DNA of 64,000 nucleotides from a virus, in the IMG/VR virus record IMGVR_UViG_3300033148_007360, positions 1 to 64,000 of that record. One strand, 5' to 3'. The notes under the pieces were generated by a model that saw nothing but the letters and a program-made list of their open reading frames with translations, was not told where the DNA came from and did not search any database. Positions 1-64,000 of the stretch are shown in pieces. Positions within the stretch are counted from its first letter, which is position 1. Each line of letters begins with the position of its first letter. The position numbers and the translations under genes are program-made.

Positions 1-534
1 CATCCAATACCCACGTGCGGTAGCAGGCGGGAGAATCCTACCCTTAGTTTCAAACGGAGGCGGATAAACATATCCCCAATAAGGAAAAACAGCAACACAA
101 TTCACTCCAAAGCTGCATCCTTCCCCGAAACTACAACCAGCCCCAAATCTGCAACCCGCCCCCAAGCCATCTCGTCCCCCAAAACCACAGCCTACCCCAA
201 AGTTACACCGTTTCCCGAAGTTACAACCAGCCCCGAAGCTGCACCGTTCCCCGAAGCAACAGTCTTCCCCGAAACTACACTCTTCCCAGAAGCTACACCA
301 GTTCCCGAAACTACATCTTTTCCCGAAGTTGCACTCTTCCCCGAAGCTACACTCTTCCCAGAAGCTACACCGGTCCCCGAAACTACATCTTTTCCCGAAG
401 GTGCACCACATCCCAAAATTACACCGTTCCGGGAAACTCTTTATCTCGGAATAATCTGTGAATCCCGGCAACTCCAAGATACCGTATTCGTTGCGCTCTA
501 ACCGCTCAAATTCTTCTTTAGTCATGCGTTTCAT
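1..534 (-). CDS. CSFG hexapeptide-repeat protein, copy 2 (3' truncated by window edge; absent from ORF track)
   Basis: Manual translation MKRMTKEEFERLERNEYGILELPGFTDYSEIKSFPER, then 18 hexapeptide units mostly C[SN]FGxx, then CVAVFPYWGYVYPPPFETKGRILPPATARGYWM; ATG overlaps the TAA of 534..1106. Confidence 0.9.
   Translation of the reverse strand, partial: MKRMTKEEFERLERNEYGILELPGFTDYSEIKSFPERCNFGMWCTFGKRCSFGDRCSFWEECSFGEECNFGKRCSFGNWCSFWEECSFGEDCCFGERCSFGAGCNFGKRCNFGVGCGFGGRDGLGAGCRFGAGCSFGEGCSFGVNCVAVFPYWGYVYPPPFETKGRILPPATARGYWM
100..423 (-). repeat. 18-bp degenerate coding tandem repeat, 18 units
   Basis: Consensus TGTAGCTTCGGGGAANNN on minus strand. Confidence 0.9.
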
Positions 535-1106
535 TATACCAAGCCTCCTTGCTCTTTCCACGATTCCAGAATCCGCTTTTCACATTCCGTCCAATTCCCC
601 TCGCTTAAAATCTTGTCTAGTAACGGAACCAACTCTCTTGCTATTGCATCATAGCAGCCTTTTTCGATAGACTTCAGACCCCAGGGGGCCAACTTTTCCA
701 TCCAATACCCACGTGCGGTAGCAGGCGGGAGAATCCTACCTTCAGTTTCAAACGGAGGCGGATAAACATATCCCCAATAAGGAAAAACAGCAACACAATT
801 CACTCCAAAGCTACACCAGCCCCCGAAGCTACACCATTTCCTAAAGTTACATCGTTCCCCGAAGCTGCACCGTTCCCCAAAACTGCACCATTCCCCGAAG
901 CTACACTCTTCCCCGAAGCTGCAACTATCTCCAAAGCTGCACCGTCCCCCGAAACTACACTCTTCCCCGAAACTACACTTTTCCCCAAAACTGCACCGTT
1001 CAGGGAAACTCGTAATCTCGGAATAATCTGTGAATCCCGGCAACTCTAAAACACCAAATTCGTTGCGCTCTAACCGCTCAAATTCTCCTTTAGTCATGCG
1101 TTTCAT
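534..1106 (-). CDS. CSFG hexapeptide-repeat protein, copy 1 (probable beta-helix/solenoid)
   Basis: 11 C[SN]F[GR]xx units; flanks nearly identical to the 1..534 copy. Confidence 0.9.
   Translation of the reverse strand: MKRMTKGEFERLERNEFGVLELPGFTDYSEITSFPERCSFGEKCSFGEECSFGGRCSFGDSCSFGEECSFGEWCSFGERCSFGERCNFRKWCSFGGWCSFGVNCVAVFPYWGYVYPPPFETEGRILPPATARGYWMEKLAPWGLKSIEKGCYDAIARELVPLLDKILSEGNWTECEKRILESWKEQGGLV
799..996 (-). repeat. 18-bp degenerate coding tandem repeat, 11 units
   Basis: Same unit as 100..423. Confidence 0.9.
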
Positions 1107-1132
1107 TGGACGGCCCTCAACTTTCGTTAAGA

Positions 1133-1201
1133 CTAAGGGGCCATTTCAAGCCCGTTCTTGTAAGCTTTCCGCCAAACTTCCAGCTTCTTTTCTTTTTTCA
1201 T
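1133..1201 (-). CDS. 22-aa leader peptide / truncated duplicate (MKKEKKLEVWRKAYKNGLEMAP)
   Basis: Strong SD (GGAGAGG) before the ATG; about 32 nt nearly identical to the 5' part of 1634..1927. Confidence 0.55.
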   Translation of the reverse strand: MKKEKKLEVWRKAYKNGLEMAP

Positions 1202-1226
1202 TTTTCCTCTCCTCTCCTTTCCTTTT

Positions 1227-1559
1227 TTATCCATTCCTGTTACAGGAGTCTGGGCCCTCATCGCCATCTTTTTCATTGATTGCAAACTTATAGAATGATT
1301 CGCGTTTCCCTTCCCACTTCCACGGCTCCATCTCATTGAAGGAAACGTCATAAAGTTCTTGCCCTTTTGTTTCCCAATTACATTTGGTGCACCAGACGAC
1401 AATTGGCGTCGTCCAGAAATCATGGGTTGTATCTGAATCTTCTTCAGCTTCATCAAATTCAAGAATGTAATCAAAGCACCCAATTTCCTCGCACTGGGGG
1501 CATACTACTGATTTCAAAAACCTATTGAAATCATCTTGCGTTTCAAGAAAAAATTCCAT
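1227..1559 (-). CDS. Hypothetical protein with two CxxC motifs (zinc ribbon-like)
   Basis: CPQC...CTKC; start moved to the ATG at 1559 behind the AAGGAGAGG SD. Confidence 0.75.
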   Translation of the reverse strand: MEFFLETQDDFNRFLKSVVCPQCEEIGCFDYILEFDEAEEDSDTTHDFWTTPIVVWCTKCNWETKGQELYDVSFNEMEPWKWEGKRESFYKFAINEKDGDEGPDSCNRNG

Positions 1560-1582
1560 TTTTCCTCTCCTTTCCTTTTTTT

Positions 1583-1615
1583 GCTCCAAAAGGGGAGAAT
1601 CGAACTCCCCGGAGC
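1583..1615 (-). other. tRNA T-arm-like hairpin (minihelix)
   Basis: GCTCC-GGGGAG-TTCGATT-CTCCCC-TTTT-GGAGC; no D or anticodon arm. Confidence 0.5.
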
Positions 1616-1633
1616 GCGCCAGCGGCGGGCGGA

Positions 1634-1927
1634 TTAGTCATCCTCAAATGGCCACCGGAACCCAGTTTCCTCTTCAGCCATTCTCCGGGCCTGTGCGGTT
1701 AACATGCAGTGCGTTCCATGTTCTCGCGTTCCCGGAACCTTATAGGCTTTTTCCTGCCGCCGGGTATCGCCCGAAGTGAGCCGACATTCCCGCTCAAACC
1801 GAGGTATTCCCAATACCCGTCTAGCCTTCTTGTAAGCTTTCCGCCAAACTTCCAACTTTTCCTTTGTCATTGTTTCATGCCTCCTTTCCTCTAACTGGTT
1901 TTTTACAACCTCTCTATATGTCTCCAT
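1634..1927 (-). CDS. Hypothetical protein (start may be 1870)
   Basis: ORF downstream of a sigma70 promoter; GGAGG upstream of 1870. Confidence 0.65.
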   Translation of the reverse strand: METYREVVKNQLEERRHETMTKEKLEVWRKAYKKARRVLGIPRFERECRLTSGDTRRQEKAYKVPGTREHGTHCMLTAQARRMAEEETGFRWPFEDD

Positions 1928-1934
1928 CCTTCAT

Positions 1935-1962
1935 ATCATAGCACACTTTTCATAGTTGTCAA
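1935..1962 (-). promoter_or_regulatory. sigma70-type promoter
   Basis: TTGACA-16-TATGAT with TGTG extension. Confidence 0.75.
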
Positions 1963-2453
1963 GGGGTTGCACTAACTTTTTTCGATTTTCCACCCCGCAT
2001 GTACTTCGGCACCCCATGCCTGCTGCGTATCTGGCGAACTCGCTCCCGCGACAATCCGACTACACGCCCAATCTCGGCATCAGGCATTCTTCCCAAGTTA
2101 TCCATCATGAACTTTCTAGCCGATTCCGACAACTTTGAACCTGTACCCTCTGCACAACCGCGTAAACCCCTTATCCCCAACTTACACCTGAGTCTCTGAA
2201 CTGTTCTTCTAGACTTGCCAAACATCGCGGAAACTTCCTGATCCATATCACAGACCGAAACCCCTCCCTCGTACATCTCTAATATCATCTTTTCAAGATA
2301 CAGATTCTTGTTTGGCCGTAACCCTCTGCGGCGTCGCTCTTCAGTCACCCACGCACCGCTTACACCACACACTCTAGCCAAGTCGGAATTAGACATGGCA
2401 ATCAAGTCTTCATCGGTTAGACGTTTCAGTGCCTCTCTCTTTACCTTCGCCAT
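1959..2453 (-). CDS. Multi-HTH DNA-binding protein with sigma region-4-like C-terminus
   Basis: NSDLARVCGVS..., DAEIGRVVGLSRERVRQI. Confidence 0.7.
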   Translation of the reverse strand: MAKVKREALKRLTDEDLIAMSNSDLARVCGVSGAWVTEERRRRGLRPNKNLYLEKMILEMYEGGVSVCDMDQEVSAMFGKSRRTVQRLRCKLGIRGLRGCAEGTGSKLSESARKFMMDNLGRMPDAEIGRVVGLSRERVRQIRSRHGVPKYMRGGKSKKVSATP

Positions 2454-2498
2454 AAAATCACCTCACTCCCGTCTTTTCCTGTTCTTCTTGTGATTCAA

Positions 2499-2789
2499 TT
2501 ACACATTAAGCCATTTCTTCATTCTTCTGAGATGCATACGGACATTTGCTGTATCGGAATGCCGTTTAGCGTTGCTGTGATATTCTGACTTTGCTATATT
2601 GCAACAAAATAAATACGAGGGGGAACGAAGTAAACCTAAATGTTTAGAGTATTCAAAGCAAATGCACTCATCACAATTACCGTTTGCCTCTAAGCAAAGT
2701 TCACATTTATCAGCATCAGTGAAATATTCATCTTGCTTAAGGCACCGGTCAATGGCGCATAACCACCTTTGTTTTTCTTTCTTATTCAC
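2499..2789 (-). CDS. Cys-rich hypothetical protein
   Basis: CELC...CDECIC; SD GGAGGT. Confidence 0.7.
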   Translation of the reverse strand: MNKKEKQRWLCAIDRCLKQDEYFTDADKCELCLEANGNCDECICFEYSKHLGLLRSPSYLFCCNIAKSEYHSNAKRHSDTANVRMHLRRMKKWLNV

Positions 2790-2820
2790 CCTCTACCTCC
2801 TTTGATACTTTTCAGATACA

Positions 2821-3012
2821 TCAATCCCTCCCACGCTCTCTAACGAATTTCTCCCTAATCTTGCTCAAGTGGTCAAAATAGCCACACTTAGGACACATCA
2901 CATTCCACCTTGATGCTTTGTGCTCAAAACGACAACCGCATTGGCATATTAATATCAGAACGTTCACACGTTCAGTCCAATACGCGTCAAGGATTTTTAT
3001 CCCGTCCGTCAC
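2821..3012 (-). CDS. Small zinc-ribbon protein
   Basis: CQCG...CPKCG. Confidence 0.7.
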   Translation of the reverse strand: MTDGIKILDAYWTERVNVLILICQCGCRFEHKASRWNVMCPKCGYFDHLSKIREKFVRERGRD

Positions 3013-3107
3013 TCATTCCTCCTTCCATTTTTCCTCTTGAAGAATTCAACGAATTTTCCGCGAACCCCGTGGCGATTACTCGCCTTCCGCTTAGTTAGCA
3101 TCATCAT
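3009..3107 (-). CDS. 32-aa basic peptide (MMMLTKRKASNRHGVRGKFVEFFKRKNGRRNE)
   Basis: ATGA overlap with the upstream gene and GTGA overlap with the downstream gene. Confidence 0.5.
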   Translation of the reverse strand: MMMLTKRKASNRHGVRGKFVEFFKRKNGRRNE

Positions 3108-3439
3108 TCATCCCCCTCCTCTATCATCAACAACCCAGCATCCCGCATGGCCGCATAAAATTCAAGGCACACTGCACTAAAAGTATCATGCGAAAACGTA
3201 ACCTGCCCATCATCTTCAAGGATGGAGTGGTGATGCCGCAGTATAATTTCCAGAACTTCATGAATAAGAAACATGACTTTCCGCTCTGAATCCAAATTCT
3301 TATCAATCCAAATCTCGTTCCTCTTCAAGTGATAAGCACCCCCGGCAGCCTCGTAGCCGTTCAATTCATCATTCCAGGGACAGCCGTCAGACGCAATAAC
3401 ACGAAACCTTCGACCTAATATGTTAACACAATCAACCAT
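3104..3439 (-). CDS. ImmA/IrrE-like zinc metallopeptidase-fold protein
   Basis: EIWIDKNL...FLIHEVLE (HExxE variant); start MVDCVNILG. Confidence 0.6.
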   Translation of the reverse strand: MVDCVNILGRRFRVIASDGCPWNDELNGYEAAGGAYHLKRNEIWIDKNLDSERKVMFLIHEVLEIILRHHHSILEDDGQVTFSHDTFSAVCLEFYAAMRDAGLLMIEEGDE

Positions 3440-3440
3440 T

Positions 3441-4343
3441 TCACCTTGTTGAAGAATCCCCGCTCTCCCTCCTGACAACATACTCATAAAGAACCTCTGG
3501 CAGTTCATAATCATCATCCTCCAGAGGGAATGGGTTGATAAATCCCTCGATACTCCCGGAAATAAGAGTATCATCCTGAGACCACACATCCCTGACTCCA
3601 AACCTCAACCTATGACCTTCATTCCCAGCGAAAGTATTCACAGAACGGAGTTTGCCCCTCGCAAGAACATCTTCCTCCCAAATAGACGGGATGGCAATAC
3701 ATGCTATATGCCCCAAACGCAAGTAATTTCCCCGACTACCCTTGTACTGCCAAAGGATCGCATTCCCAGGAAAAAACGCCTCACTGGACAACGTATCAAC
3801 CGGATAAAAGTATCCACGCCCCAGCGCCCATTGAAATACATCCCATGTACTCCCCCGTTGATGAAGCCCCTGCAAATCCACACCTGCTTGCTGCCAAACC
3901 TTCGTCAAACAAAAAGCACACCATGGAGCACCCCTCCACCCACCAAACCATGGTATACCATCCCCCCAATTCGACCCAATCGGGATTTCCCTGATATTTT
4001 GAGAATGCAATTGAACAAATATCTCAAGAGTCCGTCTCCGCCTTGCCGGAAGATTCGGCAATATCTTATCGGAAAGAACCGACTCCGTAGGAAGGTATTG
4101 CCTCTCGGTCGGGTGATTTAACGCCCACCAAGTCTCCGGCCCCACGATACCGTCCACAGCCAAATACCCCCCATCCCTGCCTATGTACCGAGTCTGTGCG
4201 GTCTCTACAGCAGCTTTTGTGAGATCACCATAGTAACCCGTAATAGGGCCTGTATAAACCCCAAGCGCGTGCAGGCGCTTTTGGATGTCTTTGACCCCCT
4301 GCCCTCTGGCACCCGGTTCCAGTATTGATACCCCATCACTCAT
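3441..4343 (-). CDS. Endolysin: peptidoglycan-binding domain + CHAP amidase
   Basis: GARGQGVKDIQKRL...VDGIVGPETW; PWCAF...GHIA...GNEG. Confidence 0.88.
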   Translation of the reverse strand: MSDGVSILEPGARGQGVKDIQKRLHALGVYTGPITGYYGDLTKAAVETAQTRYIGRDGGYLAVDGIVGPETWWALNHPTERQYLPTESVLSDKILPNLPARRRRTLEIFVQLHSQNIREIPIGSNWGDGIPWFGGWRGAPWCAFCLTKVWQQAGVDLQGLHQRGSTWDVFQWALGRGYFYPVDTLSSEAFFPGNAILWQYKGSRGNYLRLGHIACIAIPSIWEEDVLARGKLRSVNTFAGNEGHRLRFGVRDVWSQDDTLISGSIEGFINPFPLEDDDYELPEVLYEYVVRRESGDSSTR

Positions 4344-4545
4344 AAACTACCTCTCCTGCATCCCGCTGACGGTATAACTGCCGATTGTACGCCCTCAAAT
4401 ACTCGACAAAGCGTGGGAAATCCAACTTGGTTTCACAGGACATGTACTCGATGCAATAGTGTTTATCCCGGCACCTATCACACCTTCCTGTCTCCTCTAA
4501 CTCCCTGCGGCTCCGACCGCAAGGAAACCGCTCCGTACCATCCAT
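4336..4545 (-). CDS. Small Cys4 protein
   Basis: C-x12-CxxC-x5-C; follows a promoter. Confidence 0.65.
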   Translation of the reverse strand: MDGTERFPCGRSRRELEETGRCDRCRDKHYCIEYMSCETKLDFPRFVEYLRAYNRQLYRQRDAGEVVYE

Positions 4546-4581
4546 CCTGCATCCTCCCTTCTATCTACTACAGTTACTACT

Positions 4582-4610
4582 AATTTAACATAAAAATTCT
4601 CCTATGTCAA
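4582..4610 (-). promoter_or_regulatory. sigma70-type promoter
   Basis: TTGACA-17-TAAATT. Confidence 0.7.
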
Positions 4611-4626
4611 CCCCCAAATGAAAAAA

Positions 4627-5202
4627 TTAGATACCGGAACCAGACGCTCCCCTTGCATTCACAGAATCAACATGCCCATATTCCACCAACAAACAGTAGC
4701 CCATCAAGCAGTAATTCACTATATCAATGATTCTCTCCTCCACCGTCTCCGAATGCAAGTTCCTCTCACTAAACCAGAAACTCAGCGCCCTCCACTGCTT
4801 ACATAGAAAAATATACAGCACGTCAAACTGGTCTACACCACGAGTAGCTAATGAAGCTTCTATCTCCTTGAAAGCCAATAGAGTATCCTCATCTACAGAG
4901 TAGTCCCTCCCCTTTCGGGTTAGGATTGGAATACACCTCCGCGTAAAAAACCCATGAACTAGAGACAACGCATCCTCTGTATCCTCCACCGGTGATATAT
5001 GCCCGACAGCAACCAGCCCTAAATACAATTCAAAAACTCTAGTTAGAAAATCACCTATAACATCCCGCATACTTCCAATGGCTTTCACCCTGAAACCACC
5101 TATAGTGCCACGAAAATCCGTCACGTGGTACCCCCGAAAATTCTCCAGAACTTGATCGTGCATCAAATCCCACATCAATCTTTTTGCAGTATCAATATCC
5201 AT
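4627..5202 (-). CDS. Hypothetical protein, C-terminus resembles Nmad1/DUF1599 (all-alpha NTP-pyrophosphatase-like)
   Basis: ETVEERIIDIVNYCLM motif. Confidence 0.5.
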   Translation of the reverse strand: MDIDTAKRLMWDLMHDQVLENFRGYHVTDFRGTIGGFRVKAIGSMRDVIGDFLTRVFELYLGLVAVGHISPVEDTEDALSLVHGFFTRRCIPILTRKGRDYSVDEDTLLAFKEIEASLATRGVDQFDVLYIFLCKQWRALSFWFSERNLHSETVEERIIDIVNYCLMGYCLLVEYGHVDSVNARGASGSGI

Positions 5203-5210
5203 CAAAAATA

Positions 5211-5312
5211 CCCCCAGAACGTTCATATTTCAATTCTAAGGCGTTTTTTATTTTTTAAGGGGGTAGACCCCTTAGAAACCCCTCTGAAGCCACACACGGC
5301 GAATATGGGCTT
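5211..5312. repeat. Dispersed ~110-bp imperfect palindrome, copy A
   Basis: catatttcaattctaaggcgttttt...taagggg gtaga cccctta...gaatatgggc. Confidence 0.85.
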
Positions 5313-5835
5313 AGTGGATAGTATCATTACCTCTACCAAGAAACCCCCCACGCAAAAAAGCCCCCACATGACATTCATCATCATCATCATCGCCCTCAAG
5401 ACCCGAAACTATCCCATGAAGAATCGCCCTTACGATCTCCTCACCGGTCACCCTCACCTTACCAGAAATCGGCGCAACCTCGCACGCTTTGGCAACTGCA
5501 AGGTACGTAAGAACAATTAAAATCCACGCATCCTTCTTATCTTCAAGTTCCAGATTCCCCCCACCCCTCATCCTCTCCATAATCCCAACCCATAAGCAAT
5601 TATCTGCACCCTTGCAATCACTGCAATTCCCTTCACACGGATTACAGGCAGCCTGCCGCGCTACGAAATCAATAACTTCACCATCCCTCTGTATAACCTC
5701 TGGAGGAACTATCCGACGTATCTCCGCAATATTCTTCGCCACAAGCCCCTCCAAACAATACATTATTACACCTGCCGCACCAATGACAGAGATATCTCTA
5801 TATAACTTTTTCTCACCTTCCATCACCTTGCTCAA
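5311..5835 (-). CDS. Hypothetical Cys-rich protein
   Basis: CNPCEGNCSDCKGADNC. Confidence 0.7.
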   Translation of the reverse strand: MSKVMEGEKKLYRDISVIGAAGVIMYCLEGLVAKNIAEIRRIVPPEVIQRDGEVIDFVARQAACNPCEGNCSDCKGADNCLWVGIMERMRGGGNLELEDKKDAWILIVLTYLAVAKACEVAPISGKVRVTGEEIVRAILHGIVSGLEGDDDDDECHVGAFLRGGFLGRGNDTIH

Positions 5836-5845
5836 CCCCCTTCTT

Positions 5846-5907
5846 AAAAAATCGCTGAGGGTGTCGGCACCACTAAAATCCCCTCTCGCATCCCAACACC
5901 CTCAGCG
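5846..5907 (-). terminator. Putative intrinsic terminator (long loop)
   Basis: 12-bp inverted repeat cgctgagggtgt/acaccctcagcg followed by a T-run on the minus strand, just after the DUF932 stop. Confidence 0.55.
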
Positions 5908-5918
5908 GGAGCAAGAAC

Positions 5919-6893
5919 CTAAGCAGCCAACCTCTGACCCTGCACCAAGATATTGCCAGCAAAGTTGTCAATCAGATGCCGTCGCTCCGGGGACTCCTTT
6001 TGAGACTCCCTGGTCAACCGGTCAACAAAGTCGTAAACGGACGGAGATCCCATGTCACCTTCCAGCCCCGACCTCAATTCTTCCACATACCCCTTACCCA
6101 GTTCATGCTGAGCACGCACCCACAGATTCTCATCCACACCTCGATTGGATGCTTGGATAACTGCATTTTGCAATGACTCTGCGGCGCTCGGGAGTTGTGC
6201 AGCCACTTCCGAAGTACGGAGCCGGAGGTCATTAACGAGAGCATATGGCGATCCCCTGTGACCCACATGCTTCCTCTTCATCCCGAATGAAGCCACAGTA
6301 ACTGTAGCCCCATTCGTGCAGACCTCTCGAAAAAGACCGATGGCAAGAAGCACCGACGCCTTACCGACCTCGGAATTGATCGCCGTAAAGCCAACATAAT
6401 GAGGGTCGGATGGCCCCTCCACCTCAAACTTCGGGAAGTGCCCCTTCAACAAAAGCAGGTCTTCGCTGAGAGAAGCCTGGTCAAAAACCAGCCCCAAACT
6501 CTCAACAGCAGTGAACAGTTGCGGAACGAAGTCGGCGTTATTGTACACGGCATACCTGTCCGACAACACCGCTCGGATAGTTCTCACATCATCCCGCAGC
6601 CGGAACAGGGCCGACTTGTCCTCCTTCTGAATCCTTCCCAACCAATAATCCACATTCTGGTGGAGAAGATGAGGAGGACACCTCTTTGCGTAGTTCGTCG
6701 GGATCCCCAGCTTACCAAAAAACTGCTGGGCACCGGTTTCAGTAAGGGAATACCTCTCCCCCGAGAGATTTACTTGAAGACTCCCCCCGGATTCCGAGGG
6801 GGGAACAACCTCAACTTCCTTCCACGGAACAAGTTCGTCCCGCTTTCCCTTGTCATCTTCCTCAATCCTTTCTAAAATCTCCTGTCTTTCCAT
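5919..6893 (-). CDS. DUF932-family phage/plasmid protein
   Basis: RAVLSDRY, NSEVG, FREVCTNG motifs. Confidence 0.8.
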   Translation of the reverse strand: MERQEILERIEEDDKGKRDELVPWKEVEVVPPSESGGSLQVNLSGERYSLTETGAQQFFGKLGIPTNYAKRCPPHLLHQNVDYWLGRIQKEDKSALFRLRDDVRTIRAVLSDRYAVYNNADFVPQLFTAVESLGLVFDQASLSEDLLLLKGHFPKFEVEGPSDPHYVGFTAINSEVGKASVLLAIGLFREVCTNGATVTVASFGMKRKHVGHRGSPYALVNDLRLRTSEVAAQLPSAAESLQNAVIQASNRGVDENLWVRAQHELGKGYVEELRSGLEGDMGSPSVYDFVDRLTRESQKESPERRHLIDNFAGNILVQGQRLAA

Positions 6894-6940
6894 ACCTCTC
6901 TCCTTTCGGTTATGAATTAGTTGGCCCTCATTACGGTAAT

Positions 6941-6969
6941 AAAATACCACATAATTCTCGCCCTGTCAA
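6941..6969 (-). promoter_or_regulatory. sigma70-type promoter
   Basis: TTGACA-17-TATTTT with TGTG. Confidence 0.65.
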
Positions 6970-6987
6970 TAGGGTAGAGAATTTTCT

Positions 6988-7476
6988 TTACTGGCACCGC
7001 ATCCTCTCCAACTGAAACTTGACTGAAACCGCAGACTTACCGGAAGAAACAATTTGAGGCTTTACATAATATTTGGACAGGGTTTTCCCCAGCGCCTCCG
7101 AAACCGCCTCCCCGTAATCCATTCCTGCCGCCAGAGCACAGCTCATCTCTGCCTTTACGTCCCCATTAAAACCCAACGGTAGGGCCACCGTAATCGTGTC
7201 TCCGAGAGGATAATTGAAACCATTACCAATAAACTTGTATTTCCTTTTCGGCCCTGACCGGAAATTACCACGCTCATCAGATTCCGGTACTACAAGACCA
7301 CGCCTTATCAAGCCTGTAATGACAGAATACTTCCGTGGATTCGGATGATGCCCCGGAACTTTCTGCTCAATAATTCTCCCAACGTGCCTCGCAGTAAATA
7401 CTTCACCCTGTTTCAAACTTTCTACTACAGCAGATAAGCACTGTCTATGTACTTCATTTTTTCGCTTGGACACCAT
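6988..7476 (-). CDS. Hypothetical protein (possible winged helix)
   Basis: SD GGAGGT; basic N-terminal half. Confidence 0.6.
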   Translation of the reverse strand: MVSKRKNEVHRQCLSAVVESLKQGEVFTARHVGRIIEQKVPGHHPNPRKYSVITGLIRRGLVVPESDERGNFRSGPKRKYKFIGNGFNYPLGDTITVALPLGFNGDVKAEMSCALAAGMDYGEAVSEALGKTLSKYYVKPQIVSSGKSAVSVKFQLERMRCQ

Positions 7477-7496
7477 TCCCACACCTCCCGTAGGGA

Positions 7497-8270
7497 TTAA
7501 GTTGAAAATATCAACATCGGAACTTCCATCACCTTCTCGTGATAAAATCCATGCAACCACCTACCATCCTCACCCCACGCATCGCCATGATCGGAACACA
7601 TAACAACCTCCGAGTCTTTTACACAGTCCAGAAGTCTCATAACAACACCTTCAAGGTGCTCCAAACACTTTGCTTGGCGGATAAAACACGCATTGTAATC
7701 TCCAACTGGGTCTCCGTCATATCCACATTCACTGAATACATACGGATGGTGTGTCTCGGAAAAATTTATAAACAAAAAATAAGGACTATCCGAATCTGTA
7801 ATTTCACGAGCAGCCCATTTAACTTGTTTAGCCGCCGGACGCTGGGATGGATGCAAAAAATAAAAGTGGTCAAAAAGACCGGTAAAAACACTCCCCCCTA
7901 TAGTCTCAGGATTAAACCAATTCACGCCACCACTACCCAAAGTCCTGTATCCCAATTCAGAAAACCCCTGTGGAACAGTAAAAGCACGCAAGTTATACTT
8001 AGCCACAGCTTTACTTTCTGGTGTACGAACCCCCCACAACCTTTTACCCCTGCCACCCTTTACCCTTCTTGCCGCAGTATCATAAAACGAAGATCCGTCA
8101 TCTGTCTGAGGAAGCCGACCCGTAAAAAACGACCAATGCGCAGGGTAGGTGTAAGTTCCCTGTGTATAAGCTCGCTTCCACTCTCCCAACCCCTTCAACC
8201 GAGGAACACGCGCAGCCTCGAAAACATCCCACCGCAGAGAATCAAAAACTATAAATACTTGATTTTTCAT
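7497..8270 (-). CDS. Sulfatase/alkaline-phosphatase superfamily hydrolase or phosphotransferase
   Basis: IVFDSLRWD, YTYPAH (Thr nucleophile position), ETHHPY, SDHG, HG. Confidence 0.85.
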   Translation of the reverse strand: MKNQVFIVFDSLRWDVFEAARVPRLKGLGEWKRAYTQGTYTYPAHWSFFTGRLPQTDDGSSFYDTAARRVKGGRGKRLWGVRTPESKAVAKYNLRAFTVPQGFSELGYRTLGSGGVNWFNPETIGGSVFTGLFDHFYFLHPSQRPAAKQVKWAAREITDSDSPYFLFINFSETHHPYVFSECGYDGDPVGDYNACFIRQAKCLEHLEGVVMRLLDCVKDSEVVMCSDHGDAWGEDGRWLHGFYHEKVMEVPMLIFST

Positions 8271-8282
8271 TTCCCTGCCATC

Positions 8283-9065
8283 CTACTCACCTACTAATCC
8301 TTTCAGAACACTGGGATACTCCCCCTTATATTCACATATCCCCTTACGTCGTCGTAACAACCGCTGAAAAAGCGGCATTTGTTCATAATTTTCCGGCCAT
8401 GCACACGTAGCACTCTCAATCTTCTTAGCCCATTTAAAATGTAAAAAAGCTGGCTTGTCTATAGAAACGGTTTTCCCGCGTGGCCCACAAAAACATTCTG
8501 TGAATTTGCCGTTTTTGTAAAAAGTCTTGTCCGTTACCTTAAATACACGGGGTTCCGCCCCCGTATATACCCTCTCCCCAACACGCCTCAACTCTTTTCC
8601 TACAATATCAACACCATACAGAGTAATGGTATCACACTTACCCTCTACTATTCTATCTTTAATCTCACGACCCAACCAATCCATCCCAACCATATCCCCA
8701 TCCCATTTGCACACCCAACTACAACTTGTTTTTGATAAGCACCAATTATAAAAATAAGTTCTACTATAAACAGTATCTTCTGGATTCTTTTCATACTCGG
8801 GCCCGTTCGCAAAACAATCAAATGGATACTGATATATCCTTACGGTATCAAGATTCATACTCCTGACGATTTCCTCCGAAGCATCTTTTGAATTGTTGAA
8901 CACAACCACTATCTCATCAATCCAATCTTTTATAGACAATAAACTGTAATAAATCCATTCCTCCTCATCCCTTATCCGTACCATGGCAGACACACCAGAT
9001 CTTCGATTCAAGGCTGAAATTTCAACGTTATAAGCATCAAAACCTTCCCTATTACATAACCTCAT
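8283..9065 (-). CDS. GT-A glycosyltransferase, CgtA-like
   Basis: SAMVRIRDEEEWI, YFYNWCLSK, KWDGD. Confidence 0.8.
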   Translation of the reverse strand: MRLCNREGFDAYNVEISALNRRSGVSAMVRIRDEEEWIYYSLLSIKDWIDEIVVVFNNSKDASEEIVRSMNLDTVRIYQYPFDCFANGPEYEKNPEDTVYSRTYFYNWCLSKTSCSWVCKWDGDMVGMDWLGREIKDRIVEGKCDTITLYGVDIVGKELRRVGERVYTGAEPRVFKVTDKTFYKNGKFTECFCGPRGKTVSIDKPAFLHFKWAKKIESATCAWPENYEQMPLFQRLLRRRKGICEYKGEYPSVLKGLVGE

Positions 9066-9784
9066 CCTGACCTCCGCAAAAAATATCTTCCAAGACTATT
9101 TCTAGTAAGAACCGTATCAACCACACTTTGAGGTACCCTACCTACCAGATTATATATCAAACCACTCTCCACCTCATTATATGGATATGGCGGCTTTTCC
9201 GCCAACCCATAAACATTGTGTTTATCTTGCCAAATGTTTCCAGCCGACACATCAAATCCAACCACCGCCAGAAGATATAACAACTGTGCCACATTCCACC
9301 CTGAATAAAAATGCCCGCTCACCGCTATGTCTTTGTAGAGGGGCACCACAACAGCAACGAAACCATGCGGTTTCAACGCACCATACACACGCCACAAGAG
9401 GTACATAGGTGAAAAACTATGTTCTAAGATGTGGTGTAACCAGACAATATCAACGCTTCCATCCCTAGGAATTAAATGCATATCCCCCTCTATCAACTTG
9501 ATGTTCTCCGCATGGGAAGCCAAGTTAAACATTTCATCCGTAGGAGACACATCATAACATACAACTTGAAAACATCGTTCCGAAAAGAAGCTCGTATGAA
9601 ATCCGTATCCAGGCCCCAGTTCCACCACAACAGAATCCTCCCGAACTGGCAACATCTTCAAAAAATGTTCGGACTTGCTATATAACCTTAGAGCCGCCTC
9701 TTTGTGATAGTTTTGATTTTTAACTTCCGTCCGCGGTACCCTACATACCCTATTGTACCAAGACAGAAAGTTGTTGAAACTCAT
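9062..9784 (-). CDS. Class I SAM-dependent methyltransferase
   Basis: VELGPGYG, GDMH, HILEH, LKPHG. Confidence 0.88.
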   Translation of the reverse strand: MSFNNFLSWYNRVCRVPRTEVKNQNYHKEAALRLYSKSEHFLKMLPVREDSVVVELGPGYGFHTSFFSERCFQVVCYDVSPTDEMFNLASHAENIKLIEGDMHLIPRDGSVDIVWLHHILEHSFSPMYLLWRVYGALKPHGFVAVVVPLYKDIAVSGHFYSGWNVAQLLYLLAVVGFDVSAGNIWQDKHNVYGLAEKPPYPYNEVESGLIYNLVGRVPQSVVDTVLTRNSLGRYFLRRSG

Positions 9785-9794
9785 GACTACACCC

Positions 9795-10400
9795 TCACGA
9801 AAACTTCCGCAGGATAACCCCCCTCTTACATTTAGCCACCACTTTCAAATTAGGTAACACCCCATGTTCAATCTCGCGTAACACTCTGCCCGGACCGGGG
9901 AACCGACTGGAAAACACGTCATCAAGACTAATTATCCCACGAGGCGATAATACTTTAAACCAATTTTCCGTATCCCAGTTTACAGCCTCAAAACTGTGGT
10001 CGCCATCCACAAAAACAAAACTTACTTTACGAGGATAAAACAAGTTATATGCTTCCCTTGAAGTGGCGCAAATAAGATGATACCGATACGTAATATCCAC
10101 TACAGTCCGATGCTTCACAAACGAAGCAAAATGCTTTTCCTCGGAACTGTAAAACGGATCTATCCCCCATACATGCTTGTTTGACCCAATATGCTCAAGA
10201 ACCCTTGCTAAAAATAATCCGGTTCTCCCAGTCCTTACACCAACTTCAACAACATCACCAGAGATACCATCAATCCCCATCAAAAAGGAACCCATCAGCG
10301 CCGCAAACTCTTTCATGCCAGCAGCCACACCGTCTATTGGCGCTAAATCCTTAAACGCTTTATCCAACACTACATCAACATCCATCAATAAGCCATCCAC
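9795..10400 (-). CDS. Class I SAM methyltransferase (Methyltransf_24/TylF-like sugar O-methyltransferase)
   Basis: VVEVGVRTG, GIDPF, VFVDGDHS, DD. Confidence 0.88.
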   Translation of the reverse strand: MDGLLMDVDVVLDKAFKDLAPIDGVAAGMKEFAALMGSFLMGIDGISGDVVEVGVRTGRTGLFLARVLEHIGSNKHVWGIDPFYSSEEKHFASFVKHRTVVDITYRYHLICATSREAYNLFYPRKVSFVFVDGDHSFEAVNWDTENWFKVLSPRGIISLDDVFSSRFPGPGRVLREIEHGVLPNLKVVAKCKRGVILRKFS

Positions 10401-11220
10401 ACCCTATTCTATGAAACCAGTATGTCAAATCCTGCCTGTCCTTTACTGGTATCTGCCTGTCCACTAAAGCTGCAAGAAGTTTTCCTTCCCTGCCACAATG
10501 ACTGTTCAATAAGCCATCGCCTAATGCAACGGTCGGTATCCCGGCCATCGTGGTCTCCAGTAAAACAGTGGAGTTTATACCAACAACTCCAGACGCATCC
10601 TTCGCGAAGTCTAGAGCATCTCCCTCTGAAACAATCCTATTTCGTTTTCTACGTGTAGAATAGTTTCCACCTTTATCACGGGGATGCTTCTTGAACACAA
10701 TCGGATCAGGATAAGTTTCCTCTACATAATCAATAAAACTCTGCATATCCTTAAAGGGTGAATGCTCCACAATATTTGTATCGCTGGCAAGCTGAAGAGG
10801 ACAGAACAAGTAAGAATCTGCCCCGGAATAAAACCTATCTCCAATATACTCTCTGGAAAACGAATGCATTCTGGAAATCTTATCGTGATCAACCCACGAC
10901 AAATCATCCTCGCAGAGGGATGACTTCGCGTTTATGCCCTTGCTATCTAAATGCCAGAATTTATTCTGAGGGAACCAACCCACCTCCATGATAGTGTAAC
11001 CCACCCCGTTCTCCGCTGCAATATTTAGAACTGAACGCGAGAACCTACAACTCCCATTCCAAATGAACACATGATAGGCATTCCTTATCCATTTCTTTAC
11101 ATCCGACTCCGAGGATGTGCGGCGCACATCCCACCCATTATCTTCCAAAAACCGTGGAAGGGCTTTAAACCACTCGAAATGGTTCTCGTGCTTATGATAG
11201 ATAAGGATTAGTTGTGTCAT
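10375..11220 (-). CDS. KpsS/KpsC-like capsular polysaccharide biosynthesis protein
   Basis: EVGWFP, DSKGIN, PLQLASDTNI, FKKHPRD, INSTVLLE. Confidence 0.8.
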   Translation of the reverse strand: MTQLILIYHKHENHFEWFKALPRFLEDNGWDVRRTSSESDVKKWIRNAYHVFIWNGSCRFSRSVLNIAAENGVGYTIMEVGWFPQNKFWHLDSKGINAKSSLCEDDLSWVDHDKISRMHSFSREYIGDRFYSGADSYLFCPLQLASDTNIVEHSPFKDMQSFIDYVEETYPDPIVFKKHPRDKGGNYSTRRKRNRIVSEGDALDFAKDASGVVGINSTVLLETTMAGIPTVALGDGLLNSHCGREGKLLAALVDRQIPVKDRQDLTYWFHRIGCGWLIDGC

Positions 11221-11816
11221 GCGTACTTATTCAAAAATTCTTTTGTGCGTGGGTGGTATTGATGGAAATAACCGTCCACTACATCCCGTACAACTTTTAT
11301 CCCCGACTTTTGTGTCGCCTTGAAAAACCACGCATCCTCCCGGCCCCATTCTTTCCTCGTCTCATCCCACTTTCCAGTCTTCTCAAAATCCTTCCGAGTG
11401 ATGCCACATACACCATATCCCCACTTAGCCAAGACTTCGGGCTTCCCATCCTGATTCAACATTCGCACGATAGGAAAAAATGCCTGTCCGGCTCTTACCT
11501 TGGAATCAACCAACGATACAAAATTCTTAGGAAAGAGTAAGTCTGCATCAATAAACAGTACCTTATCGGCAGTCGAGAGACCAAATCCGGCGTTTAACCC
11601 AACAGACCTGTTGAAGGGCCTTTCAATCTGCTTGAAATGAAACGAGAACGGCGAATTCTTAGTTACCCCGAACACGTCGCCATCATCCGAATAGAAATCC
11701 ACAACTACAAATTCCACATCCCCCGTATAATCCTGCCGGGAAAGAGTATCCACCATTTTAGTAAAATTTTTAAACCGATTACACACGGTTACGATGACTG
11801 AAATCGCCACAAGCAC
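11217..11816 (-). CDS. GT2/GT7-like glycosyltransferase
   Basis: PFNRSVGLNAG, FIDAD, WGRED, HQYH. Confidence 0.88.
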   Translation of the reverse strand: MLVAISVIVTVCNRFKNFTKMVDTLSRQDYTGDVEFVVVDFYSDDGDVFGVTKNSPFSFHFKQIERPFNRSVGLNAGFGLSTADKVLFIDADLLFPKNFVSLVDSKVRAGQAFFPIVRMLNQDGKPEVLAKWGYGVCGITRKDFEKTGKWDETRKEWGREDAWFFKATQKSGIKVVRDVVDGYFHQYHPRTKEFLNKYA

Positions 11817-11822
11817 ACTCCT

Positions 11823-12488
11823 CTAAGTAGGCCACCGCCCATGCCTCGCATAATAAATCATAGCGTGGTAGTCTTTGTAGGACTTCAAAAAATCCAAAGA
11901 CAAGGGGTGGTCTGGCCCGTTCAACGCCTCCCACCCCTTATCAATCCAAACTATCTTCCCTCGCTTTGAAACAATATTATGCTGGTAACGAGTCCAGCCA
12001 TATACAGTATGCGTACTGCCAATCCGCCCAGAAAACGCCGACTTCTTGGCCACAAAAATCCCTCCTACATGTTGAGCTATCTTGTAACCCTTAACTCTAT
12101 CGCCCTTCGGAGGAAACCCTGCAACTAATATATTTTTGTCTGTCGCCTCCTGACTGGATAGAAAATTCAAACCATAATCAAGCCAGCCAACCGGCACTAG
12201 AACATCATTGTCAACCTTTGCAAAAAACTCGAAGTCTCCGGGGACATCAAACAGAACCTTGTCCATGCAGGACGCCACACCAATAGGCTTCTTATGCTCT
12301 ATAAAATGAGAAATCTGCGGAAAATCGCTTGCTATTCCTCGTAGTCTCGCAGACATCTCAGGTGAGTTACCGTCACTTATAAAAATAAACTCGACATCAT
12401 CGAAGCAAGTGGCAGCCAACAACCGATACAACGACAGTTCCGTATAGTGCGGACGTTCCCGCGCAAACATACAAAGGCGTACCCGCAT
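11823..12488 (-). CDS. GT-A glycosyltransferase
   Basis: ISDGNS, AKVDNDVLVPVGWL. Confidence 0.8.
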   Translation of the reverse strand: MRVRLCMFARERPHYTELSLYRLLAATCFDDVEFIFISDGNSPEMSARLRGIASDFPQISHFIEHKKPIGVASCMDKVLFDVPGDFEFFAKVDNDVLVPVGWLDYGLNFLSSQEATDKNILVAGFPPKGDRVKGYKIAQHVGGIFVAKKSAFSGRIGSTHTVYGWTRYQHNIVSKRGKIVWIDKGWEALNGPDHPLSLDFLKSYKDYHAMIYYARHGRWPT

Positions 12489-12519
12489 CCTTAAATCTCC
12501 TCCTGTTTTCCATTCACTA

Positions 12520-12939
12520 CTAATCTATGCGCTGCCAGATTTCAAAGACACACGCACCGATTTCCACATCGGATGCACCGTCTTCGGCCAGCTTAAAACA
12601 ACACCGACACTCCCTTGTTGTCGTCGCCCATATGACTTCCTCATCAGACGGCCACCCTGACGACCGTGTATAACGCCCTATTGCACCAGTAAGAGCACCC
12701 AAATACCAAGCAACCGTCGTCGCATTTTCTCCACCAGGCAGACAAGCCACCATAAAATCAAGAACACCGTTATTGTCAACATCAGTAATTTTCACTTTAA
12801 CATTACAACCAACGCTGGCCATCAGTGCTTCAATGGAATCACTTGCCTCTTGTTTCTTCTTCTCACTAAGCCCGAAAACCGGCGCTACCGACATAACCGT
12901 ACATACAGCCACAACGATAAAAACCCTTCTACCTCTCAT
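12520..12939 (-). CDS. Exported hypothetical protein
   Basis: Basic/hydrophobic signal peptide; DVDNNGVLDF Ca-loop-like motif. Confidence 0.65.
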   Translation of the reverse strand: MRGRRVFIVVAVCTVMSVAPVFGLSEKKKQEASDSIEALMASVGCNVKVKITDVDNNGVLDFMVACLPGGENATTVAWYLGALTGAIGRYTRSSGWPSDEEVIWATTTRECRCCFKLAEDGASDVEIGACVFEIWQRID

Positions 12940-13385
12940 CCGCTTTCTCCTCTCATCGCTGAAATTTTGGGAAATCCAGAATCCTCACAACTCGTTCCTC
13001 TAAAAACCACAACGGCACTTGGAAACGGTGCCGACCCTCCCCGGTCATCAAATTTCAACCTCCCCTTAACAAACCTCACCTCGTCCGCCTTCATAACATA
13101 ATCATGCCACCATCTCGTATCTGTCCGAGATGGGATAAGCATTACCACTAACTTCCCCCTCTGCGACTCTTCATACGCCTTCGCCACCCAGTGCTTGATT
13201 TGATTACCATAAGGCGGATTAACAAAGTTCCGCGTCCCCCACTCAACGCTAAGACCGTCGAAATCAGGTTCCGTAGGACATGGATCAAAATCAAATTTAA
13301 ACTCGGCATTCAAGACATCATAAAAAGCTCTTGGCGTCGCCCAATTCAACCTGTTCGAGGAAAATAAACCGTTACGATTAAACAT
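12936..13385 (-). CDS. Phage DNA N6-adenine methyltransferase (Dam-like)
   Basis: WATP, FDFDPC, NPPYG, LIPSRTDTRWWH, GRLKF, APFPS. Confidence 0.93.
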   Translation of the reverse strand: MFNRNGLFSSNRLNWATPRAFYDVLNAEFKFDFDPCPTEPDFDGLSVEWGTRNFVNPPYGNQIKHWVAKAYEESQRGKLVVMLIPSRTDTRWWHDYVMKADEVRFVKGRLKFDDRGGSAPFPSAVVVFRGTSCEDSGFPKISAMRGESG

Positions 13386-13412
13386 CGTCCAGCCTCTTGT
13401 CAAAGTGCCTGA

Positions 13413-13658
13413 CTAATGCTGACGTCTCTTGAAGTTCTTTTCGAGCCACTTGCTCTGCTCCTCCAAAGGCACACTCCGAAAATACTTTTCAGGACACAGA
13501 GACGGAACCAGCGCTCTTAATTCAGCTTGCGACAGTTCCGCACTCGTATAAATCCTTCCCTCCAGATTTTTACCCTTGACGTCCTTTTGGAGATCTACCG
13601 CCCACGGAACGCGGTTGCTCTTTCCACAAAAACGATTCCTGAACTTCCTTTTACTCAT
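13413..13658 (-). CDS. Hypothetical protein
   Basis: Coupled ORF. Confidence 0.6.
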   Translation of the reverse strand: MSKRKFRNRFCGKSNRVPWAVDLQKDVKGKNLEGRIYTSAELSQAELRALVPSLCPEKYFRSVPLEEQSKWLEKNFKRRQH

Positions 13659-14487
13659 TAGAAATCAACCACTGAAAAGCATCATCTGGAGACACACCGT
13701 TTTCAATCATCCTACAGGCTTCATTTACCCGCTCGCTCCCATACTTGGCGGAAAACGCCGAGGCAGGCCCGGGTGGGCCGTCAGGCTTCCTCCCGCCGAG
13801 ATGAGCCAACCATCCAGAATTACCAGACGGATAATTCTCAGGATTGTAAGGGTTTACAACATCGGCCCAGAAAAACTTGGGCCGCAGAACGGCGGACTCT
13901 TGGGGTATGCCCTCCGGGGAAGCCTCGGGAGCACCAGCAGGAGCAATACGCAAGGGGTGGTACCGTTTCCATTCAAACCAGCCATCTGCAAACGTTTTCT
14001 GGGAAACGTGCCTAGCCAGCTCCCGCTTCCCACCATCATGAAACAGCAGGAAAATGCCATCATCCCAGTCTCCCCACAAAACACTCTCCTGACAGAACTT
14101 CCGCAGGATCTTTTCTGCATCACCCCGTGACATCCGGGGGACAAACAGAGAAGGCTCAAATATCGCTCGCTCAGCCCCCTTGGCCTTATACGCTCCCCTC
14201 CCGGTAACATACCCGTATCCCATTGACCTCACCGTCCTTTGAAGCCTCTCGTAAGCCCTGTTGTTATACTCGTTAAGATCTTGGGGCCTTTTAATATCAG
14301 CCGCTTCAAAACACGGCTTGTTGGCTTCGGGCATCCGCCCGCTCGCATCATATCCGATATTCGCACTCACGAGCGCGAACGACTCTCCGCTCTGAATATG
14401 AGAAAGCAATCGCCCGAAAGAAGTCTCGGTTACAAACCGACCATCCCGTAACAGCAACTCTACATAAGTCCTGTCCTTTTCATCCAT
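13651..14487 (-). CDS. Hypothetical phage protein
   Basis: ETSFGRLLSH...FALVSA...MGYGY...QESVLW; has its own promoter and SD. Confidence 0.75.
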   Translation of the reverse strand: MDEKDRTYVELLLRDGRFVTETSFGRLLSHIQSGESFALVSANIGYDASGRMPEANKPCFEAADIKRPQDLNEYNNRAYERLQRTVRSMGYGYVTGRGAYKAKGAERAIFEPSLFVPRMSRGDAEKILRKFCQESVLWGDWDDGIFLLFHDGGKRELARHVSQKTFADGWFEWKRYHPLRIAPAGAPEASPEGIPQESAVLRPKFFWADVVNPYNPENYPSGNSGWLAHLGGRKPDGPPGPASAFSAKYGSERVNEACRMIENGVSPDDAFQWLISNE

Positions 14488-14510
14488 AACATCTCCTCCT
14501 CCTGCCTCCT

Positions 14511-14539
14511 AGAATACAACCCCAAATCACGATTGTCAA
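14511..14539 (-). promoter_or_regulatory. sigma70-type promoter
   Basis: TTGACA-17-TATTCT. Confidence 0.7.
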
Positions 14540-14551
14540 GAGAGTCACCCC

Positions 14552-14794
14552 CTAAGATGTTTCACCGTCCTCATGCCCACCCTTAACACTGGCCAGTAAA
14601 ATGCTCGCGGTACGATGGATGGCCTCTTGAACCCCCATACGAAATACCTTGTTTTCCAGCCTCCCAATGACCAATTCAATGCACAAAAAAAGTGCAGACA
14701 GGGCCACCACCAGAGAAACATCCACCTCTACCCCCCTCCAACCCGCTACAACAACATAACCAATTAAGACTAAAATCCCAAGCACGCTACTCAT
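14552..14794 (-). CDS. Small membrane protein (2 TM)
   Basis: Two hydrophobic segments. Confidence 0.65.
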   Translation of the reverse strand: MSSVLGILVLIGYVVVAGWRGVEVDVSLVVALSALFLCIELVIGRLENKVFRMGVQEAIHRTASILLASVKGGHEDGETS

Positions 14795-15173
14795 GCCTTC
14801 CTCCTTTCACTTTTGCATCACAGCGCTTCCTGTCCCCGCAAGAATCCAGTGCCCGTTTCACCAGATCTCTCGGCCAGAATGATTGAATTAGCTCAAGATG
14901 CCCATCAATAATCCGCTTTGGCAAGTCTGAGCTTTGAAGAACAGATGCAGCATCGTCGTATACACAACCGTGCCACCCGCTCCCAATATAAAATGGACAC
15001 CCATCAATGTACCCATCCTTGCTCCCCTTCAACAACCTATCAGAGACTTCCATAATAGCATCTTCAAGAGTTAGATAAGACTTTGACTCCCCGTATTCCC
15101 AAGCACGATTGCTGTCCTCTACATTCAGCTCACCGCCCAAGGCAGATATCGGTCTTTGACTCCTTGACCTCAA
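14787..15173 (-). CDS. Hypothetical protein (start uncertain)
   Basis: Fills the gap between coupled genes. Confidence 0.55.
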   Translation of the reverse strand: MRSRSQRPISALGGELNVEDSNRAWEYGESKSYLTLEDAIMEVSDRLLKGSKDGYIDGCPFYIGSGWHGCVYDDAASVLQSSDLPKRIIDGHLELIQSFWPRDLVKRALDSCGDRKRCDAKVKGGRHE

Positions 15174-15528
15174 CTCTTTTCCTGCAATTGTGGTTCATGT
15201 TGGTCTGGGGAGGTACTTTACAGTACCCCCCCGACTGGTGGTTTCCACGCACCCGCTCTACGTACTCCAATGCCCGGTCGAAAGCATCCTCAGCATCCTC
15301 AATAGTTTTCTCGCGCCGGTAATCTATTGCACCCTCCACCACGATATAAGCCACCATCGCACCTATAAGAAGAACAAGTTGATTCCACGGTATCGGGCCA
15401 CCCGCCGCAGCATTAACCACCAAAGTAACCAAGCTCGCGAGCATTGTGAGAAACTTCCGGGACAAGAACTTTCCCCAGTTAATATCAACCGTAGCCAACT
15501 CCGTTACCTCCTCATAAAACCGAAGCAC
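15130..15528 (-). CDS. Holin-like protein
   Basis: LSRKF + two TMs + YIVVEGAID. Confidence 0.65.
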   Translation of the reverse strand: MLRFYEEVTELATVDINWGKFLSRKFLTMLASLVTLVVNAAAGGPIPWNQLVLLIGAMVAYIVVEGAIDYRREKTIEDAEDAFDRALEYVERVRGNHQSGGYCKVPPQTNMNHNCRKRVEVKESKTDICLGR

Positions 15529-15534
15529 GGCACC

Positions 15535-15990
15535 TTAGTCCGCACTGACAAGATAGACTAAGGCTGCAAACCCAGCGTAAATCGTGCCCCGTATGACTAT
15601 CTGTGCAGCCCTAGGGAGTTCTCGAAACCACTTCATCTTAGTCAAAAACCCAAGTTCCCCGAACTTCCCTTCCGCAGCTGCGAGTTGGGCCTCACACTGA
15701 CGCAAATCCTCTTGGCACTCTTTACCGGCCTCGGCGCACTCTTCCAAGAGGTTGATACACTCCGCAGTGCTAGCCGGGGAAAAATCAACTGCGTCCGTTG
15801 CTACAGTTGACTCTTCCAAACTAACCGGTTGCGCAGTGGCAAAATCAACCGTATCCGTTGCCGCAACCGACCCCTCAAAACCAACCGGTTGCGCGCCAGA
15901 ACCATCCATTGTCGCAGCACACGAGCAAAACAGAAAAAGTGCCATAGCAACTATTGCTGCACTCCGCCCAAACTTGAAGCCGTAACCCAT
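15535..15990 (-). CDS. Candidate unimolecular spanin (lipoprotein with C-terminal TM)
   Basis: Signal + FLFCSC lipobox-like site, coiled coil, C-terminal hydrophobic helix; lies between two holin-like genes. Confidence 0.6.
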   Translation of the reverse strand: MGYGFKFGRSAAIVAMALFLFCSCAATMDGSGAQPVGFEGSVAATDTVDFATAQPVSLEESTVATDAVDFSPASTAECINLLEECAEAGKECQEDLRQCEAQLAAAEGKFGELGFLTKMKWFRELPRAAQIVIRGTIYAGFAALVYLVSAD

Positions 15991-16051
15991 ACTCCACCTC
16001 CTTTCTGTAGTGCCAGGGTTGCTCCTTGAAGCATCACCCACAGCAGTTGTC

Positions 16052-16291
16052 TTACTTCGTCTTTTTCTTTGTTTTCGCCTGACTCGCTGCGCTCGTAGCT
16101 CCCGCAGACAGCCCGTCAGCAAGACCCTGACCAATGTTAAAAGCTCCAACTATTGCAGCAATCACAGTCAGAACAGCCGACTCTAGCCCTGGCGGTACGG
16201 TAATACCCGCAGCCGTCAAGACAGCAACCACAAGACCAACGAGAGACACCCACACCTTTTTTGAACTGAAGATGCTCTTTACTACATCCAT
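16052..16291 (-). CDS. Holin
   Basis: SSKKVW + two TMs + NIGQGLAD + basic tail KTKKKTK. Confidence 0.75.
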   Translation of the reverse strand: MDVVKSIFSSKKVWVSLVGLVVAVLTAAGITVPPGLESAVLTVIAAIVGAFNIGQGLADGLSAGATSAASQAKTKKKTK

Positions 16292-16308
16292 CTGGTTCAC
16301 CTCCTTCC

Positions 16309-16515
16309 TCACCCCAAGAGCACTCTTGGAGAAAATTCCGAGCAAGTTGACTCCGAAGTCACTCGGCGACTCTCCCAATACCTCCTCGTGTCATCCTTGA
16401 AAGTAGTCTCCGGGAGAACCGCACCCTTGCCGCAACAAAGCACTCCGTATTTGTATACGACGTGCTTGCAGTTTTTGCATACTCTTAAATACCTGTCATC
16501 ACCCACGTTCGTCAT
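16309..16515 (-). CDS. Small Cys-rich protein
   Basis: CKNCKH...C...TCSEF. Confidence 0.6.
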   Translation of the reverse strand: MTNVGDDRYLRVCKNCKHVVYKYGVLCCGKGAVLPETTFKDDTRRYWESRRVTSESTCSEFSPRVLLG

Positions 16516-16882
16516 AGTCACCCCTAACAACTCCTTGTAATATCTCCCCAAACCAATCAAGGCAGGATGCCGGGCCTCCAACAGACTGCGCAGGACAACT
16601 TATTCCATGAAAAAGCTTGATAACTCTGCTCGCATCCATACCATCCTGCAACGATTTGCTGATAACACCAGCCAACCCATCAAATACAGACCTCCTGCAA
16701 TCTCCACCCTTACCAACTGTTATAAAAACCTCAACGGGCCGCCGACAATCCTCCGGGTCAACCGACACCCGGAAAAAGAACGAGAACGGCTCCCCTCCCT
16801 CCCGACAATAAAATTTACGCCGGAACGTGAGAGTCGGCAGCACATCGGGGCGATCAAAACTGCGGGGCCGAGAGTTTATCAA
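16499..16882 (-). CDS. Stand-alone TSCPD-domain protein (NrdJb-like, class II RNR C-terminal)
   Basis: EVFITVGKGG, ISKSLQDG, GISC, SCLD. Confidence 0.8.
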   Translation of the reverse strand: MINSRPRSFDRPDVLPTLTFRRKFYCREGGEPFSFFFRVSVDPEDCRRPVEVFITVGKGGDCRRSVFDGLAGVISKSLQDGMDASRVIKLFHGISCPAQSVGGPASCLDWFGEILQGVVRGDYDERG

Positions 16883-17177
16883 CTGTCTCCCCGCTATCGT
16901 TTAACACATAAGCTTTTGTATCAAAGACGCCCACCTGCCGGACGCCATACTGATCTTCATACTCAACCCTGACACCCAAATGAGTCAACGTGTTAGGATG
17001 TTTTGTTATAACTCGTATACTCAGTTGCTCGGCCCCCTCAGAAATAAACTTGGATATGTCCGTAACCTCCCAATCAAGCCAAGACCCCACATCCACCTCC
17101 CTCCACTTTGTTTCCCTCCGCTCACTTCCATCCGGTAGCTGTATCACATTCTCTCCAGTCGCTATTTTCAGATGCAT
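16854..17177 (-). CDS. Hypothetical phage protein
   Basis: C-terminal AYVLNDSGETVDKL; SD. Confidence 0.7.
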   Translation of the reverse strand: MHLKIATGENVIQLPDGSERRETKWREVDVGSWLDWEVTDISKFISEGAEQLSIRVITKHPNTLTHLGVRVEYEDQYGVRQVGVFDTKAYVLNDSGETVDKLSAPQF

Positions 17178-17189
17178 GCTGTCTCCTTT

Positions 17190-17296
17190 CCTCTCACAAA
17201 GCTCATATTTGAATTATGCAGCGCTTTCCATCCTTAAGGGGGTTATATACCCTCCGAAAACAATAAAGATGGCTTAGAACGAAAACATAGCCCTCT
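17190..17296. repeat. Dispersed ~110-bp imperfect palindrome, copy B
   Basis: gctcatatttgaattatgcagcgcttt...taaggggg...ccct...ggcttagaacgaaaacatagccc. Confidence 0.7.
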
Positions 17297-17781
17297 TACC
17301 GCCATTCCATTCCTATCACCCAATACCCCTCAGTATACAACAAATTTTCATCAATTTCAACCCCCGTGAGCGATTCCCAGACGGACTTCTTCGCATCCCG
17401 TTCCTCCCCAGTTAGTATCACCCTAAACTGCGATCCCCTTTCGTCATCAGTGGACAAGGCCACAGTAGGATAAAAACCTTTTGACATTGCAGTGAATAAC
17501 GCCTTGACCGCATCCCTATTCACAATAACAAGTTCCGGCAACCGCTGGCAAAAGAACTCCACAAGAAAAGAGTGAAGACTCTTGCCCGGCGTCTGGACTA
17601 AAGTCGTGTACCCCAACTCACTCTGTCCTTCGTACAACCGAGACACGTCATAGTTCCTGGAGACACACGCATAAATTCTACTCTCTTGGCTCGACCATAA
17701 CCTCCGCATTGTCCCACCGGACTTACCCACTAAATCCTCCGGTGAGTCCGCTACAACTAATCCAGTCTCACACTTAATCAT
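17296..17781 (-). CDS. Hypothetical protein
   Basis: Coupled ORF. Confidence 0.65.
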   Translation of the reverse strand: MIKCETGLVVADSPEDLVGKSGGTMRRLWSSQESRIYACVSRNYDVSRLYEGQSELGYTTLVQTPGKSLHSFLVEFFCQRLPELVIVNRDAVKALFTAMSKGFYPTVALSTDDERGSQFRVILTGEERDAKKSVWESLTGVEIDENLLYTEGYWVIGMEWR

Positions 17782-18085
17782 TGCTTTTACCTAAAATATC
17801 CTGAACAGCGTGTTTCACTCTACGACCAAGAGACCATCCTGGCTTGAACCCAACTTTTACAACAAGGCAACTATCCGAAGATGCCTTAGCAAACCCTCCA
17901 GGATTCAACATATAAGACGTTACAAAAAACTTACCAAATTCCTCCAACCTAACCTCTGATGCCACCTCCAATGACTTTGTAATAACCTCCAAAAACTCCC
18001 GTATCACGGTGCGGGCAGTGTCCACATCAACACCCGTCCTTCTGGATACTTCAAAAACCACTTCCTTCTCCGTCACTCTCAACAA
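17774..18085 (-). CDS. HU/IHF-family DNA-binding protein
   Basis: EVRLEEFGKF, NP, VGFKPG. Confidence 0.8.
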   Translation of the reverse strand: MLRVTEKEVVFEVSRRTGVDVDTARTVIREFLEVITKSLEVASEVRLEEFGKFFVTSYMLNPGGFAKASSDSCLVVKVGFKPGWSLGRRVKHAVQDILGKSND

Positions 18086-18091
18086 GCTCCT

Positions 18092-20029
18092 CTAATTCTC
18101 AAAAAGTTTATCAAGATCATCCGCAGAGCGTAAGCGATCAGTCGCAGGCGGAAGTCTAGGCTCAGCACTACCCACCTTCTTATCATCGTAGAACTCGGCC
18201 AACGACCCTGTAACAGCATCCCACAAATCCTTAGACCCACCGCGGGGCTTATCTATCTTACCATTTGGTAACGTAATGACTCCCCCGACTTCCTCCTCAT
18301 AAGGCTCATACGGATAAGTTGAAATAAGTCCGTAGCAAATCAAGTCCCGATGAGCGCCGGAGTATTCCGGGTGCCCATCAACCGACCTAAGCAACACACG
18401 CTGAAACCCGGCCTTCCTCAACGTTTGCCTCGGCTGCCCGCTCTCAAACCTGTCAAAAGACACCGACCGGATTGGATACCCGATTGAACGCAAGTACAGA
18501 ATAAAATCAACAACTTTCCCGAGATCAATCTCATCTCCGGGTGGATTCACAATCCGTAGCATGAAATCTATAAAGTAAGTCTGCCGCTTTACCACAGTCT
18601 TAACATCCCCCTTGAACGTCTCCACTTGACGTAAACCCCCCTCGCAGGTCGCGGCTATCCCGGCAGCACATTTGTTCAAGGCCAAATCCACATGAATCGA
18701 GCGGTAACTCTCAGGATAATACACCGGCTTATATCTACTTGACTCTGGAGTTGGTTTCCGAAGAATCGCATCGGTAAGAAAATAATCGGACAAAGACACA
18801 TCGGAATCCACCCCCAGCACAGCCTCCATAACACTAAACGGATGTTCGCGAGAGTTATCAATACACTGATACAATTTCCCCGGAGGAACTAATTTGCTTT
18901 TACCGTGAGTACTCACTCCAGCCAAATCCCGGAGAGCCGAATCAGTATCGAACTCAAACCTGTCCCAGAATCTCATGGGAACACTTACGATTTTCCTGTC
19001 AGTTCCCTCCGGCAGCCTGTCCCTCCGCTTCGTAACCACGGACGGCCTGTTACCATCCCCCACAACCACCCAAAACACTTTGTTGTCATCCCCAGTCTCA
19101 GGCTTTACATCCCATAAAGAATAGCGGCTCTCATAAACGTAACGTTTATTTCCCAACTTTTCCGCAATGACATCCATAAAACTCTTTTCCTCACGTGCAG
19201 ATGAAGCCAAGCAGAATAAACCCGGAATCCCGCCCGCTGCACTACCAAAGCGAGAAACCGACCTGTCTAAAGACTGCTGAAACAAGAAAAACATCTGATC
19301 TTCCTCGATGGACAGCCTCCGTGCATCCCCCTCTTTCCCGAAATTGGCCTCATCCAACAGTCCCCCAAACAGGTCTTCCCCAAATACAGACACAGCGCTA
19401 GCACCAACAGCAATACCTATATTAGACGGAAGGCCGAGATACCTATCAACCTCGTCGTCAACAGTAAACTTCAAGTCGCAGAAAAACGGTGAATTCTTCA
19501 GTAACCTCCGAATCCTGTCATAATCCACGTCCTCCGCCCTGTACTTGAAGACGTTAAACAGGCCGAAAACCATCCTGCTCCCAGACCATAAACCGTAAAA
19601 CCCAGCCGGGTCATGCATCAGGCACAAGCGACAAATCTTATAGAGAAGTGCAATAAGGCTAACGGTAGTTTTCCCGATACCAATAGCTCCCCCAAGAAGC
19701 CATATATAATACCCCGAACTGAGAACCGTCAACAACTCATTCTTCCACTTAGGAAAAATAGCTCTGGAAAAAGTACCTAAGTAATACGGATCTTCAAGAA
19801 ACTGTCTTGGAGTGGGAGGTGGACGCTTGAAGTCCTCCTCCCAAAGTCTACCAAGCAAAGCAGAGTCAGACAGCAGGCTCTCATTGGAAATCAGCTCTCT
19901 AACCACATCCCTCAAGTCCTTCGGAAGATCAAGGAAGGGTTGAAGGCTGTTTCCCCGAAGCCCCCTGATTGCCTCTACTACTTGTTCATTTCGTACACCC
20001 TCAGGACTCATCTTCCTCAACTTCTTCAT
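18092..20029 (-). CDS. terL: Terminase large subunit
   Basis: Walker A GAIGIGKT, Walker B LLDE, HVDLA nuclease Asp, SKDLWDAV. Confidence 0.92.
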   Translation of the reverse strand: MKKLRKMSPEGVRNEQVVEAIRGLRGNSLQPFLDLPKDLRDVVRELISNESLLSDSALLGRLWEEDFKRPPPTPRQFLEDPYYLGTFSRAIFPKWKNELLTVLSSGYYIWLLGGAIGIGKTTVSLIALLYKICRLCLMHDPAGFYGLWSGSRMVFGLFNVFKYRAEDVDYDRIRRLLKNSPFFCDLKFTVDDEVDRYLGLPSNIGIAVGASAVSVFGEDLFGGLLDEANFGKEGDARRLSIEEDQMFFLFQQSLDRSVSRFGSAAGGIPGLFCLASSAREEKSFMDVIAEKLGNKRYVYESRYSLWDVKPETGDDNKVFWVVVGDGNRPSVVTKRRDRLPEGTDRKIVSVPMRFWDRFEFDTDSALRDLAGVSTHGKSKLVPPGKLYQCIDNSREHPFSVMEAVLGVDSDVSLSDYFLTDAILRKPTPESSRYKPVYYPESYRSIHVDLALNKCAAGIAATCEGGLRQVETFKGDVKTVVKRQTYFIDFMLRIVNPPGDEIDLGKVVDFILYLRSIGYPIRSVSFDRFESGQPRQTLRKAGFQRVLLRSVDGHPEYSGAHRDLICYGLISTYPYEPYEEEVGGVITLPNGKIDKPRGGSKDLWDAVTGSLAEFYDDKKVGSAEPRLPPATDRLRSADDLDKLFEN

Positions 20030-20564
20030 CCACTCCCTTTATCGAATCCTCGATAGCTGCCAGCGCCCCCCTGACCAGCTCTCGCTCTGAAGGGGATAAA
20101 GAGCGAAAGTGTCTCAACTCCTCCGGTTCGTCATTCTCTTTATTCTCTCCAACAACCTCGCCTTCAATAACTAAAGCTCCCCTTGCCGCCTGCCGCCGCA
20201 GGGATTCGATCTCACTACGCATTTTCAACGTCTGCCGCTGATTATCTATATGCTCCTTTAAACCTTTTAATATCACACCATAGGCCCGCACCACATCTGA
20301 ATACTCCGCATTTTCTATTCGGCTCGGACAAGTCAAAAAATCTTCCATCCGACTGGCAGCGCCCAGCATTCTTTCCACCCTCTCTATCTGAACCATAGCA
20401 GCAGCTATTAAGGAAACCTCCAACTTAGCCTCGTAGTTCTTTAATACGAACCTCACAGCATCCCTGGCACGCTCCACATCGGACTCTTTATTTGAAACGA
20501 CTCTGGCAATCACCCTTAAAGCGTCAACAGCCGTCCCGTCAAACTTTCTCTCATCACCGCTCAT
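20001..20564 (-). CDS. Helical protein, possible terminase small subunit
   Basis: Immediately upstream of terL; coiled-coil character. Confidence 0.4.
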   Translation of the reverse strand: MSGDERKFDGTAVDALRVIARVVSNKESDVERARDAVRFVLKNYEAKLEVSLIAAAMVQIERVERMLGAASRMEDFLTCPSRIENAEYSDVVRAYGVILKGLKEHIDNQRQTLKMRSEIESLRRQAARGALVIEGEVVGENKENDEPEELRHFRSLSPSERELVRGALAAIEDSIKGVDEEVEEDES

Positions 20565-20953
20565 CTAACCACATCCACCTTCAACCTCAAAGTCTCTTCA
20601 AAATACTCTTTAACCGCCTTGTATATCTTTCTTATTCCCGCTTCGGACAGAGAAAAATGACTAGCTAAATCAGCAACGACCTCACTCTCCGTATCCTTAC
20701 CCTCGTGTAACTTCACCCTGGAATAAATGGTAACATCCCTAGCAGCCCTCTCTAAAATATTCCTCGACGGAACCCGAAACTCACACCCCGAAAAAATATC
20801 CAAAAAATCCATCAATTTCTCTTTCCCGAATACTTCGTACAACTCCGGCAGTAACGAGAACTCGTCAAGGTAATATAAATAAACCATCACAGCATCCAAT
20901 TGGCTCCGAGTAACCGGATTCACCAGCAGCAGTTTTTGATCACCCTTCTTCAC
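20561..20953 (-). CDS. Mor/C-like transcription activator
   Basis: ELYEVFGKEKLMDFLDIFSGCEFRVPS + C-terminal HTH; GTGA overlap sets the start. Confidence 0.65.
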   Translation of the reverse strand: MKKGDQKLLLVNPVTRSQLDAVMVYLYYLDEFSLLPELYEVFGKEKLMDFLDIFSGCEFRVPSRNILERAARDVTIYSRVKLHEGKDTESEVVADLASHFSLSEAGIRKIYKAVKEYFEETLRLKVDVVR

Positions 20954-21549
20954 AGAGACTCCCGCAGATTTAACAATGTCATGCGGTAGGTAGCAACAAC
21001 CCACTCCCGCAAAAACTTTACTATACCTATATCAATTCTATAGAATTTAGATAAATACTTTACCTGCCCGTCCGCAATTGATCCATTATTCAACATGCCA
21101 AATAATGCTGCTGTGGCACTCCAGTACGGATCTCGAAATCTTATTCTCGACAGCACTTCATCCCGAACAACAGAACCCAGCTCACGGAGAAAAACATAAT
21201 CTATAGCAGTTGCCGGACTATATCCCTTATCATACGTCTCCAGCTCATACTGCTCTGGCACATCAATCCGGTTCTTACCCATAACACGATATACAGCAGC
21301 AATTGTAACCTTCGACAAATAAGCCTCTAGCCCCTCCTCCCGCTCAAAATATAATCTGTTACTGCCCATAACCCGAGTATATACTTGTATAAACGATTCC
21401 TGAACCACATCATCCCTAAGATGGAGTGCCACCTCTTTGGGTACCCTCGACTTTATAAACCGAAACAAATCACCGGCAAATTCATCCACCCGCTCCGAAA
21501 CTTCACCGCTGTTTATTATCTCCAACAGTCTTGACACATCAACCGTCAC
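20950..21549 (-). CDS. Possible sigma-like factor (region 2 similarity)
   Basis: DDVVQESFIQVY...LEAYL resembles ECF region 2. Confidence 0.4.
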   Translation of the reverse strand: MTVDVSRLLEIINSGEVSERVDEFAGDLFRFIKSRVPKEVALHLRDDVVQESFIQVYTRVMGSNRLYFEREEGLEAYLSKVTIAAVYRVMGKNRIDVPEQYELETYDKGYSPATAIDYVFLRELGSVVRDEVLSRIRFRDPYWSATAALFGMLNNGSIADGQVKYLSKFYRIDIGIVKFLREWVVATYRMTLLNLRESL

Positions 21550-22099
21550 AACCCAACATCCCCCTTACAGCACGCCTCCGAGCAAACTCCGCCAAACAAC
21601 ACGCATCAACAATCCCCTGATGCGCCTTCGTCCTCCGGCTCCCTTGATTAGCTAACGTGAAATCAACGCCTGGAAACAGTCTCTTCGCAACCTGAACCGC
21701 GGAACTCTTCGGATCGCTCTTGTCCATCCCCTGCAATATCTCTTTTTGCCATACTCGCGGGGTTACCAGCTCAAACGAAACTTCATTTGCTACCAGCAGC
21801 CCCTGCCATATACCGAACCCGGTACCGAAAGAAAACATGCTGGTAACACCCTGTCCGGGAAAAGCATGCACCTTCTCATAAGCGCAAAACACCCGGAAAT
21901 CCACGGACAACCTCTTGACTATATCATTCATCTTAGAAATATCGTACTCCTGCCTCTTTTTCTTTCCACTACTCACCTGAATAACAGGAGTTGGCTCATA
22001 GTAGATAAACCCACCATCCGTAAAACCAAACACCCCACCAGTAAGCCCCGGATCAATGCCGACATACATCACAGATTTACCCTGCTCTCTATCCATCAC
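21539..22099 (-). CDS. RuvC-like Holliday junction resolvase
   Basis: GIDPGLTG, EKVHAFPGQGVTSMFSFG, VTPRVWQK, DA. Confidence 0.9.
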   Translation of the reverse strand: MMDREQGKSVMYVGIDPGLTGGVFGFTDGGFIYYEPTPVIQVSSGKKKRQEYDISKMNDIVKRLSVDFRVFCAYEKVHAFPGQGVTSMFSFGTGFGIWQGLLVANEVSFELVTPRVWQKEILQGMDKSDPKSSAVQVAKRLFPGVDFTLANQGSRRTKAHQGIVDACCLAEFARRRAVRGMLGCDG

Positions 22100-22796
22100 T
22101 CCGTCCCACGTAACTACTTGGCACTACAGCCACGATTTGATACCTATCCCCCTTGCGAACCACAGACCACCCCTTTTCAATAGCTTTTTTACTTGAATAC
22201 CAGTTTAGCCTGTCCCGCACAAGCGGAGGAGAAAAAGATGTATCCGGTGACTTGGCAGCTTCAAGCAGTTCCCCATAACTCCTCGGCTGAAGTAAATACT
22301 TGTGAAACGTCGTGGATGGTGCCTTTCCACGCCACAGTTTAGATATTGGCACTAATCTGTAACTAGATGGCAAAGAACCCTCATCCTTCACTTTCGCACC
22401 AACCTGTATACCCTCCACTGTTATAATGTCCTTCACTAGAGATTCACCCGAATCGAGAGCAACATCGTCAAAAGTGAGTTTTTGATCATCTTCAGCCGTA
22501 CTATCATGAGAGGTCTTCAATTTACTCAGTTCCGACTGAAAAACCTTATCAAGCGTTAAGAGTTCTTTGAACAAGCCCGGCACCGTCCTCTTTTCCCGGT
22601 TCATGTCACCAACAGCCCTCAGAACGGAAGCACTTTTAAGAGACAATTCTCCCGTCTCATGATGATGATTGGCAATTGCCTCTATCAACCGCTCTAAAAC
22701 CTTCATTGAAGCAAAAGAATACCGCCTGCAAGTGTTTTCCAAAGAACTGGCCAATCCTGTCCTCTCCAAAATGGCTTTTACATCCTCGTACTGCAT
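22089..22796 (-). CDS. Hypothetical protein
   Basis: Coupled ORF. Confidence 0.65.
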   Translation of the reverse strand: MQYEDVKAILERTGLASSLENTCRRYSFASMKVLERLIEAIANHHHETGELSLKSASVLRAVGDMNREKRTVPGLFKELLTLDKVFQSELSKLKTSHDSTAEDDQKLTFDDVALDSGESLVKDIITVEGIQVGAKVKDEGSLPSSYRLVPISKLWRGKAPSTTFHKYLLQPRSYGELLEAAKSPDTSFSPPLVRDRLNWYSSKKAIEKGWSVVRKGDRYQIVAVVPSSYVGRSDG

Positions 22797-24142
22797 GACG
22801 CTCCTATCCTTTCTTTAGCGATTCTAAAGTATCCCTCATCCTTCTCTATACCGAAAAAAGTAAACCCAAGTTCAGCACAGGCCATTCCTGTCGTACCAGA
22901 ACCCATAAACGGGTCTAACACTATTCCTCCCGGCGGGGTTATGAGTTGTACCAGATATTTCACGAGTTTAAGAGGCTTTACCGTGGCGTGATTGTTCGTC
23001 GCCCCATTCAACCCCCGATTCCGTTCTTTTTTTGACGCCTTTGCACAATAATAGACTTTTTGTTGCTGTTCTGAATACAGAGGAATTTGTTTGTAAAAAC
23101 GGGAAGCTCCACCTATATCCCCAAACCCGCCCAAGCTTTGAGGTTTATAACCTTCTTTATATTTTCCATATATATACGGATTCGGTGCCGCTTTTTGGCT
23201 TGCCTCACCCGTACCACCGCTTGACCTACTTACACCGCTTTGCTTGTCTAGTGTAGTACATGGACAATTTCCATCCACATGTTTACCGCTCCCCTCTTTT
23301 CCCTCACAAGTACACCCAAGAATAATATTTGCAGGCCAACGGCCCTTATTATGGGGTTTCTGCCTGTGCTCCGACAAGGGAGCATTCGATTGACTCTTTC
23401 CTGCAAAATTGCCTGTGCGACCCGAACCGCCACCCGGAACCATTTCTATAGATTCGATGCGACTTGCATCTATATTTATCCCTCCCGTCCCCCATTTCAA
23501 AACATTCCAAGCCACTGAAAAACCCTTCTCAAGAGGCTTTCTTGCAAGCAAAATCGGCTCGTGTGCAGGTTTCAACGCCGTACCCCACCCATCCCATTGC
23601 TTTGCTTTATCAGACGCTGGCGCGGTAATTTGAGCTGCCCGAAACCGAGCGTCTTCTCTGTGCCCATATAACCCTCCACCTCCACCATACTTGCCACCCC
23701 CACCAGGCGACAAATGATAACCGGGCGTATCCAGCTTATCTCCAATAATTTGTCCCTTTTCGCCCTTCACCTTATCAATAGCTTTTGATATATTATGGGA
23801 TTTTGGAAAACCTGACCCGTAAACCCACATAATCGTATCCCTTATCTCAAATCCGATATCTTCAACAGCGCTCGCCAACCTGTGAAACGTCCGCGTACCC
23901 CCAAATACCAATATATGCGCACCGGGCTTCAAAACCCTGTAAACCTTTTCCAACCACATCCGATGCCATGATTGCATCTTCTGTCCCTCATTATCCCCCG
24001 GCAATTCCTTGTGCTGCGAATCAAATGGTAAATTCATAAAATTCAGTAGATACGGCGGGTCGGTTACGACCGCATCAATGGAATCCACCGCGAAGTTGTC
24101 GAGAGTCTTTAAGCAATCTCCATGAATTAACTTGACCTTCAT
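22778..24142 (-). CDS. DNA methyltransferase, N4/N6 (beta-class)
   Basis: TDPPY, GSGFPKS, HATVKP, DPFMGSGTT. Confidence 0.95.
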   Translation of the reverse strand: MKVKLIHGDCLKTLDNFAVDSIDAVVTDPPYLLNFMNLPFDSQHKELPGDNEGQKMQSWHRMWLEKVYRVLKPGAHILVFGGTRTFHRLASAVEDIGFEIRDTIMWVYGSGFPKSHNISKAIDKVKGEKGQIIGDKLDTPGYHLSPGGGGKYGGGGGLYGHREDARFRAAQITAPASDKAKQWDGWGTALKPAHEPILLARKPLEKGFSVAWNVLKWGTGGINIDASRIESIEMVPGGGSGRTGNFAGKSQSNAPLSEHRQKPHNKGRWPANIILGCTCEGKEGSGKHVDGNCPCTTLDKQSGVSRSSGGTGEASQKAAPNPYIYGKYKEGYKPQSLGGFGDIGGASRFYKQIPLYSEQQQKVYYCAKASKKERNRGLNGATNNHATVKPLKLVKYLVQLITPPGGIVLDPFMGSGTTGMACAELGFTFFGIEKDEGYFRIAKERIGASCSTRM

Positions 24143-24355
24143 CTAGCCCCCGCTCGACTCGGTAGTATACATTTGACATGCAGGACAATAGTGACAACAA
24201 AATTCCGTAGCCACCCACCCCGTCTTAATAAATCCAGCTATATACTCATAAGGATAAGCAATAGGATTGGGAACCGATAACTCCATTTTAGCACCACACC
24301 TATCACAATAAACATCGTATTTTTGTATATGCTCCACGGACATTTCTTTCAGCAT
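24143..24355 (-). CDS. Small zinc-finger protein
   Basis: CDRCG...GW...HYCPAC. Confidence 0.7.
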   Translation of the reverse strand: MLKEMSVEHIQKYDVYCDRCGAKMELSVPNPIAYPYEYIAGFIKTGWVATEFCCHYCPACQMYTTESSGG

Positions 24356-27168
24356 TTCTCTACTCTACTCTCTCCATCCGACTTCTCGATGCGGATTCTG
24401 TTGGAAACTTTCGACCTGAGTTCCACATCTTGAGTCACCAAGTAAACCGCCTTCGACTCCTGTAAAGCAAAAGCCTCCAACGCTTCAGTAATGGCCTCGC
24501 GCCCGGTTCTATCTATCGGGTCTAGAAATTCATCCACCACCATGTAATTTGTCCTAACCCCCAAGTGCTTGGCCGTAGCAGCAATCAGAGCCAAACGGAT
24601 GACAAAATCAAGTCGGCGCTTCTCCCCTGAACTGAACTGGCCGTATCTTCGTGGAGATGCTTCCAATGTGACCGGCCTCTTGTTAGTATCGTTTAGCACG
24701 ATTTTTAACCGTGCCTGTACAGAAGGATATAACAGCGGCAGCATATCGTCAAGCATCTCGTTTACGGTCGTCAAAAAATTCCTCAACAAAAATCCCCTCA
24801 CACCGTTACTCGACAAGTATCCTCGGTTCGAGTCATAGAGCCTCCCCAGAATGCCCAATTCATCATCGGCAGACTCCAACTCACCCTCCAGCCTGCTAAC
24901 TTTGTTCTCGTACTCTCCGACGCGGTCTCTTAATCCCCGTATACGAGCCTCCCTCTCCTCCGCATCCTTAATACGCCTGTCCATATCTTTGACATCCGCC
25001 CGAAGACGGCAGCACTCTTTTTCAAATTCCCTAAGTCTGTCCTTGCACTCATAAGTTTCCAGGCTGTAATGTTCATTTACCTTGTTGGACTCCGACTCCA
25101 ACTCCTCCAAATTCCCCTCCGCCGCTTCACGTTCACTCTCCAACGAATCAAGCATCTCCTTGACATCCGACACACTCAAAAAATTACCACACACCGGACA
25201 GGACACAGTACCATCCTCGGAGCGATTACTCAAAGCATTCTCAAGTTCCTCAATACGTTTCTTGAAATATCTAATAAGAGAATCCGCTGCGGATAAACTG
25301 CTCCCCATAACTTCCCGCCTTGCATCCCACTCCTTATAAATGTCTCTATATGCCTTCTCTTCCAATATAAGACATCTCTTTTTATCGCTTAAAGTCTCCC
25401 GCAACCTGTTTCTCTCCCCCATAAGGCTATCAACCGAATCAAGAAACCTCCGTTCTTCAAACTCAAGAGTCTCCTGAAATGAAACCAACTTGCTCCTGGC
25501 TTCGTTTAGAGACTTTTCCAACCTATCCTTTCTTACCTTCACATCCGCCTTTTGCTCCTTTACCCACGACAACAAACTGTCAAAAACCTTTACCACAGGA
25601 ACCATGCGCTCCAAGTATTCTATCTGCTCGGATGGCGTCTGCTCTAAAAGTTCCCTGCCCTCCCCAACAACAACAAGTTCAAGGAAGGACTCCCCGAAAA
25701 GTTCGTTTATAAGAGACCGCTTCTCCTTAGCCCCACGCGGCGTTATATCATCCCCACCCTTATAAACTACAACGCCCTCGGAAGACCTTGAAATGGTATA
25801 ATTTTCGCCGTCTATCACAGCCTCAAGCACAACCTCCGGTGGCAAACCGTCCTTGCCCACGTCCGACTCGGAGCGTGAAGTCCCTTTATACAAAACCCAG
25901 CTTAATGCGTCCACCAAGAGGGAAGTCTTCCCGCTACCATTATGGTCTTTTCCCGCTTCGTTATTCACGCCAGACACGGCAAAAAGTCCCGCATCGCCTA
26001 TCTTGAACTCGGCATCCGCCCAAGACATGAAGTTGCGTAGCATCAACTTGCGAATAATAACAACCTTATTCACCCGACCTGCCCACAATGAACCCCTGAA
26101 AACATCGTTGGCATCAAGATAGCCAAGAATCCTGTCAGCCTTATCCGCATCGCCAACGGAAACGATATATTGTTTCAAGACATCCCTCGGTTCCTCGACA
26201 TTCGAGTCCTTGACAGAAACGCCACTAATCTCAACAGGACGGCTGGATTGAACAGAGTATGTCTCCAGAACATCAATCACATCATCCGCAAACTGGGGAT
26301 AAATCTCCACAAAATCCTTCGGCACCCTTGCACAAATAACCGGAGGGCGCGACTTTTCATCCCTTACAAGTCCTTCTATATCACTCTTTATCCTCTCGTT
26401 GGAAACGTCTCGGCCCAAAGCAGCGCTGTTGTAGAACGATGGACTGTGGGGATTCCGGTGAAATACCCAGTCAAAGCCACCTCCTCCTCCTTTATCCACC
26501 ACTTCAACAGCATAGGCATCAATCCAATCATTGAAACTATTACACAAAGAAGTACCCGGTTGTAAGTAAGTCACCCCATGAAGATGACACCCTTTTAAAC
26601 AACGGGAAGGACTTAAAAAGTGGTGAAAGTGCCCGTTTACGACAAGGTCGCCAAGTTCGGACGGGGAAATACCAAGTTTTTCATACTCCACGTGAGAAGC
26701 CACGATAGAATTTGAAACACTCAGAAAAGACGCCAATCGCTCCCGATTCTCCGTCCAAGGTATCAACAGAATATCTGGAAATACTTGTGAACTATACACT
26801 AAAGGTTCTACAACTTCAATCACGGAATCCAATACGGGAAGGGGGAAAAACCCACCCTCTCCGCTCAACCATTGGTCATGATTCCCGGAGATCGCCACAA
26901 CAGGATGCCCTGCCGCCAGCGCAATTTCATCAAAGCCCCTTGACAGCACCCTGAGAGCCGGAAAATCCACGGCTCCGGGCGAATCCCATACATCTCCCAG
27001 AAAAACAACCAAATCGCAGTTCTTGGCAAGATGCGCTATCCACCCAAGCGTCTCATCAAGCAACTCCAAGCGTCTGTTCCACCCATCCTTGTCAACAGGT
27101 CCCGCATAGATTGCCCGCGAGGAGGCATGTAAATCACCAAAAAATAGAGCGCTACCCCCAGCCATCAT
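24349..27168 (-). CDS. Mre11(SbcD/gp47)-Rad50(SbcC/gp46) fusion nuclease-ATPase
   Basis: GDLH, GDVWD, GNHD, GHFH, then LRNFMS, NGSGKTS, coiled coil with CPVC hook, FSSGE, VVDE, all in one frame. Confidence 0.92.
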   Translation of the reverse strand: MMAGGSALFFGDLHASSRAIYAGPVDKDGWNRRLELLDETLGWIAHLAKNCDLVVFLGDVWDSPGAVDFPALRVLSRGFDEIALAAGHPVVAISGNHDQWLSGEGGFFPLPVLDSVIEVVEPLVYSSQVFPDILLIPWTENRERLASFLSVSNSIVASHVEYEKLGISPSELGDLVVNGHFHHFLSPSRCLKGCHLHGVTYLQPGTSLCNSFNDWIDAYAVEVVDKGGGGGFDWVFHRNPHSPSFYNSAALGRDVSNERIKSDIEGLVRDEKSRPPVICARVPKDFVEIYPQFADDVIDVLETYSVQSSRPVEISGVSVKDSNVEEPRDVLKQYIVSVGDADKADRILGYLDANDVFRGSLWAGRVNKVVIIRKLMLRNFMSWADAEFKIGDAGLFAVSGVNNEAGKDHNGSGKTSLLVDALSWVLYKGTSRSESDVGKDGLPPEVVLEAVIDGENYTISRSSEGVVVYKGGDDITPRGAKEKRSLINELFGESFLELVVVGEGRELLEQTPSEQIEYLERMVPVVKVFDSLLSWVKEQKADVKVRKDRLEKSLNEARSKLVSFQETLEFEERRFLDSVDSLMGERNRLRETLSDKKRCLILEEKAYRDIYKEWDARREVMGSSLSAADSLIRYFKKRIEELENALSNRSEDGTVSCPVCGNFLSVSDVKEMLDSLESEREAAEGNLEELESESNKVNEHYSLETYECKDRLREFEKECCRLRADVKDMDRRIKDAEEREARIRGLRDRVGEYENKVSRLEGELESADDELGILGRLYDSNRGYLSSNGVRGFLLRNFLTTVNEMLDDMLPLLYPSVQARLKIVLNDTNKRPVTLEASPRRYGQFSSGEKRRLDFVIRLALIAATAKHLGVRTNYMVVDEFLDPIDRTGREAITEALEAFALQESKAVYLVTQDVELRSKVSNRIRIEKSDGESRVEKC

Positions 27169-27290
27169 TGACTCTCCATCTTCAAAGAAGTTCCCTTAGT
27201 ACCACCATTGTAACTCCACCACAAAGTGGACATCTTTCCATCCTTACACCCTCTCAATGAATCAACTCCCACTGCAACGTCTAACAACAA

Positions 27291-28223
27291 CTACCCTAGC
27301 ACGTAAAAAGGCGCAAACCAGTCAGGAGTGTCCTTGTACACATCCTGCAGCCCGTACTTCCGAATACACTTTAAAGCAGTATCGTGATCAAACGGCAACG
27401 GGTCTTTCATCTGCCTGCGAACATCCAGGACTTCCCGAATGCTAAACTCCTCAAGCCCCAAATCCAGCAACTCCATATTCACACCGACCTTATGCCAATG
27501 TTCAAGCACCTTCCTCGCCCTGCGGTTCGACTCTCCCAGCAGTTCAACTCCCTGACGCAACCCTGAAATCGTAGGGACAACCTTAAGTATCTCATAAGCG
27601 GTCTTCTCCCCGACTCCCGGAATACCCTCAGCTTCATTCGTATCCCCCACCAACACCTTATACAAAAGTGCCTGCTCCGGCTTGTACCCCACATGACTCT
27701 CGAAACTCGATTCAGTTATCAGGCGGTCGGCTTTGGGTTGATATATCTTCACCCTGCTATTCACCAACTGAAACATATCCGAATCATCCGATATGATGAC
27801 CACCGGAGCCGGATAACTTAAGGCGCACACGAGGGCGATAACGTCATCCCCCTCTCTACCGGATAATTGTATCGAGTGAACTCCAAAAACCGGAAAGATT
27901 CTATCCAATTCCCGTTGCTGACTCCGCCACAACTCCTTATATTTCTTATCATCTTCCGTTTCATCCTTTGATTTTTCCTTGTATTGAGGATAAATCTCTT
28001 TACGCCTGGGGGAGTGACCACCATCCCACACCCAATACACAGACGACACCGAAGTTTCCGAATCAGACACCTTGAACCTCAAAATAGACCGGAGTAACTT
28101 CAAAACACCGTACACTCCACCCAATTTACGTCCGTTCACCGTATAATCCGCCAGCGCCGGAGTCTTCAGAATGCGATGAAGTTGAAAATTCCCATCAACT
28201 ATTACCCGCATTTGCGGCTCCAA
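27291..28223 (-). CDS. 5'-3' exonuclease / flap endonuclease (T4 RNase H-like)
   Basis: VDGN, WDGG, YK, EGDD, SDDSD, GIPGVGEKTA. Confidence 0.92.
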   Translation of the reverse strand: MEPQMRVIVDGNFQLHRILKTPALADYTVNGRKLGGVYGVLKLLRSILRFKVSDSETSVSSVYWVWDGGHSPRRKEIYPQYKEKSKDETEDDKKYKELWRSQQRELDRIFPVFGVHSIQLSGREGDDVIALVCALSYPAPVVIISDDSDMFQLVNSRVKIYQPKADRLITESSFESHVGYKPEQALLYKVLVGDTNEAEGIPGVGEKTAYEILKVVPTISGLRQGVELLGESNRRARKVLEHWHKVGVNMELLDLGLEEFSIREVLDVRRQMKDPLPFDHDTALKCIRKYGLQDVYKDTPDWFAPFYVLG

Positions 28224-29280
28224 TCAAATTCTTTACTAACTTATCCTTAAGAAACTTGTATGCTTCCTGATTTCCCCGTAGCCAATCTCCAACCTGAGAA
28301 TACCTCAACTTTACGGGTTCCTTCTCCCCCATTTCCCTCAAGTTGAAATGATACCACCCGCCCGACTGGGTTAAGTAAAGGTCGCCGTTAGAATCCTCAA
28401 GTTTCTGAACATACAGATTTTCTACAATCTCGTAGTATGGATCTATCCCATCCATGTACCTTATAGCAAGGCGCACATCCAACATCGGGCGAAATATCTT
28501 ATTTTTTACGGTTCTAGCAAGAGGGGTTATCCCCACCCTAGATTCGGGTGCTGAGGATAGCGCAAGCAAACCTCCACTTGTCAACTTAATCCGCACCGAA
28601 CTGTGATACTTGACCGCATCTCCAGTTCCGCTCGTGATCGGAGTTCCGGGACTACCTATCTTAGTAATAGCGTGATTCACTATCAGCACAACCGCCCTAC
28701 ACTCACGTGCCGCCTCGGTCAAAAACCTCATACCCTCACGCGTAATCCTCGGCACATCAGCTACACTGGCCTTAAACATCTCTTTGGACGAAGCAACTGC
28801 GGAGAGAGCATCCCAGACAACGACAACGGGAATATCCGGGAGGCGGGATCGTACGTTTCCCATCGTATCCAACAAGTTTTTAAACCCGTCCTCCACGGAA
28901 CTCGCCGTTTCATAAAGATGATATCTGTCATTATGCCCAGCCCTCTCCGCACGCTCCCCAGACCAGCCGGATTCCGAGTCAAGAAGAATACTCACCCCCT
29001 CCTTCTGAGCACTAATCATGGTATGCATCCCAAGAGTGCTCTTGCCCAGACTCGGAAGCCCGAAAATCTCCGTTATTCTCCCGGCGGGAAATCCTCCACC
29101 CTCCGCCTTACCGGACACTATCGCGTCCAAAAGCGGACTCCCAGAGGAAATCCAGTACGAAATCCGACTGGGGTTTCCGTCCGGGCCGTACTTTGCATGA
29201 CCGACCTGATCCGATACCGTCTTTAACGTCTTGTCACGACCTAGAACGGCTTCCTCCTTCTTACCCTTCTTACCACTCAT
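28195..29280 (-). CDS. RecA/UvsX recombinase
   Basis: GRITEIFGLPSLGKST, DSE, VWDA, KYHSSVRI, KNK. Confidence 0.93.
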   Translation of the reverse strand: MSGKKGKKEEAVLGRDKTLKTVSDQVGHAKYGPDGNPSRISYWISSGSPLLDAIVSGKAEGGGFPAGRITEIFGLPSLGKSTLGMHTMISAQKEGVSILLDSESGWSGERAERAGHNDRYHLYETASSVEDGFKNLLDTMGNVRSRLPDIPVVVVWDALSAVASSKEMFKASVADVPRITREGMRFLTEAARECRAVVLIVNHAITKIGSPGTPITSGTGDAVKYHSSVRIKLTSGGLLALSSAPESRVGITPLARTVKNKIFRPMLDVRLAIRYMDGIDPYYEIVENLYVQKLEDSNGDLYLTQSGGWYHFNLREMGEKEPVKLRYSQVGDWLRGNQEAYKFLKDKLVKNLIGAANAGNS

Positions 29281-30284
29281 GTTTTCCGGCTTTTCTCGAA
29301 CTCCATCTGGCAATCAAAATCATGCGGACAGGCAATGCACTCCCTAGAGGTGTAGTTGTACTTCACCCCGAAACATTCAGGTCGCTCAGTCACCTGATTC
29401 GGATTCTGCGGTGGCGGGATCTCTGAATCCGTAGTATTCGGGGGGGTCGTAGAAGGCCCCTCTTGTGAAGAAACCTCCTGACGACTGGGTGGCCGGTAAC
29501 CACCCGACCCCCCTTCTCGCTCCGCCTGTCCCCCGGCAGGCATGATCCCCCGCCTCAGATTTGCAGTCACTCCCTCTAAAACACTCAAATCATCCTGAGT
29601 GGGTTCTGGAAATATCTTGTCCAGTTGAGGAAGATTCGACAGCCACTCCTCTACAACTCCAAGATCGTCGTGAATGGGTCTCGGAGCCATCGGCAAGAGA
29701 TCAGTGCTGTATTTCACCTGTATAGGACTAGGCCCCGTTCTAAGCCTGAGAACCCGGACAGGTACCGCCTCCTTCGGGTTTGTTATGTTCCGCACACGGT
29801 CATCTTCCAACAGAGAGCGCAACGCGGAATATACTCCACGGGGCACTCGTAACACCTGTGGCCCTCGGTTCGGCTCCCAGTAGTCAATCACGTTACAATA
29901 CATCTGGTACCTTGCCGAGAACTGCTGATACTTCTTGGCCGTGTCCTCATCCAGTTCCTCTAAAAATTTGCACAAGGCGTCTGCATCACTTGCCCCCCGA
30001 CCCAACATCCGACCACAACGTATCTTTCCAGCCTCGCCAACTCCATAGTGAGTCCAAACCCTCCAGAATAACAACCCCTTCTCAGACCAGGGGGGAAGAA
30101 GCCAGAACGAATTATCCCCAGCATGGGAGTTGGCGCGCCTCTGCTCTTCAGTCGCCTCATTCCACGAGTAGAAGGTTATTTCACCTCCACCCGTCGGCGG
30201 AGCCAACTTGTCATCGAGTCGTAATTCCTCCTCTAGATTCTCCCTCGTGTACTCAACAAACCTCAACTCCTTGTCATTGTTCAT
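29277..30284 (-). CDS. gp32-like single-stranded DNA-binding protein
   Basis: LLPP, THY, LC, YCNVID, KYS pattern; position between UvsX and UvsY. Confidence 0.7.
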   Translation of the reverse strand: MNNDKELRFVEYTRENLEEELRLDDKLAPPTGGGEITFYSWNEATEEQRRANSHAGDNSFWLLPPWSEKGLLFWRVWTHYGVGEAGKIRCGRMLGRGASDADALCKFLEELDEDTAKKYQQFSARYQMYCNVIDYWEPNRGPQVLRVPRGVYSALRSLLEDDRVRNITNPKEAVPVRVLRLRTGPSPIQVKYSTDLLPMAPRPIHDDLGVVEEWLSNLPQLDKIFPEPTQDDLSVLEGVTANLRRGIMPAGGQAEREGGSGGYRPPSRQEVSSQEGPSTTPPNTTDSEIPPPQNPNQVTERPECFGVKYNYTSRECIACPHDFDCQMEFEKSRKT

Positions 30285-30735
30285 GGTCTACCTCCTTTCG
30301 GTATCGAATCTCCATGTTTTCCAACTTTATGTGGCGTTGGTCTACCAACTTTAAAAGCCTCCCGAAAAACTTGTCCAGAACTTTCAACCGTGAATGATAA
30401 TCCCTAAGCGTTTGGTACTCCGCATCCACCCCCACCATCGCCTTCCTGTCCGACTCTGTCAACCTCCTGTCTCCATCTTTCGCCGGGAGACTAAGCCACA
30501 ACTCATCTGACTTGGAGCTAAGTTCTTCCACGGCATCCACAAGTTTGTCTTGATATTTGGTATACAAATAGAGAGACAAAATTTCAAGTTCAGTCTGGCG
30601 CTCCCATTCTGTTATCAAGTCATCCCCCAGTGGAAGTTTCCCCAAGAACTGCATAATGCACTTCTCGTCGTCTCTTGTCAAAAGACCGGAAAGTTTGGAC
30701 GGCATGGACGAAAATAAATTGCTGCTTTCTGTCAT
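30274..30735 (-). CDS. UvsY-like recombination mediator
   Basis: Helical, LTESDRKAMVGVDAEY; synteny. Confidence 0.55.
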   Translation of the reverse strand: MTESSNLFSSMPSKLSGLLTRDDEKCIMQFLGKLPLGDDLITEWERQTELEILSLYLYTKYQDKLVDAVEELSSKSDELWLSLPAKDGDRRLTESDRKAMVGVDAEYQTLRDYHSRLKVLDKFFGRLLKLVDQRHIKLENMEIRYRKEVDHEQ

Positions 30736-30748
30736 GATACCTCCTGTT

Positions 30749-33643
30749 TTAACTAAAAATCGTTCTGAAAACTACTCTTCGGTTTTCCTTGCTGCCCCCT
30801 AATCCAAATTCATCCCCCTCTGGAACCACCTCGTACACGTTCTCAATCTCAATCCTAGGAGGATTCGCCCCCTCCTGTAACCGCCGCTTGTACTGATAAA
30901 AGTCCCCGATGTCACCATCCATCTCAATACTCCTCTTGTCGTAAGCCTTTACATCCATTACACCTCCCCAACTTGCACCCACCTCATGATCAGCCCTCAG
31001 TGGGACTCCACACATAAAATCGCAGACCTGCATGGCGTAATCAGTCATACACCTGTCAACCTGCGGAAGAACCATCATCAGTTCCCCCGGAGCGACGTCA
31101 ACCCCGATCTCATCATGGACATACACAATAATCTTGCTCTCCCAGCCTGCTGCCTTTCGTCTCCTGTTTAACTGGTTCAAAGCCAGCTGAGTAATATCTG
31201 ATGCTGGCCCCTGTATCTTGTAATTCACCGCCTGCCGCTTAGCCGCCTCCCTGTCACCCTTATTGCTGATAGGATACACCCTTCCGGTGGCACTGTAAAG
31301 TACCTCCCCACGGTCAATAGCAGCGTGCTGGGATTCGACATATTCCCTGATACCGGGAAACCAATCAAAGAACTTCCTGATAAACCCATTCGCCCTATCT
31401 TCGGATAACTTATACTGCTTTGCTATAGACGCCGCTTGCCTCCCGTATAAAACTCCAAACACAACAGTCTTAGCAATTCTCCTCTCCGAGGAAGTGACAA
31501 GTTCCTGTGATTTATTCAAAACCTCCGCCGCCAGGAGCCTGTGAACATCCTGCCCTTCAATAATCATCCCCCTGAGCGCCTCATCACGGCTTACCGCCGC
31601 TGCGACACACAACTCCAACTGAGCATAATCGGACTTCAAATACAGTCCGCCGGGAAACCTGCTCACAAACGCTTTCTTAGCAACACTCTTATTGGGAAGG
31701 GTATGAACACTCGGCCCCTCAGACAACGTTCTCCCTGTCGCCGCAGCACCCACCTTGTATGTTGTGTGAATAAACCCATCAGGCTGCACCGATCTGGGAA
31801 TTTTACGTATATAGCTAGTCAAGTGCTTCCTGATAAGCCTGTCGTTCAAGATAGCTTCAAGAACATCCTGTGCTACACGGGGGTCGCGGCTTCTGTTCAC
31901 CCATTCATCCTTTAACATCTCTATTGTATCCCTATCAGTCGAAGGACTCCCCTTGTCTGTCTTGGATAAAATCGGAAACTCCAGTATACCGTAAAGCAAA
32001 CGTATCACATCCTCCGTTGCTGAAAGGGACAACTCCCGTGACTCCCCGGCGATTTCCTTCAACCACTCACCCATCGTACGCCCATGAAATTCCATATTAA
32101 CTACACTCTGGCGAATTCGCTCCAACTCCTGAGTGAGTCTCGTATCTACATCCCTTAAAGACTTTACATCAACCGCTATACCGGCGAGTTCCATATCCAA
32201 CGTAGTATGAGACGCCTCGATCATCAACTCATTTAAAAACCACTCATTTACCCCACTATCCCGAAAACTGGAAGTAAGAGCATCCCTTAAAGGCCCCCAC
32301 GCCCTCATCACCGCATCAACATCCCTGGCGGAGTAATTGATGACGACATCCGCCGGTGCCTTCTCTATCGCATCCCCGTATGTCAAGTTCCGCTTTTCAT
32401 CCGTAATCTCCCTGTAAGCCGCCAGAAAATCATTCTTCAACCCGAACATCTTCCCATATCTCGCAGCTACCGACGAGAGATCGTTGCTCTCTGTCCCACC
32501 ACTTAACCACCTTGAAGCCAAAAGTGTATCAAATTTTATTCTAGGTACAACACCGAGATGAACCGCTGCCCATGCACAATCAAATTTGACATTATGCCCG
32601 ACTACCGGAACCTCACGAAGTAACCTTACAAGCTCCCCTTTAACATTTTCCAGTTCGCCCTCAATCCGTACAGGAGACTGCGCCCAGTCTAATGGAACAA
32701 CCCACGCCTGACCCTCGGATATCGAAAAGGACGCCAGCAGTATCCTCTCCCCCTCACCATATGGATTAAGGGATGTCGTCTCCAAGTCAAAAGCAACTCC
32801 CTCTATGGATCCATCATGATACTTGGCCAGTACACCATCCACCATGCGGGAAACATCCGCCAGCCTCGGAAGATATTGATAATTCACCAACTCCCTTTCT
32901 GGATTGACTATCTGCTTAGCATGTACCAAGTCCTCCAGAATCAAACCTCTATAGGAATCGTTCCCCCGCAAAACCGCCGCCGGGTGAATGGAAGGCAGCA
33001 CTTCCGGCACACCGTTCCTCAACCACTCAGATTCTTTATTAGAAAGTGCAAAATCAAAATTGTCGTGATTAAAGTAGCCTGGCCTCTGAAACCTGTATTT
33101 CCTCCCCCTACCCCTCACTATACCCGTAGTAGATGCTGTAAGTGCTCTGTAAGCCGTCGCCCCCAGAGGAAGGACGAGTCTCGGCTTGTAAAAAGCCAAC
33201 TCTGCCACCAAGAGACAAAAGCACCTTCTTATCGCTTCAATTGGAGGCTTTGTATTCACAATTTTTCCCCGAAACTCCCTATATAACCTATCGGGTGGTT
33301 CTTTTCTCTCCAGCCGACGACGTATATCCGACAGTGTCTCCGCAGAAACGGATTTTACAGGCATGCACCTGACTAAGTTCGTCAGCCTGACTTCACCCTC
33401 GTAATCGGTGCTTAGACCAGCCTCCTGAATAAGATTCCGAAGTAAGGAGCCAGCATTCCCGACAAAAACTCCACCAAACAGTACCTCTGCCAAGCCGGGA
33501 GCTTCGCCAACTATGACAATGCTGGGCATCTCGGAACCCATTGACTCCACACAATTAGTTGGAGACTGGGATCTGAGGGGGCAGTCCCTGCAAAGGTAAA
33601 GGCGGCGGAGTTCCTGTATCCTCTCTGCCAAACCGCTTTCCAT
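30749..33643 (-). CDS. Family A DNA polymerase with N-terminal uracil-DNA glycosylase and 3'-5' exonuclease domains
   Basis: UDG: CRDCPL, GEAPG, HPAAVLR; exonuclease: FDLET, HNVKFD, YSARD; PolA: DYAQLE, RRIAKTVVFGVLYG, VHDE. Confidence 0.95.
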   Translation of the reverse strand: MESGLAERIQELRRLYLCRDCPLRSQSPTNCVESMGSEMPSIVIVGEAPGLAEVLFGGVFVGNAGSLLRNLIQEAGLSTDYEGEVRLTNLVRCMPVKSVSAETLSDIRRRLERKEPPDRLYREFRGKIVNTKPPIEAIRRCFCLLVAELAFYKPRLVLPLGATAYRALTASTTGIVRGRGRKYRFQRPGYFNHDNFDFALSNKESEWLRNGVPEVLPSIHPAAVLRGNDSYRGLILEDLVHAKQIVNPERELVNYQYLPRLADVSRMVDGVLAKYHDGSIEGVAFDLETTSLNPYGEGERILLASFSISEGQAWVVPLDWAQSPVRIEGELENVKGELVRLLREVPVVGHNVKFDCAWAAVHLGVVPRIKFDTLLASRWLSGGTESNDLSSVAARYGKMFGLKNDFLAAYREITDEKRNLTYGDAIEKAPADVVINYSARDVDAVMRAWGPLRDALTSSFRDSGVNEWFLNELMIEASHTTLDMELAGIAVDVKSLRDVDTRLTQELERIRQSVVNMEFHGRTMGEWLKEIAGESRELSLSATEDVIRLLYGILEFPILSKTDKGSPSTDRDTIEMLKDEWVNRSRDPRVAQDVLEAILNDRLIRKHLTSYIRKIPRSVQPDGFIHTTYKVGAAATGRTLSEGPSVHTLPNKSVAKKAFVSRFPGGLYLKSDYAQLELCVAAAVSRDEALRGMIIEGQDVHRLLAAEVLNKSQELVTSSERRIAKTVVFGVLYGRQAASIAKQYKLSEDRANGFIRKFFDWFPGIREYVESQHAAIDRGEVLYSATGRVYPISNKGDREAAKRQAVNYKIQGPASDITQLALNQLNRRRKAAGWESKIIVYVHDEIGVDVAPGELMMVLPQVDRCMTDYAMQVCDFMCGVPLRADHEVGASWGGVMDVKAYDKRSIEMDGDIGDFYQYKRRLQEGANPPRIEIENVYEVVPEGDEFGLGGSKENRRVVFRTIFS

Positions 33644-33658
33644 GGCAGACCGCCAAAC

Positions 33659-34027
33659 CTATGGCTTTACAATCTCCGGCCCCGAACTCTCTGTAGCCGA
33701 AATCTCCGCCTTCAATCTCCCCAGAATGGGAGAATCGGGTGGGAGAGGCGATGTGAGCAGGATATGATCCTGATTCATTATAGGATTTCTTACCACCTCG
33801 AAAAGAATCACAAACTCCTGCTGGTTCTCGCTCTTTGGAAGCCTATCCACCAGAATCAAATATGGGAATTCTACAAAGCTCTTCCCATCCTTTACATTTG
33901 ACCGGTAGGGCATGGGCGATATGCAGAAAAACCCGTTCACAAGACGCACGTCGGAGAAAACCTCCCCTCTTTGCAGATCTTCAGCCAATTTGTCTCTCAT
34001 ACTTTCGTCAGGAACTATAACCGGCAT
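33659..34027 (-). CDS. Hypothetical protein
   Basis: SD-led ORF. Confidence 0.65.
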   Translation of the reverse strand: MPVIVPDESMRDKLAEDLQRGEVFSDVRLVNGFFCISPMPYRSNVKDGKSFVEFPYLILVDRLPKSENQQEFVILFEVVRNPIMNQDHILLTSPLPPDSPILGRLKAEISATESSGPEIVKP

Positions 34028-34049
34028 TCTCCTCTCCTTTCAATGTTCA

Positions 34050-34937
34050 TTACTTGTTTCTTATCCTTCTACGATACTCCCTCTGCACTTTCTTTACGTA
34101 CTCTTGAGTCTCCCTAATCCGGGGAACTCCTTGAAACTGTTCAACACGTACGGGGCCTGCGTTATAGGCGGCAAGTCCGTTAGTAAGCCCATATCTCCGT
34201 ATCAGCTCCGCAAGATAAGCCGTTCCAGCTCTTATATTCTCCCTCGGATTAAAGGGATCTTCAACGTTATACCTGTCTTGTACAACAGGCATCAGTTGCA
34301 TAAGACCTTTAGCACCCTTGTAAGAAACAGCATTGGGATTCCACCTAGATTCGATAGTGATGACGGCTCGGATGAGTTCAGGATCAACGTTGTATAAAGC
34401 AGCAACTTCGTCTATATACAAATCAACAGTATTCTCCTCGAACGCCTCCCCTTTCTTATTGACCGGATCAGGATTCTCGTTGCGGTTAAGAACACCAAAA
34501 TCATACCTTGCTTCACTATGAGATATAGCTGCGTTGACAGATGAACCGGACACCTCGGAAGTCTGGAACTGGTACCCTGCTGAATAGAATCCAAAGAATA
34601 TCAAGGAGATGAAAACACCTATAATACACCCCAATATGCCGCCAAGATCACGCTCCTGTATTGACCGGCCCACCACAGTTATTATCACGGACAGGCACAG
34701 AAACACAACCCACACAAAACCAGCCTCCTCCAAGTCCTGAAGGGTGACGGATCTTTCCAACCAAAATGCTGCATATAGCGAGACACCACAGCAATACGCC
34801 AGAGACAAAAGCCAGAACACGTAGTGAGCTGGATTGAATGCTTGCAATATGTTAGATAGCATACGCACTGGAGGAATGCCTATAGTGCTCTCTACGTAAT
34901 AATCAATTATCTCAACTGTACTCATTTTTTTAACCAT
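34050..34937 (-). CDS. Membrane-anchored lytic transglycosylase (SLT)
   Basis: Three N-terminal TMs; IES, GAKGLMQLMP, AAYNAG, ETQEYV. Confidence 0.92.
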   Translation of the reverse strand: MVKKMSTVEIIDYYVESTIGIPPVRMLSNILQAFNPAHYVFWLLSLAYCCGVSLYAAFWLERSVTLQDLEEAGFVWVVFLCLSVIITVVGRSIQERDLGGILGCIIGVFISLIFFGFYSAGYQFQTSEVSGSSVNAAISHSEARYDFGVLNRNENPDPVNKKGEAFEENTVDLYIDEVAALYNVDPELIRAVITIESRWNPNAVSYKGAKGLMQLMPVVQDRYNVEDPFNPRENIRAGTAYLAELIRRYGLTNGLAAYNAGPVRVEQFQGVPRIRETQEYVKKVQREYRRRIRNK

Positions 34938-35025
34938 CCCATCCTCCTGTTCTCACACAAATACCCTCTCTGTCTTAAACCTTGACAATTCTTTTCTACC
35001 CCTTCTTTCTTCCACTTTATCTCCC

Positions 35026-35054
35026 ATCATAACACATACTCTCTACCCCGTCAA
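35026..35054 (-). promoter_or_regulatory. sigma70-type promoter
   Basis: TTGACG-17-TATGAT with TGTG. Confidence 0.7.
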
Positions 35055-35285
35055 GTCCAGCCACTTGTTGCACAACCGCTCCCCTGCACTTTCTTCCCCC
35101 AGTTGCTTGAATCCTTGCGAAATCTTGAGAACGGTATCATATCTGGGAAATACTCTCCCCGATTCAATTCTTGAAAAAGACGGTTGAAGTAATCCACTAA
35201 GAACGGCAAGTTTGTTCTGGGAAACTCCGATCTTCGTTCTTTCCTCGCGGAGAAATTTCGAGAACTCCTGCTTTCTGTCTGCCAT
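35043..35285 (-). CDS. XRE-family HTH regulator
   Basis: LREER..GVSQNKLA...SRIESG..P. Confidence 0.88.
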   Translation of the reverse strand: MADRKQEFSKFLREERTKIGVSQNKLAVLSGLLQPSFSRIESGRVFPRYDTVLKISQGFKQLGEESAGERLCNKWLDLTG

Positions 35286-35397
35286 TTCAACTCACCTGCA
35301 TGATTAGTTTTGAAGGAAACGCCCCCTTCGAGCAAATTCAACAACCCCAAGGGGGCGTCGGTCTGGAGATGCTATCTCCAGGGGGGTTACTCGAATA

Positions 35398-35426
35398 AGA
35401 ATAACTCATTATTTTCGTGTTGTCAA
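35398..35426 (-). promoter_or_regulatory. sigma70-type promoter
   Basis: TTGACA-17-TATTCT. Confidence 0.7.
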
Positions 35427-35435
35427 CAGTGGACA

Positions 35436-35618
35436 TCAATCCCTGGGGATTTCGTATAGACCCACCAGTCCGAGAGCCAAAAAGCACGCCGAGAGGAAAA
35501 TGAGGAAAAAGTTGTAGTCAGGCAAGATGGAGAGTTGGTAAGCAACTAAAATCAGGAAAATTCCCAGAATTCCAAAGGACGCCCAACCGAAAAAACCGTA
35601 TTTTTTAAACTTTTTCAT
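35436..35618 (-). CDS. Small 2-TM membrane protein
   Basis: MKKFKK + two hydrophobic helices. Confidence 0.65.
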   Translation of the reverse strand: MKKFKKYGFFGWASFGILGIFLILVAYQLSILPDYNFFLIFLSACFLALGLVGLYEIPRD

Positions 35619-36657
35619 CGCCACCACCCTTTCTCCGTTTATGTTTTGCTCCTATAATATCTGCCCTCTCGTAAACTTCAAGAAGATTAAGAGGGTCGAA
35701 CTTTACTCTATCCTCTGCCAATTCCCGAAAAAAGTCTTCTCCCAACGAGGCAGGGTCTTCACCTTTGGGAAGTGGAAGAATATAGACACTTGCTCCAAGA
35801 GAATATAAAACTTGCGCCGCCCATATTGACTTCTCCAAAGCATCCCCGTCAAGAGATACAGTAATTTCTCTTGTTTTTTCCGCGAGTAGAAAAAGTTGTT
35901 TTTCAGTAGGTATTCCAAAGGTTGAAACAGCATCCAAACCTACCGCCATTGCAGAGATGGGCCCTTCAACCAGAAAACAATGTTTCGGGTTTACAGCATT
36001 ATCCTGATAGAGATGATTGATTCTGTCGCCGCCTGGTGCTGAAAAATACTTAGGTTCCCTGTAATTTTTGACATACGCGCGCGCACGCGCGTAATGGTAA
36101 TTAACTAATCTCCCTGTCCAGTACTTGACTTCCTTATTCTCTCCCCAACTTATGAAAATTACTCTCCCCCTTAAATCTTTTTCCACCTCTTCTCCGTTCT
36201 CCTTTTTCCACTTTACTTTACTTCCCTTGTATATTCCTCTCTCCTCTATTCTTTCCCTTCTTATCCCCCTCCCCAACAAATACAAATACTCCTCCTCCAG
36301 AAAATTTACTCTAGTTAAATCTTCCGGTAAAACAGGAGGAGATCCCTCCCCCCCTATAGTCCCCCCCTCCCTTATTGTCGAATTTGTGTTATATTCAAGA
36401 AACCGGGAGACATCAAAGCCAGGAGATTTTTCCAAAAGAGCCGTATCCTCGTAGGGAATGCCCAGCCTGCGGTGAAGGTTTCTTATCGTACCACCTACCT
36501 GCTCCCGCTGGCAGAACCAACCCCTCTCCGGGTGAACGTAGAGATGATACTTCGTATCCCCCTTGACACAGAAAGGACAATTGAACCGAAACTCCCCTGT
36601 TGTAGTTATCTTGGGAGTTCCAAGAACATCCACTACTCGATAGTCCAATTGTGGCAC
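35605..36657 (-). CDS. DnaG-type DNA primase
   Basis: CPFC zinc finger, GRVIF, WTGR, KY, LVEGPISA, LDGDA, EDP. Confidence 0.9.
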   Translation of the reverse strand: MPQLDYRVVDVLGTPKITTTGEFRFNCPFCVKGDTKYHLYVHPERGWFCQREQVGGTIRNLHRRLGIPYEDTALLEKSPGFDVSRFLEYNTNSTIREGGTIGGEGSPPVLPEDLTRVNFLEEEYLYLLGRGIRRERIEERGIYKGSKVKWKKENGEEVEKDLRGRVIFISWGENKEVKYWTGRLVNYHYARARAYVKNYREPKYFSAPGGDRINHLYQDNAVNPKHCFLVEGPISAMAVGLDAVSTFGIPTEKQLFLLAEKTREITVSLDGDALEKSIWAAQVLYSLGASVYILPLPKGEDPASLGEDFFRELAEDRVKFDPLNLLEVYERADIIGAKHKRRKGGGDEKV

Positions 36658-36690
36658 TGTGGAATTCCTTACTCCGTAGGTTTAAATATG

Positions 36691-36800
36691 CCTCTGTAAG
36701 CTTCACATTTTGATTCTGTGGCGTTTTCTTTTTCTTATAAGGGAAAACCACTAGAAAAAAATAAAAACGCCTTAGAATTGAAATATGGGCTTTCTGGGGG
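36691..36800. repeat. Dispersed ~110-bp imperfect palindrome, copy C
   Basis: cttcacattttgattctgtggcgtttt...aaaaacgccttagaattgaaatatgggc; right arm is the near-exact reverse complement of the copy A left arm. Confidence 0.88.
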
Positions 36801-36911
36801 CAATTTACACTCGCTGTATAATTCTAAATTACGCAAATTCATACCGCACATTATTTCTTCGCCTGCTCCAAGCATTCTTCACACCTAAGAAGCCAACCCG
36901 CCGTTTTTCCC

Positions 36912-37292
36912 TTACATTGCATCCCACTTTTCCAATTCTGTTTTAATCCTGTCCCGAACAGCAACAATGTGTTCTAATTTCAGTCTTCCTTTATAAGCTT
37001 TATGCTCTGCAATACCCCATTCCTTGCAACACACATATCCAGAGTCAAAGAGCGGGCATACTATTTTTATTATTTTAGTGGATATCACAAGACAGCCATC
37101 TTGAATTGATATATTACCACATTCACATCGCAAACGACAGAGTGGGCAAAAAGACGCTTGACAGTTGTCTGTAAACCACCCATTCTGCTCCTTTTTTATG
37201 GGATGGTTGTTCTCGAAATTAAAGACATTCTTTTCCCAATGTCTAAGTGATTCCTCCAGAGCCTCCCTAACTTTTCCAGCCATTTCTCTCAT
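36912..37292 (-). CDS. Cys-rich hypothetical protein
   Basis: SLRHW...CPLC...CPL...CC. Confidence 0.7.
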   Translation of the reverse strand: MREMAGKVREALEESLRHWEKNVFNFENNHPIKKEQNGWFTDNCQASFCPLCRLRCECGNISIQDGCLVISTKIIKIVCPLFDSGYVCCKEWGIAEHKAYKGRLKLEHIVAVRDRIKTELEKWDAM

Positions 37293-37453
37293 TTTCTAAC
37301 TCCTCTCACTGACGAAACCCACCCCTTTTCTTTGCACAAGTTTTCCTGCCGCATGAAATCTCAAGGCACAGTTTCATCTTTTTCATCCTCCCCTTATTCC
37401 CCCACTTGACATTCCTGCAGTGGTGGGAGCTATGCAGGTATTTATTACAGTGC

Positions 37454-37678
37454 TTATTCACCCTTTCGGCCCCTCGGTAAGGTTCGGCTCAAGATGATAT
37501 CGCCACCCAAAAGTTCACACCAAGTGGGAAAACTACCTTCTTCAAAATCCACCGGATAGTGTAAGTTCACACCATAAAACCCGCAGTAGCGCTTCTCAAA
37601 GGTTTTGGATTCCCCGATTTTGTGATTACAAGGGCAATTCAGGCAACTTTCGATCTCATACTTTTTGCTCATGTTCAT
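37454..37678 (-). CDS. Small Cys-rich protein
   Basis: CLNCP...C...PTWCEL. Confidence 0.65.
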   Translation of the reverse strand: MNMSKKYEIESCLNCPCNHKIGESKTFEKRYCGFYGVNLHYPVDFEEGSFPTWCELLGGDIILSRTLPRGRKGE

Positions 37679-38795
37679 GCCTCATGGTCATGATGATGTG
37701 TTCTCCCGATGGATGTTCAATTTTGACCAAACTCTTTTCAGCACTGTACAGTATCTTTACGCGGCTTGTCGGCACTGTCTTCAGGGCATCAAGGATATAG
37801 TTTCCGTTCAGGCAGATGTGCAAGTCTCCGCCATCCGGTTCTGCTATATTCAGAGCGCGGGATCCCCGTATGTCTTCCAAAGAAGATTTCGCCGTCAGGT
37901 AAAGAGTGGTGCCCTCTGTACGAAAGAAGGTAGTGCCGTCTTCGTTGGTTGCAGATACTTTTTTAACTGTCTGTATAAGCTCATCTTTATTACACGCGAA
38001 AGAGTGAGAACAAGGATGCTCTATATTTTTAACCACGCCGGTCGGGAAGTTGTCCTTTTCGTATGTAACAATTCCCAGGATAAAACCCTCGATGTTAAAC
38101 CAGAAATCCCGCTCGGTCGTTCCAAATTTTATACGTTTTGCGTTGTCGGGTAAAAATCCTAGCACCACCTTGAGCGCTTCGGCGTTCAGCAAGACAGGGT
38201 GGAGCGCGCCTTCACCTTCACACACTCCCCGTTCTCTAGCCAGCCGGTGTCCATCCGTAGCCGTAGCCTGTAAATGACCATTCACTGTTTCAACCAACAC
38301 ATAGTCGAGCATGTAACGCCTATCCCCCTTTTCGGAAACAGCGAAAAGGACATCCGACAAGACCCGCCGCAAATCCTTACTGCTGATGGTGTGAGAGATT
38401 TTCTCAACGTCGCTCTTAACGTCGGGGAGGGGAGGAAACTCGCTCGGTGGAAACCCCTTTATGCTGAAGGAAGTGCCGTCGGTGTCCGTAATCTCTAAGC
38501 TGAATTTACCTGATTCAGGCTCTCCACACTGTTCCAGTTGGAGGGGGCCGTCTGTTCTCTTAACCAACTGCTCCAACTTCCCGGCATCCACGGCGATCCC
38601 TAAAGAAGCATCCACTTCAGCCTCTAGACTTTGATGGATAAGAAATTGCAAGTTTGTTGATGTTAGTTGCAAACCCGCCCCGCCAGTTTCGATAAGAACA
38701 AAACCGAGTATGGGCATGGTGCGAGACTTTTTCTTCATGACTTTCTTGGCGTTCTTCAACGCTGCCAAGAGAGACTTTTTGCCTACTGTAACCAT
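37656..38795 (-). CDS. dnaN: DNA polymerase III beta sliding clamp
   Basis: TMPILG, LTSTNL, EFPPLP, ATDGHRLA, NGNYILDAL, IIMTMR. Confidence 0.9.
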   Translation of the reverse strand: MVTVGKKSLLAALKNAKKVMKKKSRTMPILGFVLIETGGAGLQLTSTNLQFLIHQSLEAEVDASLGIAVDAGKLEQLVKRTDGPLQLEQCGEPESGKFSLEITDTDGTSFSIKGFPPSEFPPLPDVKSDVEKISHTISSKDLRRVLSDVLFAVSEKGDRRYMLDYVLVETVNGHLQATATDGHRLARERGVCEGEGALHPVLLNAEALKVVLGFLPDNAKRIKFGTTERDFWFNIEGFILGIVTYEKDNFPTGVVKNIEHPCSHSFACNKDELIQTVKKVSATNEDGTTFFRTEGTTLYLTAKSSLEDIRGSRALNIAEPDGGDLHICLNGNYILDALKTVPTSRVKILYSAEKSLVKIEHPSGEHIIMTMRHEHEQKV

Positions 38796-38846
38796 TAGTT
38801 CACCTCCCATATCTGACATCTATGGCCCTCGCGCCGCTCTAGTTAC

Positions 38847-38875
38847 AATATAACACATTCTTCCACGGTTGTCAA
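38847..38875 (-). promoter_or_regulatory. sigma70-type promoter
   Basis: TTGACA-17-TATATT with TGTG. Confidence 0.78.
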
Positions 38876-38896
38876 GAGGCAAAACAAGCTTTTTAC

Positions 38897-39310
38897 TTAG
38901 TTGTTGATTATGACCGCTTTTCCGCTTTTATCACGCCCGCTGAAAGATATAGAGCCATTGACAAAGGAAACGGGGTAAAAGTAGTCAATATCCGTTCCAG
39001 TCGGGTTGTTTTCTTCCTTTTGAATTGTGCGATTTGTGAGATACATGGACTTGCACCCGCGGGTAGCCAAGTGGGAAATCAGGAAAGTGATAAACCTGTC
39101 CGCTTCCAGGGATACGTTGGAATAGTTCTTCAATGCACCTCTGCCGGGACAGGAAAAAGAATTGTGGTTGTTGGGGTCGAAAAATGGAGCCAGATCAACC
39201 GCATCCGCGATCGCCTTCCCCAACTTATCGGGGTGGGCTTCGTCTCCGTGATAATAGATATTCCACTGGCTGTTGTCGTCCCGAACTTCAATTAACGCCC
39301 TTAAACCCAT
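38897..39310 (-). CDS. Hypothetical phage protein
   Basis: MGLRALI...IYYHGD...DIDYFY; SD GGAGGT. Confidence 0.72.
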   Translation of the reverse strand: MGLRALIEVRDDNSQWNIYYHGDEAHPDKLGKAIADAVDLAPFFDPNNHNSFSCPGRGALKNYSNVSLEADRFITFLISHLATRGCKSMYLTNRTIQKEENNPTGTDIDYFYPVSFVNGSISFSGRDKSGKAVIINN

Positions 39311-39341
39311 CTTAACTTACCTCCTACCTTGCCTGCTTTCC

Positions 39342-39370
39342 AGTAAAGCGCATGATTGTGAAAACGTCAA
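39342..39370 (-). promoter_or_regulatory. Possible sigma70-type promoter
   Basis: TTGACG-17-TTTACT. Confidence 0.45.
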
Positions 39371-39385
39371 AAAGTCAAGAAACTT

Positions 39386-39646
39386 TTACTCACGATTTTC
39401 ATCGTTATCACCCTCTTCCCCTGAAACCACTCTCACAGGCAGCGGCCCCCCGACTATGTCTTCCAGAGTCAGATGAATATCCCCACAGACGCTGCACCTG
39501 TATCCCCCTGAATCGTAGTAAGCATCCACGACAGCTTTTACCTTGGGACAGAGGTGACGCTTATGCTTTTTTCCTGGAGGAGTTTCTTTTTCATACGCTG
39601 TAAACTCCCCCCATTTTTTGTGGGATTTTACTCGCCCGTCTTTCAT
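39386..39646 (-). CDS. Small zinc-binding protein
   Basis: HLCP...CSVCG. Confidence 0.65.
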   Translation of the reverse strand: MKDGRVKSHKKWGEFTAYEKETPPGKKHKRHLCPKVKAVVDAYYDSGGYRCSVCGDIHLTLEDIVGGPLPVRVVSGEEGDNDENRE

Positions 39647-39678
39647 CGGTGAACCTCTTTTCAATTGTTTTCAAGACG

Positions 39679-39707
39679 ATTATAACACTTTCCTACAAGC
39701 CTGTCAA
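39679..39707 (-). promoter_or_regulatory. Consensus sigma70 promoter
   Basis: TTGACA-17-TATAAT. Confidence 0.88.
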
Positions 39708-39752
39708 TAGACCGATAAAAAAATGTGGTCTGGCCCGCCCTTTTGTGGATTG

Positions 39753-41099
39753 TCAAGAGGGTGAAAAACTTTTTTTGAATTTCAGCGCGTGCCTTTCAAC
39801 TATGCTCATCTTACTGTAATCGGCATCACAATGAACCAACGTGAATTTCCTCCCCCTCCTCGCCTTATCCACCCAAAGCCGCATTTTATCCTCAAGATAT
39901 TCTCTCGGAGACTGATTTACGGAAATGACAAAGTCGGATTCCTGCACTTGCTTCCACGACTCGCCTATCTGCTCTTTGGTTAAAACTTCATCGTCCGCAA
40001 TCTTGACCCGCTGAGCCTGCGCCGCCGTCCACGTGACATATCCTAAGTCGTTTCCCATCCTGCGAAGTTGCTGGTACACAACTCCAAGCGCTCTGTAGGA
40101 ATCTGTTTCATGTTCCTTCGGAAATCTCAAACTCATAGGATAATCTATCACAACTATGTCTGGCGAGAACCCATCCTGTAACTTCAATCGTGACAGGTAC
40201 GCCCTGATTGTATCCGTAGTAGCCTCACGCGGAGGAAAAAATTTAATTCTGAGGTGAGGATCCCTGTTTTCCAAAAGAGCCGCCCGTTGCTGGAACCTTT
40301 CACTCCCCCACAGAACCTCTGTCTGATCCACTTTCAAGAGGTTGGCGGCGCAACGAATCGCGACATCAATTTCATACAAATCCCCTATCGTGATATACAC
40401 CCCTTTATAGCCGAGACGAACAGCATTACAGATGACGTTTGTTAAATATGAACTCTTTCCCCCGCCCGATACTCCGATTACACAGCAAATATCTCCTCTG
40501 GCCGGGCCTCCCAGCAGCGCCGCATCAATGGATTCATACCCGGACGGAATCTTCCGCTCCTGCGATATAGTCTCTTGAGCGGCCAGGGACGGTATCGAGG
40601 TTATCTCCCGCCCGAAGTTCAACCCGAAAGATCCGACCTGTTCTCCCGTGCACAGGGCACGTTGCAACTCGAACGGAGCATCCGACAAGTCCTTCCCATC
40701 CCTCCACTTGCTGGAAATCTTATATATTGCTTCTTTAACCGCTTGCCTTTTTGCAAAATCAACCACTCGGTCAATAACCGGATCTCTGTCCTCCAACGGA
40801 AGTTCAAAGCAGCGATTCAAGGTTTTCAGCGCCGCATCCAGTTGCCGGTTCCCTACGGATTTCCTTTCAGCGTACTCCAACAGTTCCGCTTCTAGAGTCG
40901 CACGATTCACGGGATGACCGTACTTCTCCCTGGCCTTGAAGGCTACCTTCGCCAAGAGGGATAAATCCGTAAAGTCGAATCTTTCGGGTGGAATTATAGG
41001 ACTGTAGTTTTCAAGAAAGGCGGGGTCTCTTATGAGAAAAGAAAGAATGGATTGTTGGAATTCGTATGGAAACGGGTAGCGTCCACTGCCTGAAGCCAT
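39753..41099 (-). CDS. DnaB/gp41-like replicative helicase
   Basis: GVSGGGKS, VVIDY, WTAAQ, DKARRG; start reset to MASGSG. Confidence 0.92.
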   Translation of the reverse strand: MASGSGRYPFPYEFQQSILSFLIRDPAFLENYSPIIPPERFDFTDLSLLAKVAFKAREKYGHPVNRATLEAELLEYAERKSVGNRQLDAALKTLNRCFELPLEDRDPVIDRVVDFAKRQAVKEAIYKISSKWRDGKDLSDAPFELQRALCTGEQVGSFGLNFGREITSIPSLAAQETISQERKIPSGYESIDAALLGGPARGDICCVIGVSGGGKSSYLTNVICNAVRLGYKGVYITIGDLYEIDVAIRCAANLLKVDQTEVLWGSERFQQRAALLENRDPHLRIKFFPPREATTDTIRAYLSRLKLQDGFSPDIVVIDYPMSLRFPKEHETDSYRALGVVYQQLRRMGNDLGYVTWTAAQAQRVKIADDEVLTKEQIGESWKQVQESDFVISVNQSPREYLEDKMRLWVDKARRGRKFTLVHCDADYSKMSIVERHALKFKKSFSPS

Positions 41100-41107
41100 C
41101 AATATAC

Positions 41108-41218
41108 CTCCAGAAAGCCCACATTTCGTTTGTGTGGCGTTTTTTCTCCCTGAAGGGGGGTTACCCCTTGATTGAAAATAAAAGCGGCTCACAAGGCGAT
41201 TGTGAAGCCCGTGAGCCG
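41108..41218. repeat. Dispersed ~110-bp imperfect palindrome, copy D
   Basis: ccagaaagcccacatttcgtttgtgtggcgtttttt...aagggggg tta cccctt...gcgattgtgaagc. Confidence 0.82.
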
Positions 41219-41229
41219 TTAATTTGAAG

Positions 41230-41514
41230 TTACTGGGATAAAGACCGGTCTGTTGCGGAAAGTTTGTCCGTATCGTTCCACAACTCCCTGCGCTTTTTTA
41301 CTTGTTCTAGCAGTTTTCTGCAACTTTGCTCATAGTATTTAATCGCAAGTTTTTCAAGAGCAGCATAGACTTCGTCGGGGTCGTCTCCCTTGCGGACTTC
41401 AGCCTCCACGATACCGCTCTCCGGTTTCAGATTTTCATAATTTCCGATGTTGATGGAACCTGTCATAACCACCCTGATTTTCTTGATTCTTTCCTTGACT
41501 TCCTCTTCCGTCAT
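41230..41514 (-). CDS. Hypothetical phage protein
   Basis: INIGNYE motif. Confidence 0.7.
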   Translation of the reverse strand: MTEEEVKERIKKIRVVMTGSINIGNYENLKPESGIVEAEVRKGDDPDEVYAALEKLAIKYYEQSCRKLLEQVKKRRELWNDTDKLSATDRSLSQ

Positions 41515-42992
41515 AAGTTCTCCCTCCCTTCATCGGCTTTTTCCAATAGGTTCTCATACTCCACCTCGAAATATCCCTCGCTTTCACACACCTCCTTTCT
41601 CGCCTGTGATTGAGCCTTGAGCCAGAAATGATGATGGTCTACAAAATCCACTAAGAACAACCTGTTATCCTTTTTCGGCCTCAGCCCACGGCCATATCGC
41701 TGTATATGCCGCCTCCACTTCCTGCCCGCACCGGCCAGTATAAGCGCATCAATAAACGGGAAATCAACTCCCTCGTCCATGACCGAGCTTCCGATTATAA
41801 TGAATCTTTCCTCCCCGCGCAACTCTGAAAGAATTGTATTGTAATCCCATTGTGAACGTGTCATCCCCCTGTGGTCACACGTATGAGCAGTATTACCGCC
41901 GCTGAGAAACCAGACGTTGCTCAAATCATTCTTGCAATCGGCAAGTAACCGCAACAAGTTCCGCCCGTGCTCGATTCTGTTCACGAATATCAGTACCCTG
42001 CGCCCCCTTTTCCACAAATCCACGGCGGTTTCCACTACCAATCGGTTCCTTTCGAGTTGATAGACTATTCCGGTATCGTAGACGGTATGCCAACTCCAAC
42101 TGGTCAACATCGGGGCGCGGTAGTCCCGCAGGGAATAATAAACTTCAGCCAAATACCCATTTTTCCTAAGATATTCACTTGATAAGACAACCAGCGGAGG
42201 GCCTGTGTGACCTATAACCATCATATCCGCATAGGATACCCGCTTCCGGTCGTCTCTCAAGAAGGGAGTCAAGCCGAATCTCCAAGCCGCGGGGGTGGCA
42301 TTGGAAACCGCCGTCCACATGCCCGATGACAGATGATGCGCTTCATCCACGATGATTACATCCCGGCTTTCCAGCACCTTCAACACGTTTCGATCGTTCA
42401 GTTTAGAAAAGATACCCTTTACATTAGCAACGATTATATCTTTATGAAGTTGAAACTTGCCGCCACCAACCTCTCCCACCGATTCTAAACCACGAGTTTT
42501 AAACCTGGATGCCGTTTGAGTCCGCTGGGCCGTGGTATCACAAAGAAACAGAGACTTGGTAAATTTTCCGGTTTCATATCCGTATTTCAGAAAAGCTGCG
42601 GCAATTTCCGTCTTCCCGCTACCTGTTGGTATCGTAATCAACCCCCGCCCAACCGCCAGCATCTTCTCCACAGCACGGATTTGATAATCCCTTAACTTGC
42701 TGCCGTCTTCAAAATACAATATATCCTTTTCGATGGGTTGGGGGAGAGAGCCGAAATCAGTTTCATCATCATCATCATCACCCTCGCTCGCCACATCCAC
42801 CCCCAAATCCTGTGCGGTAGATTTTATAAGATAGAGAAGACCTGTATGAAAGCTCCCATCTTCTCCAATAACGGAATGGTACTCCCCATCGGAGTCGGGG
42901 AAAACCAAGTGGTCTCTTAATGCGAGGACGGCGTGCGGGTCTCCAGTTAAAGTCGAAACTACCGGCCCCGTTTTTAAACCAACAGACCCCAT
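41511..42992 (-). CDS. SF2 DEAH helicase (UvsW-like)
   Basis: LRDYQ, PTGSGKT, DEAH, EGVD, QRYGRGLR. Confidence 0.93.
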   Translation of the reverse strand: MGSVGLKTGPVVSTLTGDPHAVLALRDHLVFPDSDGEYHSVIGEDGSFHTGLLYLIKSTAQDLGVDVASEGDDDDDETDFGSLPQPIEKDILYFEDGSKLRDYQIRAVEKMLAVGRGLITIPTGSGKTEIAAAFLKYGYETGKFTKSLFLCDTTAQRTQTASRFKTRGLESVGEVGGGKFQLHKDIIVANVKGIFSKLNDRNVLKVLESRDVIIVDEAHHLSSGMWTAVSNATPAAWRFGLTPFLRDDRKRVSYADMMVIGHTGPPLVVLSSEYLRKNGYLAEVYYSLRDYRAPMLTSWSWHTVYDTGIVYQLERNRLVVETAVDLWKRGRRVLIFVNRIEHGRNLLRLLADCKNDLSNVWFLSGGNTAHTCDHRGMTRSQWDYNTILSELRGEERFIIIGSSVMDEGVDFPFIDALILAGAGRKWRRHIQRYGRGLRPKKDNRLFLVDFVDHHHFWLKAQSQARKEVCESEGYFEVEYENLLEKADEGRENL

Positions 42993-43762
42993 GACTTTAC
43001 AGCACATCCACCTCTGTGTAACTCCACCGGAAGGAGGGGATAACAATAACTGCCTGAACACTGTGCTTTCAGATAAACCCTCCCCTCCCATAATGAACGA
43101 TAGATGTCATTATAACAGGAAATCGGGTGATGTGCAAGAGCCGCTTCCGATGAATCGAATATCGCACTCGGTCCTATCTGCCCGTCTCTTAAATCAAGAA
43201 GCGCCTCTGCTCTCTTGTACGCCGACTTTGGCTGTGTTATGCCGTCGAGATCACTGGCAACTTTCATTCCCAGAAGAATTGCAAACGTTGTACCGGTAAT
43301 GGTTTCATATTGCAGCCCACGACTCGTTTTTTGAGGAGGGCAGAGCCATGAAATAAACTCCGCCGTAACATAATCCACAATCATCAGGGGAAACTTCGCT
43401 ACAAATACGTTTACCACGTACTTCAATGATGTCTGAACTTCAGGCGTCTCCACCTCCGTGGGGGCATTCATCAAGCGATAAGCCGCCCAGTGCTCTTTGA
43501 CACTCCACGGGAAACCGTTTGTCTGGGGATGTTGTCGCGCTCCTACGGAATCGAGCCACTTCAAATCACTCTCGACCATGAAAAAAGGATCCAAGTCGGG
43601 AGGTAATTTACCGAAGTATTGTCGGAAGTACCCTTCCGTATCGGTAAGATACTGCCACGCAGCCGCCAACTGCTGTTGATAGTCGAACTTCTCGTATCCG
43701 GGCGGCGGAAAGTACTTACGTCTTCCGCCAAACGGATCTTCAAGCACCCCCTGTATCATCAT
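42974..43762 (-). CDS. Hypothetical protein
   Basis: SD GGAGG; long ORF. Confidence 0.7.
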   Translation of the reverse strand: MMIQGVLEDPFGGRRKYFPPPGYEKFDYQQQLAAAWQYLTDTEGYFRQYFGKLPPDLDPFFMVESDLKWLDSVGARQHPQTNGFPWSVKEHWAAYRLMNAPTEVETPEVQTSLKYVVNVFVAKFPLMIVDYVTAEFISWLCPPQKTSRGLQYETITGTTFAILLGMKVASDLDGITQPKSAYKRAEALLDLRDGQIGPSAIFDSSEAALAHHPISCYNDIYRSLWEGRVYLKAQCSGSYCYPLLPVELHRGGCAVKSWGLLV

Positions 43763-44063
43763 TACCCCCTCCTCCACCTTTTGATTCAAGATGATTCTCC
43801 ACACCCCCACCATTCGGATTCAAATATCTGGACGCATCAGTGAGTAGTCCAATAAGATGATCAATGTCATTCGGTTTGTAGTTCGGGCCGCGCTTCCAGA
43901 AAAACTTCCCGGTGTTCTTGTCACGCACACGCCTGTAAAGAACCACGTCGAAATACACGGACGGGTCTCCGTCCCCGTGCTGCACTACATTCTCGAAGAT
44001 AGACAACTTGAGATGGGGATGTTCATAAGATCGCACTTGTCGGCTACTTACTACCTCTCCCAT
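43740..44063 (-). CDS. Small hypothetical protein (possible ssDNA binding)
   Basis: SIFEN...VVLYRR..D...W. Confidence 0.55.
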   Translation of the reverse strand: MGEVVSSRQVRSYEHPHLKLSIFENVVQHGDGDPSVYFDVVLYRRVRDKNTGKFFWKRGPNYKPNDIDHLIGLLTDASRYLNPNGGGVENHLESKGGGGGNDDTGGA

Positions 44064-45625
44064 CGCTCCTTGCCCTTCAGTTCCGGCGATTCCTTCCGAA
44101 ACGATTCCGATTTCGGAAGTTCGTCCACCTCTTCGTACAGTGTCTTGTTGATTATCTCACGCTTTTCTCCATCGGACTCCATTGGAGATTCCTTTGAAGT
44201 GAGTTTTCTTATTTCTGAGTCGGAGAGGTGGAGCACATTACGCAGGACATATTCCGTCCACGCTGTTTCGTCCAGTCCCAAATCCCTGCCAACTCGGTTT
44301 ATCTTGTCTGCAACATCAATCCTTGCTGCAAAAGCGTCCATGCGCTCCATTTCTTCAAGGGAACTCGGAGGCTCGAATTCCAAAGTAAAAGCATTCCCCG
44401 CTGTTATCCGGTCATGCGGGAACCCCCTGACCGCCAAGTGTATCTGGCAGAGTCTTCTTAGACCTTCATGCAATCCCCTCTGAAGCAAAGCCGCCCTCCG
44501 CGAAAACTTAATATCCTGGGAAGACAAAGTCTTGTTTGTTTCCACGCTGCTGCGATCACCCCCATAACCGAAAAACGCAGGAGATGCACCCACCGAGCTG
44601 AACATTTCCTTTATCACGTGGTCGTAGTCAACCGCTTCCTTGATATTCACATTCGGCCCTGGGAGCCTTTGAGGTTTCTCGCCCCTGCCCTCTGCGTTAT
44701 AAGGCCATATGACAGCTTCAGAAAATGTAAAGGGATCTATCTCGGTCAGATACCTCCCGTCTCTCCTGTTTCTGTATACATTATGTAACAACCAGTTTGA
44801 CCACTTTTGCATAATGCTGACTTGCTCAACCGGATCAGCCATCCCCACATCCACGGGATAAAGAATCCGGTCTATGGTTGATAAAATACGAAACACGAGA
44901 AAGAGTCGGGAAAAAATGTCCTTCCGACTTGCCGGGAGGTAGGCTCTTGCAATAAGGGAAGTGCCATAGGACGCATTTGACTCCCCCGCATATGACTTTT
45001 CAAAACGCACCCGGAAATGAACCAGCTCCCAGGGCTTGATCTTAGGCCCGTTGTTTTTGATACTATCATCAACAGTACCTGTATAACCTCCCCCGGTGGA
45101 AACCTCGAACCCCAAGAGCCTGCCGCTATCATCCTCTACCCTTTTGACATCTCCGGGGTGAATCCACCGGACTCCGACTATACCCGGATTTTCCTTACCG
45201 ATCTTGTTTCCTCCAAAGACCGGACAAAGTATATCATCTCCATACTTGGCAAGATCATAAGCCTGACCCGTGATCCAAGAGTCAAGTTCTATCCGAGCAA
45301 ATAGTTGATTCAACTCTTTCTTTATGTTGGAATCCGAACTCTTTACGACGACCTCCCCTCGTGTAGCATCCAGTGCCAGTTGCTCCAGTACAGCTCCGAG
45401 AGAGGGTGCTTTCTGGATCATGCGGTCGAGTTCTTCGTACCTGTACCTGCGGATTTTAGGTAAAGCATATGCCGCATCTACATCCCTTGAAAATGAAGGG
45501 GAACTCCTGGTTCTGTAGAGATCCGAAATGGCATCAAGAAGCTCCTGTGATACCAGAGCTTGGCTTTTACCTGAAAACGCCGTTGTTAAAGCATTCTTAA
45601 ATCTTTTTGCCAGAGAATCCGCCAT
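44051..45625 (-). CDS. Portal protein (T4 gp20-like)
   Basis: LAKYGD, WELVHFR, YGTSLI, VDVG, LSSQDIKFSR. Confidence 0.9.
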   Translation of the reverse strand: MADSLAKRFKNALTTAFSGKSQALVSQELLDAISDLYRTRSSPSFSRDVDAAYALPKIRRYRYEELDRMIQKAPSLGAVLEQLALDATRGEVVVKSSDSNIKKELNQLFARIELDSWITGQAYDLAKYGDDILCPVFGGNKIGKENPGIVGVRWIHPGDVKRVEDDSGRLLGFEVSTGGGYTGTVDDSIKNNGPKIKPWELVHFRVRFEKSYAGESNASYGTSLIARAYLPASRKDIFSRLFLVFRILSTIDRILYPVDVGMADPVEQVSIMQKWSNWLLHNVYRNRRDGRYLTEIDPFTFSEAVIWPYNAEGRGEKPQRLPGPNVNIKEAVDYDHVIKEMFSSVGASPAFFGYGGDRSSVETNKTLSSQDIKFSRRAALLQRGLHEGLRRLCQIHLAVRGFPHDRITAGNAFTLEFEPPSSLEEMERMDAFAARIDVADKINRVGRDLGLDETAWTEYVLRNVLHLSDSEIRKLTSKESPMESDGEKREIINKTLYEEVDELPKSESFRKESPELKGKERWER

Positions 45626-45637
45626 GAGTTACCTCCA

Positions 45638-48600
45638 TTATCCGCTTGACCCGGTTTCAAATTCACCATCCCGAATCCACAAGTTCCATTTTGCAAAAGT
45701 AAGAAAATCTAACCTATAGTCCAGTACAGGGTAGTTGTCAGCGTTGTTGCCCGTGATGCCGGTTCCATAGTATATGCTGTCCGTGGCAGAAGCATACCTA
45801 CCCGGATCTTCATAAACTCCCCACGGATGCAGCGGGTAGTTCTGATTCCACTTCACATTTATATTCCCGTTAGCATCTGTGACCAGAGTATCTACTATGT
45901 TGCCAAAGTGAACACTACGAAAGTTTGTGCGTGGTTTGCTGCCACTATACCAGCCGGGAGCATAGAAAAAATATGCTTGGGTGGCCAATGATTTTACCGT
46001 ATTGCCGAAAATTACATGCGGTAATGCGTACCCACGTCCAAATGGCGTACCCTCGGAATGACCAAGTGTTATAACATTATTCCCCACGATGCTGTTTTCA
46101 GAATCGAGGTTTATTACCCCCAAATCCTTGTAAAACTCCCCACTGTAAGACGTTGTCCAGAAACCCTTACACCTGTCGAATATATGATTATCAACAACTA
46201 TCGCCATAGACCGATCATTGGAGAAAGAGTCCTCTGTCCCGAATTGGATCAGAGGTGCTAGTTTATCCGTTTCCAGATGACTCCCACGATTTATCTTGTT
46301 GTCATGCAGAACTAACGTTGAGACGGGATTCTTGTAAGAGGATGACCAGCCGTCCAATGGAGTAATCCCAGGAATGCTGAAAAAACTTACAAAAGTTCCA
46401 GGTGTATTGTTGTATGATATATTAAACAACCCCAACCCGTAAGCATTTGGATTTCCCGTCTTGGCCACACTAACAATACCCGGAGGGTCTGGCGAAAATG
46501 ACGCCCCTTCTGAACCAAAGTTGCGCTCTACCTCTGTTATGTACGTCGGGGTGGATACGCCGGGAAACATCGCCGCTACATCATCTCCAGATCCAAACGG
46601 GCCAACAGGCAAACGTTCCCATGAGACGCCGTCAAAATGTGCAATGTACCCTTCGTCACCGCTTATGAAAAGTTCAATACCAGCTTCTGATTCATTACCC
46701 TGAATAGCATGCAGCACGGGGATGTATCCATTCGGCCCGTCTGGAAGGTCAGCGGTTATATCCGACCACTCGACCCCATCGTAGTACTTGCATTCCCCCC
46801 TCTCTGTACTCCGGTTACGTCCGACAATATAGATGTTATTCACCGAAGAAGCCCACGTGTCATGGAATGCTACATCGTAACCAAAGGAGTGGTCAGTCCA
46901 ACTACTGCCATCATACACAAATACAGCTCCCTGATAAGCACTAGTGGCAGTTACCAGCCTACCAGCAGTTACAACACAAGTCTTCGAAGCGACCCAGATA
47001 GAATACAGTATGCAATACCGATAACTTCCCGGAAGATGATGATGAACGATGCTATCACCATCAAATTGCATTACTGTTGAGGGCGAAGCACCCGAGTCGT
47101 TTGAACAAAATCCTGTCAGCCATACGTTATTCTCCCCGCTCCCATGAATGTCAATTACTGGCCGGTCTTCGGCATACCAGCGAGTAATTACACCATCAGA
47201 TACGGTTCCGAACGTCAGCCGATGGCCAGATCCCCGTTTAAGGGCACAGAATACAAAAATTTTATCTGAGGATGTATTCTCTGCATAACATCCCAGAGCC
47301 AGCATATCCCCTGCCTGCACATCTACAAGATCGTCTGTGTAAGTCCACTCTTTCCCATCAGGCATAGACTGTATATGTACGTCAATACGGTTAGCCACCT
47401 CTAAAGATTCGCTGATTCCGGTAACAACTAGAACCCTACCCTCGGATGGGATTGAACAAAAGCCGTGGTAGGGATGTCTATGTGTCCAGTAATCTGCCCG
47501 TATTGAATTCACTTTCTTCCAAGAGGTTCCATCAAAGAGAAAAATTTGCAAAAAATCCGTGTCCGACCTTACATCGGCAACATAGAGTCCTCCTGGCTCC
47601 GCGGGAGGCCCCATGACCTTTTCTTCTCCACATTCATTTTTAGACAACCACAAACCATGACAGGCTTGAACACCTATAGTCCTCCCCCCTATCGCGGTAG
47701 ATCCCGCAAGGATAGAGCTGCTGATACTCGCACCCATCCGGTATACCATCAAGTCTGAATTGTTGCTGGTTCCCACGGTCTTTGCGAAGTGCTCCAAGTC
47801 ACCGTAAAGATTTTCGTTATCAATCACCGACACTACCCTGCCACGCCCATCGCCTGCACGGAGATAGTCGCCCGGCTTTATGTTAGAATTCACAAAAGAT
47901 CCACCGGGCAGGGAGACTAAACTTGAACCTGCCGTAGTCTGTGCTCCCCCGCTCACCCAAATACCGGCGTCAAACACAATCCATGAATGCCCCGAAAACG
48001 TGATCTTGGGGTTACCTATACCACGAATTACGGTTCCTGAAGCGGGTTGAATTGTAGTTCCAACTGTATATTCTGTATAAGGGTCGCCGAGGACAAGAAT
48101 TTCTGCTCCAGGATTCTCGGAGATCGCATCCTCCAAATCGCTGTACCTCGCCCTATCCCACGTCTTACTCACTATAATCGGCCCATTATGTAAAAAAGAT
48201 GCTACCTCGGTCAAGCCCGCAACGTAGGCAAGGGCGGATTCAATGGATGTCACACCAGCTACTCCAACAGTAGCACCTACCAAAGCAGCACCATTGGATG
48301 ATGACAGTTCAGAAATAGTATAGTATCTGCTGTCGTGCCCCGTCATTCCCACAGTAGTTGTTAGTGAAAAGTGTGACTGGAGTATCCCACCGTGTGCAAC
48401 AGCGTGAACAGTTATCCATTCTGTTACTCCTGGAACTTGCCCAAACACCAAAAGTGTAGATTCGGGGTTATTGACAAGAGAGTGTTTCAAAGCGCTGGCA
48501 GACTCGAAATCCCATGCAGTTGTCGTACTCCCTCCTACCATCATGTATCGGTAATCTGCGCGGATTATCTCGTTAACCGAATCGGAATCAACCCCCCGTG

Positions 48601-49063
48601 ACAAGTAAAAATCCTGCCCCCGGAACCAGGCAGTACTCCGTAGAGGAACATAAGCCGGTAACGGCTCCCACTCCGCCGCAAGGGAAGAGAGTGGCATGGA
48701 AACATATGGAGTTTGCGCTACCGTATCAGCAAAAAGAAGCTTAACGCCGTCGTATTCCGTAACTTCACTAACTGAATCGCTATACACAAAATTATAAGTA
48801 GCTCTATCCGCAGGAAGTTTTCCCCGATAAACGTGCTTCCCGTACAACACACCATATTTATTATCGGGAATAGAATAAATCTGCCGCTCTGTTTCCCTTA
48901 CGTAAACCCCATCCTGCGTAATCCAACTTAAATCATCCACGTGTACTGTTCCACCAGATATAGAGTAGGATGCACCACAAAGACCAGCCCCATATAAGGC
49001 AAGTTGCCTTCGGTTCAGACCAGCAGAACTATCTCTTATCATAAAATGGTGTAGTAGGCGCAA
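45638..49063 (-). CDS. Tail fibre/receptor-binding protein with beta-propeller repeats
   Basis: HDSRYY motif; repeated W-x-S-x-x-N-[VI] and [FY]DG-x-x-W blades. Confidence 0.75.
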   Translation of the reverse strand: MRLLHHFMIRDSSAGLNRRQLALYGAGLCGASYSISGGTVHVDDLSWITQDGVYVRETERQIYSIPDNKYGVLYGKHVYRGKLPADRATYNFVYSDSVSEVTEYDGVKLLFADTVAQTPYVSMPLSSLAAEWEPLPAYVPLRSTAWFRGQDFYLSRGVDSDSVNEIIRADYRYMMVGGSTTTAWDFESASALKHSLVNNPESTLLVFGQVPGVTEWITVHAVAHGGILQSHFSLTTTVGMTGHDSRYYTISELSSSNGAALVGATVGVAGVTSIESALAYVAGLTEVASFLHNGPIIVSKTWDRARYSDLEDAISENPGAEILVLGDPYTEYTVGTTIQPASGTVIRGIGNPKITFSGHSWIVFDAGIWVSGGAQTTAGSSLVSLPGGSFVNSNIKPGDYLRAGDGRGRVVSVIDNENLYGDLEHFAKTVGTSNNSDLMVYRMGASISSSILAGSTAIGGRTIGVQACHGLWLSKNECGEEKVMGPPAEPGGLYVADVRSDTDFLQIFLFDGTSWKKVNSIRADYWTHRHPYHGFCSIPSEGRVLVVTGISESLEVANRIDVHIQSMPDGKEWTYTDDLVDVQAGDMLALGCYAENTSSDKIFVFCALKRGSGHRLTFGTVSDGVITRWYAEDRPVIDIHGSGENNVWLTGFCSNDSGASPSTVMQFDGDSIVHHHLPGSYRYCILYSIWVASKTCVVTAGRLVTATSAYQGAVFVYDGSSWTDHSFGYDVAFHDTWASSVNNIYIVGRNRSTERGECKYYDGVEWSDITADLPDGPNGYIPVLHAIQGNESEAGIELFISGDEGYIAHFDGVSWERLPVGPFGSGDDVAAMFPGVSTPTYITEVERNFGSEGASFSPDPPGIVSVAKTGNPNAYGLGLFNISYNNTPGTFVSFFSIPGITPLDGWSSSYKNPVSTLVLHDNKINRGSHLETDKLAPLIQFGTEDSFSNDRSMAIVVDNHIFDRCKGFWTTSYSGEFYKDLGVINLDSENSIVGNNVITLGHSEGTPFGRGYALPHVIFGNTVKSLATQAYFFYAPGWYSGSKPRTNFRSVHFGNIVDTLVTDANGNINVKWNQNYPLHPWGVYEDPGRYASATDSIYYGTGITGNNADNYPVLDYRLDFLTFAKWNLWIRDGEFETGSSG

Positions 49064-49075
49064 CTTAGACCCCCG

Positions 49076-51370
49076 TTACTCATAGTCATTTCCAACTTCA
49101 ACAATCCCGATATTTGTCCCGCCCTTCCTCAGCGATCCCGAAGAATGACCGTTACCAATATAGACAAATCCGCTCACGCTTCTTGCCAGAACCGGATCCG
49201 AGTAAGTAATGTCTGGATCCCCCTTAAACAAATTTCCCTCCACTCTCATATTAGTCACTTCCACGAATTCCGCTACGTAGTGAAGTGTCGGTGGAGTCGG
49301 AACTGAATCCCCGTGTGCTACATTCCTGACAGTGTTGAAACTAAATACACTCCCCGTATCAGACCTTATAATACAGACAGCCGGCAGAGTATAAAGCGGC
49401 TTGCTGGCCGGTGCGGATATATTGCCTTTTATAACACCGGTTCTGCACATGTAAGTATAATAACTGTAAGGATGAGTCTCAGCGCTGTCGAAGTTTGTCA
49501 TCAGGTTAAAAAACATGGGGCCGAAGGTGTTGAACGCAACCTTGTAATCTTCCACATAACTTAGAAGAGCATATCTGGCACCTTCATTGAAAATATTTTC
49601 AGTGATGATCACGTTCTTGCTGTACACCGGATTGTCCCCGTTGGTATTATTCACGTGCTCAAACAGGGAATCTAATAACCCACTCGGTTGAACAGCACCC
49701 GTTGTTGAACTCAGATTTTTCGTACTTACGACTGCAATCATCACGCCAGATAACCAATTATCATACTCGCTGGCGCTGAGGTCAAACCCTCCAAAGTTCC
49801 AACGAGGATAGGTTTGATGTAGGTATAGTCCATCTACATTTGCCGCAAGAATTACGGGATAGGGTGATGCCGCCCTCCCCTCGATGCTAACGCCTTGCAA
49901 TACTATATTTGACCGTCTTATGCTGGCTGTACCAACAAGCGTTTTATCATTGATTGCTTCATATAAGTCCCCCCTGCATTTTAGAGTATTCTGATCAAGC
50001 ACATCCATAACCGTGCATGTAAACCCAGACAACTCCACCGTATCCCCGGAACCCACATTTCCCTCAAGGAAATTAGAGTTCACCGAAGACACCTGACACT
50101 CCCCCTTCGATAACCCAACCACTGTTCCATCTTTTATTGTTGTGTCAGTAACTTCCCCATACCCGATAATTTTGAGAGATGGCTCAGTATCAGAAGATGC
50201 GCGAAGAATAGCCCCGTAAGATCCTGTAAGTACCGTATTTGAGTGCAATTCACAGTCGGAGACGTCATGTTCACCAGGTTTAAAGTAGAAATAGGCTCCA
50301 GTTGAACCCAACGCATTTAGAGCTGCTTTCAAGGTCGGATAGCCACCGGAACCAATCAGAACCATTGGTCGTATGTTTATCAACTCCCGAAGTGCCCCCT
50401 CGACAGTGCTGCTGTCATAATGTTCTCCAAAGTCCCTTATACCAATATTTGAAGCACCTGAACTGGATGATAAGACTGTCTTAGGAAAATACCTGCCGTC
50501 GTGATCTGTGTTACTCCCGTCCACATCCGGCATATCCAGGAGGTCGGAATGGTTCCCGATCTGGAAAGCTTGAACTCCATCCTTCGTAACTTCAAAGACA
50601 GGACCTGTCCAAAATGAAGAAAAAGTTCCCGCCGACTGTCCCACTGAAGCATAATAACAGGATATGATGGCAGCATCCGTATCTGATTTCGCCGATAGAA
50701 TGAATATAACCGACCTTTTCGTGGAATCCTCTTGATGCCACTTCCCGGTGTCTCTCCTGTAATAAGCATTAAGCACTTGAACCACACTATCGGAATCTTC
50801 GGGGTGTCGCATAAGATAAAAGTGGTCATCGTTCGACCCGCCTTTTAGCCAGTACCCCGCCTCATTAGTAGGTCGGAAGTCCGGTTCGTGGTCGGCGGTT
50901 ATAAACTCGTTTGCTTTTGGTACCGGGAAAATATGACTGGAACCAATGCCCGTATTACCCGCTGGAACAAAGATATAAGCGATCGGAACTTGTGTATCGG
51001 TAACTTCCGGTGGCGTCGGGGGATCGCCGGGAGTTCCAGGGGAAACATAATAACCCGCCTCGTTTGGAGGGTATCCCGTATTGTAAGTGTAATCCAATAC
51101 GAAAATATCAATCCTGTCCAGTGTATCGTGGCTGCGCTCTTTCACCTCGGCTGCAAAGGGTACGTCTGTCTCCTCGATAACAACAACACCATCCTTTGTT
51201 AAAATGGCGCTGTATGGAGCATCCCCCCTCTCTAAGTTCAGATACCAATTGTCGGATACAGTAACCTTGCACCCCTGTAAGGGGCCGGGCCCGGAAGTCA
51301 GGGAGTTTATATCATTCAGGTAAGCCGTTAAATCTGGACTCATGTAATCGAATATGCGCCTTTGAGTCAT
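49076..51370 (-). CDS. Tail spike/fibre with C-terminal parallel beta-helix
   Basis: RIDIFV anchor, HDGRY, YPTLKAAL...PGEH, Asn-rich beta-helix repeats. Confidence 0.78.
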   Translation of the reverse strand: MTQRRIFDYMSPDLTAYLNDINSLTSGPGPLQGCKVTVSDNWYLNLERGDAPYSAILTKDGVVVIEETDVPFAAEVKERSHDTLDRIDIFVLDYTYNTGYPPNEAGYYVSPGTPGDPPTPPEVTDTQVPIAYIFVPAGNTGIGSSHIFPVPKANEFITADHEPDFRPTNEAGYWLKGGSNDDHFYLMRHPEDSDSVVQVLNAYYRRDTGKWHQEDSTKRSVIFILSAKSDTDAAIISCYYASVGQSAGTFSSFWTGPVFEVTKDGVQAFQIGNHSDLLDMPDVDGSNTDHDGRYFPKTVLSSSSGASNIGIRDFGEHYDSSTVEGALRELINIRPMVLIGSGGYPTLKAALNALGSTGAYFYFKPGEHDVSDCELHSNTVLTGSYGAILRASSDTEPSLKIIGYGEVTDTTIKDGTVVGLSKGECQVSSVNSNFLEGNVGSGDTVELSGFTCTVMDVLDQNTLKCRGDLYEAINDKTLVGTASIRRSNIVLQGVSIEGRAASPYPVILAANVDGLYLHQTYPRWNFGGFDLSASEYDNWLSGVMIAVVSTKNLSSTTGAVQPSGLLDSLFEHVNNTNGDNPVYSKNVIITENIFNEGARYALLSYVEDYKVAFNTFGPMFFNLMTNFDSAETHPYSYYTYMCRTGVIKGNISAPASKPLYTLPAVCIIRSDTGSVFSFNTVRNVAHGDSVPTPPTLHYVAEFVEVTNMRVEGNLFKGDPDITYSDPVLARSVSGFVYIGNGHSSGSLRKGGTNIGIVEVGNDYE

Positions 51371-51373
51371 TTC

Positions 51374-54088
51374 TCAAACCTCGTCTTTGTAGTAGGGTAC
51401 AACATTGTACGGAAGCACTCTTTTGATCTTGTTGAACAGGAACTGAGCCTTCGGGTTGCTGTATGGCAGATAATTGAAACTGTTTGGGTAACCAAAAACC
51501 TGCAAGTTTTTGTAAACCGACACGTAAACCGGTAAAATAAAATAATCGCTGTAGGAATCCCACAGACCTTCCCCGAAGGCCGCTCCTGAATATATGGTAT
51601 AATCAGGATTAGATCCACCATATCTCCATGATGTAGAGATTGTAAGCGCCGTAGCTCCCGGCACAGACTCCACGAGATAATTACCTTCATCTGGAGTATT
51701 GGAAAGTACAAGTTTGTCTCCAGACTTCACTCCGAGATCTGTTAGATCCACACCCGTTACATAAAGAACATTATCTCCACTGGTGACTCCTGTTCCACTC
51801 ACCACACTCTTGCAGGAATCCAAAGTTCCGCGAGCATAGGGCTTTTCCAACCGAGCATCCAAATTGTACAGACGGGCCAGCAACTTCACAGCCGACTCCG
51901 TCCCAACCCTGCGTGAAATATCACGAAATGCTCTCGATGCTATCCTCCAAGTAGCAACAGGATAGTTCTTTGTGAGTTCATCTTCAAGAATGTAGCCAAA
52001 ATCCTTAATTTTTTCTTTTACAAACTCTGGAAAAGCCTCACCTACAGCCTGCGTAAAAACAGGGAACCTTGAAATAGAATCCCGCAACCGCTGGAAATAA
52101 GCACCCATCATATAAAGAAATCTATGTCTTTGGTCACCCGCCAAATCAAAATCCGGGAGAAGAATTTCTCCTGTATGAGTTGTCGTGCCGGAGGGAAGAA
52201 CCCGAGTAACCCGCTCTTCATCCCGCATGTACGATGGAATCATCTGATAAAAGTAGTCCCTGAAAGATACTCCCTGGCGCAGAGTCATAGGATTGCTGAC
52301 GTCTTTCATACCGGTATAGATAGAACAGTCTTGAACAAACATCTTCCGGCTGAAGAAGTAAGGATACATGTTGAAGAAGGAAAACAAAGTATAATATCTG
52401 GATTCTCCAGCCTTTCTAATAGCGGTGTCAATATAATACATGGTTCCATAATAAATTTCTTCAGGATTTTTGGAAAATAACTTGGTGCCTCCCTTCCGCG
52501 CAAGATTGACATTTGTGATCTCCGCAGCATATAACTCCATGTCGGTCGGGAGTCCACGCACGACTTTGTATTCAAAACTGTTACCCAACTGGCCGGGCGA
52601 GAACTCCTCTGTAACTACAAGAGTAGTGGTTCCCGCTACAGACTGAATTATCTTGTAACCGTGCTTGTCTGCATCCTGACTGGCGTGATTCCCGAAAAGG
52701 AGGGTATCGCCTGAAGTTATATTACTGAAATCGGCTGAGTTGTCGTAGAAGTAATGAGCCTCGGCGGTGCTGGGAATTCCGGTTCCGGTCTTTATTGTCT
52801 CCCATGATCCCGTCCACTCCAGAACAGTTTGTGGCGCTTCCAGACCTTGTGTTGCGGAAAACGTCAGGGTCGGGTAATCCCTTGACTTCGGCTGGAACTC
52901 CTGATATTTTAAACCGCTGCGTATAGCATCCACTTCCGAAAATACCAAATGGACTTTTTCATCACCGTCTACGACAGCGCTCACTCCTCCGGTATGGGAT
53001 GCGTAATCGGAAATAGGATACTCAAAAGCAGCCATTGGATACGCATCCAGAATAAAGGCATCAACCCAAAGGCTGCTCAAACAATCCCGACCGGACTCGC
53101 CGATGTTAGTTGTCAATAGAACGGAGGACTGGTCAGGCAGCATTAACGGCCACATGCGAACAGCCTGTACATCAGATATTGCAGAAACCGACAGCAGGGA
53201 AAAAGCCGTACCGAAATCAATCCATGACTCCCCCCTGTCACTGCTACCCTTAAGATACGCTTTCTTCCCATCACCTTTATCGGATAGAGATGCTACAAGA
53301 AGAGATCCGGATAATGCATCCTGATAAATTCTTACAGGATGAAACCCGTAATCTATATCGGATTCGACTTCAATGGGTTCCGACCAACTCTCTCCACCAT
53401 CCTTGGAATACGACGTATATGCTGATTGACCGGCGGTAAAGATAATATTCAGCCTGCCTGTATCCATCGTGGTTACATCCACGAATCTCACTGGAGTTAA
53501 TCCAGCCAGATTTATATTGACCTTTTCCGGCCTTCGCCACGTCTGACCATAGTCAATAGATTGTGTCTTGTATATGGAATCTATTGACGCTCCCACACAA
53601 AACATGGTCTGGTTCAGCGTCATGGACATGCTGTACCCACAGTTGCTCGGCACTCTTATCGGTATCGTGGATACCTTGCTCCACGCGGTACTGCCGGAGA
53701 GTGCAGTCCATAACTCTGGAGTACCAAACCCGTGCTCATAAGTACACGTGTAACCGGCGGCTTCATGGCTATAGTATACAGTTCCGCTTCCAGTATCGTA
53801 ATCTATAACTCCACTGGCGTCCCCACCTACACTCCCGTAAAAATCATCCCGAAATCCATATATCTTGCCGTCCGATACGGATTGGTATCTCCCCCGGACA
53901 GTCCCAGGCACCAGCGACGTATCGAGGGATAGCGTTTCCATAGTCCCACCGCTCATTGATACCCACTCGGCTTTGCGCTTCAGGGTCGCCAGATAGATGC
54001 GATCTACCTCAGACCTGTAAACGGTTACCGGGTCGGAATAACTGTAACCGTCATCCGAGATTATATATGTTGGGTCGAACTCAGGCAT
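51374..54088 (-). CDS. Baseplate wedge protein (gp7/GpI-like) with BNR/Asp-box propeller
   Basis: SIDYGQTW, SKDGGESW, SSDRGESW; MIPSYMRDE, RRVGTESAVK. Confidence 0.72.
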   Translation of the reverse strand: MPEFDPTYIISDDGYSYSDPVTVYRSEVDRIYLATLKRKAEWVSMSGGTMETLSLDTSLVPGTVRGRYQSVSDGKIYGFRDDFYGSVGGDASGVIDYDTGSGTVYYSHEAAGYTCTYEHGFGTPELWTALSGSTAWSKVSTIPIRVPSNCGYSMSMTLNQTMFCVGASIDSIYKTQSIDYGQTWRRPEKVNINLAGLTPVRFVDVTTMDTGRLNIIFTAGQSAYTSYSKDGGESWSEPIEVESDIDYGFHPVRIYQDALSGSLLVASLSDKGDGKKAYLKGSSDRGESWIDFGTAFSLLSVSAISDVQAVRMWPLMLPDQSSVLLTTNIGESGRDCLSSLWVDAFILDAYPMAAFEYPISDYASHTGGVSAVVDGDEKVHLVFSEVDAIRSGLKYQEFQPKSRDYPTLTFSATQGLEAPQTVLEWTGSWETIKTGTGIPSTAEAHYFYDNSADFSNITSGDTLLFGNHASQDADKHGYKIIQSVAGTTTLVVTEEFSPGQLGNSFEYKVVRGLPTDMELYAAEITNVNLARKGGTKLFSKNPEEIYYGTMYYIDTAIRKAGESRYYTLFSFFNMYPYFFSRKMFVQDCSIYTGMKDVSNPMTLRQGVSFRDYFYQMIPSYMRDEERVTRVLPSGTTTHTGEILLPDFDLAGDQRHRFLYMMGAYFQRLRDSISRFPVFTQAVGEAFPEFVKEKIKDFGYILEDELTKNYPVATWRIASRAFRDISRRVGTESAVKLLARLYNLDARLEKPYARGTLDSCKSVVSGTGVTSGDNVLYVTGVDLTDLGVKSGDKLVLSNTPDEGNYLVESVPGATALTISTSWRYGGSNPDYTIYSGAAFGEGLWDSYSDYFILPVYVSVYKNLQVFGYPNSFNYLPYSNPKAQFLFNKIKRVLPYNVVPYYKDEV

Positions 54089-55814
54089 TCAAAACCTTCC
54101 CGTACTCCCACTCATCCGGGAAATACAGTTCCAGAGTTACATAGTTCCTGTCCAGCACAAGCAACTCCGTCTCCTCAACCTCTATAGGCCCGTTATAGAG
54201 AGATGTTTTTACATACCACACAGTCCCCTTCGGAAGTTCACCGGTGTCGCCGGAATCAACTGTTATTTCAATCTCCCCACCGCTGCTTTTAAACGTCTCT
54301 CCATCGCTAAATGCCCCCAAATAAGATTGCCCGATATTAGTAGTTTTACTCACGGAATACTGGGATAAGGAAACTGCGGTTACTATCCAAGTCGCGTAAT
54401 CGGCTCCTGCTTTAAGCGTGTACGATAGCATATTTTTCTTCTTTTCATCGTTTTCATCCGAACATGTAATTCTTGGAATACGCGTAAACATTTTAGGGTG
54501 AACAAAATCAACCAATTCCCCATCATTGATGTTTTCCAGAGATTTAAGCACATCCGAGGGGGCAACACCAGTACCCACTTTCAGGGAAGCCGCTTGGAAA
54601 ATGGATTCCAGTTCAGACAATATCGCCTCCCTGGCAGCCCTCTTCTCTGTCCCCCTCCCTTGTAACTTAACTACAAAATGAAGTTTCGGTGTTGCTACAT
54701 CAAACCCGGTTACAGTAAGAACGGTTCCATACATAACTCGCGGGTAAACATAGGCATAGACTTCGTCAAGCAACGACTGTTCAGGTACACCTCCTCCGGT
54801 CGGCACGATAGACAGAACCAAGTTATAATTCTGTACCATCTTGGCGGTAGCCGAATGAACACCGCTGACCGCCGCGGCTAGATTTTCAATTGACTCCAAC
54901 GTAACTCCAGACCATGCCGTTCTCAAAAGTTCCGGCACTTTCCTTTTCAAGTCGGATGCCGACTCACCATCGCTTCCCCCAGACGGTGCTGTAGTGTTAA
55001 CAACCGAAGTATTAGATGCGAGGGATCCGGTTAAAGTATTCACTTCGCCCTTCGCAACGTCATTTCCTTCAGCACCTTTAGTTATCAAATAGGATGCAAC
55101 TATGCTGGCCCCCTCGTCGGGCACCCTGCCAAACGTCCCATCTCCAAAAACTATAAGAGTACGTAGCTGCTCAGTGGATGAATCCCAGATATAAAAAACT
55201 TCACACACTTCATCTTCCGGCCCATAATCTGTTAGCCTGTCCACCACTGCCCAAGATGTGGAATCCACCTCCACTTCAATTGAACTCTTGATTGCTCCAG
55301 AACTGCGGAGGGGAAAGGTCTGAACAAAATTACCACTGGATGTACCGAGGGCTTCGTTCTCGATATATTCAGCCTGCACCGCGGAAACACCGTCCACCTC
55401 TGTAGAACCGGCGGGGATTGTCGCCTTCGACAGGGTTACAAACGGAAGTACTTTATCGCCCGAAGAATAACACAAAGTATATTTTGGAATCGTTCTCCCA
55501 GATGCGTCACTAGCTGTAAATTTCAACGACGTTCCGGCACCGGATGGTCCGGCCAATATGTATCCCATATCCTGCGCAATCCTGACGATATTATCCATGT
55601 CCGTCGCCAAGCTGAGAATGCACTCGCGTTGCTGCACATCGAGGTACCTGTGAGCAACGTCGTGAATAGCAGCCCAGAGTTCCAGGAGGAGTATTCCCTC
55701 GTTGTTAGACGAGGTATCCGTAATCTCCGGGATATAGTTTTTTATATAATTTTTCATCCCGGCCACAATTTCGGAATAAGAACGTGATAGTGGATTCAAC
55801 CGCTTCATAGTCAT
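54081..55814 (-). CDS. Baseplate wedge protein (gp6/GpJ-like)
   Basis: GILLLEL, FGDGTFGRVP, GAEGN, GGSDGES. Confidence 0.9.
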   Translation of the reverse strand: MTMKRLNPLSRSYSEIVAGMKNYIKNYIPEITDTSSNNEGILLLELWAAIHDVAHRYLDVQQRECILSLATDMDNIVRIAQDMGYILAGPSGAGTSLKFTASDASGRTIPKYTLCYSSGDKVLPFVTLSKATIPAGSTEVDGVSAVQAEYIENEALGTSSGNFVQTFPLRSSGAIKSSIEVEVDSTSWAVVDRLTDYGPEDEVCEVFYIWDSSTEQLRTLIVFGDGTFGRVPDEGASIVASYLITKGAEGNDVAKGEVNTLTGSLASNTSVVNTTAPSGGSDGESASDLKRKVPELLRTAWSGVTLESIENLAAAVSGVHSATAKMVQNYNLVLSIVPTGGGVPEQSLLDEVYAYVYPRVMYGTVLTVTGFDVATPKLHFVVKLQGRGTEKRAAREAILSELESIFQAASLKVGTGVAPSDVLKSLENINDGELVDFVHPKMFTRIPRITCSDENDEKKKNMLSYTLKAGADYATWIVTAVSLSQYSVSKTTNIGQSYLGAFSDGETFKSSGGEIEITVDSGDTGELPKGTVWYVKTSLYNGPIEVEETELLVLDRNYVTLELYFPDEWEYGKVLNA

Positions 55815-56218
55815 TACGAAATCTCCTCGTCAAGTTGAAACAGCGTTTTCCCCGCCTCCCCGACAAGATCCGAAAACCTGAAATAGATAGTAACAGGTAA
55901 CTTGTGTTCTTCAATATCCTCGTTGCTCGGGTTGGGCCGGACGCTGTCAATCTGTATTCTGGGTTCAAACCGGTCTACAGCAGCCTGTATAGCCGCCGCG
56001 ATTGATTCTTGCGTTACAGGATCGTTCGGCGAGAATAAAAATTTTCTCACATCCGAACCACGTGACGGATCCATGAATTTTTCCCCGCGCTTAAGGCGAA
56101 ACAGTGTCTTCAGGGCAGATCTCAGCAGTGTAACATCACTAGCTTTAATGATGTTACCATTGGCATCGAAAGTTAACGGAGATGCAATCCCTTTATATAG
56201 ATTCCAGTCAGCCATCAT
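55814..56218 (-). CDS. gp25-like sheath initiator
   Basis: GEKFMDPSRGS, RFEPRI. Confidence 0.92.
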   Translation of the reverse strand: MMADWNLYKGIASPLTFDANGNIIKASDVTLLRSALKTLFRLKRGEKFMDPSRGSDVRKFLFSPNDPVTQESIAAAIQAAVDRFEPRIQIDSVRPNPSNEDIEEHKLPVTIYFRFSDLVGEAGKTLFQLDEEIS

Positions 56219-56219
56219 C

Positions 56220-57230
56220 TCAACTCTTGACTACAATAATACCTGACGACCACGTGCTTGTATCAGGAACAGGTGGAACAGGAAGAACCGGTCGAGATGT
56301 GGGAGCGCCCTCATTTCCGATATGTGTATGGTCTTGAATATAAGTTGTCAGGTCCTGTAAAATTGTTATCAACTTATCAGATATCGGCACCTTCAGGCTT
56401 CCTCCACCTCCTATATCAAAGGTCGGAGTCTTGAACTCGAACTTTGCAGCTTCCATACTTACATCTCCAAACTTGGACTCCGCTTTGCCCCCTGTAATGC
56501 TTACGTCACCAACCTTAACATCAATCGGGCCAAGTTCCACCTCTGCACCGGTAGGGGCTTTCGCTATTATCTTTTGTGTCAACACCCTTAGCGTCGGCAC
56601 ATCTCCCCCGGACTCCAGCCTGAATAACGTTTGCCCATCCTTTGTAACCATCTCCACAATAGACCCCGAACCTTGTACCGGAGAAGGACCAGGCTCAGGC
56701 GCGGACTGGAAGCCATCCTCCACTTTGCGCTGTGGAGCAGCAGGAGGCATAGGCGACCATAACCTGAGCGCCGCACCTGCTCTATCAGTTATCATGATGT
56801 ATTCACTCCCACCCATATCGTCCGCGATTATAGTATGCCCGGTGGGTGATTTGTAAATAATCCTGGCCGTGTTGCTCCCCTTGACACACTCAGGAGTTTC
56901 AGCGCCCGTAGGGGAGAGATAAGAAGTATTGCCGACCTTCACCGTGGTGGGCTGTTTTGCGATGCTCCGCACACCGCCGATTACTATGGGCTTCTCCAAC
57001 CTCCCCTTTTCAAACATCACATATACCAGCGCTCCTACCGCAAACGGCTCATAGGAACCGGCCTCGGCATGTCCTCCCCCCATTGTTGCAACCTCCGCCC
57101 AGGGAAGAGTGTTAACCGGAGAATTCGCAATAGTTCCATGCAATTCGGGAACCCGTACCTTCAGTCTCCCGCCCATCTCTATATCAACATTAAGTTCTAC
57201 AATCCCCTTGTATACACCATAATATCTCAT
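56220..57230 (-). CDS. Baseplate central spike (gp5/GpV OB-fold)
   Basis: GVYKGIV..N.D...GRLKVRVP, VMFEKG, HTH apex motif. Confidence 0.9.
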   Translation of the reverse strand: MRYYGVYKGIVELNVDIEMGGRLKVRVPELHGTIANSPVNTLPWAEVATMGGGHAEAGSYEPFAVGALVYVMFEKGRLEKPIVIGGVRSIAKQPTTVKVGNTSYLSPTGAETPECVKGSNTARIIYKSPTGHTIIADDMGGSEYIMITDRAGAALRLWSPMPPAAPQRKVEDGFQSAPEPGPSPVQGSGSIVEMVTKDGQTLFRLESGGDVPTLRVLTQKIIAKAPTGAEVELGPIDVKVGDVSITGGKAESKFGDVSMEAAKFEFKTPTFDIGGGGSLKVPISDKLITILQDLTTYIQDHTHIGNEGAPTSRPVLPVPPVPDTSTWSSGIIVVKS

Positions 57231-58448
57231 TCATCCCCCCATCTGTGCTAAAGAAACCGTAGCAGTATAAGTCTCTTCAAACTTGTGTTCTATTTGTGTT
57301 ACAGACCACACTACACCGGAATACGACGACGCCAACGGATGCATTCTACCGTCAGCACGGAAAATATCCACCACAACTTTATCGTTCAATTCAGCGTAAC
57401 GGAAGAAATGGTATGTCCCCCTGATATCCATTTCCGCATTTGGGGCGGACCCTTGCACCCATTCACCCCACTGTGCCAGGGCCTCCGGCGTCTCGTTAAA
57501 CCCTACCGCCTGTTCAAACGGTTGCGCCAATGTCTTGACTCGACTCAACCACCCTATACCGGGTCTGGATGCCTCCGCTTTCAACACCTGCATCTTCTCC
57601 GCAAACATTGATGCGGATTCCTTCGGCTTCGGTGTCCCGATTAACGTCTGGGCAGCACCCATTGGAAATACAGTAAAACTAGGACGAAAGTCCATCACAT
57701 CCAGAATTGTCGGCGCAACATAATTCGGGTTGGGGGGAAACATACAATACCACCAGATGGGACTTTGAATCTCTCGTACCGGAGCAAGTTTGAACAAATC
57801 CCTGTCCGGGCCGAACCACCCGAAGATAAGCCGACTTCCCAAATCAGGCGCTTCCTGAAAGGTGTCGGCAAACCATCGCATGAGTTCATAGAACGACCAT
57901 CCATGCACGGTAACCGATTCTTTACTCGGTGAAGTCGGTAGTCTAACTACGCCTGATACCCCGGCTTCACCAAGAAGTTGGGATGCAATGGACTGTAAAG
58001 TTCCCGCCCGGGTGCCCTTATAAATATAATCATGTAACCTGCGTTCTCTCACACGTACCGAGTGGGAATCCGATGTAAAACCGATAACAAATTCATCCGA
58101 ACCGTAAGCATACTTGTAATTCAGGGAACTGATCGAATACGTCATGATAGGAGATAACATCCCCTCCCCGAAATCAAGTTGAATCGCAAGGTCAACATCA
58201 AGACCAATCGAATTGGTTATAGTGGTTATAATACCCTCCGCCAAGTCACCGGAAGGATCCAGTAACGTCAACTCGCCGTTAAGTTGCGCTCCGGGTATTC
58301 TTTGCCCATCGGAGTTCACTTCAGTCATAGTAAGCGATTTGTAAAATCTCGGAGCTACCCCAGGTAGAAATTCCCCGAAAGTGGGCATACCCTCAACTGC
58401 AAGCGACCACATCACGTTAGGATTCGACTCGTTCGGATTCCCCGGCAT
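57231..58448 (-). CDS. Baseplate hub (gp27/GpD-like)
   Basis: Synteny; C-terminal WSVTQIEHKF. Confidence 0.6.
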   Translation of the reverse strand: MPGNPNESNPNVMWSLAVEGMPTFGEFLPGVAPRFYKSLTMTEVNSDGQRIPGAQLNGELTLLDPSGDLAEGIITTITNSIGLDVDLAIQLDFGEGMLSPIMTYSISSLNYKYAYGSDEFVIGFTSDSHSVRVRERRLHDYIYKGTRAGTLQSIASQLLGEAGVSGVVRLPTSPSKESVTVHGWSFYELMRWFADTFQEAPDLGSRLIFGWFGPDRDLFKLAPVREIQSPIWWYCMFPPNPNYVAPTILDVMDFRPSFTVFPMGAAQTLIGTPKPKESASMFAEKMQVLKAEASRPGIGWLSRVKTLAQPFEQAVGFNETPEALAQWGEWVQGSAPNAEMDIRGTYHFFRYAELNDKVVVDIFRADGRMHPLASSYSGVVWSVTQIEHKFEETYTATVSLAQMGG

Positions 58449-58744
58449 TACTCCCCTTCCATGATCTTCCCAAGAACTTTATCAATCGGAGGCATACGCA
58501 GTATCATACCCGGAACCGCCCCGTAAAACGGGTCTTTTATATCATTTACATCCGCTATCACCCACCACAGCGACTCATCTCCGTAAACTTCGAGCGCTAC
58601 CATGTCCAGCCTTCCTCTGGAATCCGCTGGCATCACATACCACTTATCCCTATCGGACTCTTCGACGTTTACCATTTTGTAGTGCCCCCAGTAAGCAGTT
58701 CCGTCTATCATGATTTTTGACGATCTCTTTTTGTACCTGTCCAT
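58448..58744 (-). CDS. gp53/LysM-like baseplate protein
   Basis: RLDMVALEVYGDESLWWVIADVN. Confidence 0.88.
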   Translation of the reverse strand: MDRYKKRSSKIMIDGTAYWGHYKMVNVEESDRDKWYVMPADSRGRLDMVALEVYGDESLWWVIADVNDIKDPFYGAVPGMILRMPPIDKVLGKIMEGE

Positions 58745-58756
58745 CGGAAGTCACCC

Positions 58757-59434
58757 CTAAGCGACAAACGGTAATTTCTTCAAGATTGATCCTAAGCTGC
58801 CAGCAGCTACACCTCCAAGCGTTGACAACGACACAGCACCCCCCTGCGCAACAGCCTTTATCTGCATAATCGTTGCATCAGGCGCTCGCAGCCAGAATGA
58901 CTCGCATTGAAATGACAGATTCACCTGTACTATCCCCGGAAGATGCTCCAACACGGAAAAGGGCGGCCTGTACTCGACATCGTAACCCATTATCCTGCCT
59001 TGCTTCATCAGGAATAACGAACCCATACTAAGAAGAACCTTCATCGGGGGAATCACGCCCGGCCCTCTCAGATACGTGGGATATACAAACGACTTAAGCA
59101 TCTCAAGACGCCCCTGAATCACCCCCTCATCGTAAGGCTCCTCGGAAATAAGAAATATCGGGAACTCCACACGGGCAGCGCTGGTATTCTGATAGTACAG
59201 AAAGGGTTCGCTCCGACCTTTCACATCCTGTGCTTCATAATTTACTTCGATCCTGTGGGAAATATTCTCGTAATACCAGAACTCGAAACCCAAACCCGGA
59301 ACCGGAATGTTGGTGGTCTGCTCCAACCCGATAATAACTCCGTGAGCACGCATCTGGCTCAGGAGAGCCTCGGCAGCGGAGGTTATCTCGGATCCACCGT
59401 AACTAGCAGGATTTGTTGCTTTCAACAAAGACAT
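58757..59434 (-). CDS. Tail tube initiator (gp48/gp54-like)
   Basis: GRSEPFLYY, VYPTY, PP...G. Confidence 0.72.
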   Translation of the reverse strand: MSLLKATNPASYGGSEITSAAEALLSQMRAHGVIIGLEQTTNIPVPGLGFEFWYYENISHRIEVNYEAQDVKGRSEPFLYYQNTSAARVEFPIFLISEEPYDEGVIQGRLEMLKSFVYPTYLRGPGVIPPMKVLLSMGSLFLMKQGRIMGYDVEYRPPFSVLEHLPGIVQVNLSFQCESFWLRAPDATIMQIKAVAQGGAVSLSTLGGVAAGSLGSILKKLPFVA

Positions 59435-59449
59435 TAAACTGTTTGCTCC

Positions 59450-61450
59450 TCATCCACCGGTTTCTTTACTTCCGGGGCCTGTTCTAGCATTCTCCTTTTT
59501 ACTGTTTTTTTGCGTTTCCCTGGCCACCTTCGTAAGGTTCCTCAATTCCTTGATTATAGCGTCACGTTGCCTTTCCGAAATCCTTTGCTCAAGGGAGATA
59601 GAAAGAGGCTCCGCCTCCCACTCCCGCTTCTTTGTTGTCAACGCCGTGTAAACATCCTGTGGTGTCACTCCTCGAGCAGTCATCGCCTGAAGTGCCGCGG
59701 TGTAGACCTTTCCCTTCTCCCCCCGCAATTCCTCCAATGTCACATGCTCACCAAAAATAGCCTTCCTTATACCCCTGCTTTGCTCCTCTACCTCCTTCCG
59801 TGTCCAAGGCTCTCTACCTCCAGCTCTTCTCCTCCCAGCCCACGTCGCGTATTCCGCTGCTAATACCTTTTCAGCAGTTTCCTCCCGAAACGGAAGATCC
59901 ACTGTAAGCCACCACCTCATAAATCGGTTCTTAAAGTAGTCAATAAATCTGCCCAAAGCGCCTATAGTGTTATCGTAAATCCACCAACCGAGTTTTTTCA
60001 ACTGTTTCTTGCCCCAGTCATAAAGACGTTCCCACCATGCTTTCTTCCCCCTCTCCGGTTCCAGATTCAGCATATCCTTTATAACTTCCCACGCTTCTTT
60101 AGCTCCTGCTATAAATCCCTGCCAGACGCCACCCTTCTTCTTTTCCTTGGCAAACGCACTCATAATCTTATCAACCCCCCTCTGCATCTTATTCACACTC
60201 TTTGTTATTTCCTTTAACGCGTCACCAAACCATTCAAGAAGGGTTTTTCCCCCGACCGTCCTCGTAATAGCAAACGACTTCCACGTCTGCACGAACTTGT
60301 CCCAGAGATTTGAAAGGGTCCTCATCTTATTCGTCCACGTAGACTTGATATCCGCACCTTGACTGGCCCTGATTGTATGCTCCACCTGTTTCCACACTTT
60401 TGTCTTGCGTTCGGCCAGCATCTCTACGAATGCCGGTGGAAGTCCCAGTTGCTGCGCCAGATTAAACCGCATACCTTTACTGCTTATCCCCTCGATCCGC
60501 TCCTCTAACTTTTTCAGAACGGCAACCGGGCCTATCCTCTCAGCTTCCTTCATGTTCAGTCGTAGAAATGCCGCCAAGTAATTACCTTCCGCTCCGCGGA
60601 ACGCTGAAGGCGTAAGCAACGTCTGCATAATATCCTGTAGCGGCCCTATATCAAACCCGGCTTTCTTCAATGCACCGGCAGCTCCGGCCATTTCCTTTAC
60701 GAACTTCTCTCGGAATTCGGGAGCGATGAGATAAGACATTTGCTTCATGCTGTCCACAAGACCCGCAAGTTCCTCGCCGGTCATGACTCCCTGCCTTTGC
60801 AAACCAAACAGGTAATCGGTGAATTTGTCTATTCCACGCTTACTAAACCCAGCCGCTGAATATATGTTCATGAAATTTGCAGTGAGCTGAGCAGCGGTTT
60901 CAAGAGAGAGGCCCATCGTGTCGCGCATCATTACTACTTGCCTAGCCATCGAACCCATTGACTTGCGCATGGGATCCGATACGTCGCTGACATTATACAA
61001 AGCCCTGAAAGCTCCAATAGCGGACTCGGTGGTAATAGCCATGTCCTTAGCCAAGTTCGCTATTGTACCCTGTAACTGCACCAAGTTCTCCATAGTCAGG
61101 GGAGTAACATCCGCGAGTCCGTACAGGCGCTCCTGAAAGGCGGATAGCGCCCCAACGCCCTTTCTCGCAAGACCACCAATCCACTTTCCTACCACAACCG
61201 TTCCGAAAGTAACAAGTATGTTTTTTATCGTCTTGAACACTCCCCCCAGCTTCTTGATTCTAGAAGTGGTCTCCTCCAACGACGTCTCAATCCGACTTAA
61301 GTGATCGCGCATATCATCAGCAACTCTATCAACAGATCCCTCAATATTGGTCAAAGACTTTTGGATAGTCCTCGACTCCCTCTGGAGATTGTGCTCAATC
61401 CCCAATTCCCAGAAGAGTCGGCCCATCGTTATTTGAGTTGACGGATTCAA
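59450..61450 (-). CDS. Tape measure protein
   Basis: Helical, Ala/Gly/Trp-rich; follows the chaperones. Confidence 0.8.
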   Translation of the reverse strand: MNPSTQITMGRLFWELGIEHNLQRESRTIQKSLTNIEGSVDRVADDMRDHLSRIETSLEETTSRIKKLGGVFKTIKNILVTFGTVVVGKWIGGLARKGVGALSAFQERLYGLADVTPLTMENLVQLQGTIANLAKDMAITTESAIGAFRALYNVSDVSDPMRKSMGSMARQVVMMRDTMGLSLETAAQLTANFMNIYSAAGFSKRGIDKFTDYLFGLQRQGVMTGEELAGLVDSMKQMSYLIAPEFREKFVKEMAGAAGALKKAGFDIGPLQDIMQTLLTPSAFRGAEGNYLAAFLRLNMKEAERIGPVAVLKKLEERIEGISSKGMRFNLAQQLGLPPAFVEMLAERKTKVWKQVEHTIRASQGADIKSTWTNKMRTLSNLWDKFVQTWKSFAITRTVGGKTLLEWFGDALKEITKSVNKMQRGVDKIMSAFAKEKKKGGVWQGFIAGAKEAWEVIKDMLNLEPERGKKAWWERLYDWGKKQLKKLGWWIYDNTIGALGRFIDYFKNRFMRWWLTVDLPFREETAEKVLAAEYATWAGRRRAGGREPWTRKEVEEQSRGIRKAIFGEHVTLEELRGEKGKVYTAALQAMTARGVTPQDVYTALTTKKREWEAEPLSISLEQRISERQRDAIIKELRNLTKVARETQKNSKKENARTGPGSKETGG

Positions 61451-61453
61451 ACA

Positions 61454-61645
61454 TCAGCCTCCAAGGTTGAATACATCCTGCGGAATCATTTTTTTCATCA
61501 CCTGCATCAACTCTACAACAAGAAACTCCCTCTCGAACGGAGTGAGTTCGTCATATTCTTCAAATGAAATCCTCCCGAACTTGGCCATGTAGAGTTTCTC
61601 CCGCAATCTATTCCTCATTATCTCTTGGCGGTACCTCTCTGGCAA
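61454..61645 (-). CDS. Tail chaperone C-terminal ORF (gp51/gpT-like), probably reached by frameshift
   Basis: LTPFEREFL motif; overlaps the upstream ORF in the +1 frame. Confidence 0.65.
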   Translation of the reverse strand: MPERYRQEIMRNRLREKLYMAKFGRISFEEYDELTPFEREFLVVELMQVMKKMIPQDVFNLGG

Positions 61646-62411
61646 GTCTACGAGGACGAAAAAACTCCTGATTTATCGGCAACCCGTACCCCTCCAAGAC
61701 ACTTCCGCACACATCGCATGTCAAGTTCAGGTTTAACTCCACGCCGTACTCGGCTTCCACGGCTTCCAGAAAGTAAGCGGAGTCCTCTCCTATCAAGTTC
61801 CCGATAAACTCCCTTGCCTCCCCTATATTGAGTTCCTTTCCGTCAACCCCCACGACAAACTTCGCCATACGAAAGATGAACTCCGGGTCACCTTCGTCCG
61901 GCAATCTGTTCTGTCTTGCATTTTGTACAAAGTTTCGAATGGCGTGCAGGTCGGAGCCACGAAGGTCTCTCCATTGAACAACGTGGCCGGAACGAGGGAG
62001 GATCATCTCGAAGGGTTCGTCTTTTTCAAGGTAGTTGACACGCAACTTCGTTAAGTCAATAACTTTTTCTATGGAATTCCCGCACATACTGCATGGTATG
62101 GAAGAACCCGAACCTATAGTATAGTCGGAACCGTAACTAAGCGCCCTTATTCGGATAAGCAAGTGCAGCCTGTCTTGTAAAGTGATATCTTCAGGGCGAA
62201 GGTTCGGCTCCGCAATGCAGTTCCGAAATATCATATCCATTGAACTTTCGTAGGATTTTCCCCGGGACCCGAACAGTTTCGCCTCATGCTTGGTACGTAT
62301 GGGAGTTATTCTCACCGTTCCCGGAACTCCCTCCGGCCAATCTTCTATCCCTGAATACAATCTCCCATTAGACGCAAGAACAAAAGTGTCTTCATAACCA
62401 TCACCAGCCAT
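61608..62411 (-). CDS. Baseplate hub/tail assembly chaperone (gp26-like)
   Basis: LASNGRLY, DRLHLLIRIRALSYG, two CxxC, EFFRP. Confidence 0.82.
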   Translation of the reverse strand: MAGDGYEDTFVLASNGRLYSGIEDWPEGVPGTVRITPIRTKHEAKLFGSRGKSYESSMDMIFRNCIAEPNLRPEDITLQDRLHLLIRIRALSYGSDYTIGSGSSIPCSMCGNSIEKVIDLTKLRVNYLEKDEPFEMILPRSGHVVQWRDLRGSDLHAIRNFVQNARQNRLPDEGDPEFIFRMAKFVVGVDGKELNIGEAREFIGNLIGEDSAYFLEAVEAEYGVELNLNLTCDVCGSVLEGYGLPINQEFFRPRRLAREVPPRDNEE

Positions 62412-62441
62412 AATTGACCTCCTTCTGACTTTTATTTAGCC

Positions 62442-62548
62442 CCAATTTGGGCCATATTCGCTTTGTGTGACGTTTTTTCTTTTCGCAAGGGGGATCCCCC
62501 CCGAAAAGATTCAAAGCCCGCAGAATCGAAATATGAGGCTTACAGAGC
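62442..62548. repeat. Dispersed ~110-bp imperfect palindrome, copy E
   Basis: gccatattcgctttgtgtgacgtttttt...aaggggg at cccccc...cagaatcgaaatatgaggcttacagag. Confidence 0.85.
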
Positions 62549-63066
62549 TATATTACCATGTTACCCCCCGGTACGTACTGATCCACACGAATCGTGGCTT
62601 CAATCTGAACAATACCGGTAGCAGACATATCCACCGATCCGTAGTTTACAGATTGCGGCCAGCATCCCAGCAGTCTCCAAACCCTCTCGCTGCTCCCATC
62701 AGGAGCAAATAACACGACACGCCCATCCCGCTTATACACAGAGGGAGGATTTATCTTTTCCACCAGTGGAACTCCGACCAGATTCGACCACGAAACCAGA
62801 GCACCCGCCGTGTTGGGGTCAAGATAATCGTTGTAGGTAATAGTCATTGCTTCGGGAGAAAACCTCTGAGCTATGTAACGTCTGCTGTTTTGATACGGTA
62901 TTTCAAATTCCTCAAATACCAAGGTGGGGAGATCCGACGCACGGATAGACAAACGGAGAATTTCCGCCCCGGGAACCCCAAAGAACTCCACGAGAGCATT
63001 GTTCTGCCTCTGCGGTTCATAACCACCCTCTCCGGGAGACAGGAAGTCTGCATCTAGCCACTTCAA
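62548..63066 (-). CDS. Tail tube protein (gp19-like), paralog 2
   Basis: YEPQRQN, YKRDG, WRLLGCWP. Confidence 0.9.
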   Translation of the reverse strand: MKWLDADFLSPGEGGYEPQRQNNALVEFFGVPGAEILRLSIRASDLPTLVFEEFEIPYQNSRRYIAQRFSPEAMTITYNDYLDPNTAGALVSWSNLVGVPLVEKINPPSVYKRDGRVVLFAPDGSSERVWRLLGCWPQSVNYGSVDMSATGIVQIEATIRVDQYVPGGNMVI

Positions 63067-63084
63067 GAAACGCTACCTCGTATG

Positions 63085-63609
63085 TCAAGTGCTCAAATTG
63101 GGAATGTACTTGTCAACACGGAATGTCACTTCAATTTGAACAATATCAGTTGCAGACATGTCAACACTGCCCATGCTTGTCTGCTGGGGCCAGCATCCCT
63201 GTAACTTCCAGCTTCTCTGCGTAGAACCGTCCGGGCCGAGAAGATACAAAGTCCCGTCCACTTTGTACCTGTTCGCTTTTAATGGAAAAATCTTACCCGT
63301 CTCTGGGTCTCCCACGAGTTTGTTCCATTCCATAATCACGTTGGCCGTATTGGGATCGAGATAGTCATTAAACGTGATAGTGATAGGCTCGGTGCGAAAT
63401 CTCCCCGGCACGAATCTACGCTCGTTCAGCCAGGGGATCTCTATTTCCTCGAACCCGACCGGGGGAAGATCCGAAGTCCTGAGGGACAACCTGAGAACTT
63501 CAGCGTTTGGAACCCCGTGGAATTCCACTAGAAAGTGATTTTGCCTTTGGGCCTCATATCCACCCTCGGATGAGGCGATGTGGTCGGCATCTGTCCAGTT
63601 AGTCGCCAT
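63085..63609 (-). CDS. Tail tube protein (gp19-like), paralog 1
   Basis: YEAQRQN, YKVDG, WKLQGCWP. Confidence 0.9.
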   Translation of the reverse strand: MATNWTDADHIASSEGGYEAQRQNHFLVEFHGVPNAEVLRLSLRTSDLPPVGFEEIEIPWLNERRFVPGRFRTEPITITFNDYLDPNTANVIMEWNKLVGDPETGKIFPLKANRYKVDGTLYLLGPDGSTQRSWKLQGCWPQQTSMGSVDMSATDIVQIEVTFRVDKYIPNLST

Positions 63610-63631
63610 CTCGGTTTCCTCCTATTCCTGA

Positions 63632-64000
63632 TTAAAGAGTCCCGGTTATTTCGCTGAACTCAACTCCCTGCGCTGTAATTATTGCTTTTATTTGTATCTT
63701 TTCCGCCGGTAGAGTCGGAATCAGGTAAAAGTATGCGATGAGTTGCGATTGATCCAAAGTAGCAGGCAAATTCACGCTGGTATCGCATACGATGTTGTAC
63801 GCATTCAACCCCCTCCGACTTTTTACATACCGGAAAATGGGTTCGGTCAGCCGTTCAAGTTTATCCATCGCTATTTCATCCAGGGGATCGTAGTGAACCT
63901 CCCTTGCCACCCTGGCTACACGACTCTCGATGTAGTCCAGCATCCTCCGCACACTTATTCTCGTCATCGGACTCGTGCCGTTTCGTAAAAGGGTTTTCTG
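63632..64000 (-). CDS. Tail sheath protein, C-terminal part (5' truncated)
   Basis: Open to the window edge: QKTL...RISVRRML...CDTSVN...PTLPAEKI. Confidence 0.92.
   Translation of the reverse strand, partial: QKTLLRNGTSPMTRISVRRMLDYIESRVARVAREVHYDPLDEIAMDKLERLTEPIFRYVKSRRGLNAYNIVCDTSVNLPATLDQSQLIAYFYLIPTLPAEKIQIKAIITAQGVEFSEITGTL

Follow-up and report, generated by a model that had tools for sequence, protein, structure and literature searches.

Locus and Element Family

The virus record is a 99-kb sequence from an uncultivated tailed phage, and the window analyzed here is its first 64 kb (64,000 nucleotides). The minus strand carries every gene of the record, in agreement with the one-strand layout proposed in the preliminary description. 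Megablast against phages identified no close relatives, a protein search for relatives returned a best helicase match only 28% identical, and a helicase search of viral contigs found nothing closer than a 25% relative.

The record contains a family of imperfect, mirror-image palindromes of ~118 bp, comprising six full copies and one half copy. Five of the full copies (A–E) lie in the window (Table 1); all five had been reported in the preliminary description and were located again. Repeat detection grouped the copies into direct families (D3/D4) and recovered the two inverted matches previously claimed, between the left arm of A and the right arm of C (52 nt, 87%) and between the left arm of C and the right arm of E (42 nt, 81%), as well as a third between the right arm of C and the left arm of D (38 nt, 82%). 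A profile built from the five copies and searched against the entire 99-kb record retrieved all of them (E 1e-24 to 2e-29) together with two that lie beyond the window: a sixth full copy, F (76242-76359, E 3e-24), and a half copy, G (87799-87850; profile match 87798-87855, E 9e-10). With a profile of the single arm, exactly 13 arms were found in the whole record, and no further match appeared below E = 10.

Table 1. Elements (refined bounds), their parts, downstream genes and candidate trans-acting proteins in the window
Feature	Coordinates	Strand	Remarks
Element A	5207..5324
A, proximal arm	5207-5258	minus	minus-strand reading
A, central dyad	5257-5273		AAGGGGG-TAGA-CCCCTT
A, distal arm	5274-5324		decayed
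Gene downstream of B	16854-17177	minus
Element B	17187..17306
B, proximal arm	17187-17239
B, dyad	about 17236-17255
B, distal arm	17255-17306		decayed; overlaps TAA stop of upstream ORF (17296-17298)
HU-family DNA-binding protein, candidate architectural	17774..18085	minus	103 aa; phrog_379; PF00216, E 8e-8
Mor/C-family activator-like protein	20561..21004	minus	147 aa; phrog_836 (late transcriptional activator), E 1.8e-7
Orphan ORF, faint sigma-factor likeness	20950..21549	minus	199 aa; Sigma70_r2, E 0.007 and 0.13
Primase gene, downstream of C	35605-36657	minus
Element C	36687..36804
C, proximal arm	36687-36738
C, centre	36738-36752		weak
C, distal arm	36753-36804		intact
DnaB-type helicase gene, downstream of D	39753-41099	minus
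Element D	41103..41222
D, proximal arm	41103-41154		terminates in ribosome-binding site GGAGG
D, dyad	41153-41169
D, distal arm	41169-41222	minus	now a strong minus-strand hairpin, then CTTTTATTTTC; terminator-like
Baseplate-hub gene, downstream of E	61608-62411	minus
Element E	62436..62552
E, proximal arm	62436-62487
E, dyad	62487-62500		AAGGGGGATCCCCC
E, distal arm	62501-62552		overlaps stop of tail-tube gene

Anatomy of the Arm and the Doublet

Each arm has an asymmetric core of ~27 nt, AAAACGYC-yyAsAAT-ysAAAT-NTG. Read toward the gene, it runs from an A-tract through CGYC and a -10-like hexamer, yAsAAT (variants TAGAAT, CAGAAT and CATAAT), to the six bases ysAAAT and an invariant NTG. Across 26 arms, the three A residues of the hexamer are each conserved at 100% and its final T at 77%, a profile that is, judged from sequence, that of a -10 hexamer. 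The NTG, 6 nt downstream of the hexamer, has its T in 100% and its G in 96% of the same arms, and conservation collapses beyond it. No arm displays a -35 or a TG extension. Against a promoter reading, a simple sigma-70 scan that called canonical TTGACA-17-TATAAT sites nearby did not call the arms, and in the proximal arms of D and E the last position of the hexamer is A rather than T.

Between the arms lies a GC-rich central dyad, AAGGGG-N3-5-CCCCTT, which is weak in C and measures 15-17 bp in the other five full copies. If +1 is taken as the N of NTG, the dyad centre falls at -39.5 from the NTG of either arm; the NTG-to-NTG distance is 78-80 bp. The half copy G retains a proximal arm alone, and in the other copies proximal arms tend to outscore distal arms against the arm profile. 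Two arm subtypes are recombined among the copies. Copies C and F are 81% identical when one is flipped and 67% identical unflipped, suggesting that the doublet was duplicated as a unit. In element A, the ATG of the arm (5226-5224) lies in the reading frame of the gene that follows, 4627-5226 or 4627-5202.

Several other readings of the arm were considered and set aside. Inspection by eye for SigH-type, ECF-type, SPO1 late-type and sigma-A promoters revealed no consistent -35 or spacing. A hairpin within the single arm (CACA...TGTG, or CCUUAGAA/UUCUGGGG) was suggested by an apparent T-A to C-G switch that fails across 31 arms, where the putative paired positions show many C-A and T-T combinations. 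A solitary CRISPR repeat or RNA anti-CRISPR was likewise rejected, with arm patterns giving 0 and 2 chance-level single matches in 185,579 species genomes and the ATTGAAA part varying among arms. A literature search for the arm sequence yielded nothing but a coincidental match.

Placement and Neighboring Genes

Each element occupies the gap from the stop codon of one gene to the start of the next, and all seven gene-proximal arms face a gene start, 20-60 nt off. As the preliminary description stated, primase follows copy C and a DnaB-type helicase follows copy D. Copy E precedes baseplate genes, and copy F precedes the genes for the prohead protease and major capsid protein. These two copies occupy the only sizeable intergenic gaps in a structural block of 33 kb (from 76.2 to 43.7 kb) in which no canonical TTGACA-17-TATAAT promoter occurs; such promoters are plain outside the block, for example at 39707 and 38875. 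The downstream genes are thus of mixed class (primase, helicase, baseplate and head), which is unusual for one promoter class and argues against a promoter reading, as does the orientation of the intact distal arms of C, E and F, which would fire antisense into the upstream gene.

Arms in Other Phages

In viral contigs, the arm pattern gave 7 matches, compared with 1 for a reversed control pattern. Some of the cross-phage matches lie inside ORFs and may be due to chance. The 27-nt core recurs in phage contigs with no detectable shared protein, with similarity that spans about 45 nt and ends right after the NTG. At E below 1e-5, one such record (G001) has no protein in common with this phage, yet it carries further arms at sites that played no part in its selection (E 4e-6 and 3e-4). 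Some small phages carry a single arm copy, and no common function was found among the genes adjoining arms in other phages.

Pairwise comparison of contigs located the limits of this homology. L019 and L020 share an island from -100 to the arm end only, between unrelated flanks; it consists of a hairpin with a T-run, about 70 nt and then the arm, and in cassettes of the L019 type a hairpin with a U-run is found about 100 nt upstream of the arm. The identity of L011 and L045 is 84-88% upstream of the arm and rises to 96-98% where the arm begins and beyond. In the L019, L020 and L008 contigs, the arm sits at swapped or indel module junctions. Arms of other phages mostly have no GC dyad, or have different dyads at different distances. 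Two features of G001 speak against a promoter role: three of its five arms point against the local genes, and in one case a full canonical promoter stands between arm and gene.

Candidate Trans-Acting Proteins

Three proteins encoded in the window are candidates for acting at the element (Table 1). The Mor/C-family activator-like protein scores 23.6 bits against Pfam Mor, just under the cut-off of 24.9 bits. For the orphan ORF with faint sigma-factor likeness, no homologues were found among 1.8 billion representatives, and the structural model, a poor single-sequence prediction (pLDDT 55), gave ECF sigma factors as its top Foldseek matches, all non-significant with E of at least 0.09. The HU-family protein is considered below. 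A T7-type RNA polymerase was searched for in five records with no match, and control genomes likewise gave none.

A Possible Paired Promoter-Type Cassette and Its Alternatives

We regard it as possible, with a probability of roughly 0.4, that the element is a duplicating back-to-back pair of promoter-type cassettes. The element would be a divergent doublet of one portable, asymmetric cassette of ~45 bp, the arm, joined to its mirror image via phased A/T tracts and the GC-rich dyad. The proximal arm would act on the gene that follows directly, as an initiation or control signal of promoter type; transcription is predicted to start at or adjoining the NTG. The dyad, ~40 bp from both NTGs, may be where a dimeric activator or architectural protein docks and so substitutes for the missing -35. 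The copied unit would be the whole doublet, inserted in either orientation; after it has settled, selection would retain the proximal arm, while the mirror arm decays (A, B), becomes a terminator (D) or disappears (G). Retention of the gene-proximal arm in A, B, D and G suggests selection for a function in cis. In favor of this reading are the placement of the elements at gene starts, the -10-like hexamer and NTG, the survival of a proximal arm by itself in G, the arms of other phages and their homology boundary, the spacing of the dyad together with a Mor-like gene, and the flipped copies C and F. Besides the objections given above, the orphan status of the sigma-like ORF, the sub-threshold Mor match and the scarcity of the GC dyad in other phages weigh against it.

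That the element is instead a dispersed palindromic repeat, selfish or neutral and of the MITE, Correia or REPIN type, seems less likely to us, though it is a serious rival. Such a repeat would spread as a complete doublet, both inside a phage genome and from one to another, and its promoter-like features would be incidental. The element has the terminal inverted repeats, short non-coding unit and several copies in both orientations of such repeats. That the whole unit occurs in both orientations while the genes all run one way favors this reading, and so do the recombined arm subtypes, the solo arm G, the arms in phages without shared proteins and the portable island of homology between unrelated flanks. 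The preliminary description had raised a non-autonomous mobile repeat as its alternative, and these orientations and distributions lend it partial support; its expected traces of transposition were not found. No consistent direct repeat occurs at symmetric offsets in any of the six full copies, and no target-site duplication appeared at any tested boundary. Y1/RAYT transposase (PF01797) is absent from G000 (59% complete) and four other arm-bearing records, in a search whose controls were positive, and no transposase of any kind is present among the annotated genes. The copies also number only 6-7, are all intergenic and all abut a gene start, and the arm that A, B, D and G kept is the proximal one.

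Somewhat less likely again, though also a serious rival, is that the elements are binding or wrapping sites for an architectural protein, whether the HU-family protein of the phage or a nucleoid protein of its host; they would bend DNA at operon borders rather than act as promoters. The alternation of A/T and G/C patches noted in the preliminary description is real, being reached by 0/1000 shuffles and 0/1000 random genome windows, but its period is 9.5-10 bp and not 10.5-11 bp. This significant phasing, together with the long A-tracts and an asymmetric core whose ~27-30 bp match the footprint size of IHF/HU-type proteins, is consistent with such a site. The arm layout (A-tract, 8 nt, AATCAA-N4-TGA in Cp) is also one that we take to resemble the lambda H' site. 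An HU-family gene occurs in this phage as well as in 3/5 other arm-bearing records, versus 1/9 control records, counts that are small and in which many control records are fragments; moreover, one complete arm-bearing genome has no HU gene. Where an IHF-type site is most demanding, at the TCA of WATCAA and at the second T of TTR, the arms are variable or mismatched, and the closest phage relatives infect Bacillota, which have no IHF. A canonical IHF site (WATCAANNNNTTR, with conserved TCA and TT) was rejected: the corresponding arm positions are T in 77%, C in 50% and G in 65%, with G in place of the second T in 96% of arms. Architectural binding also leaves the stop of homology at the NTG and the aim of the arms at gene starts unexplained.

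A scenario that merges mobility with transcription, a "phage REPIN", is likewise a long shot: a phage-specific, horizontally moving palindrome with an outward-facing, -35-less promoter at each end, giving leaderless mRNAs or short leader ORFs coupled to the gene from the conserved NTG, would be moved by an unknown enzyme and would rewire operons among phages unrelated in their genes.

Less probable again is an element acting at the RNA level, in which the arms of read-through transcripts would pair into a long hairpin to be cut by an RNase III-type enzyme, to stabilize the upstream message or to terminate transcription. RNase III-type sites are found between T7 genes, and the copies here do lie at cistron borders. 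On the gene strand, the folding of C, F and E clearly surpasses that of shuffled sequences (z of -6.5, -4.6 and -2.1, respectively), and the distal arm of D, at -20.4 kcal/mol, is the best hairpin-plus-U-run of the genome. Conversely, single-hairpin folding is confined to C, F and partly E, which agrees with the loose arm-to-arm pairing described earlier; A, B and D form no single long stem, and B folds no better than shuffles. The consensus fold is weak (-6.8 kcal/mol), with many broken pairs, an unpaired mid-arm and a positive covariation term (+2.5). The covariation expected of an RNA element is absent across copies and the long hairpin is not conserved, so the symmetry belongs, as had been suggested, to double-stranded DNA rather than to a conserved RNA stem. 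The half copy and the single arms of other phages are incapable of forming the hairpin, and no Rfam family was matched. An intrinsic terminator at the central GC hairpin was also considered and rejected, as its U-run comes before and its A-run after the hairpin on both strands; a GC hairpin followed by a U-run is found only in the distal arm of D.

The main idea of the preliminary description, strong gyrase sites relieving supercoiling in a genome transcribed in one direction, matches the element in generic features only (long, roughly symmetric and helically phased, among genes on one strand) and is very improbable, given that the conserved unit is a short, asymmetric 27-nt arm that functions or persists alone, is aimed at gene starts with a sharp homology boundary at the NTG and is common to small phages with a single copy, and that the analysis turned up no link whatever to gyrase or topoisomerase.

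Comparison with Known Systems

The closest known relatives of the element are the promoter-early stem-loop (PeSL) cassettes of T4-type phages (PMC2839356, Arbiol et al. 2010; PMC4122927, Comeau et al. 2014). PeSLs are one-directional and place a terminator stem-loop ahead of a canonical sigma-70 early promoter (PMC2839356, PMC4122927). Both are small composite regulatory sequences repeated in intergenic gaps of large myoviruses, and both provide portable homology bordering otherwise unrelated gene modules, a behavior seen here in the L019/L020 island. In contrast to PeSLs, the element is a mirror-image doublet whose non-canonical arms do not have the paired -35 and -10 of a sigma-70 promoter. 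Among the copies, only D has a good hairpin with a U-run. The element also precedes replication, structural and other genes, and is common to phages without detectable protein similarity.

A second parallel is offered by the Mor/C-dependent middle and late promoters of Mu, which have a -10 hexamer, no -35 and, bound by the activator, an upstream dyad of ~16 bp that holds two inverted repeats of 5-6 bp and has its centre near -43.5 (PMC4390567, PMC2582627). In sequence form the arm is similar: it has a -10-like hexamer, no -35 and a short GC-containing dyad about 40 bp upstream, and the phage encodes a Mor-family-like protein, with a sub-threshold Pfam match. The dyad here differs in its centre (about -39.5 from the putative start), in serving two divergent arms and in a sequence unrelated to that of Mu.

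The element also resembles bacterial repeats. Correia elements of Neisseria and REPIN doublets are palindromic doublets of inverted arms, ~100-150 bp long, that are intergenic, occur in both orientations and are also found as solo arms. Correia ends can make outward-facing promoters, and their transcripts can be cleaved by RNase III. Our element shares the dispersed intergenic palindromic doublet, the two orientations and the solo arm, but differs in having no duplication of TA or another target, no RAYT or transposase and few copies, in its phage-genome setting and in that every copy abuts a gene start.

Back-to-back promoters about 80 bp apart with central dyad operators are known from lambdoid PR/PRM and phi29 A2c/A3 and resemble the layout proposed here. 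PRM has a -10 (TAGATT), an AUG directly after it at +1 and activation from a site near -42, and in phi29 the protein p4, which acts jointly with a histone-like protein, recognizes an inverted repeat that has T/A tracts on either side. Whereas each of those pairs is a single genetic switch, the element here occurs in six dispersed copies and its mirror arm points toward a gene's 3' end.

Significance

The element opens no new field, and the promoter role proposed for it is deduced from sequence. If it is merely a selfish repeat, it would join the small number of MITE-like repeats reported from phage genomes. Should the arms prove to be promoters, a deep-branching group of uncultivated myoviruses would have its non-canonical transcription signal defined, with a cis element and candidate activator pair at hand. 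Given that the 27-nt core occurs in phages without shared proteins, the element would then also exemplify the movement of regulatory DNA, and not of genes, between phages. If true, the PeSL idea of portable promoter cassettes would reach beyond T4-type phages, in mirror-image form.

Inverted-Arm Elements Placed at Gene Starts

The five imperfect palindromes of the preliminary description (copies A–E) were recovered where it had placed them, and the inverted matches between copies are real, spanning 52, 42, and 38 nt with identities of 87%, 81%, and 82%, respectively. A profile built from these five copies, run against the whole record, added a sixth full copy (F) and a half copy (G, initially delimited at 87798–87855), while a single-arm profile retrieved exactly 13 arms from the 99 kb, with no other match below E = 10. 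Read on the minus strand in gene direction, an element proceeds from the upstream stop codon through the distal arm, a T-rich tract, a GC dyad (AAGGGG-N3-5-CCCCTT), an A-rich tract, and the proximal arm to a ribosome-binding site and start codon. The upstream stop codon lies inside the distal arm or a few bases past it in copies A, B, E, and F, and in A and D the proximal arm itself supplies the ribosome-binding site with its outer end. The two arm cores are 37–39 bp apart in every copy, and the gene start falls 20–60 nt from the proximal arm, which is always aimed at it.

Refined bounds of the element copies and positions of canonical promoters
Feature	Position	Location	Remark
Copy A	5207-5324	within window	
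Copy B	17187-17306	within window	
Copy C	36687-36804	within window	
Copy D	41103-41222	within window	
Copy E	62436-62552	within window	
Copy F	76242-76359	beyond window	
Half copy G	87799-87850	beyond window	gene-proximal arm alone
Canonical TTGACA-17-TATAAT promoters	96294, 43136, 39707, 38875, 35426, 35054, 14539, 4610, 1962		minus strand

Toward its outer end, the arm follows the consensus AAAACG(C/T)C-(T/A)(T/C)A(G/C)AA(T)-(C/T)(G/C/A)AAAT-N-TG-RRC. Across 26 aligned arms, the three A's of the hexamer yAsAAT are invariant and its final T occurs in 77%, and the NTG triplet keeps T in 100% and G in 96%. Search patterns account for part of the invariance seen in arms from other phages, a bias that does not affect this phage's 13 arms or the extra arms of G001, a second arm-bearing phage. 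The N is A, G, or T, never C, and conservation collapses past the triplet. The NTG of several proximal arms opens a short reading frame: 7 codons in D (window 41122–41097), with a TGA stop overlapping the helicase ATG (TGATG); 17 codons in G (L005:5818–5765, equal to record 87818–87765), with a stop overlapping the RBS-proximal ATG (ATGA); 12 codons in B (window 17206–17168), ending 7 nt inside the gene; and 7 codons in E (window 62455–62432). The ATG of the copy A arm is in frame with the gene (window 5226–5200). Such frames could encode leaderless or coupled leader peptides or could be due to chance.

The genome carrying these elements (an IMG/VR record of 99,067 bp, 59% complete by CheckV, with the window covering bases 1–64000) encodes a large-myovirus gene set (T4-type portal, baseplate J, tail sheath and tube, prohead protease, and major head protein) as well as a family A DNA polymerase, DnaB-type helicase, primase, beta-clamp, fused Mre11-Rad50, and HU-family protein. 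All credible ORFs of the whole record lie on the minus strand, in agreement with the one-directional genome proposed earlier. The closest cultured phages, at a protein identity of only 24–32%, are Bacillus SP-15, Listeria LIS04, and SPO1-like phages, whose hosts are Bacillota. Two long stretches that appear non-coding in a crude ORF map (record 72121–72521 and window 43092–43739) probably contain uncalled minus-strand genes, and a 30-N run at record 93183–93212 represents masked bases or an assembly gap.

A Proposed Promoter-Type Signal in the Arm

From its placement and sequence features, we favor the reading of the arm as a promoter-type signal. Its hexamer is conserved in the manner of a −10 element, and the NTG, six bases past it, occupies the expected start-site position, where homology in relatives ends. 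Arms lack a −35 element and have instead a 15–17-bp dyad at about −39.5 from both NTGs, which are 78–80 bp apart. In phage Mu, Pm likewise has a −10 without a −35, and a dimer of Mor recognizes a pair of 5-bp inverted repeats within a 16-bp element centered at −43.5 (PMC4390567); the Mu late promoters also lack −35 hexamers and require C (PMC2582627). The ORF at 20561–21004 falls slightly short of the threshold for the Mor family and matches phrog_836, a PHROG of late transcriptional activators. It is overlapped by an orphan ORF of 199 aa (20950–21549) with a faint likeness to sigma-70 region 2 and ECF sigma factors, for which the model is poor. The two possibly form a late-transcription pair of this phage; they adjoin (window 20561–21549) a RuvC-like resolvase gene at 21539–22099.

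Copies E and F fill the only real intergenic gaps of the 33-kb structural block, from which canonical TTGACA-17-TATAAT promoters (TG-extended) are absent; such promoters are easily recognized in other parts of the minus strand. Near-perfect examples with the TG extension at window 38847–38875, 39679–39707, and 1935–1962, the canonical and presumably early promoters of the phage, share an upstream AAAAAGC...CCTCTTGACAA block that belongs to repeat family D7. A sigma-70-like promoter (TGCACA-16-TATAAT with TG, 43136–43109) precedes an SNF2-type helicase gene. Against the promoter-type reading, the genes downstream of the elements belong to mixed classes, the hexamer's final T is missing from two proximal arms, and intact distal arms would fire antisense.

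Spread within and between Phages

The element is 51–67% identical to its own reverse complement and thus not truly symmetric. Copies C and F are 81% identical with one flipped and 67% unflipped, so duplication has involved the whole doublet, which now stands in either orientation with respect to the one-way genes. Arms also occur in other phages, as portable units in their own right. An arm pattern gave seven matches in IMG/VR versus one for the reversed control pattern, and a looser one gave 20, about half with extended similarity. In bacterial genomes, the patterns produced single chance-level matches only, which rules out a CRISPR repeat or a common prophage or host sequence. G001 (132 kb, 95% complete) and this phage have no protein in common at an E value under 1e-5, yet G001 carries at least five arms, including some at sites that played no part in its selection (E of 4e-6 and 3e-4), with similarity extending over ~45 nt (GGACGTTCTAGTGGTA versus GGACGTTTTAGATGGTA). 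In G001, a canonical promoter follows one arm, and three arms are aimed against local genes; in other phages, the dyads that precede arms vary in sequence and distance. These features also count against the promoter-type reading. Contigs L011 and L045 are 96–98% alike from the arm onward and 84–88% upstream of it. The sole homology between L019 and L020 is a ~125-nt island, running from a hairpin with a T-run through the arm end between unrelated flanks, the behavior described for PeSL cassettes (PMC4122927).

Further arrangements were noted in these phages. In G001, a ~215-nt inverted duplication (L025:6417–6631 and L025:9250–9464), each side carrying a gene's 3′ end and one arm, flanks a 2.6-kb segment with four unknown ORFs; its arms point inward, whereas the doublets of this phage have the opposite topology. 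Also in G001, a perfect 11-bp hairpin (GGCGTTCAAAT...ATTTGAACGCC, L025:5711–5745), 25 nt past a gene's stop codon, has an arm-like core (CCTTAGAAACGAAAT) in its loop and 3′ stem. Two small phages, their genomes complete or almost so, have a short dyad before a single arm (approximately L013:6685–6700, AAGGG-TTG-CCCC, and L043:3190–3205, GATCG-GGCCA-CGATC), centered near −30, closer by one helical turn than the dyad of this phage, in which the A-tract is doubled.

A purely selfish repeat, akin to the mobile element entertained in the preliminary description, accounts for the flipped copies and the spread across phages but leaves the strict placement and the retention of proximal arms unexplained; no target-site duplications are visible around the copies, and no Y1/RAYT transposase is encoded. 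We infer a history compatible with the pattern in which the doublet would spread as a unit, C, E, and F being the more symmetric copies and C and F the most alike. Under selection, the gene-proximal arm would then be retained, and its mirror counterpart would decay (A and B), become a terminator (D), or vanish (G).

DNA- and RNA-Level Alternatives

The helical phasing claimed earlier stands in part: A/T versus G/C alternation is far above that of shuffles and random windows, with a period of 9.5–10 bp rather than ~10–11 bp, although phasing in six homologous copies amounts to one observation. It is compatible with an architectural-protein site, as is a suggestive but weak association of the arms with HU-family genes, present in 4/6 arm-bearing records versus 1/9 controls, many of them fragments; the arm, however, departs from the IHF pattern.

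The elements are not a conserved RNA hairpin. Gene-strand folding exceeds shuffles in C (z −6.5), F (z −4.6), and E (z −2.1), A (z −1.8) and D form separate local hairpins, and B does no better than shuffles; plus-strand folding is similar. The RNAalifold consensus of the six copies reached −6.8 kcal/mol; its covariation term was positive, many cells were broken, and the best-conserved part of the arm was left unpaired. Rfam returned no match to the element. An RNA processing site would suit C, E, and F but not the other copies. An intrinsic terminator at the central GC hairpin is ruled out, since the U-run lies upstream and the A-run downstream on both strands; among the copies, only the distal arm of D combines a good hairpin with a U-run. 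Nothing specific favors a gyrase site, an interpretation of the palindromes that is without support; the observation itself has been confirmed and extended.

Overall, the element, of putative function, belongs most readily among the portable regulatory cassettes of phages, where it stands closest to PeSLs and has a promoter layout resembling that of Mor/C.
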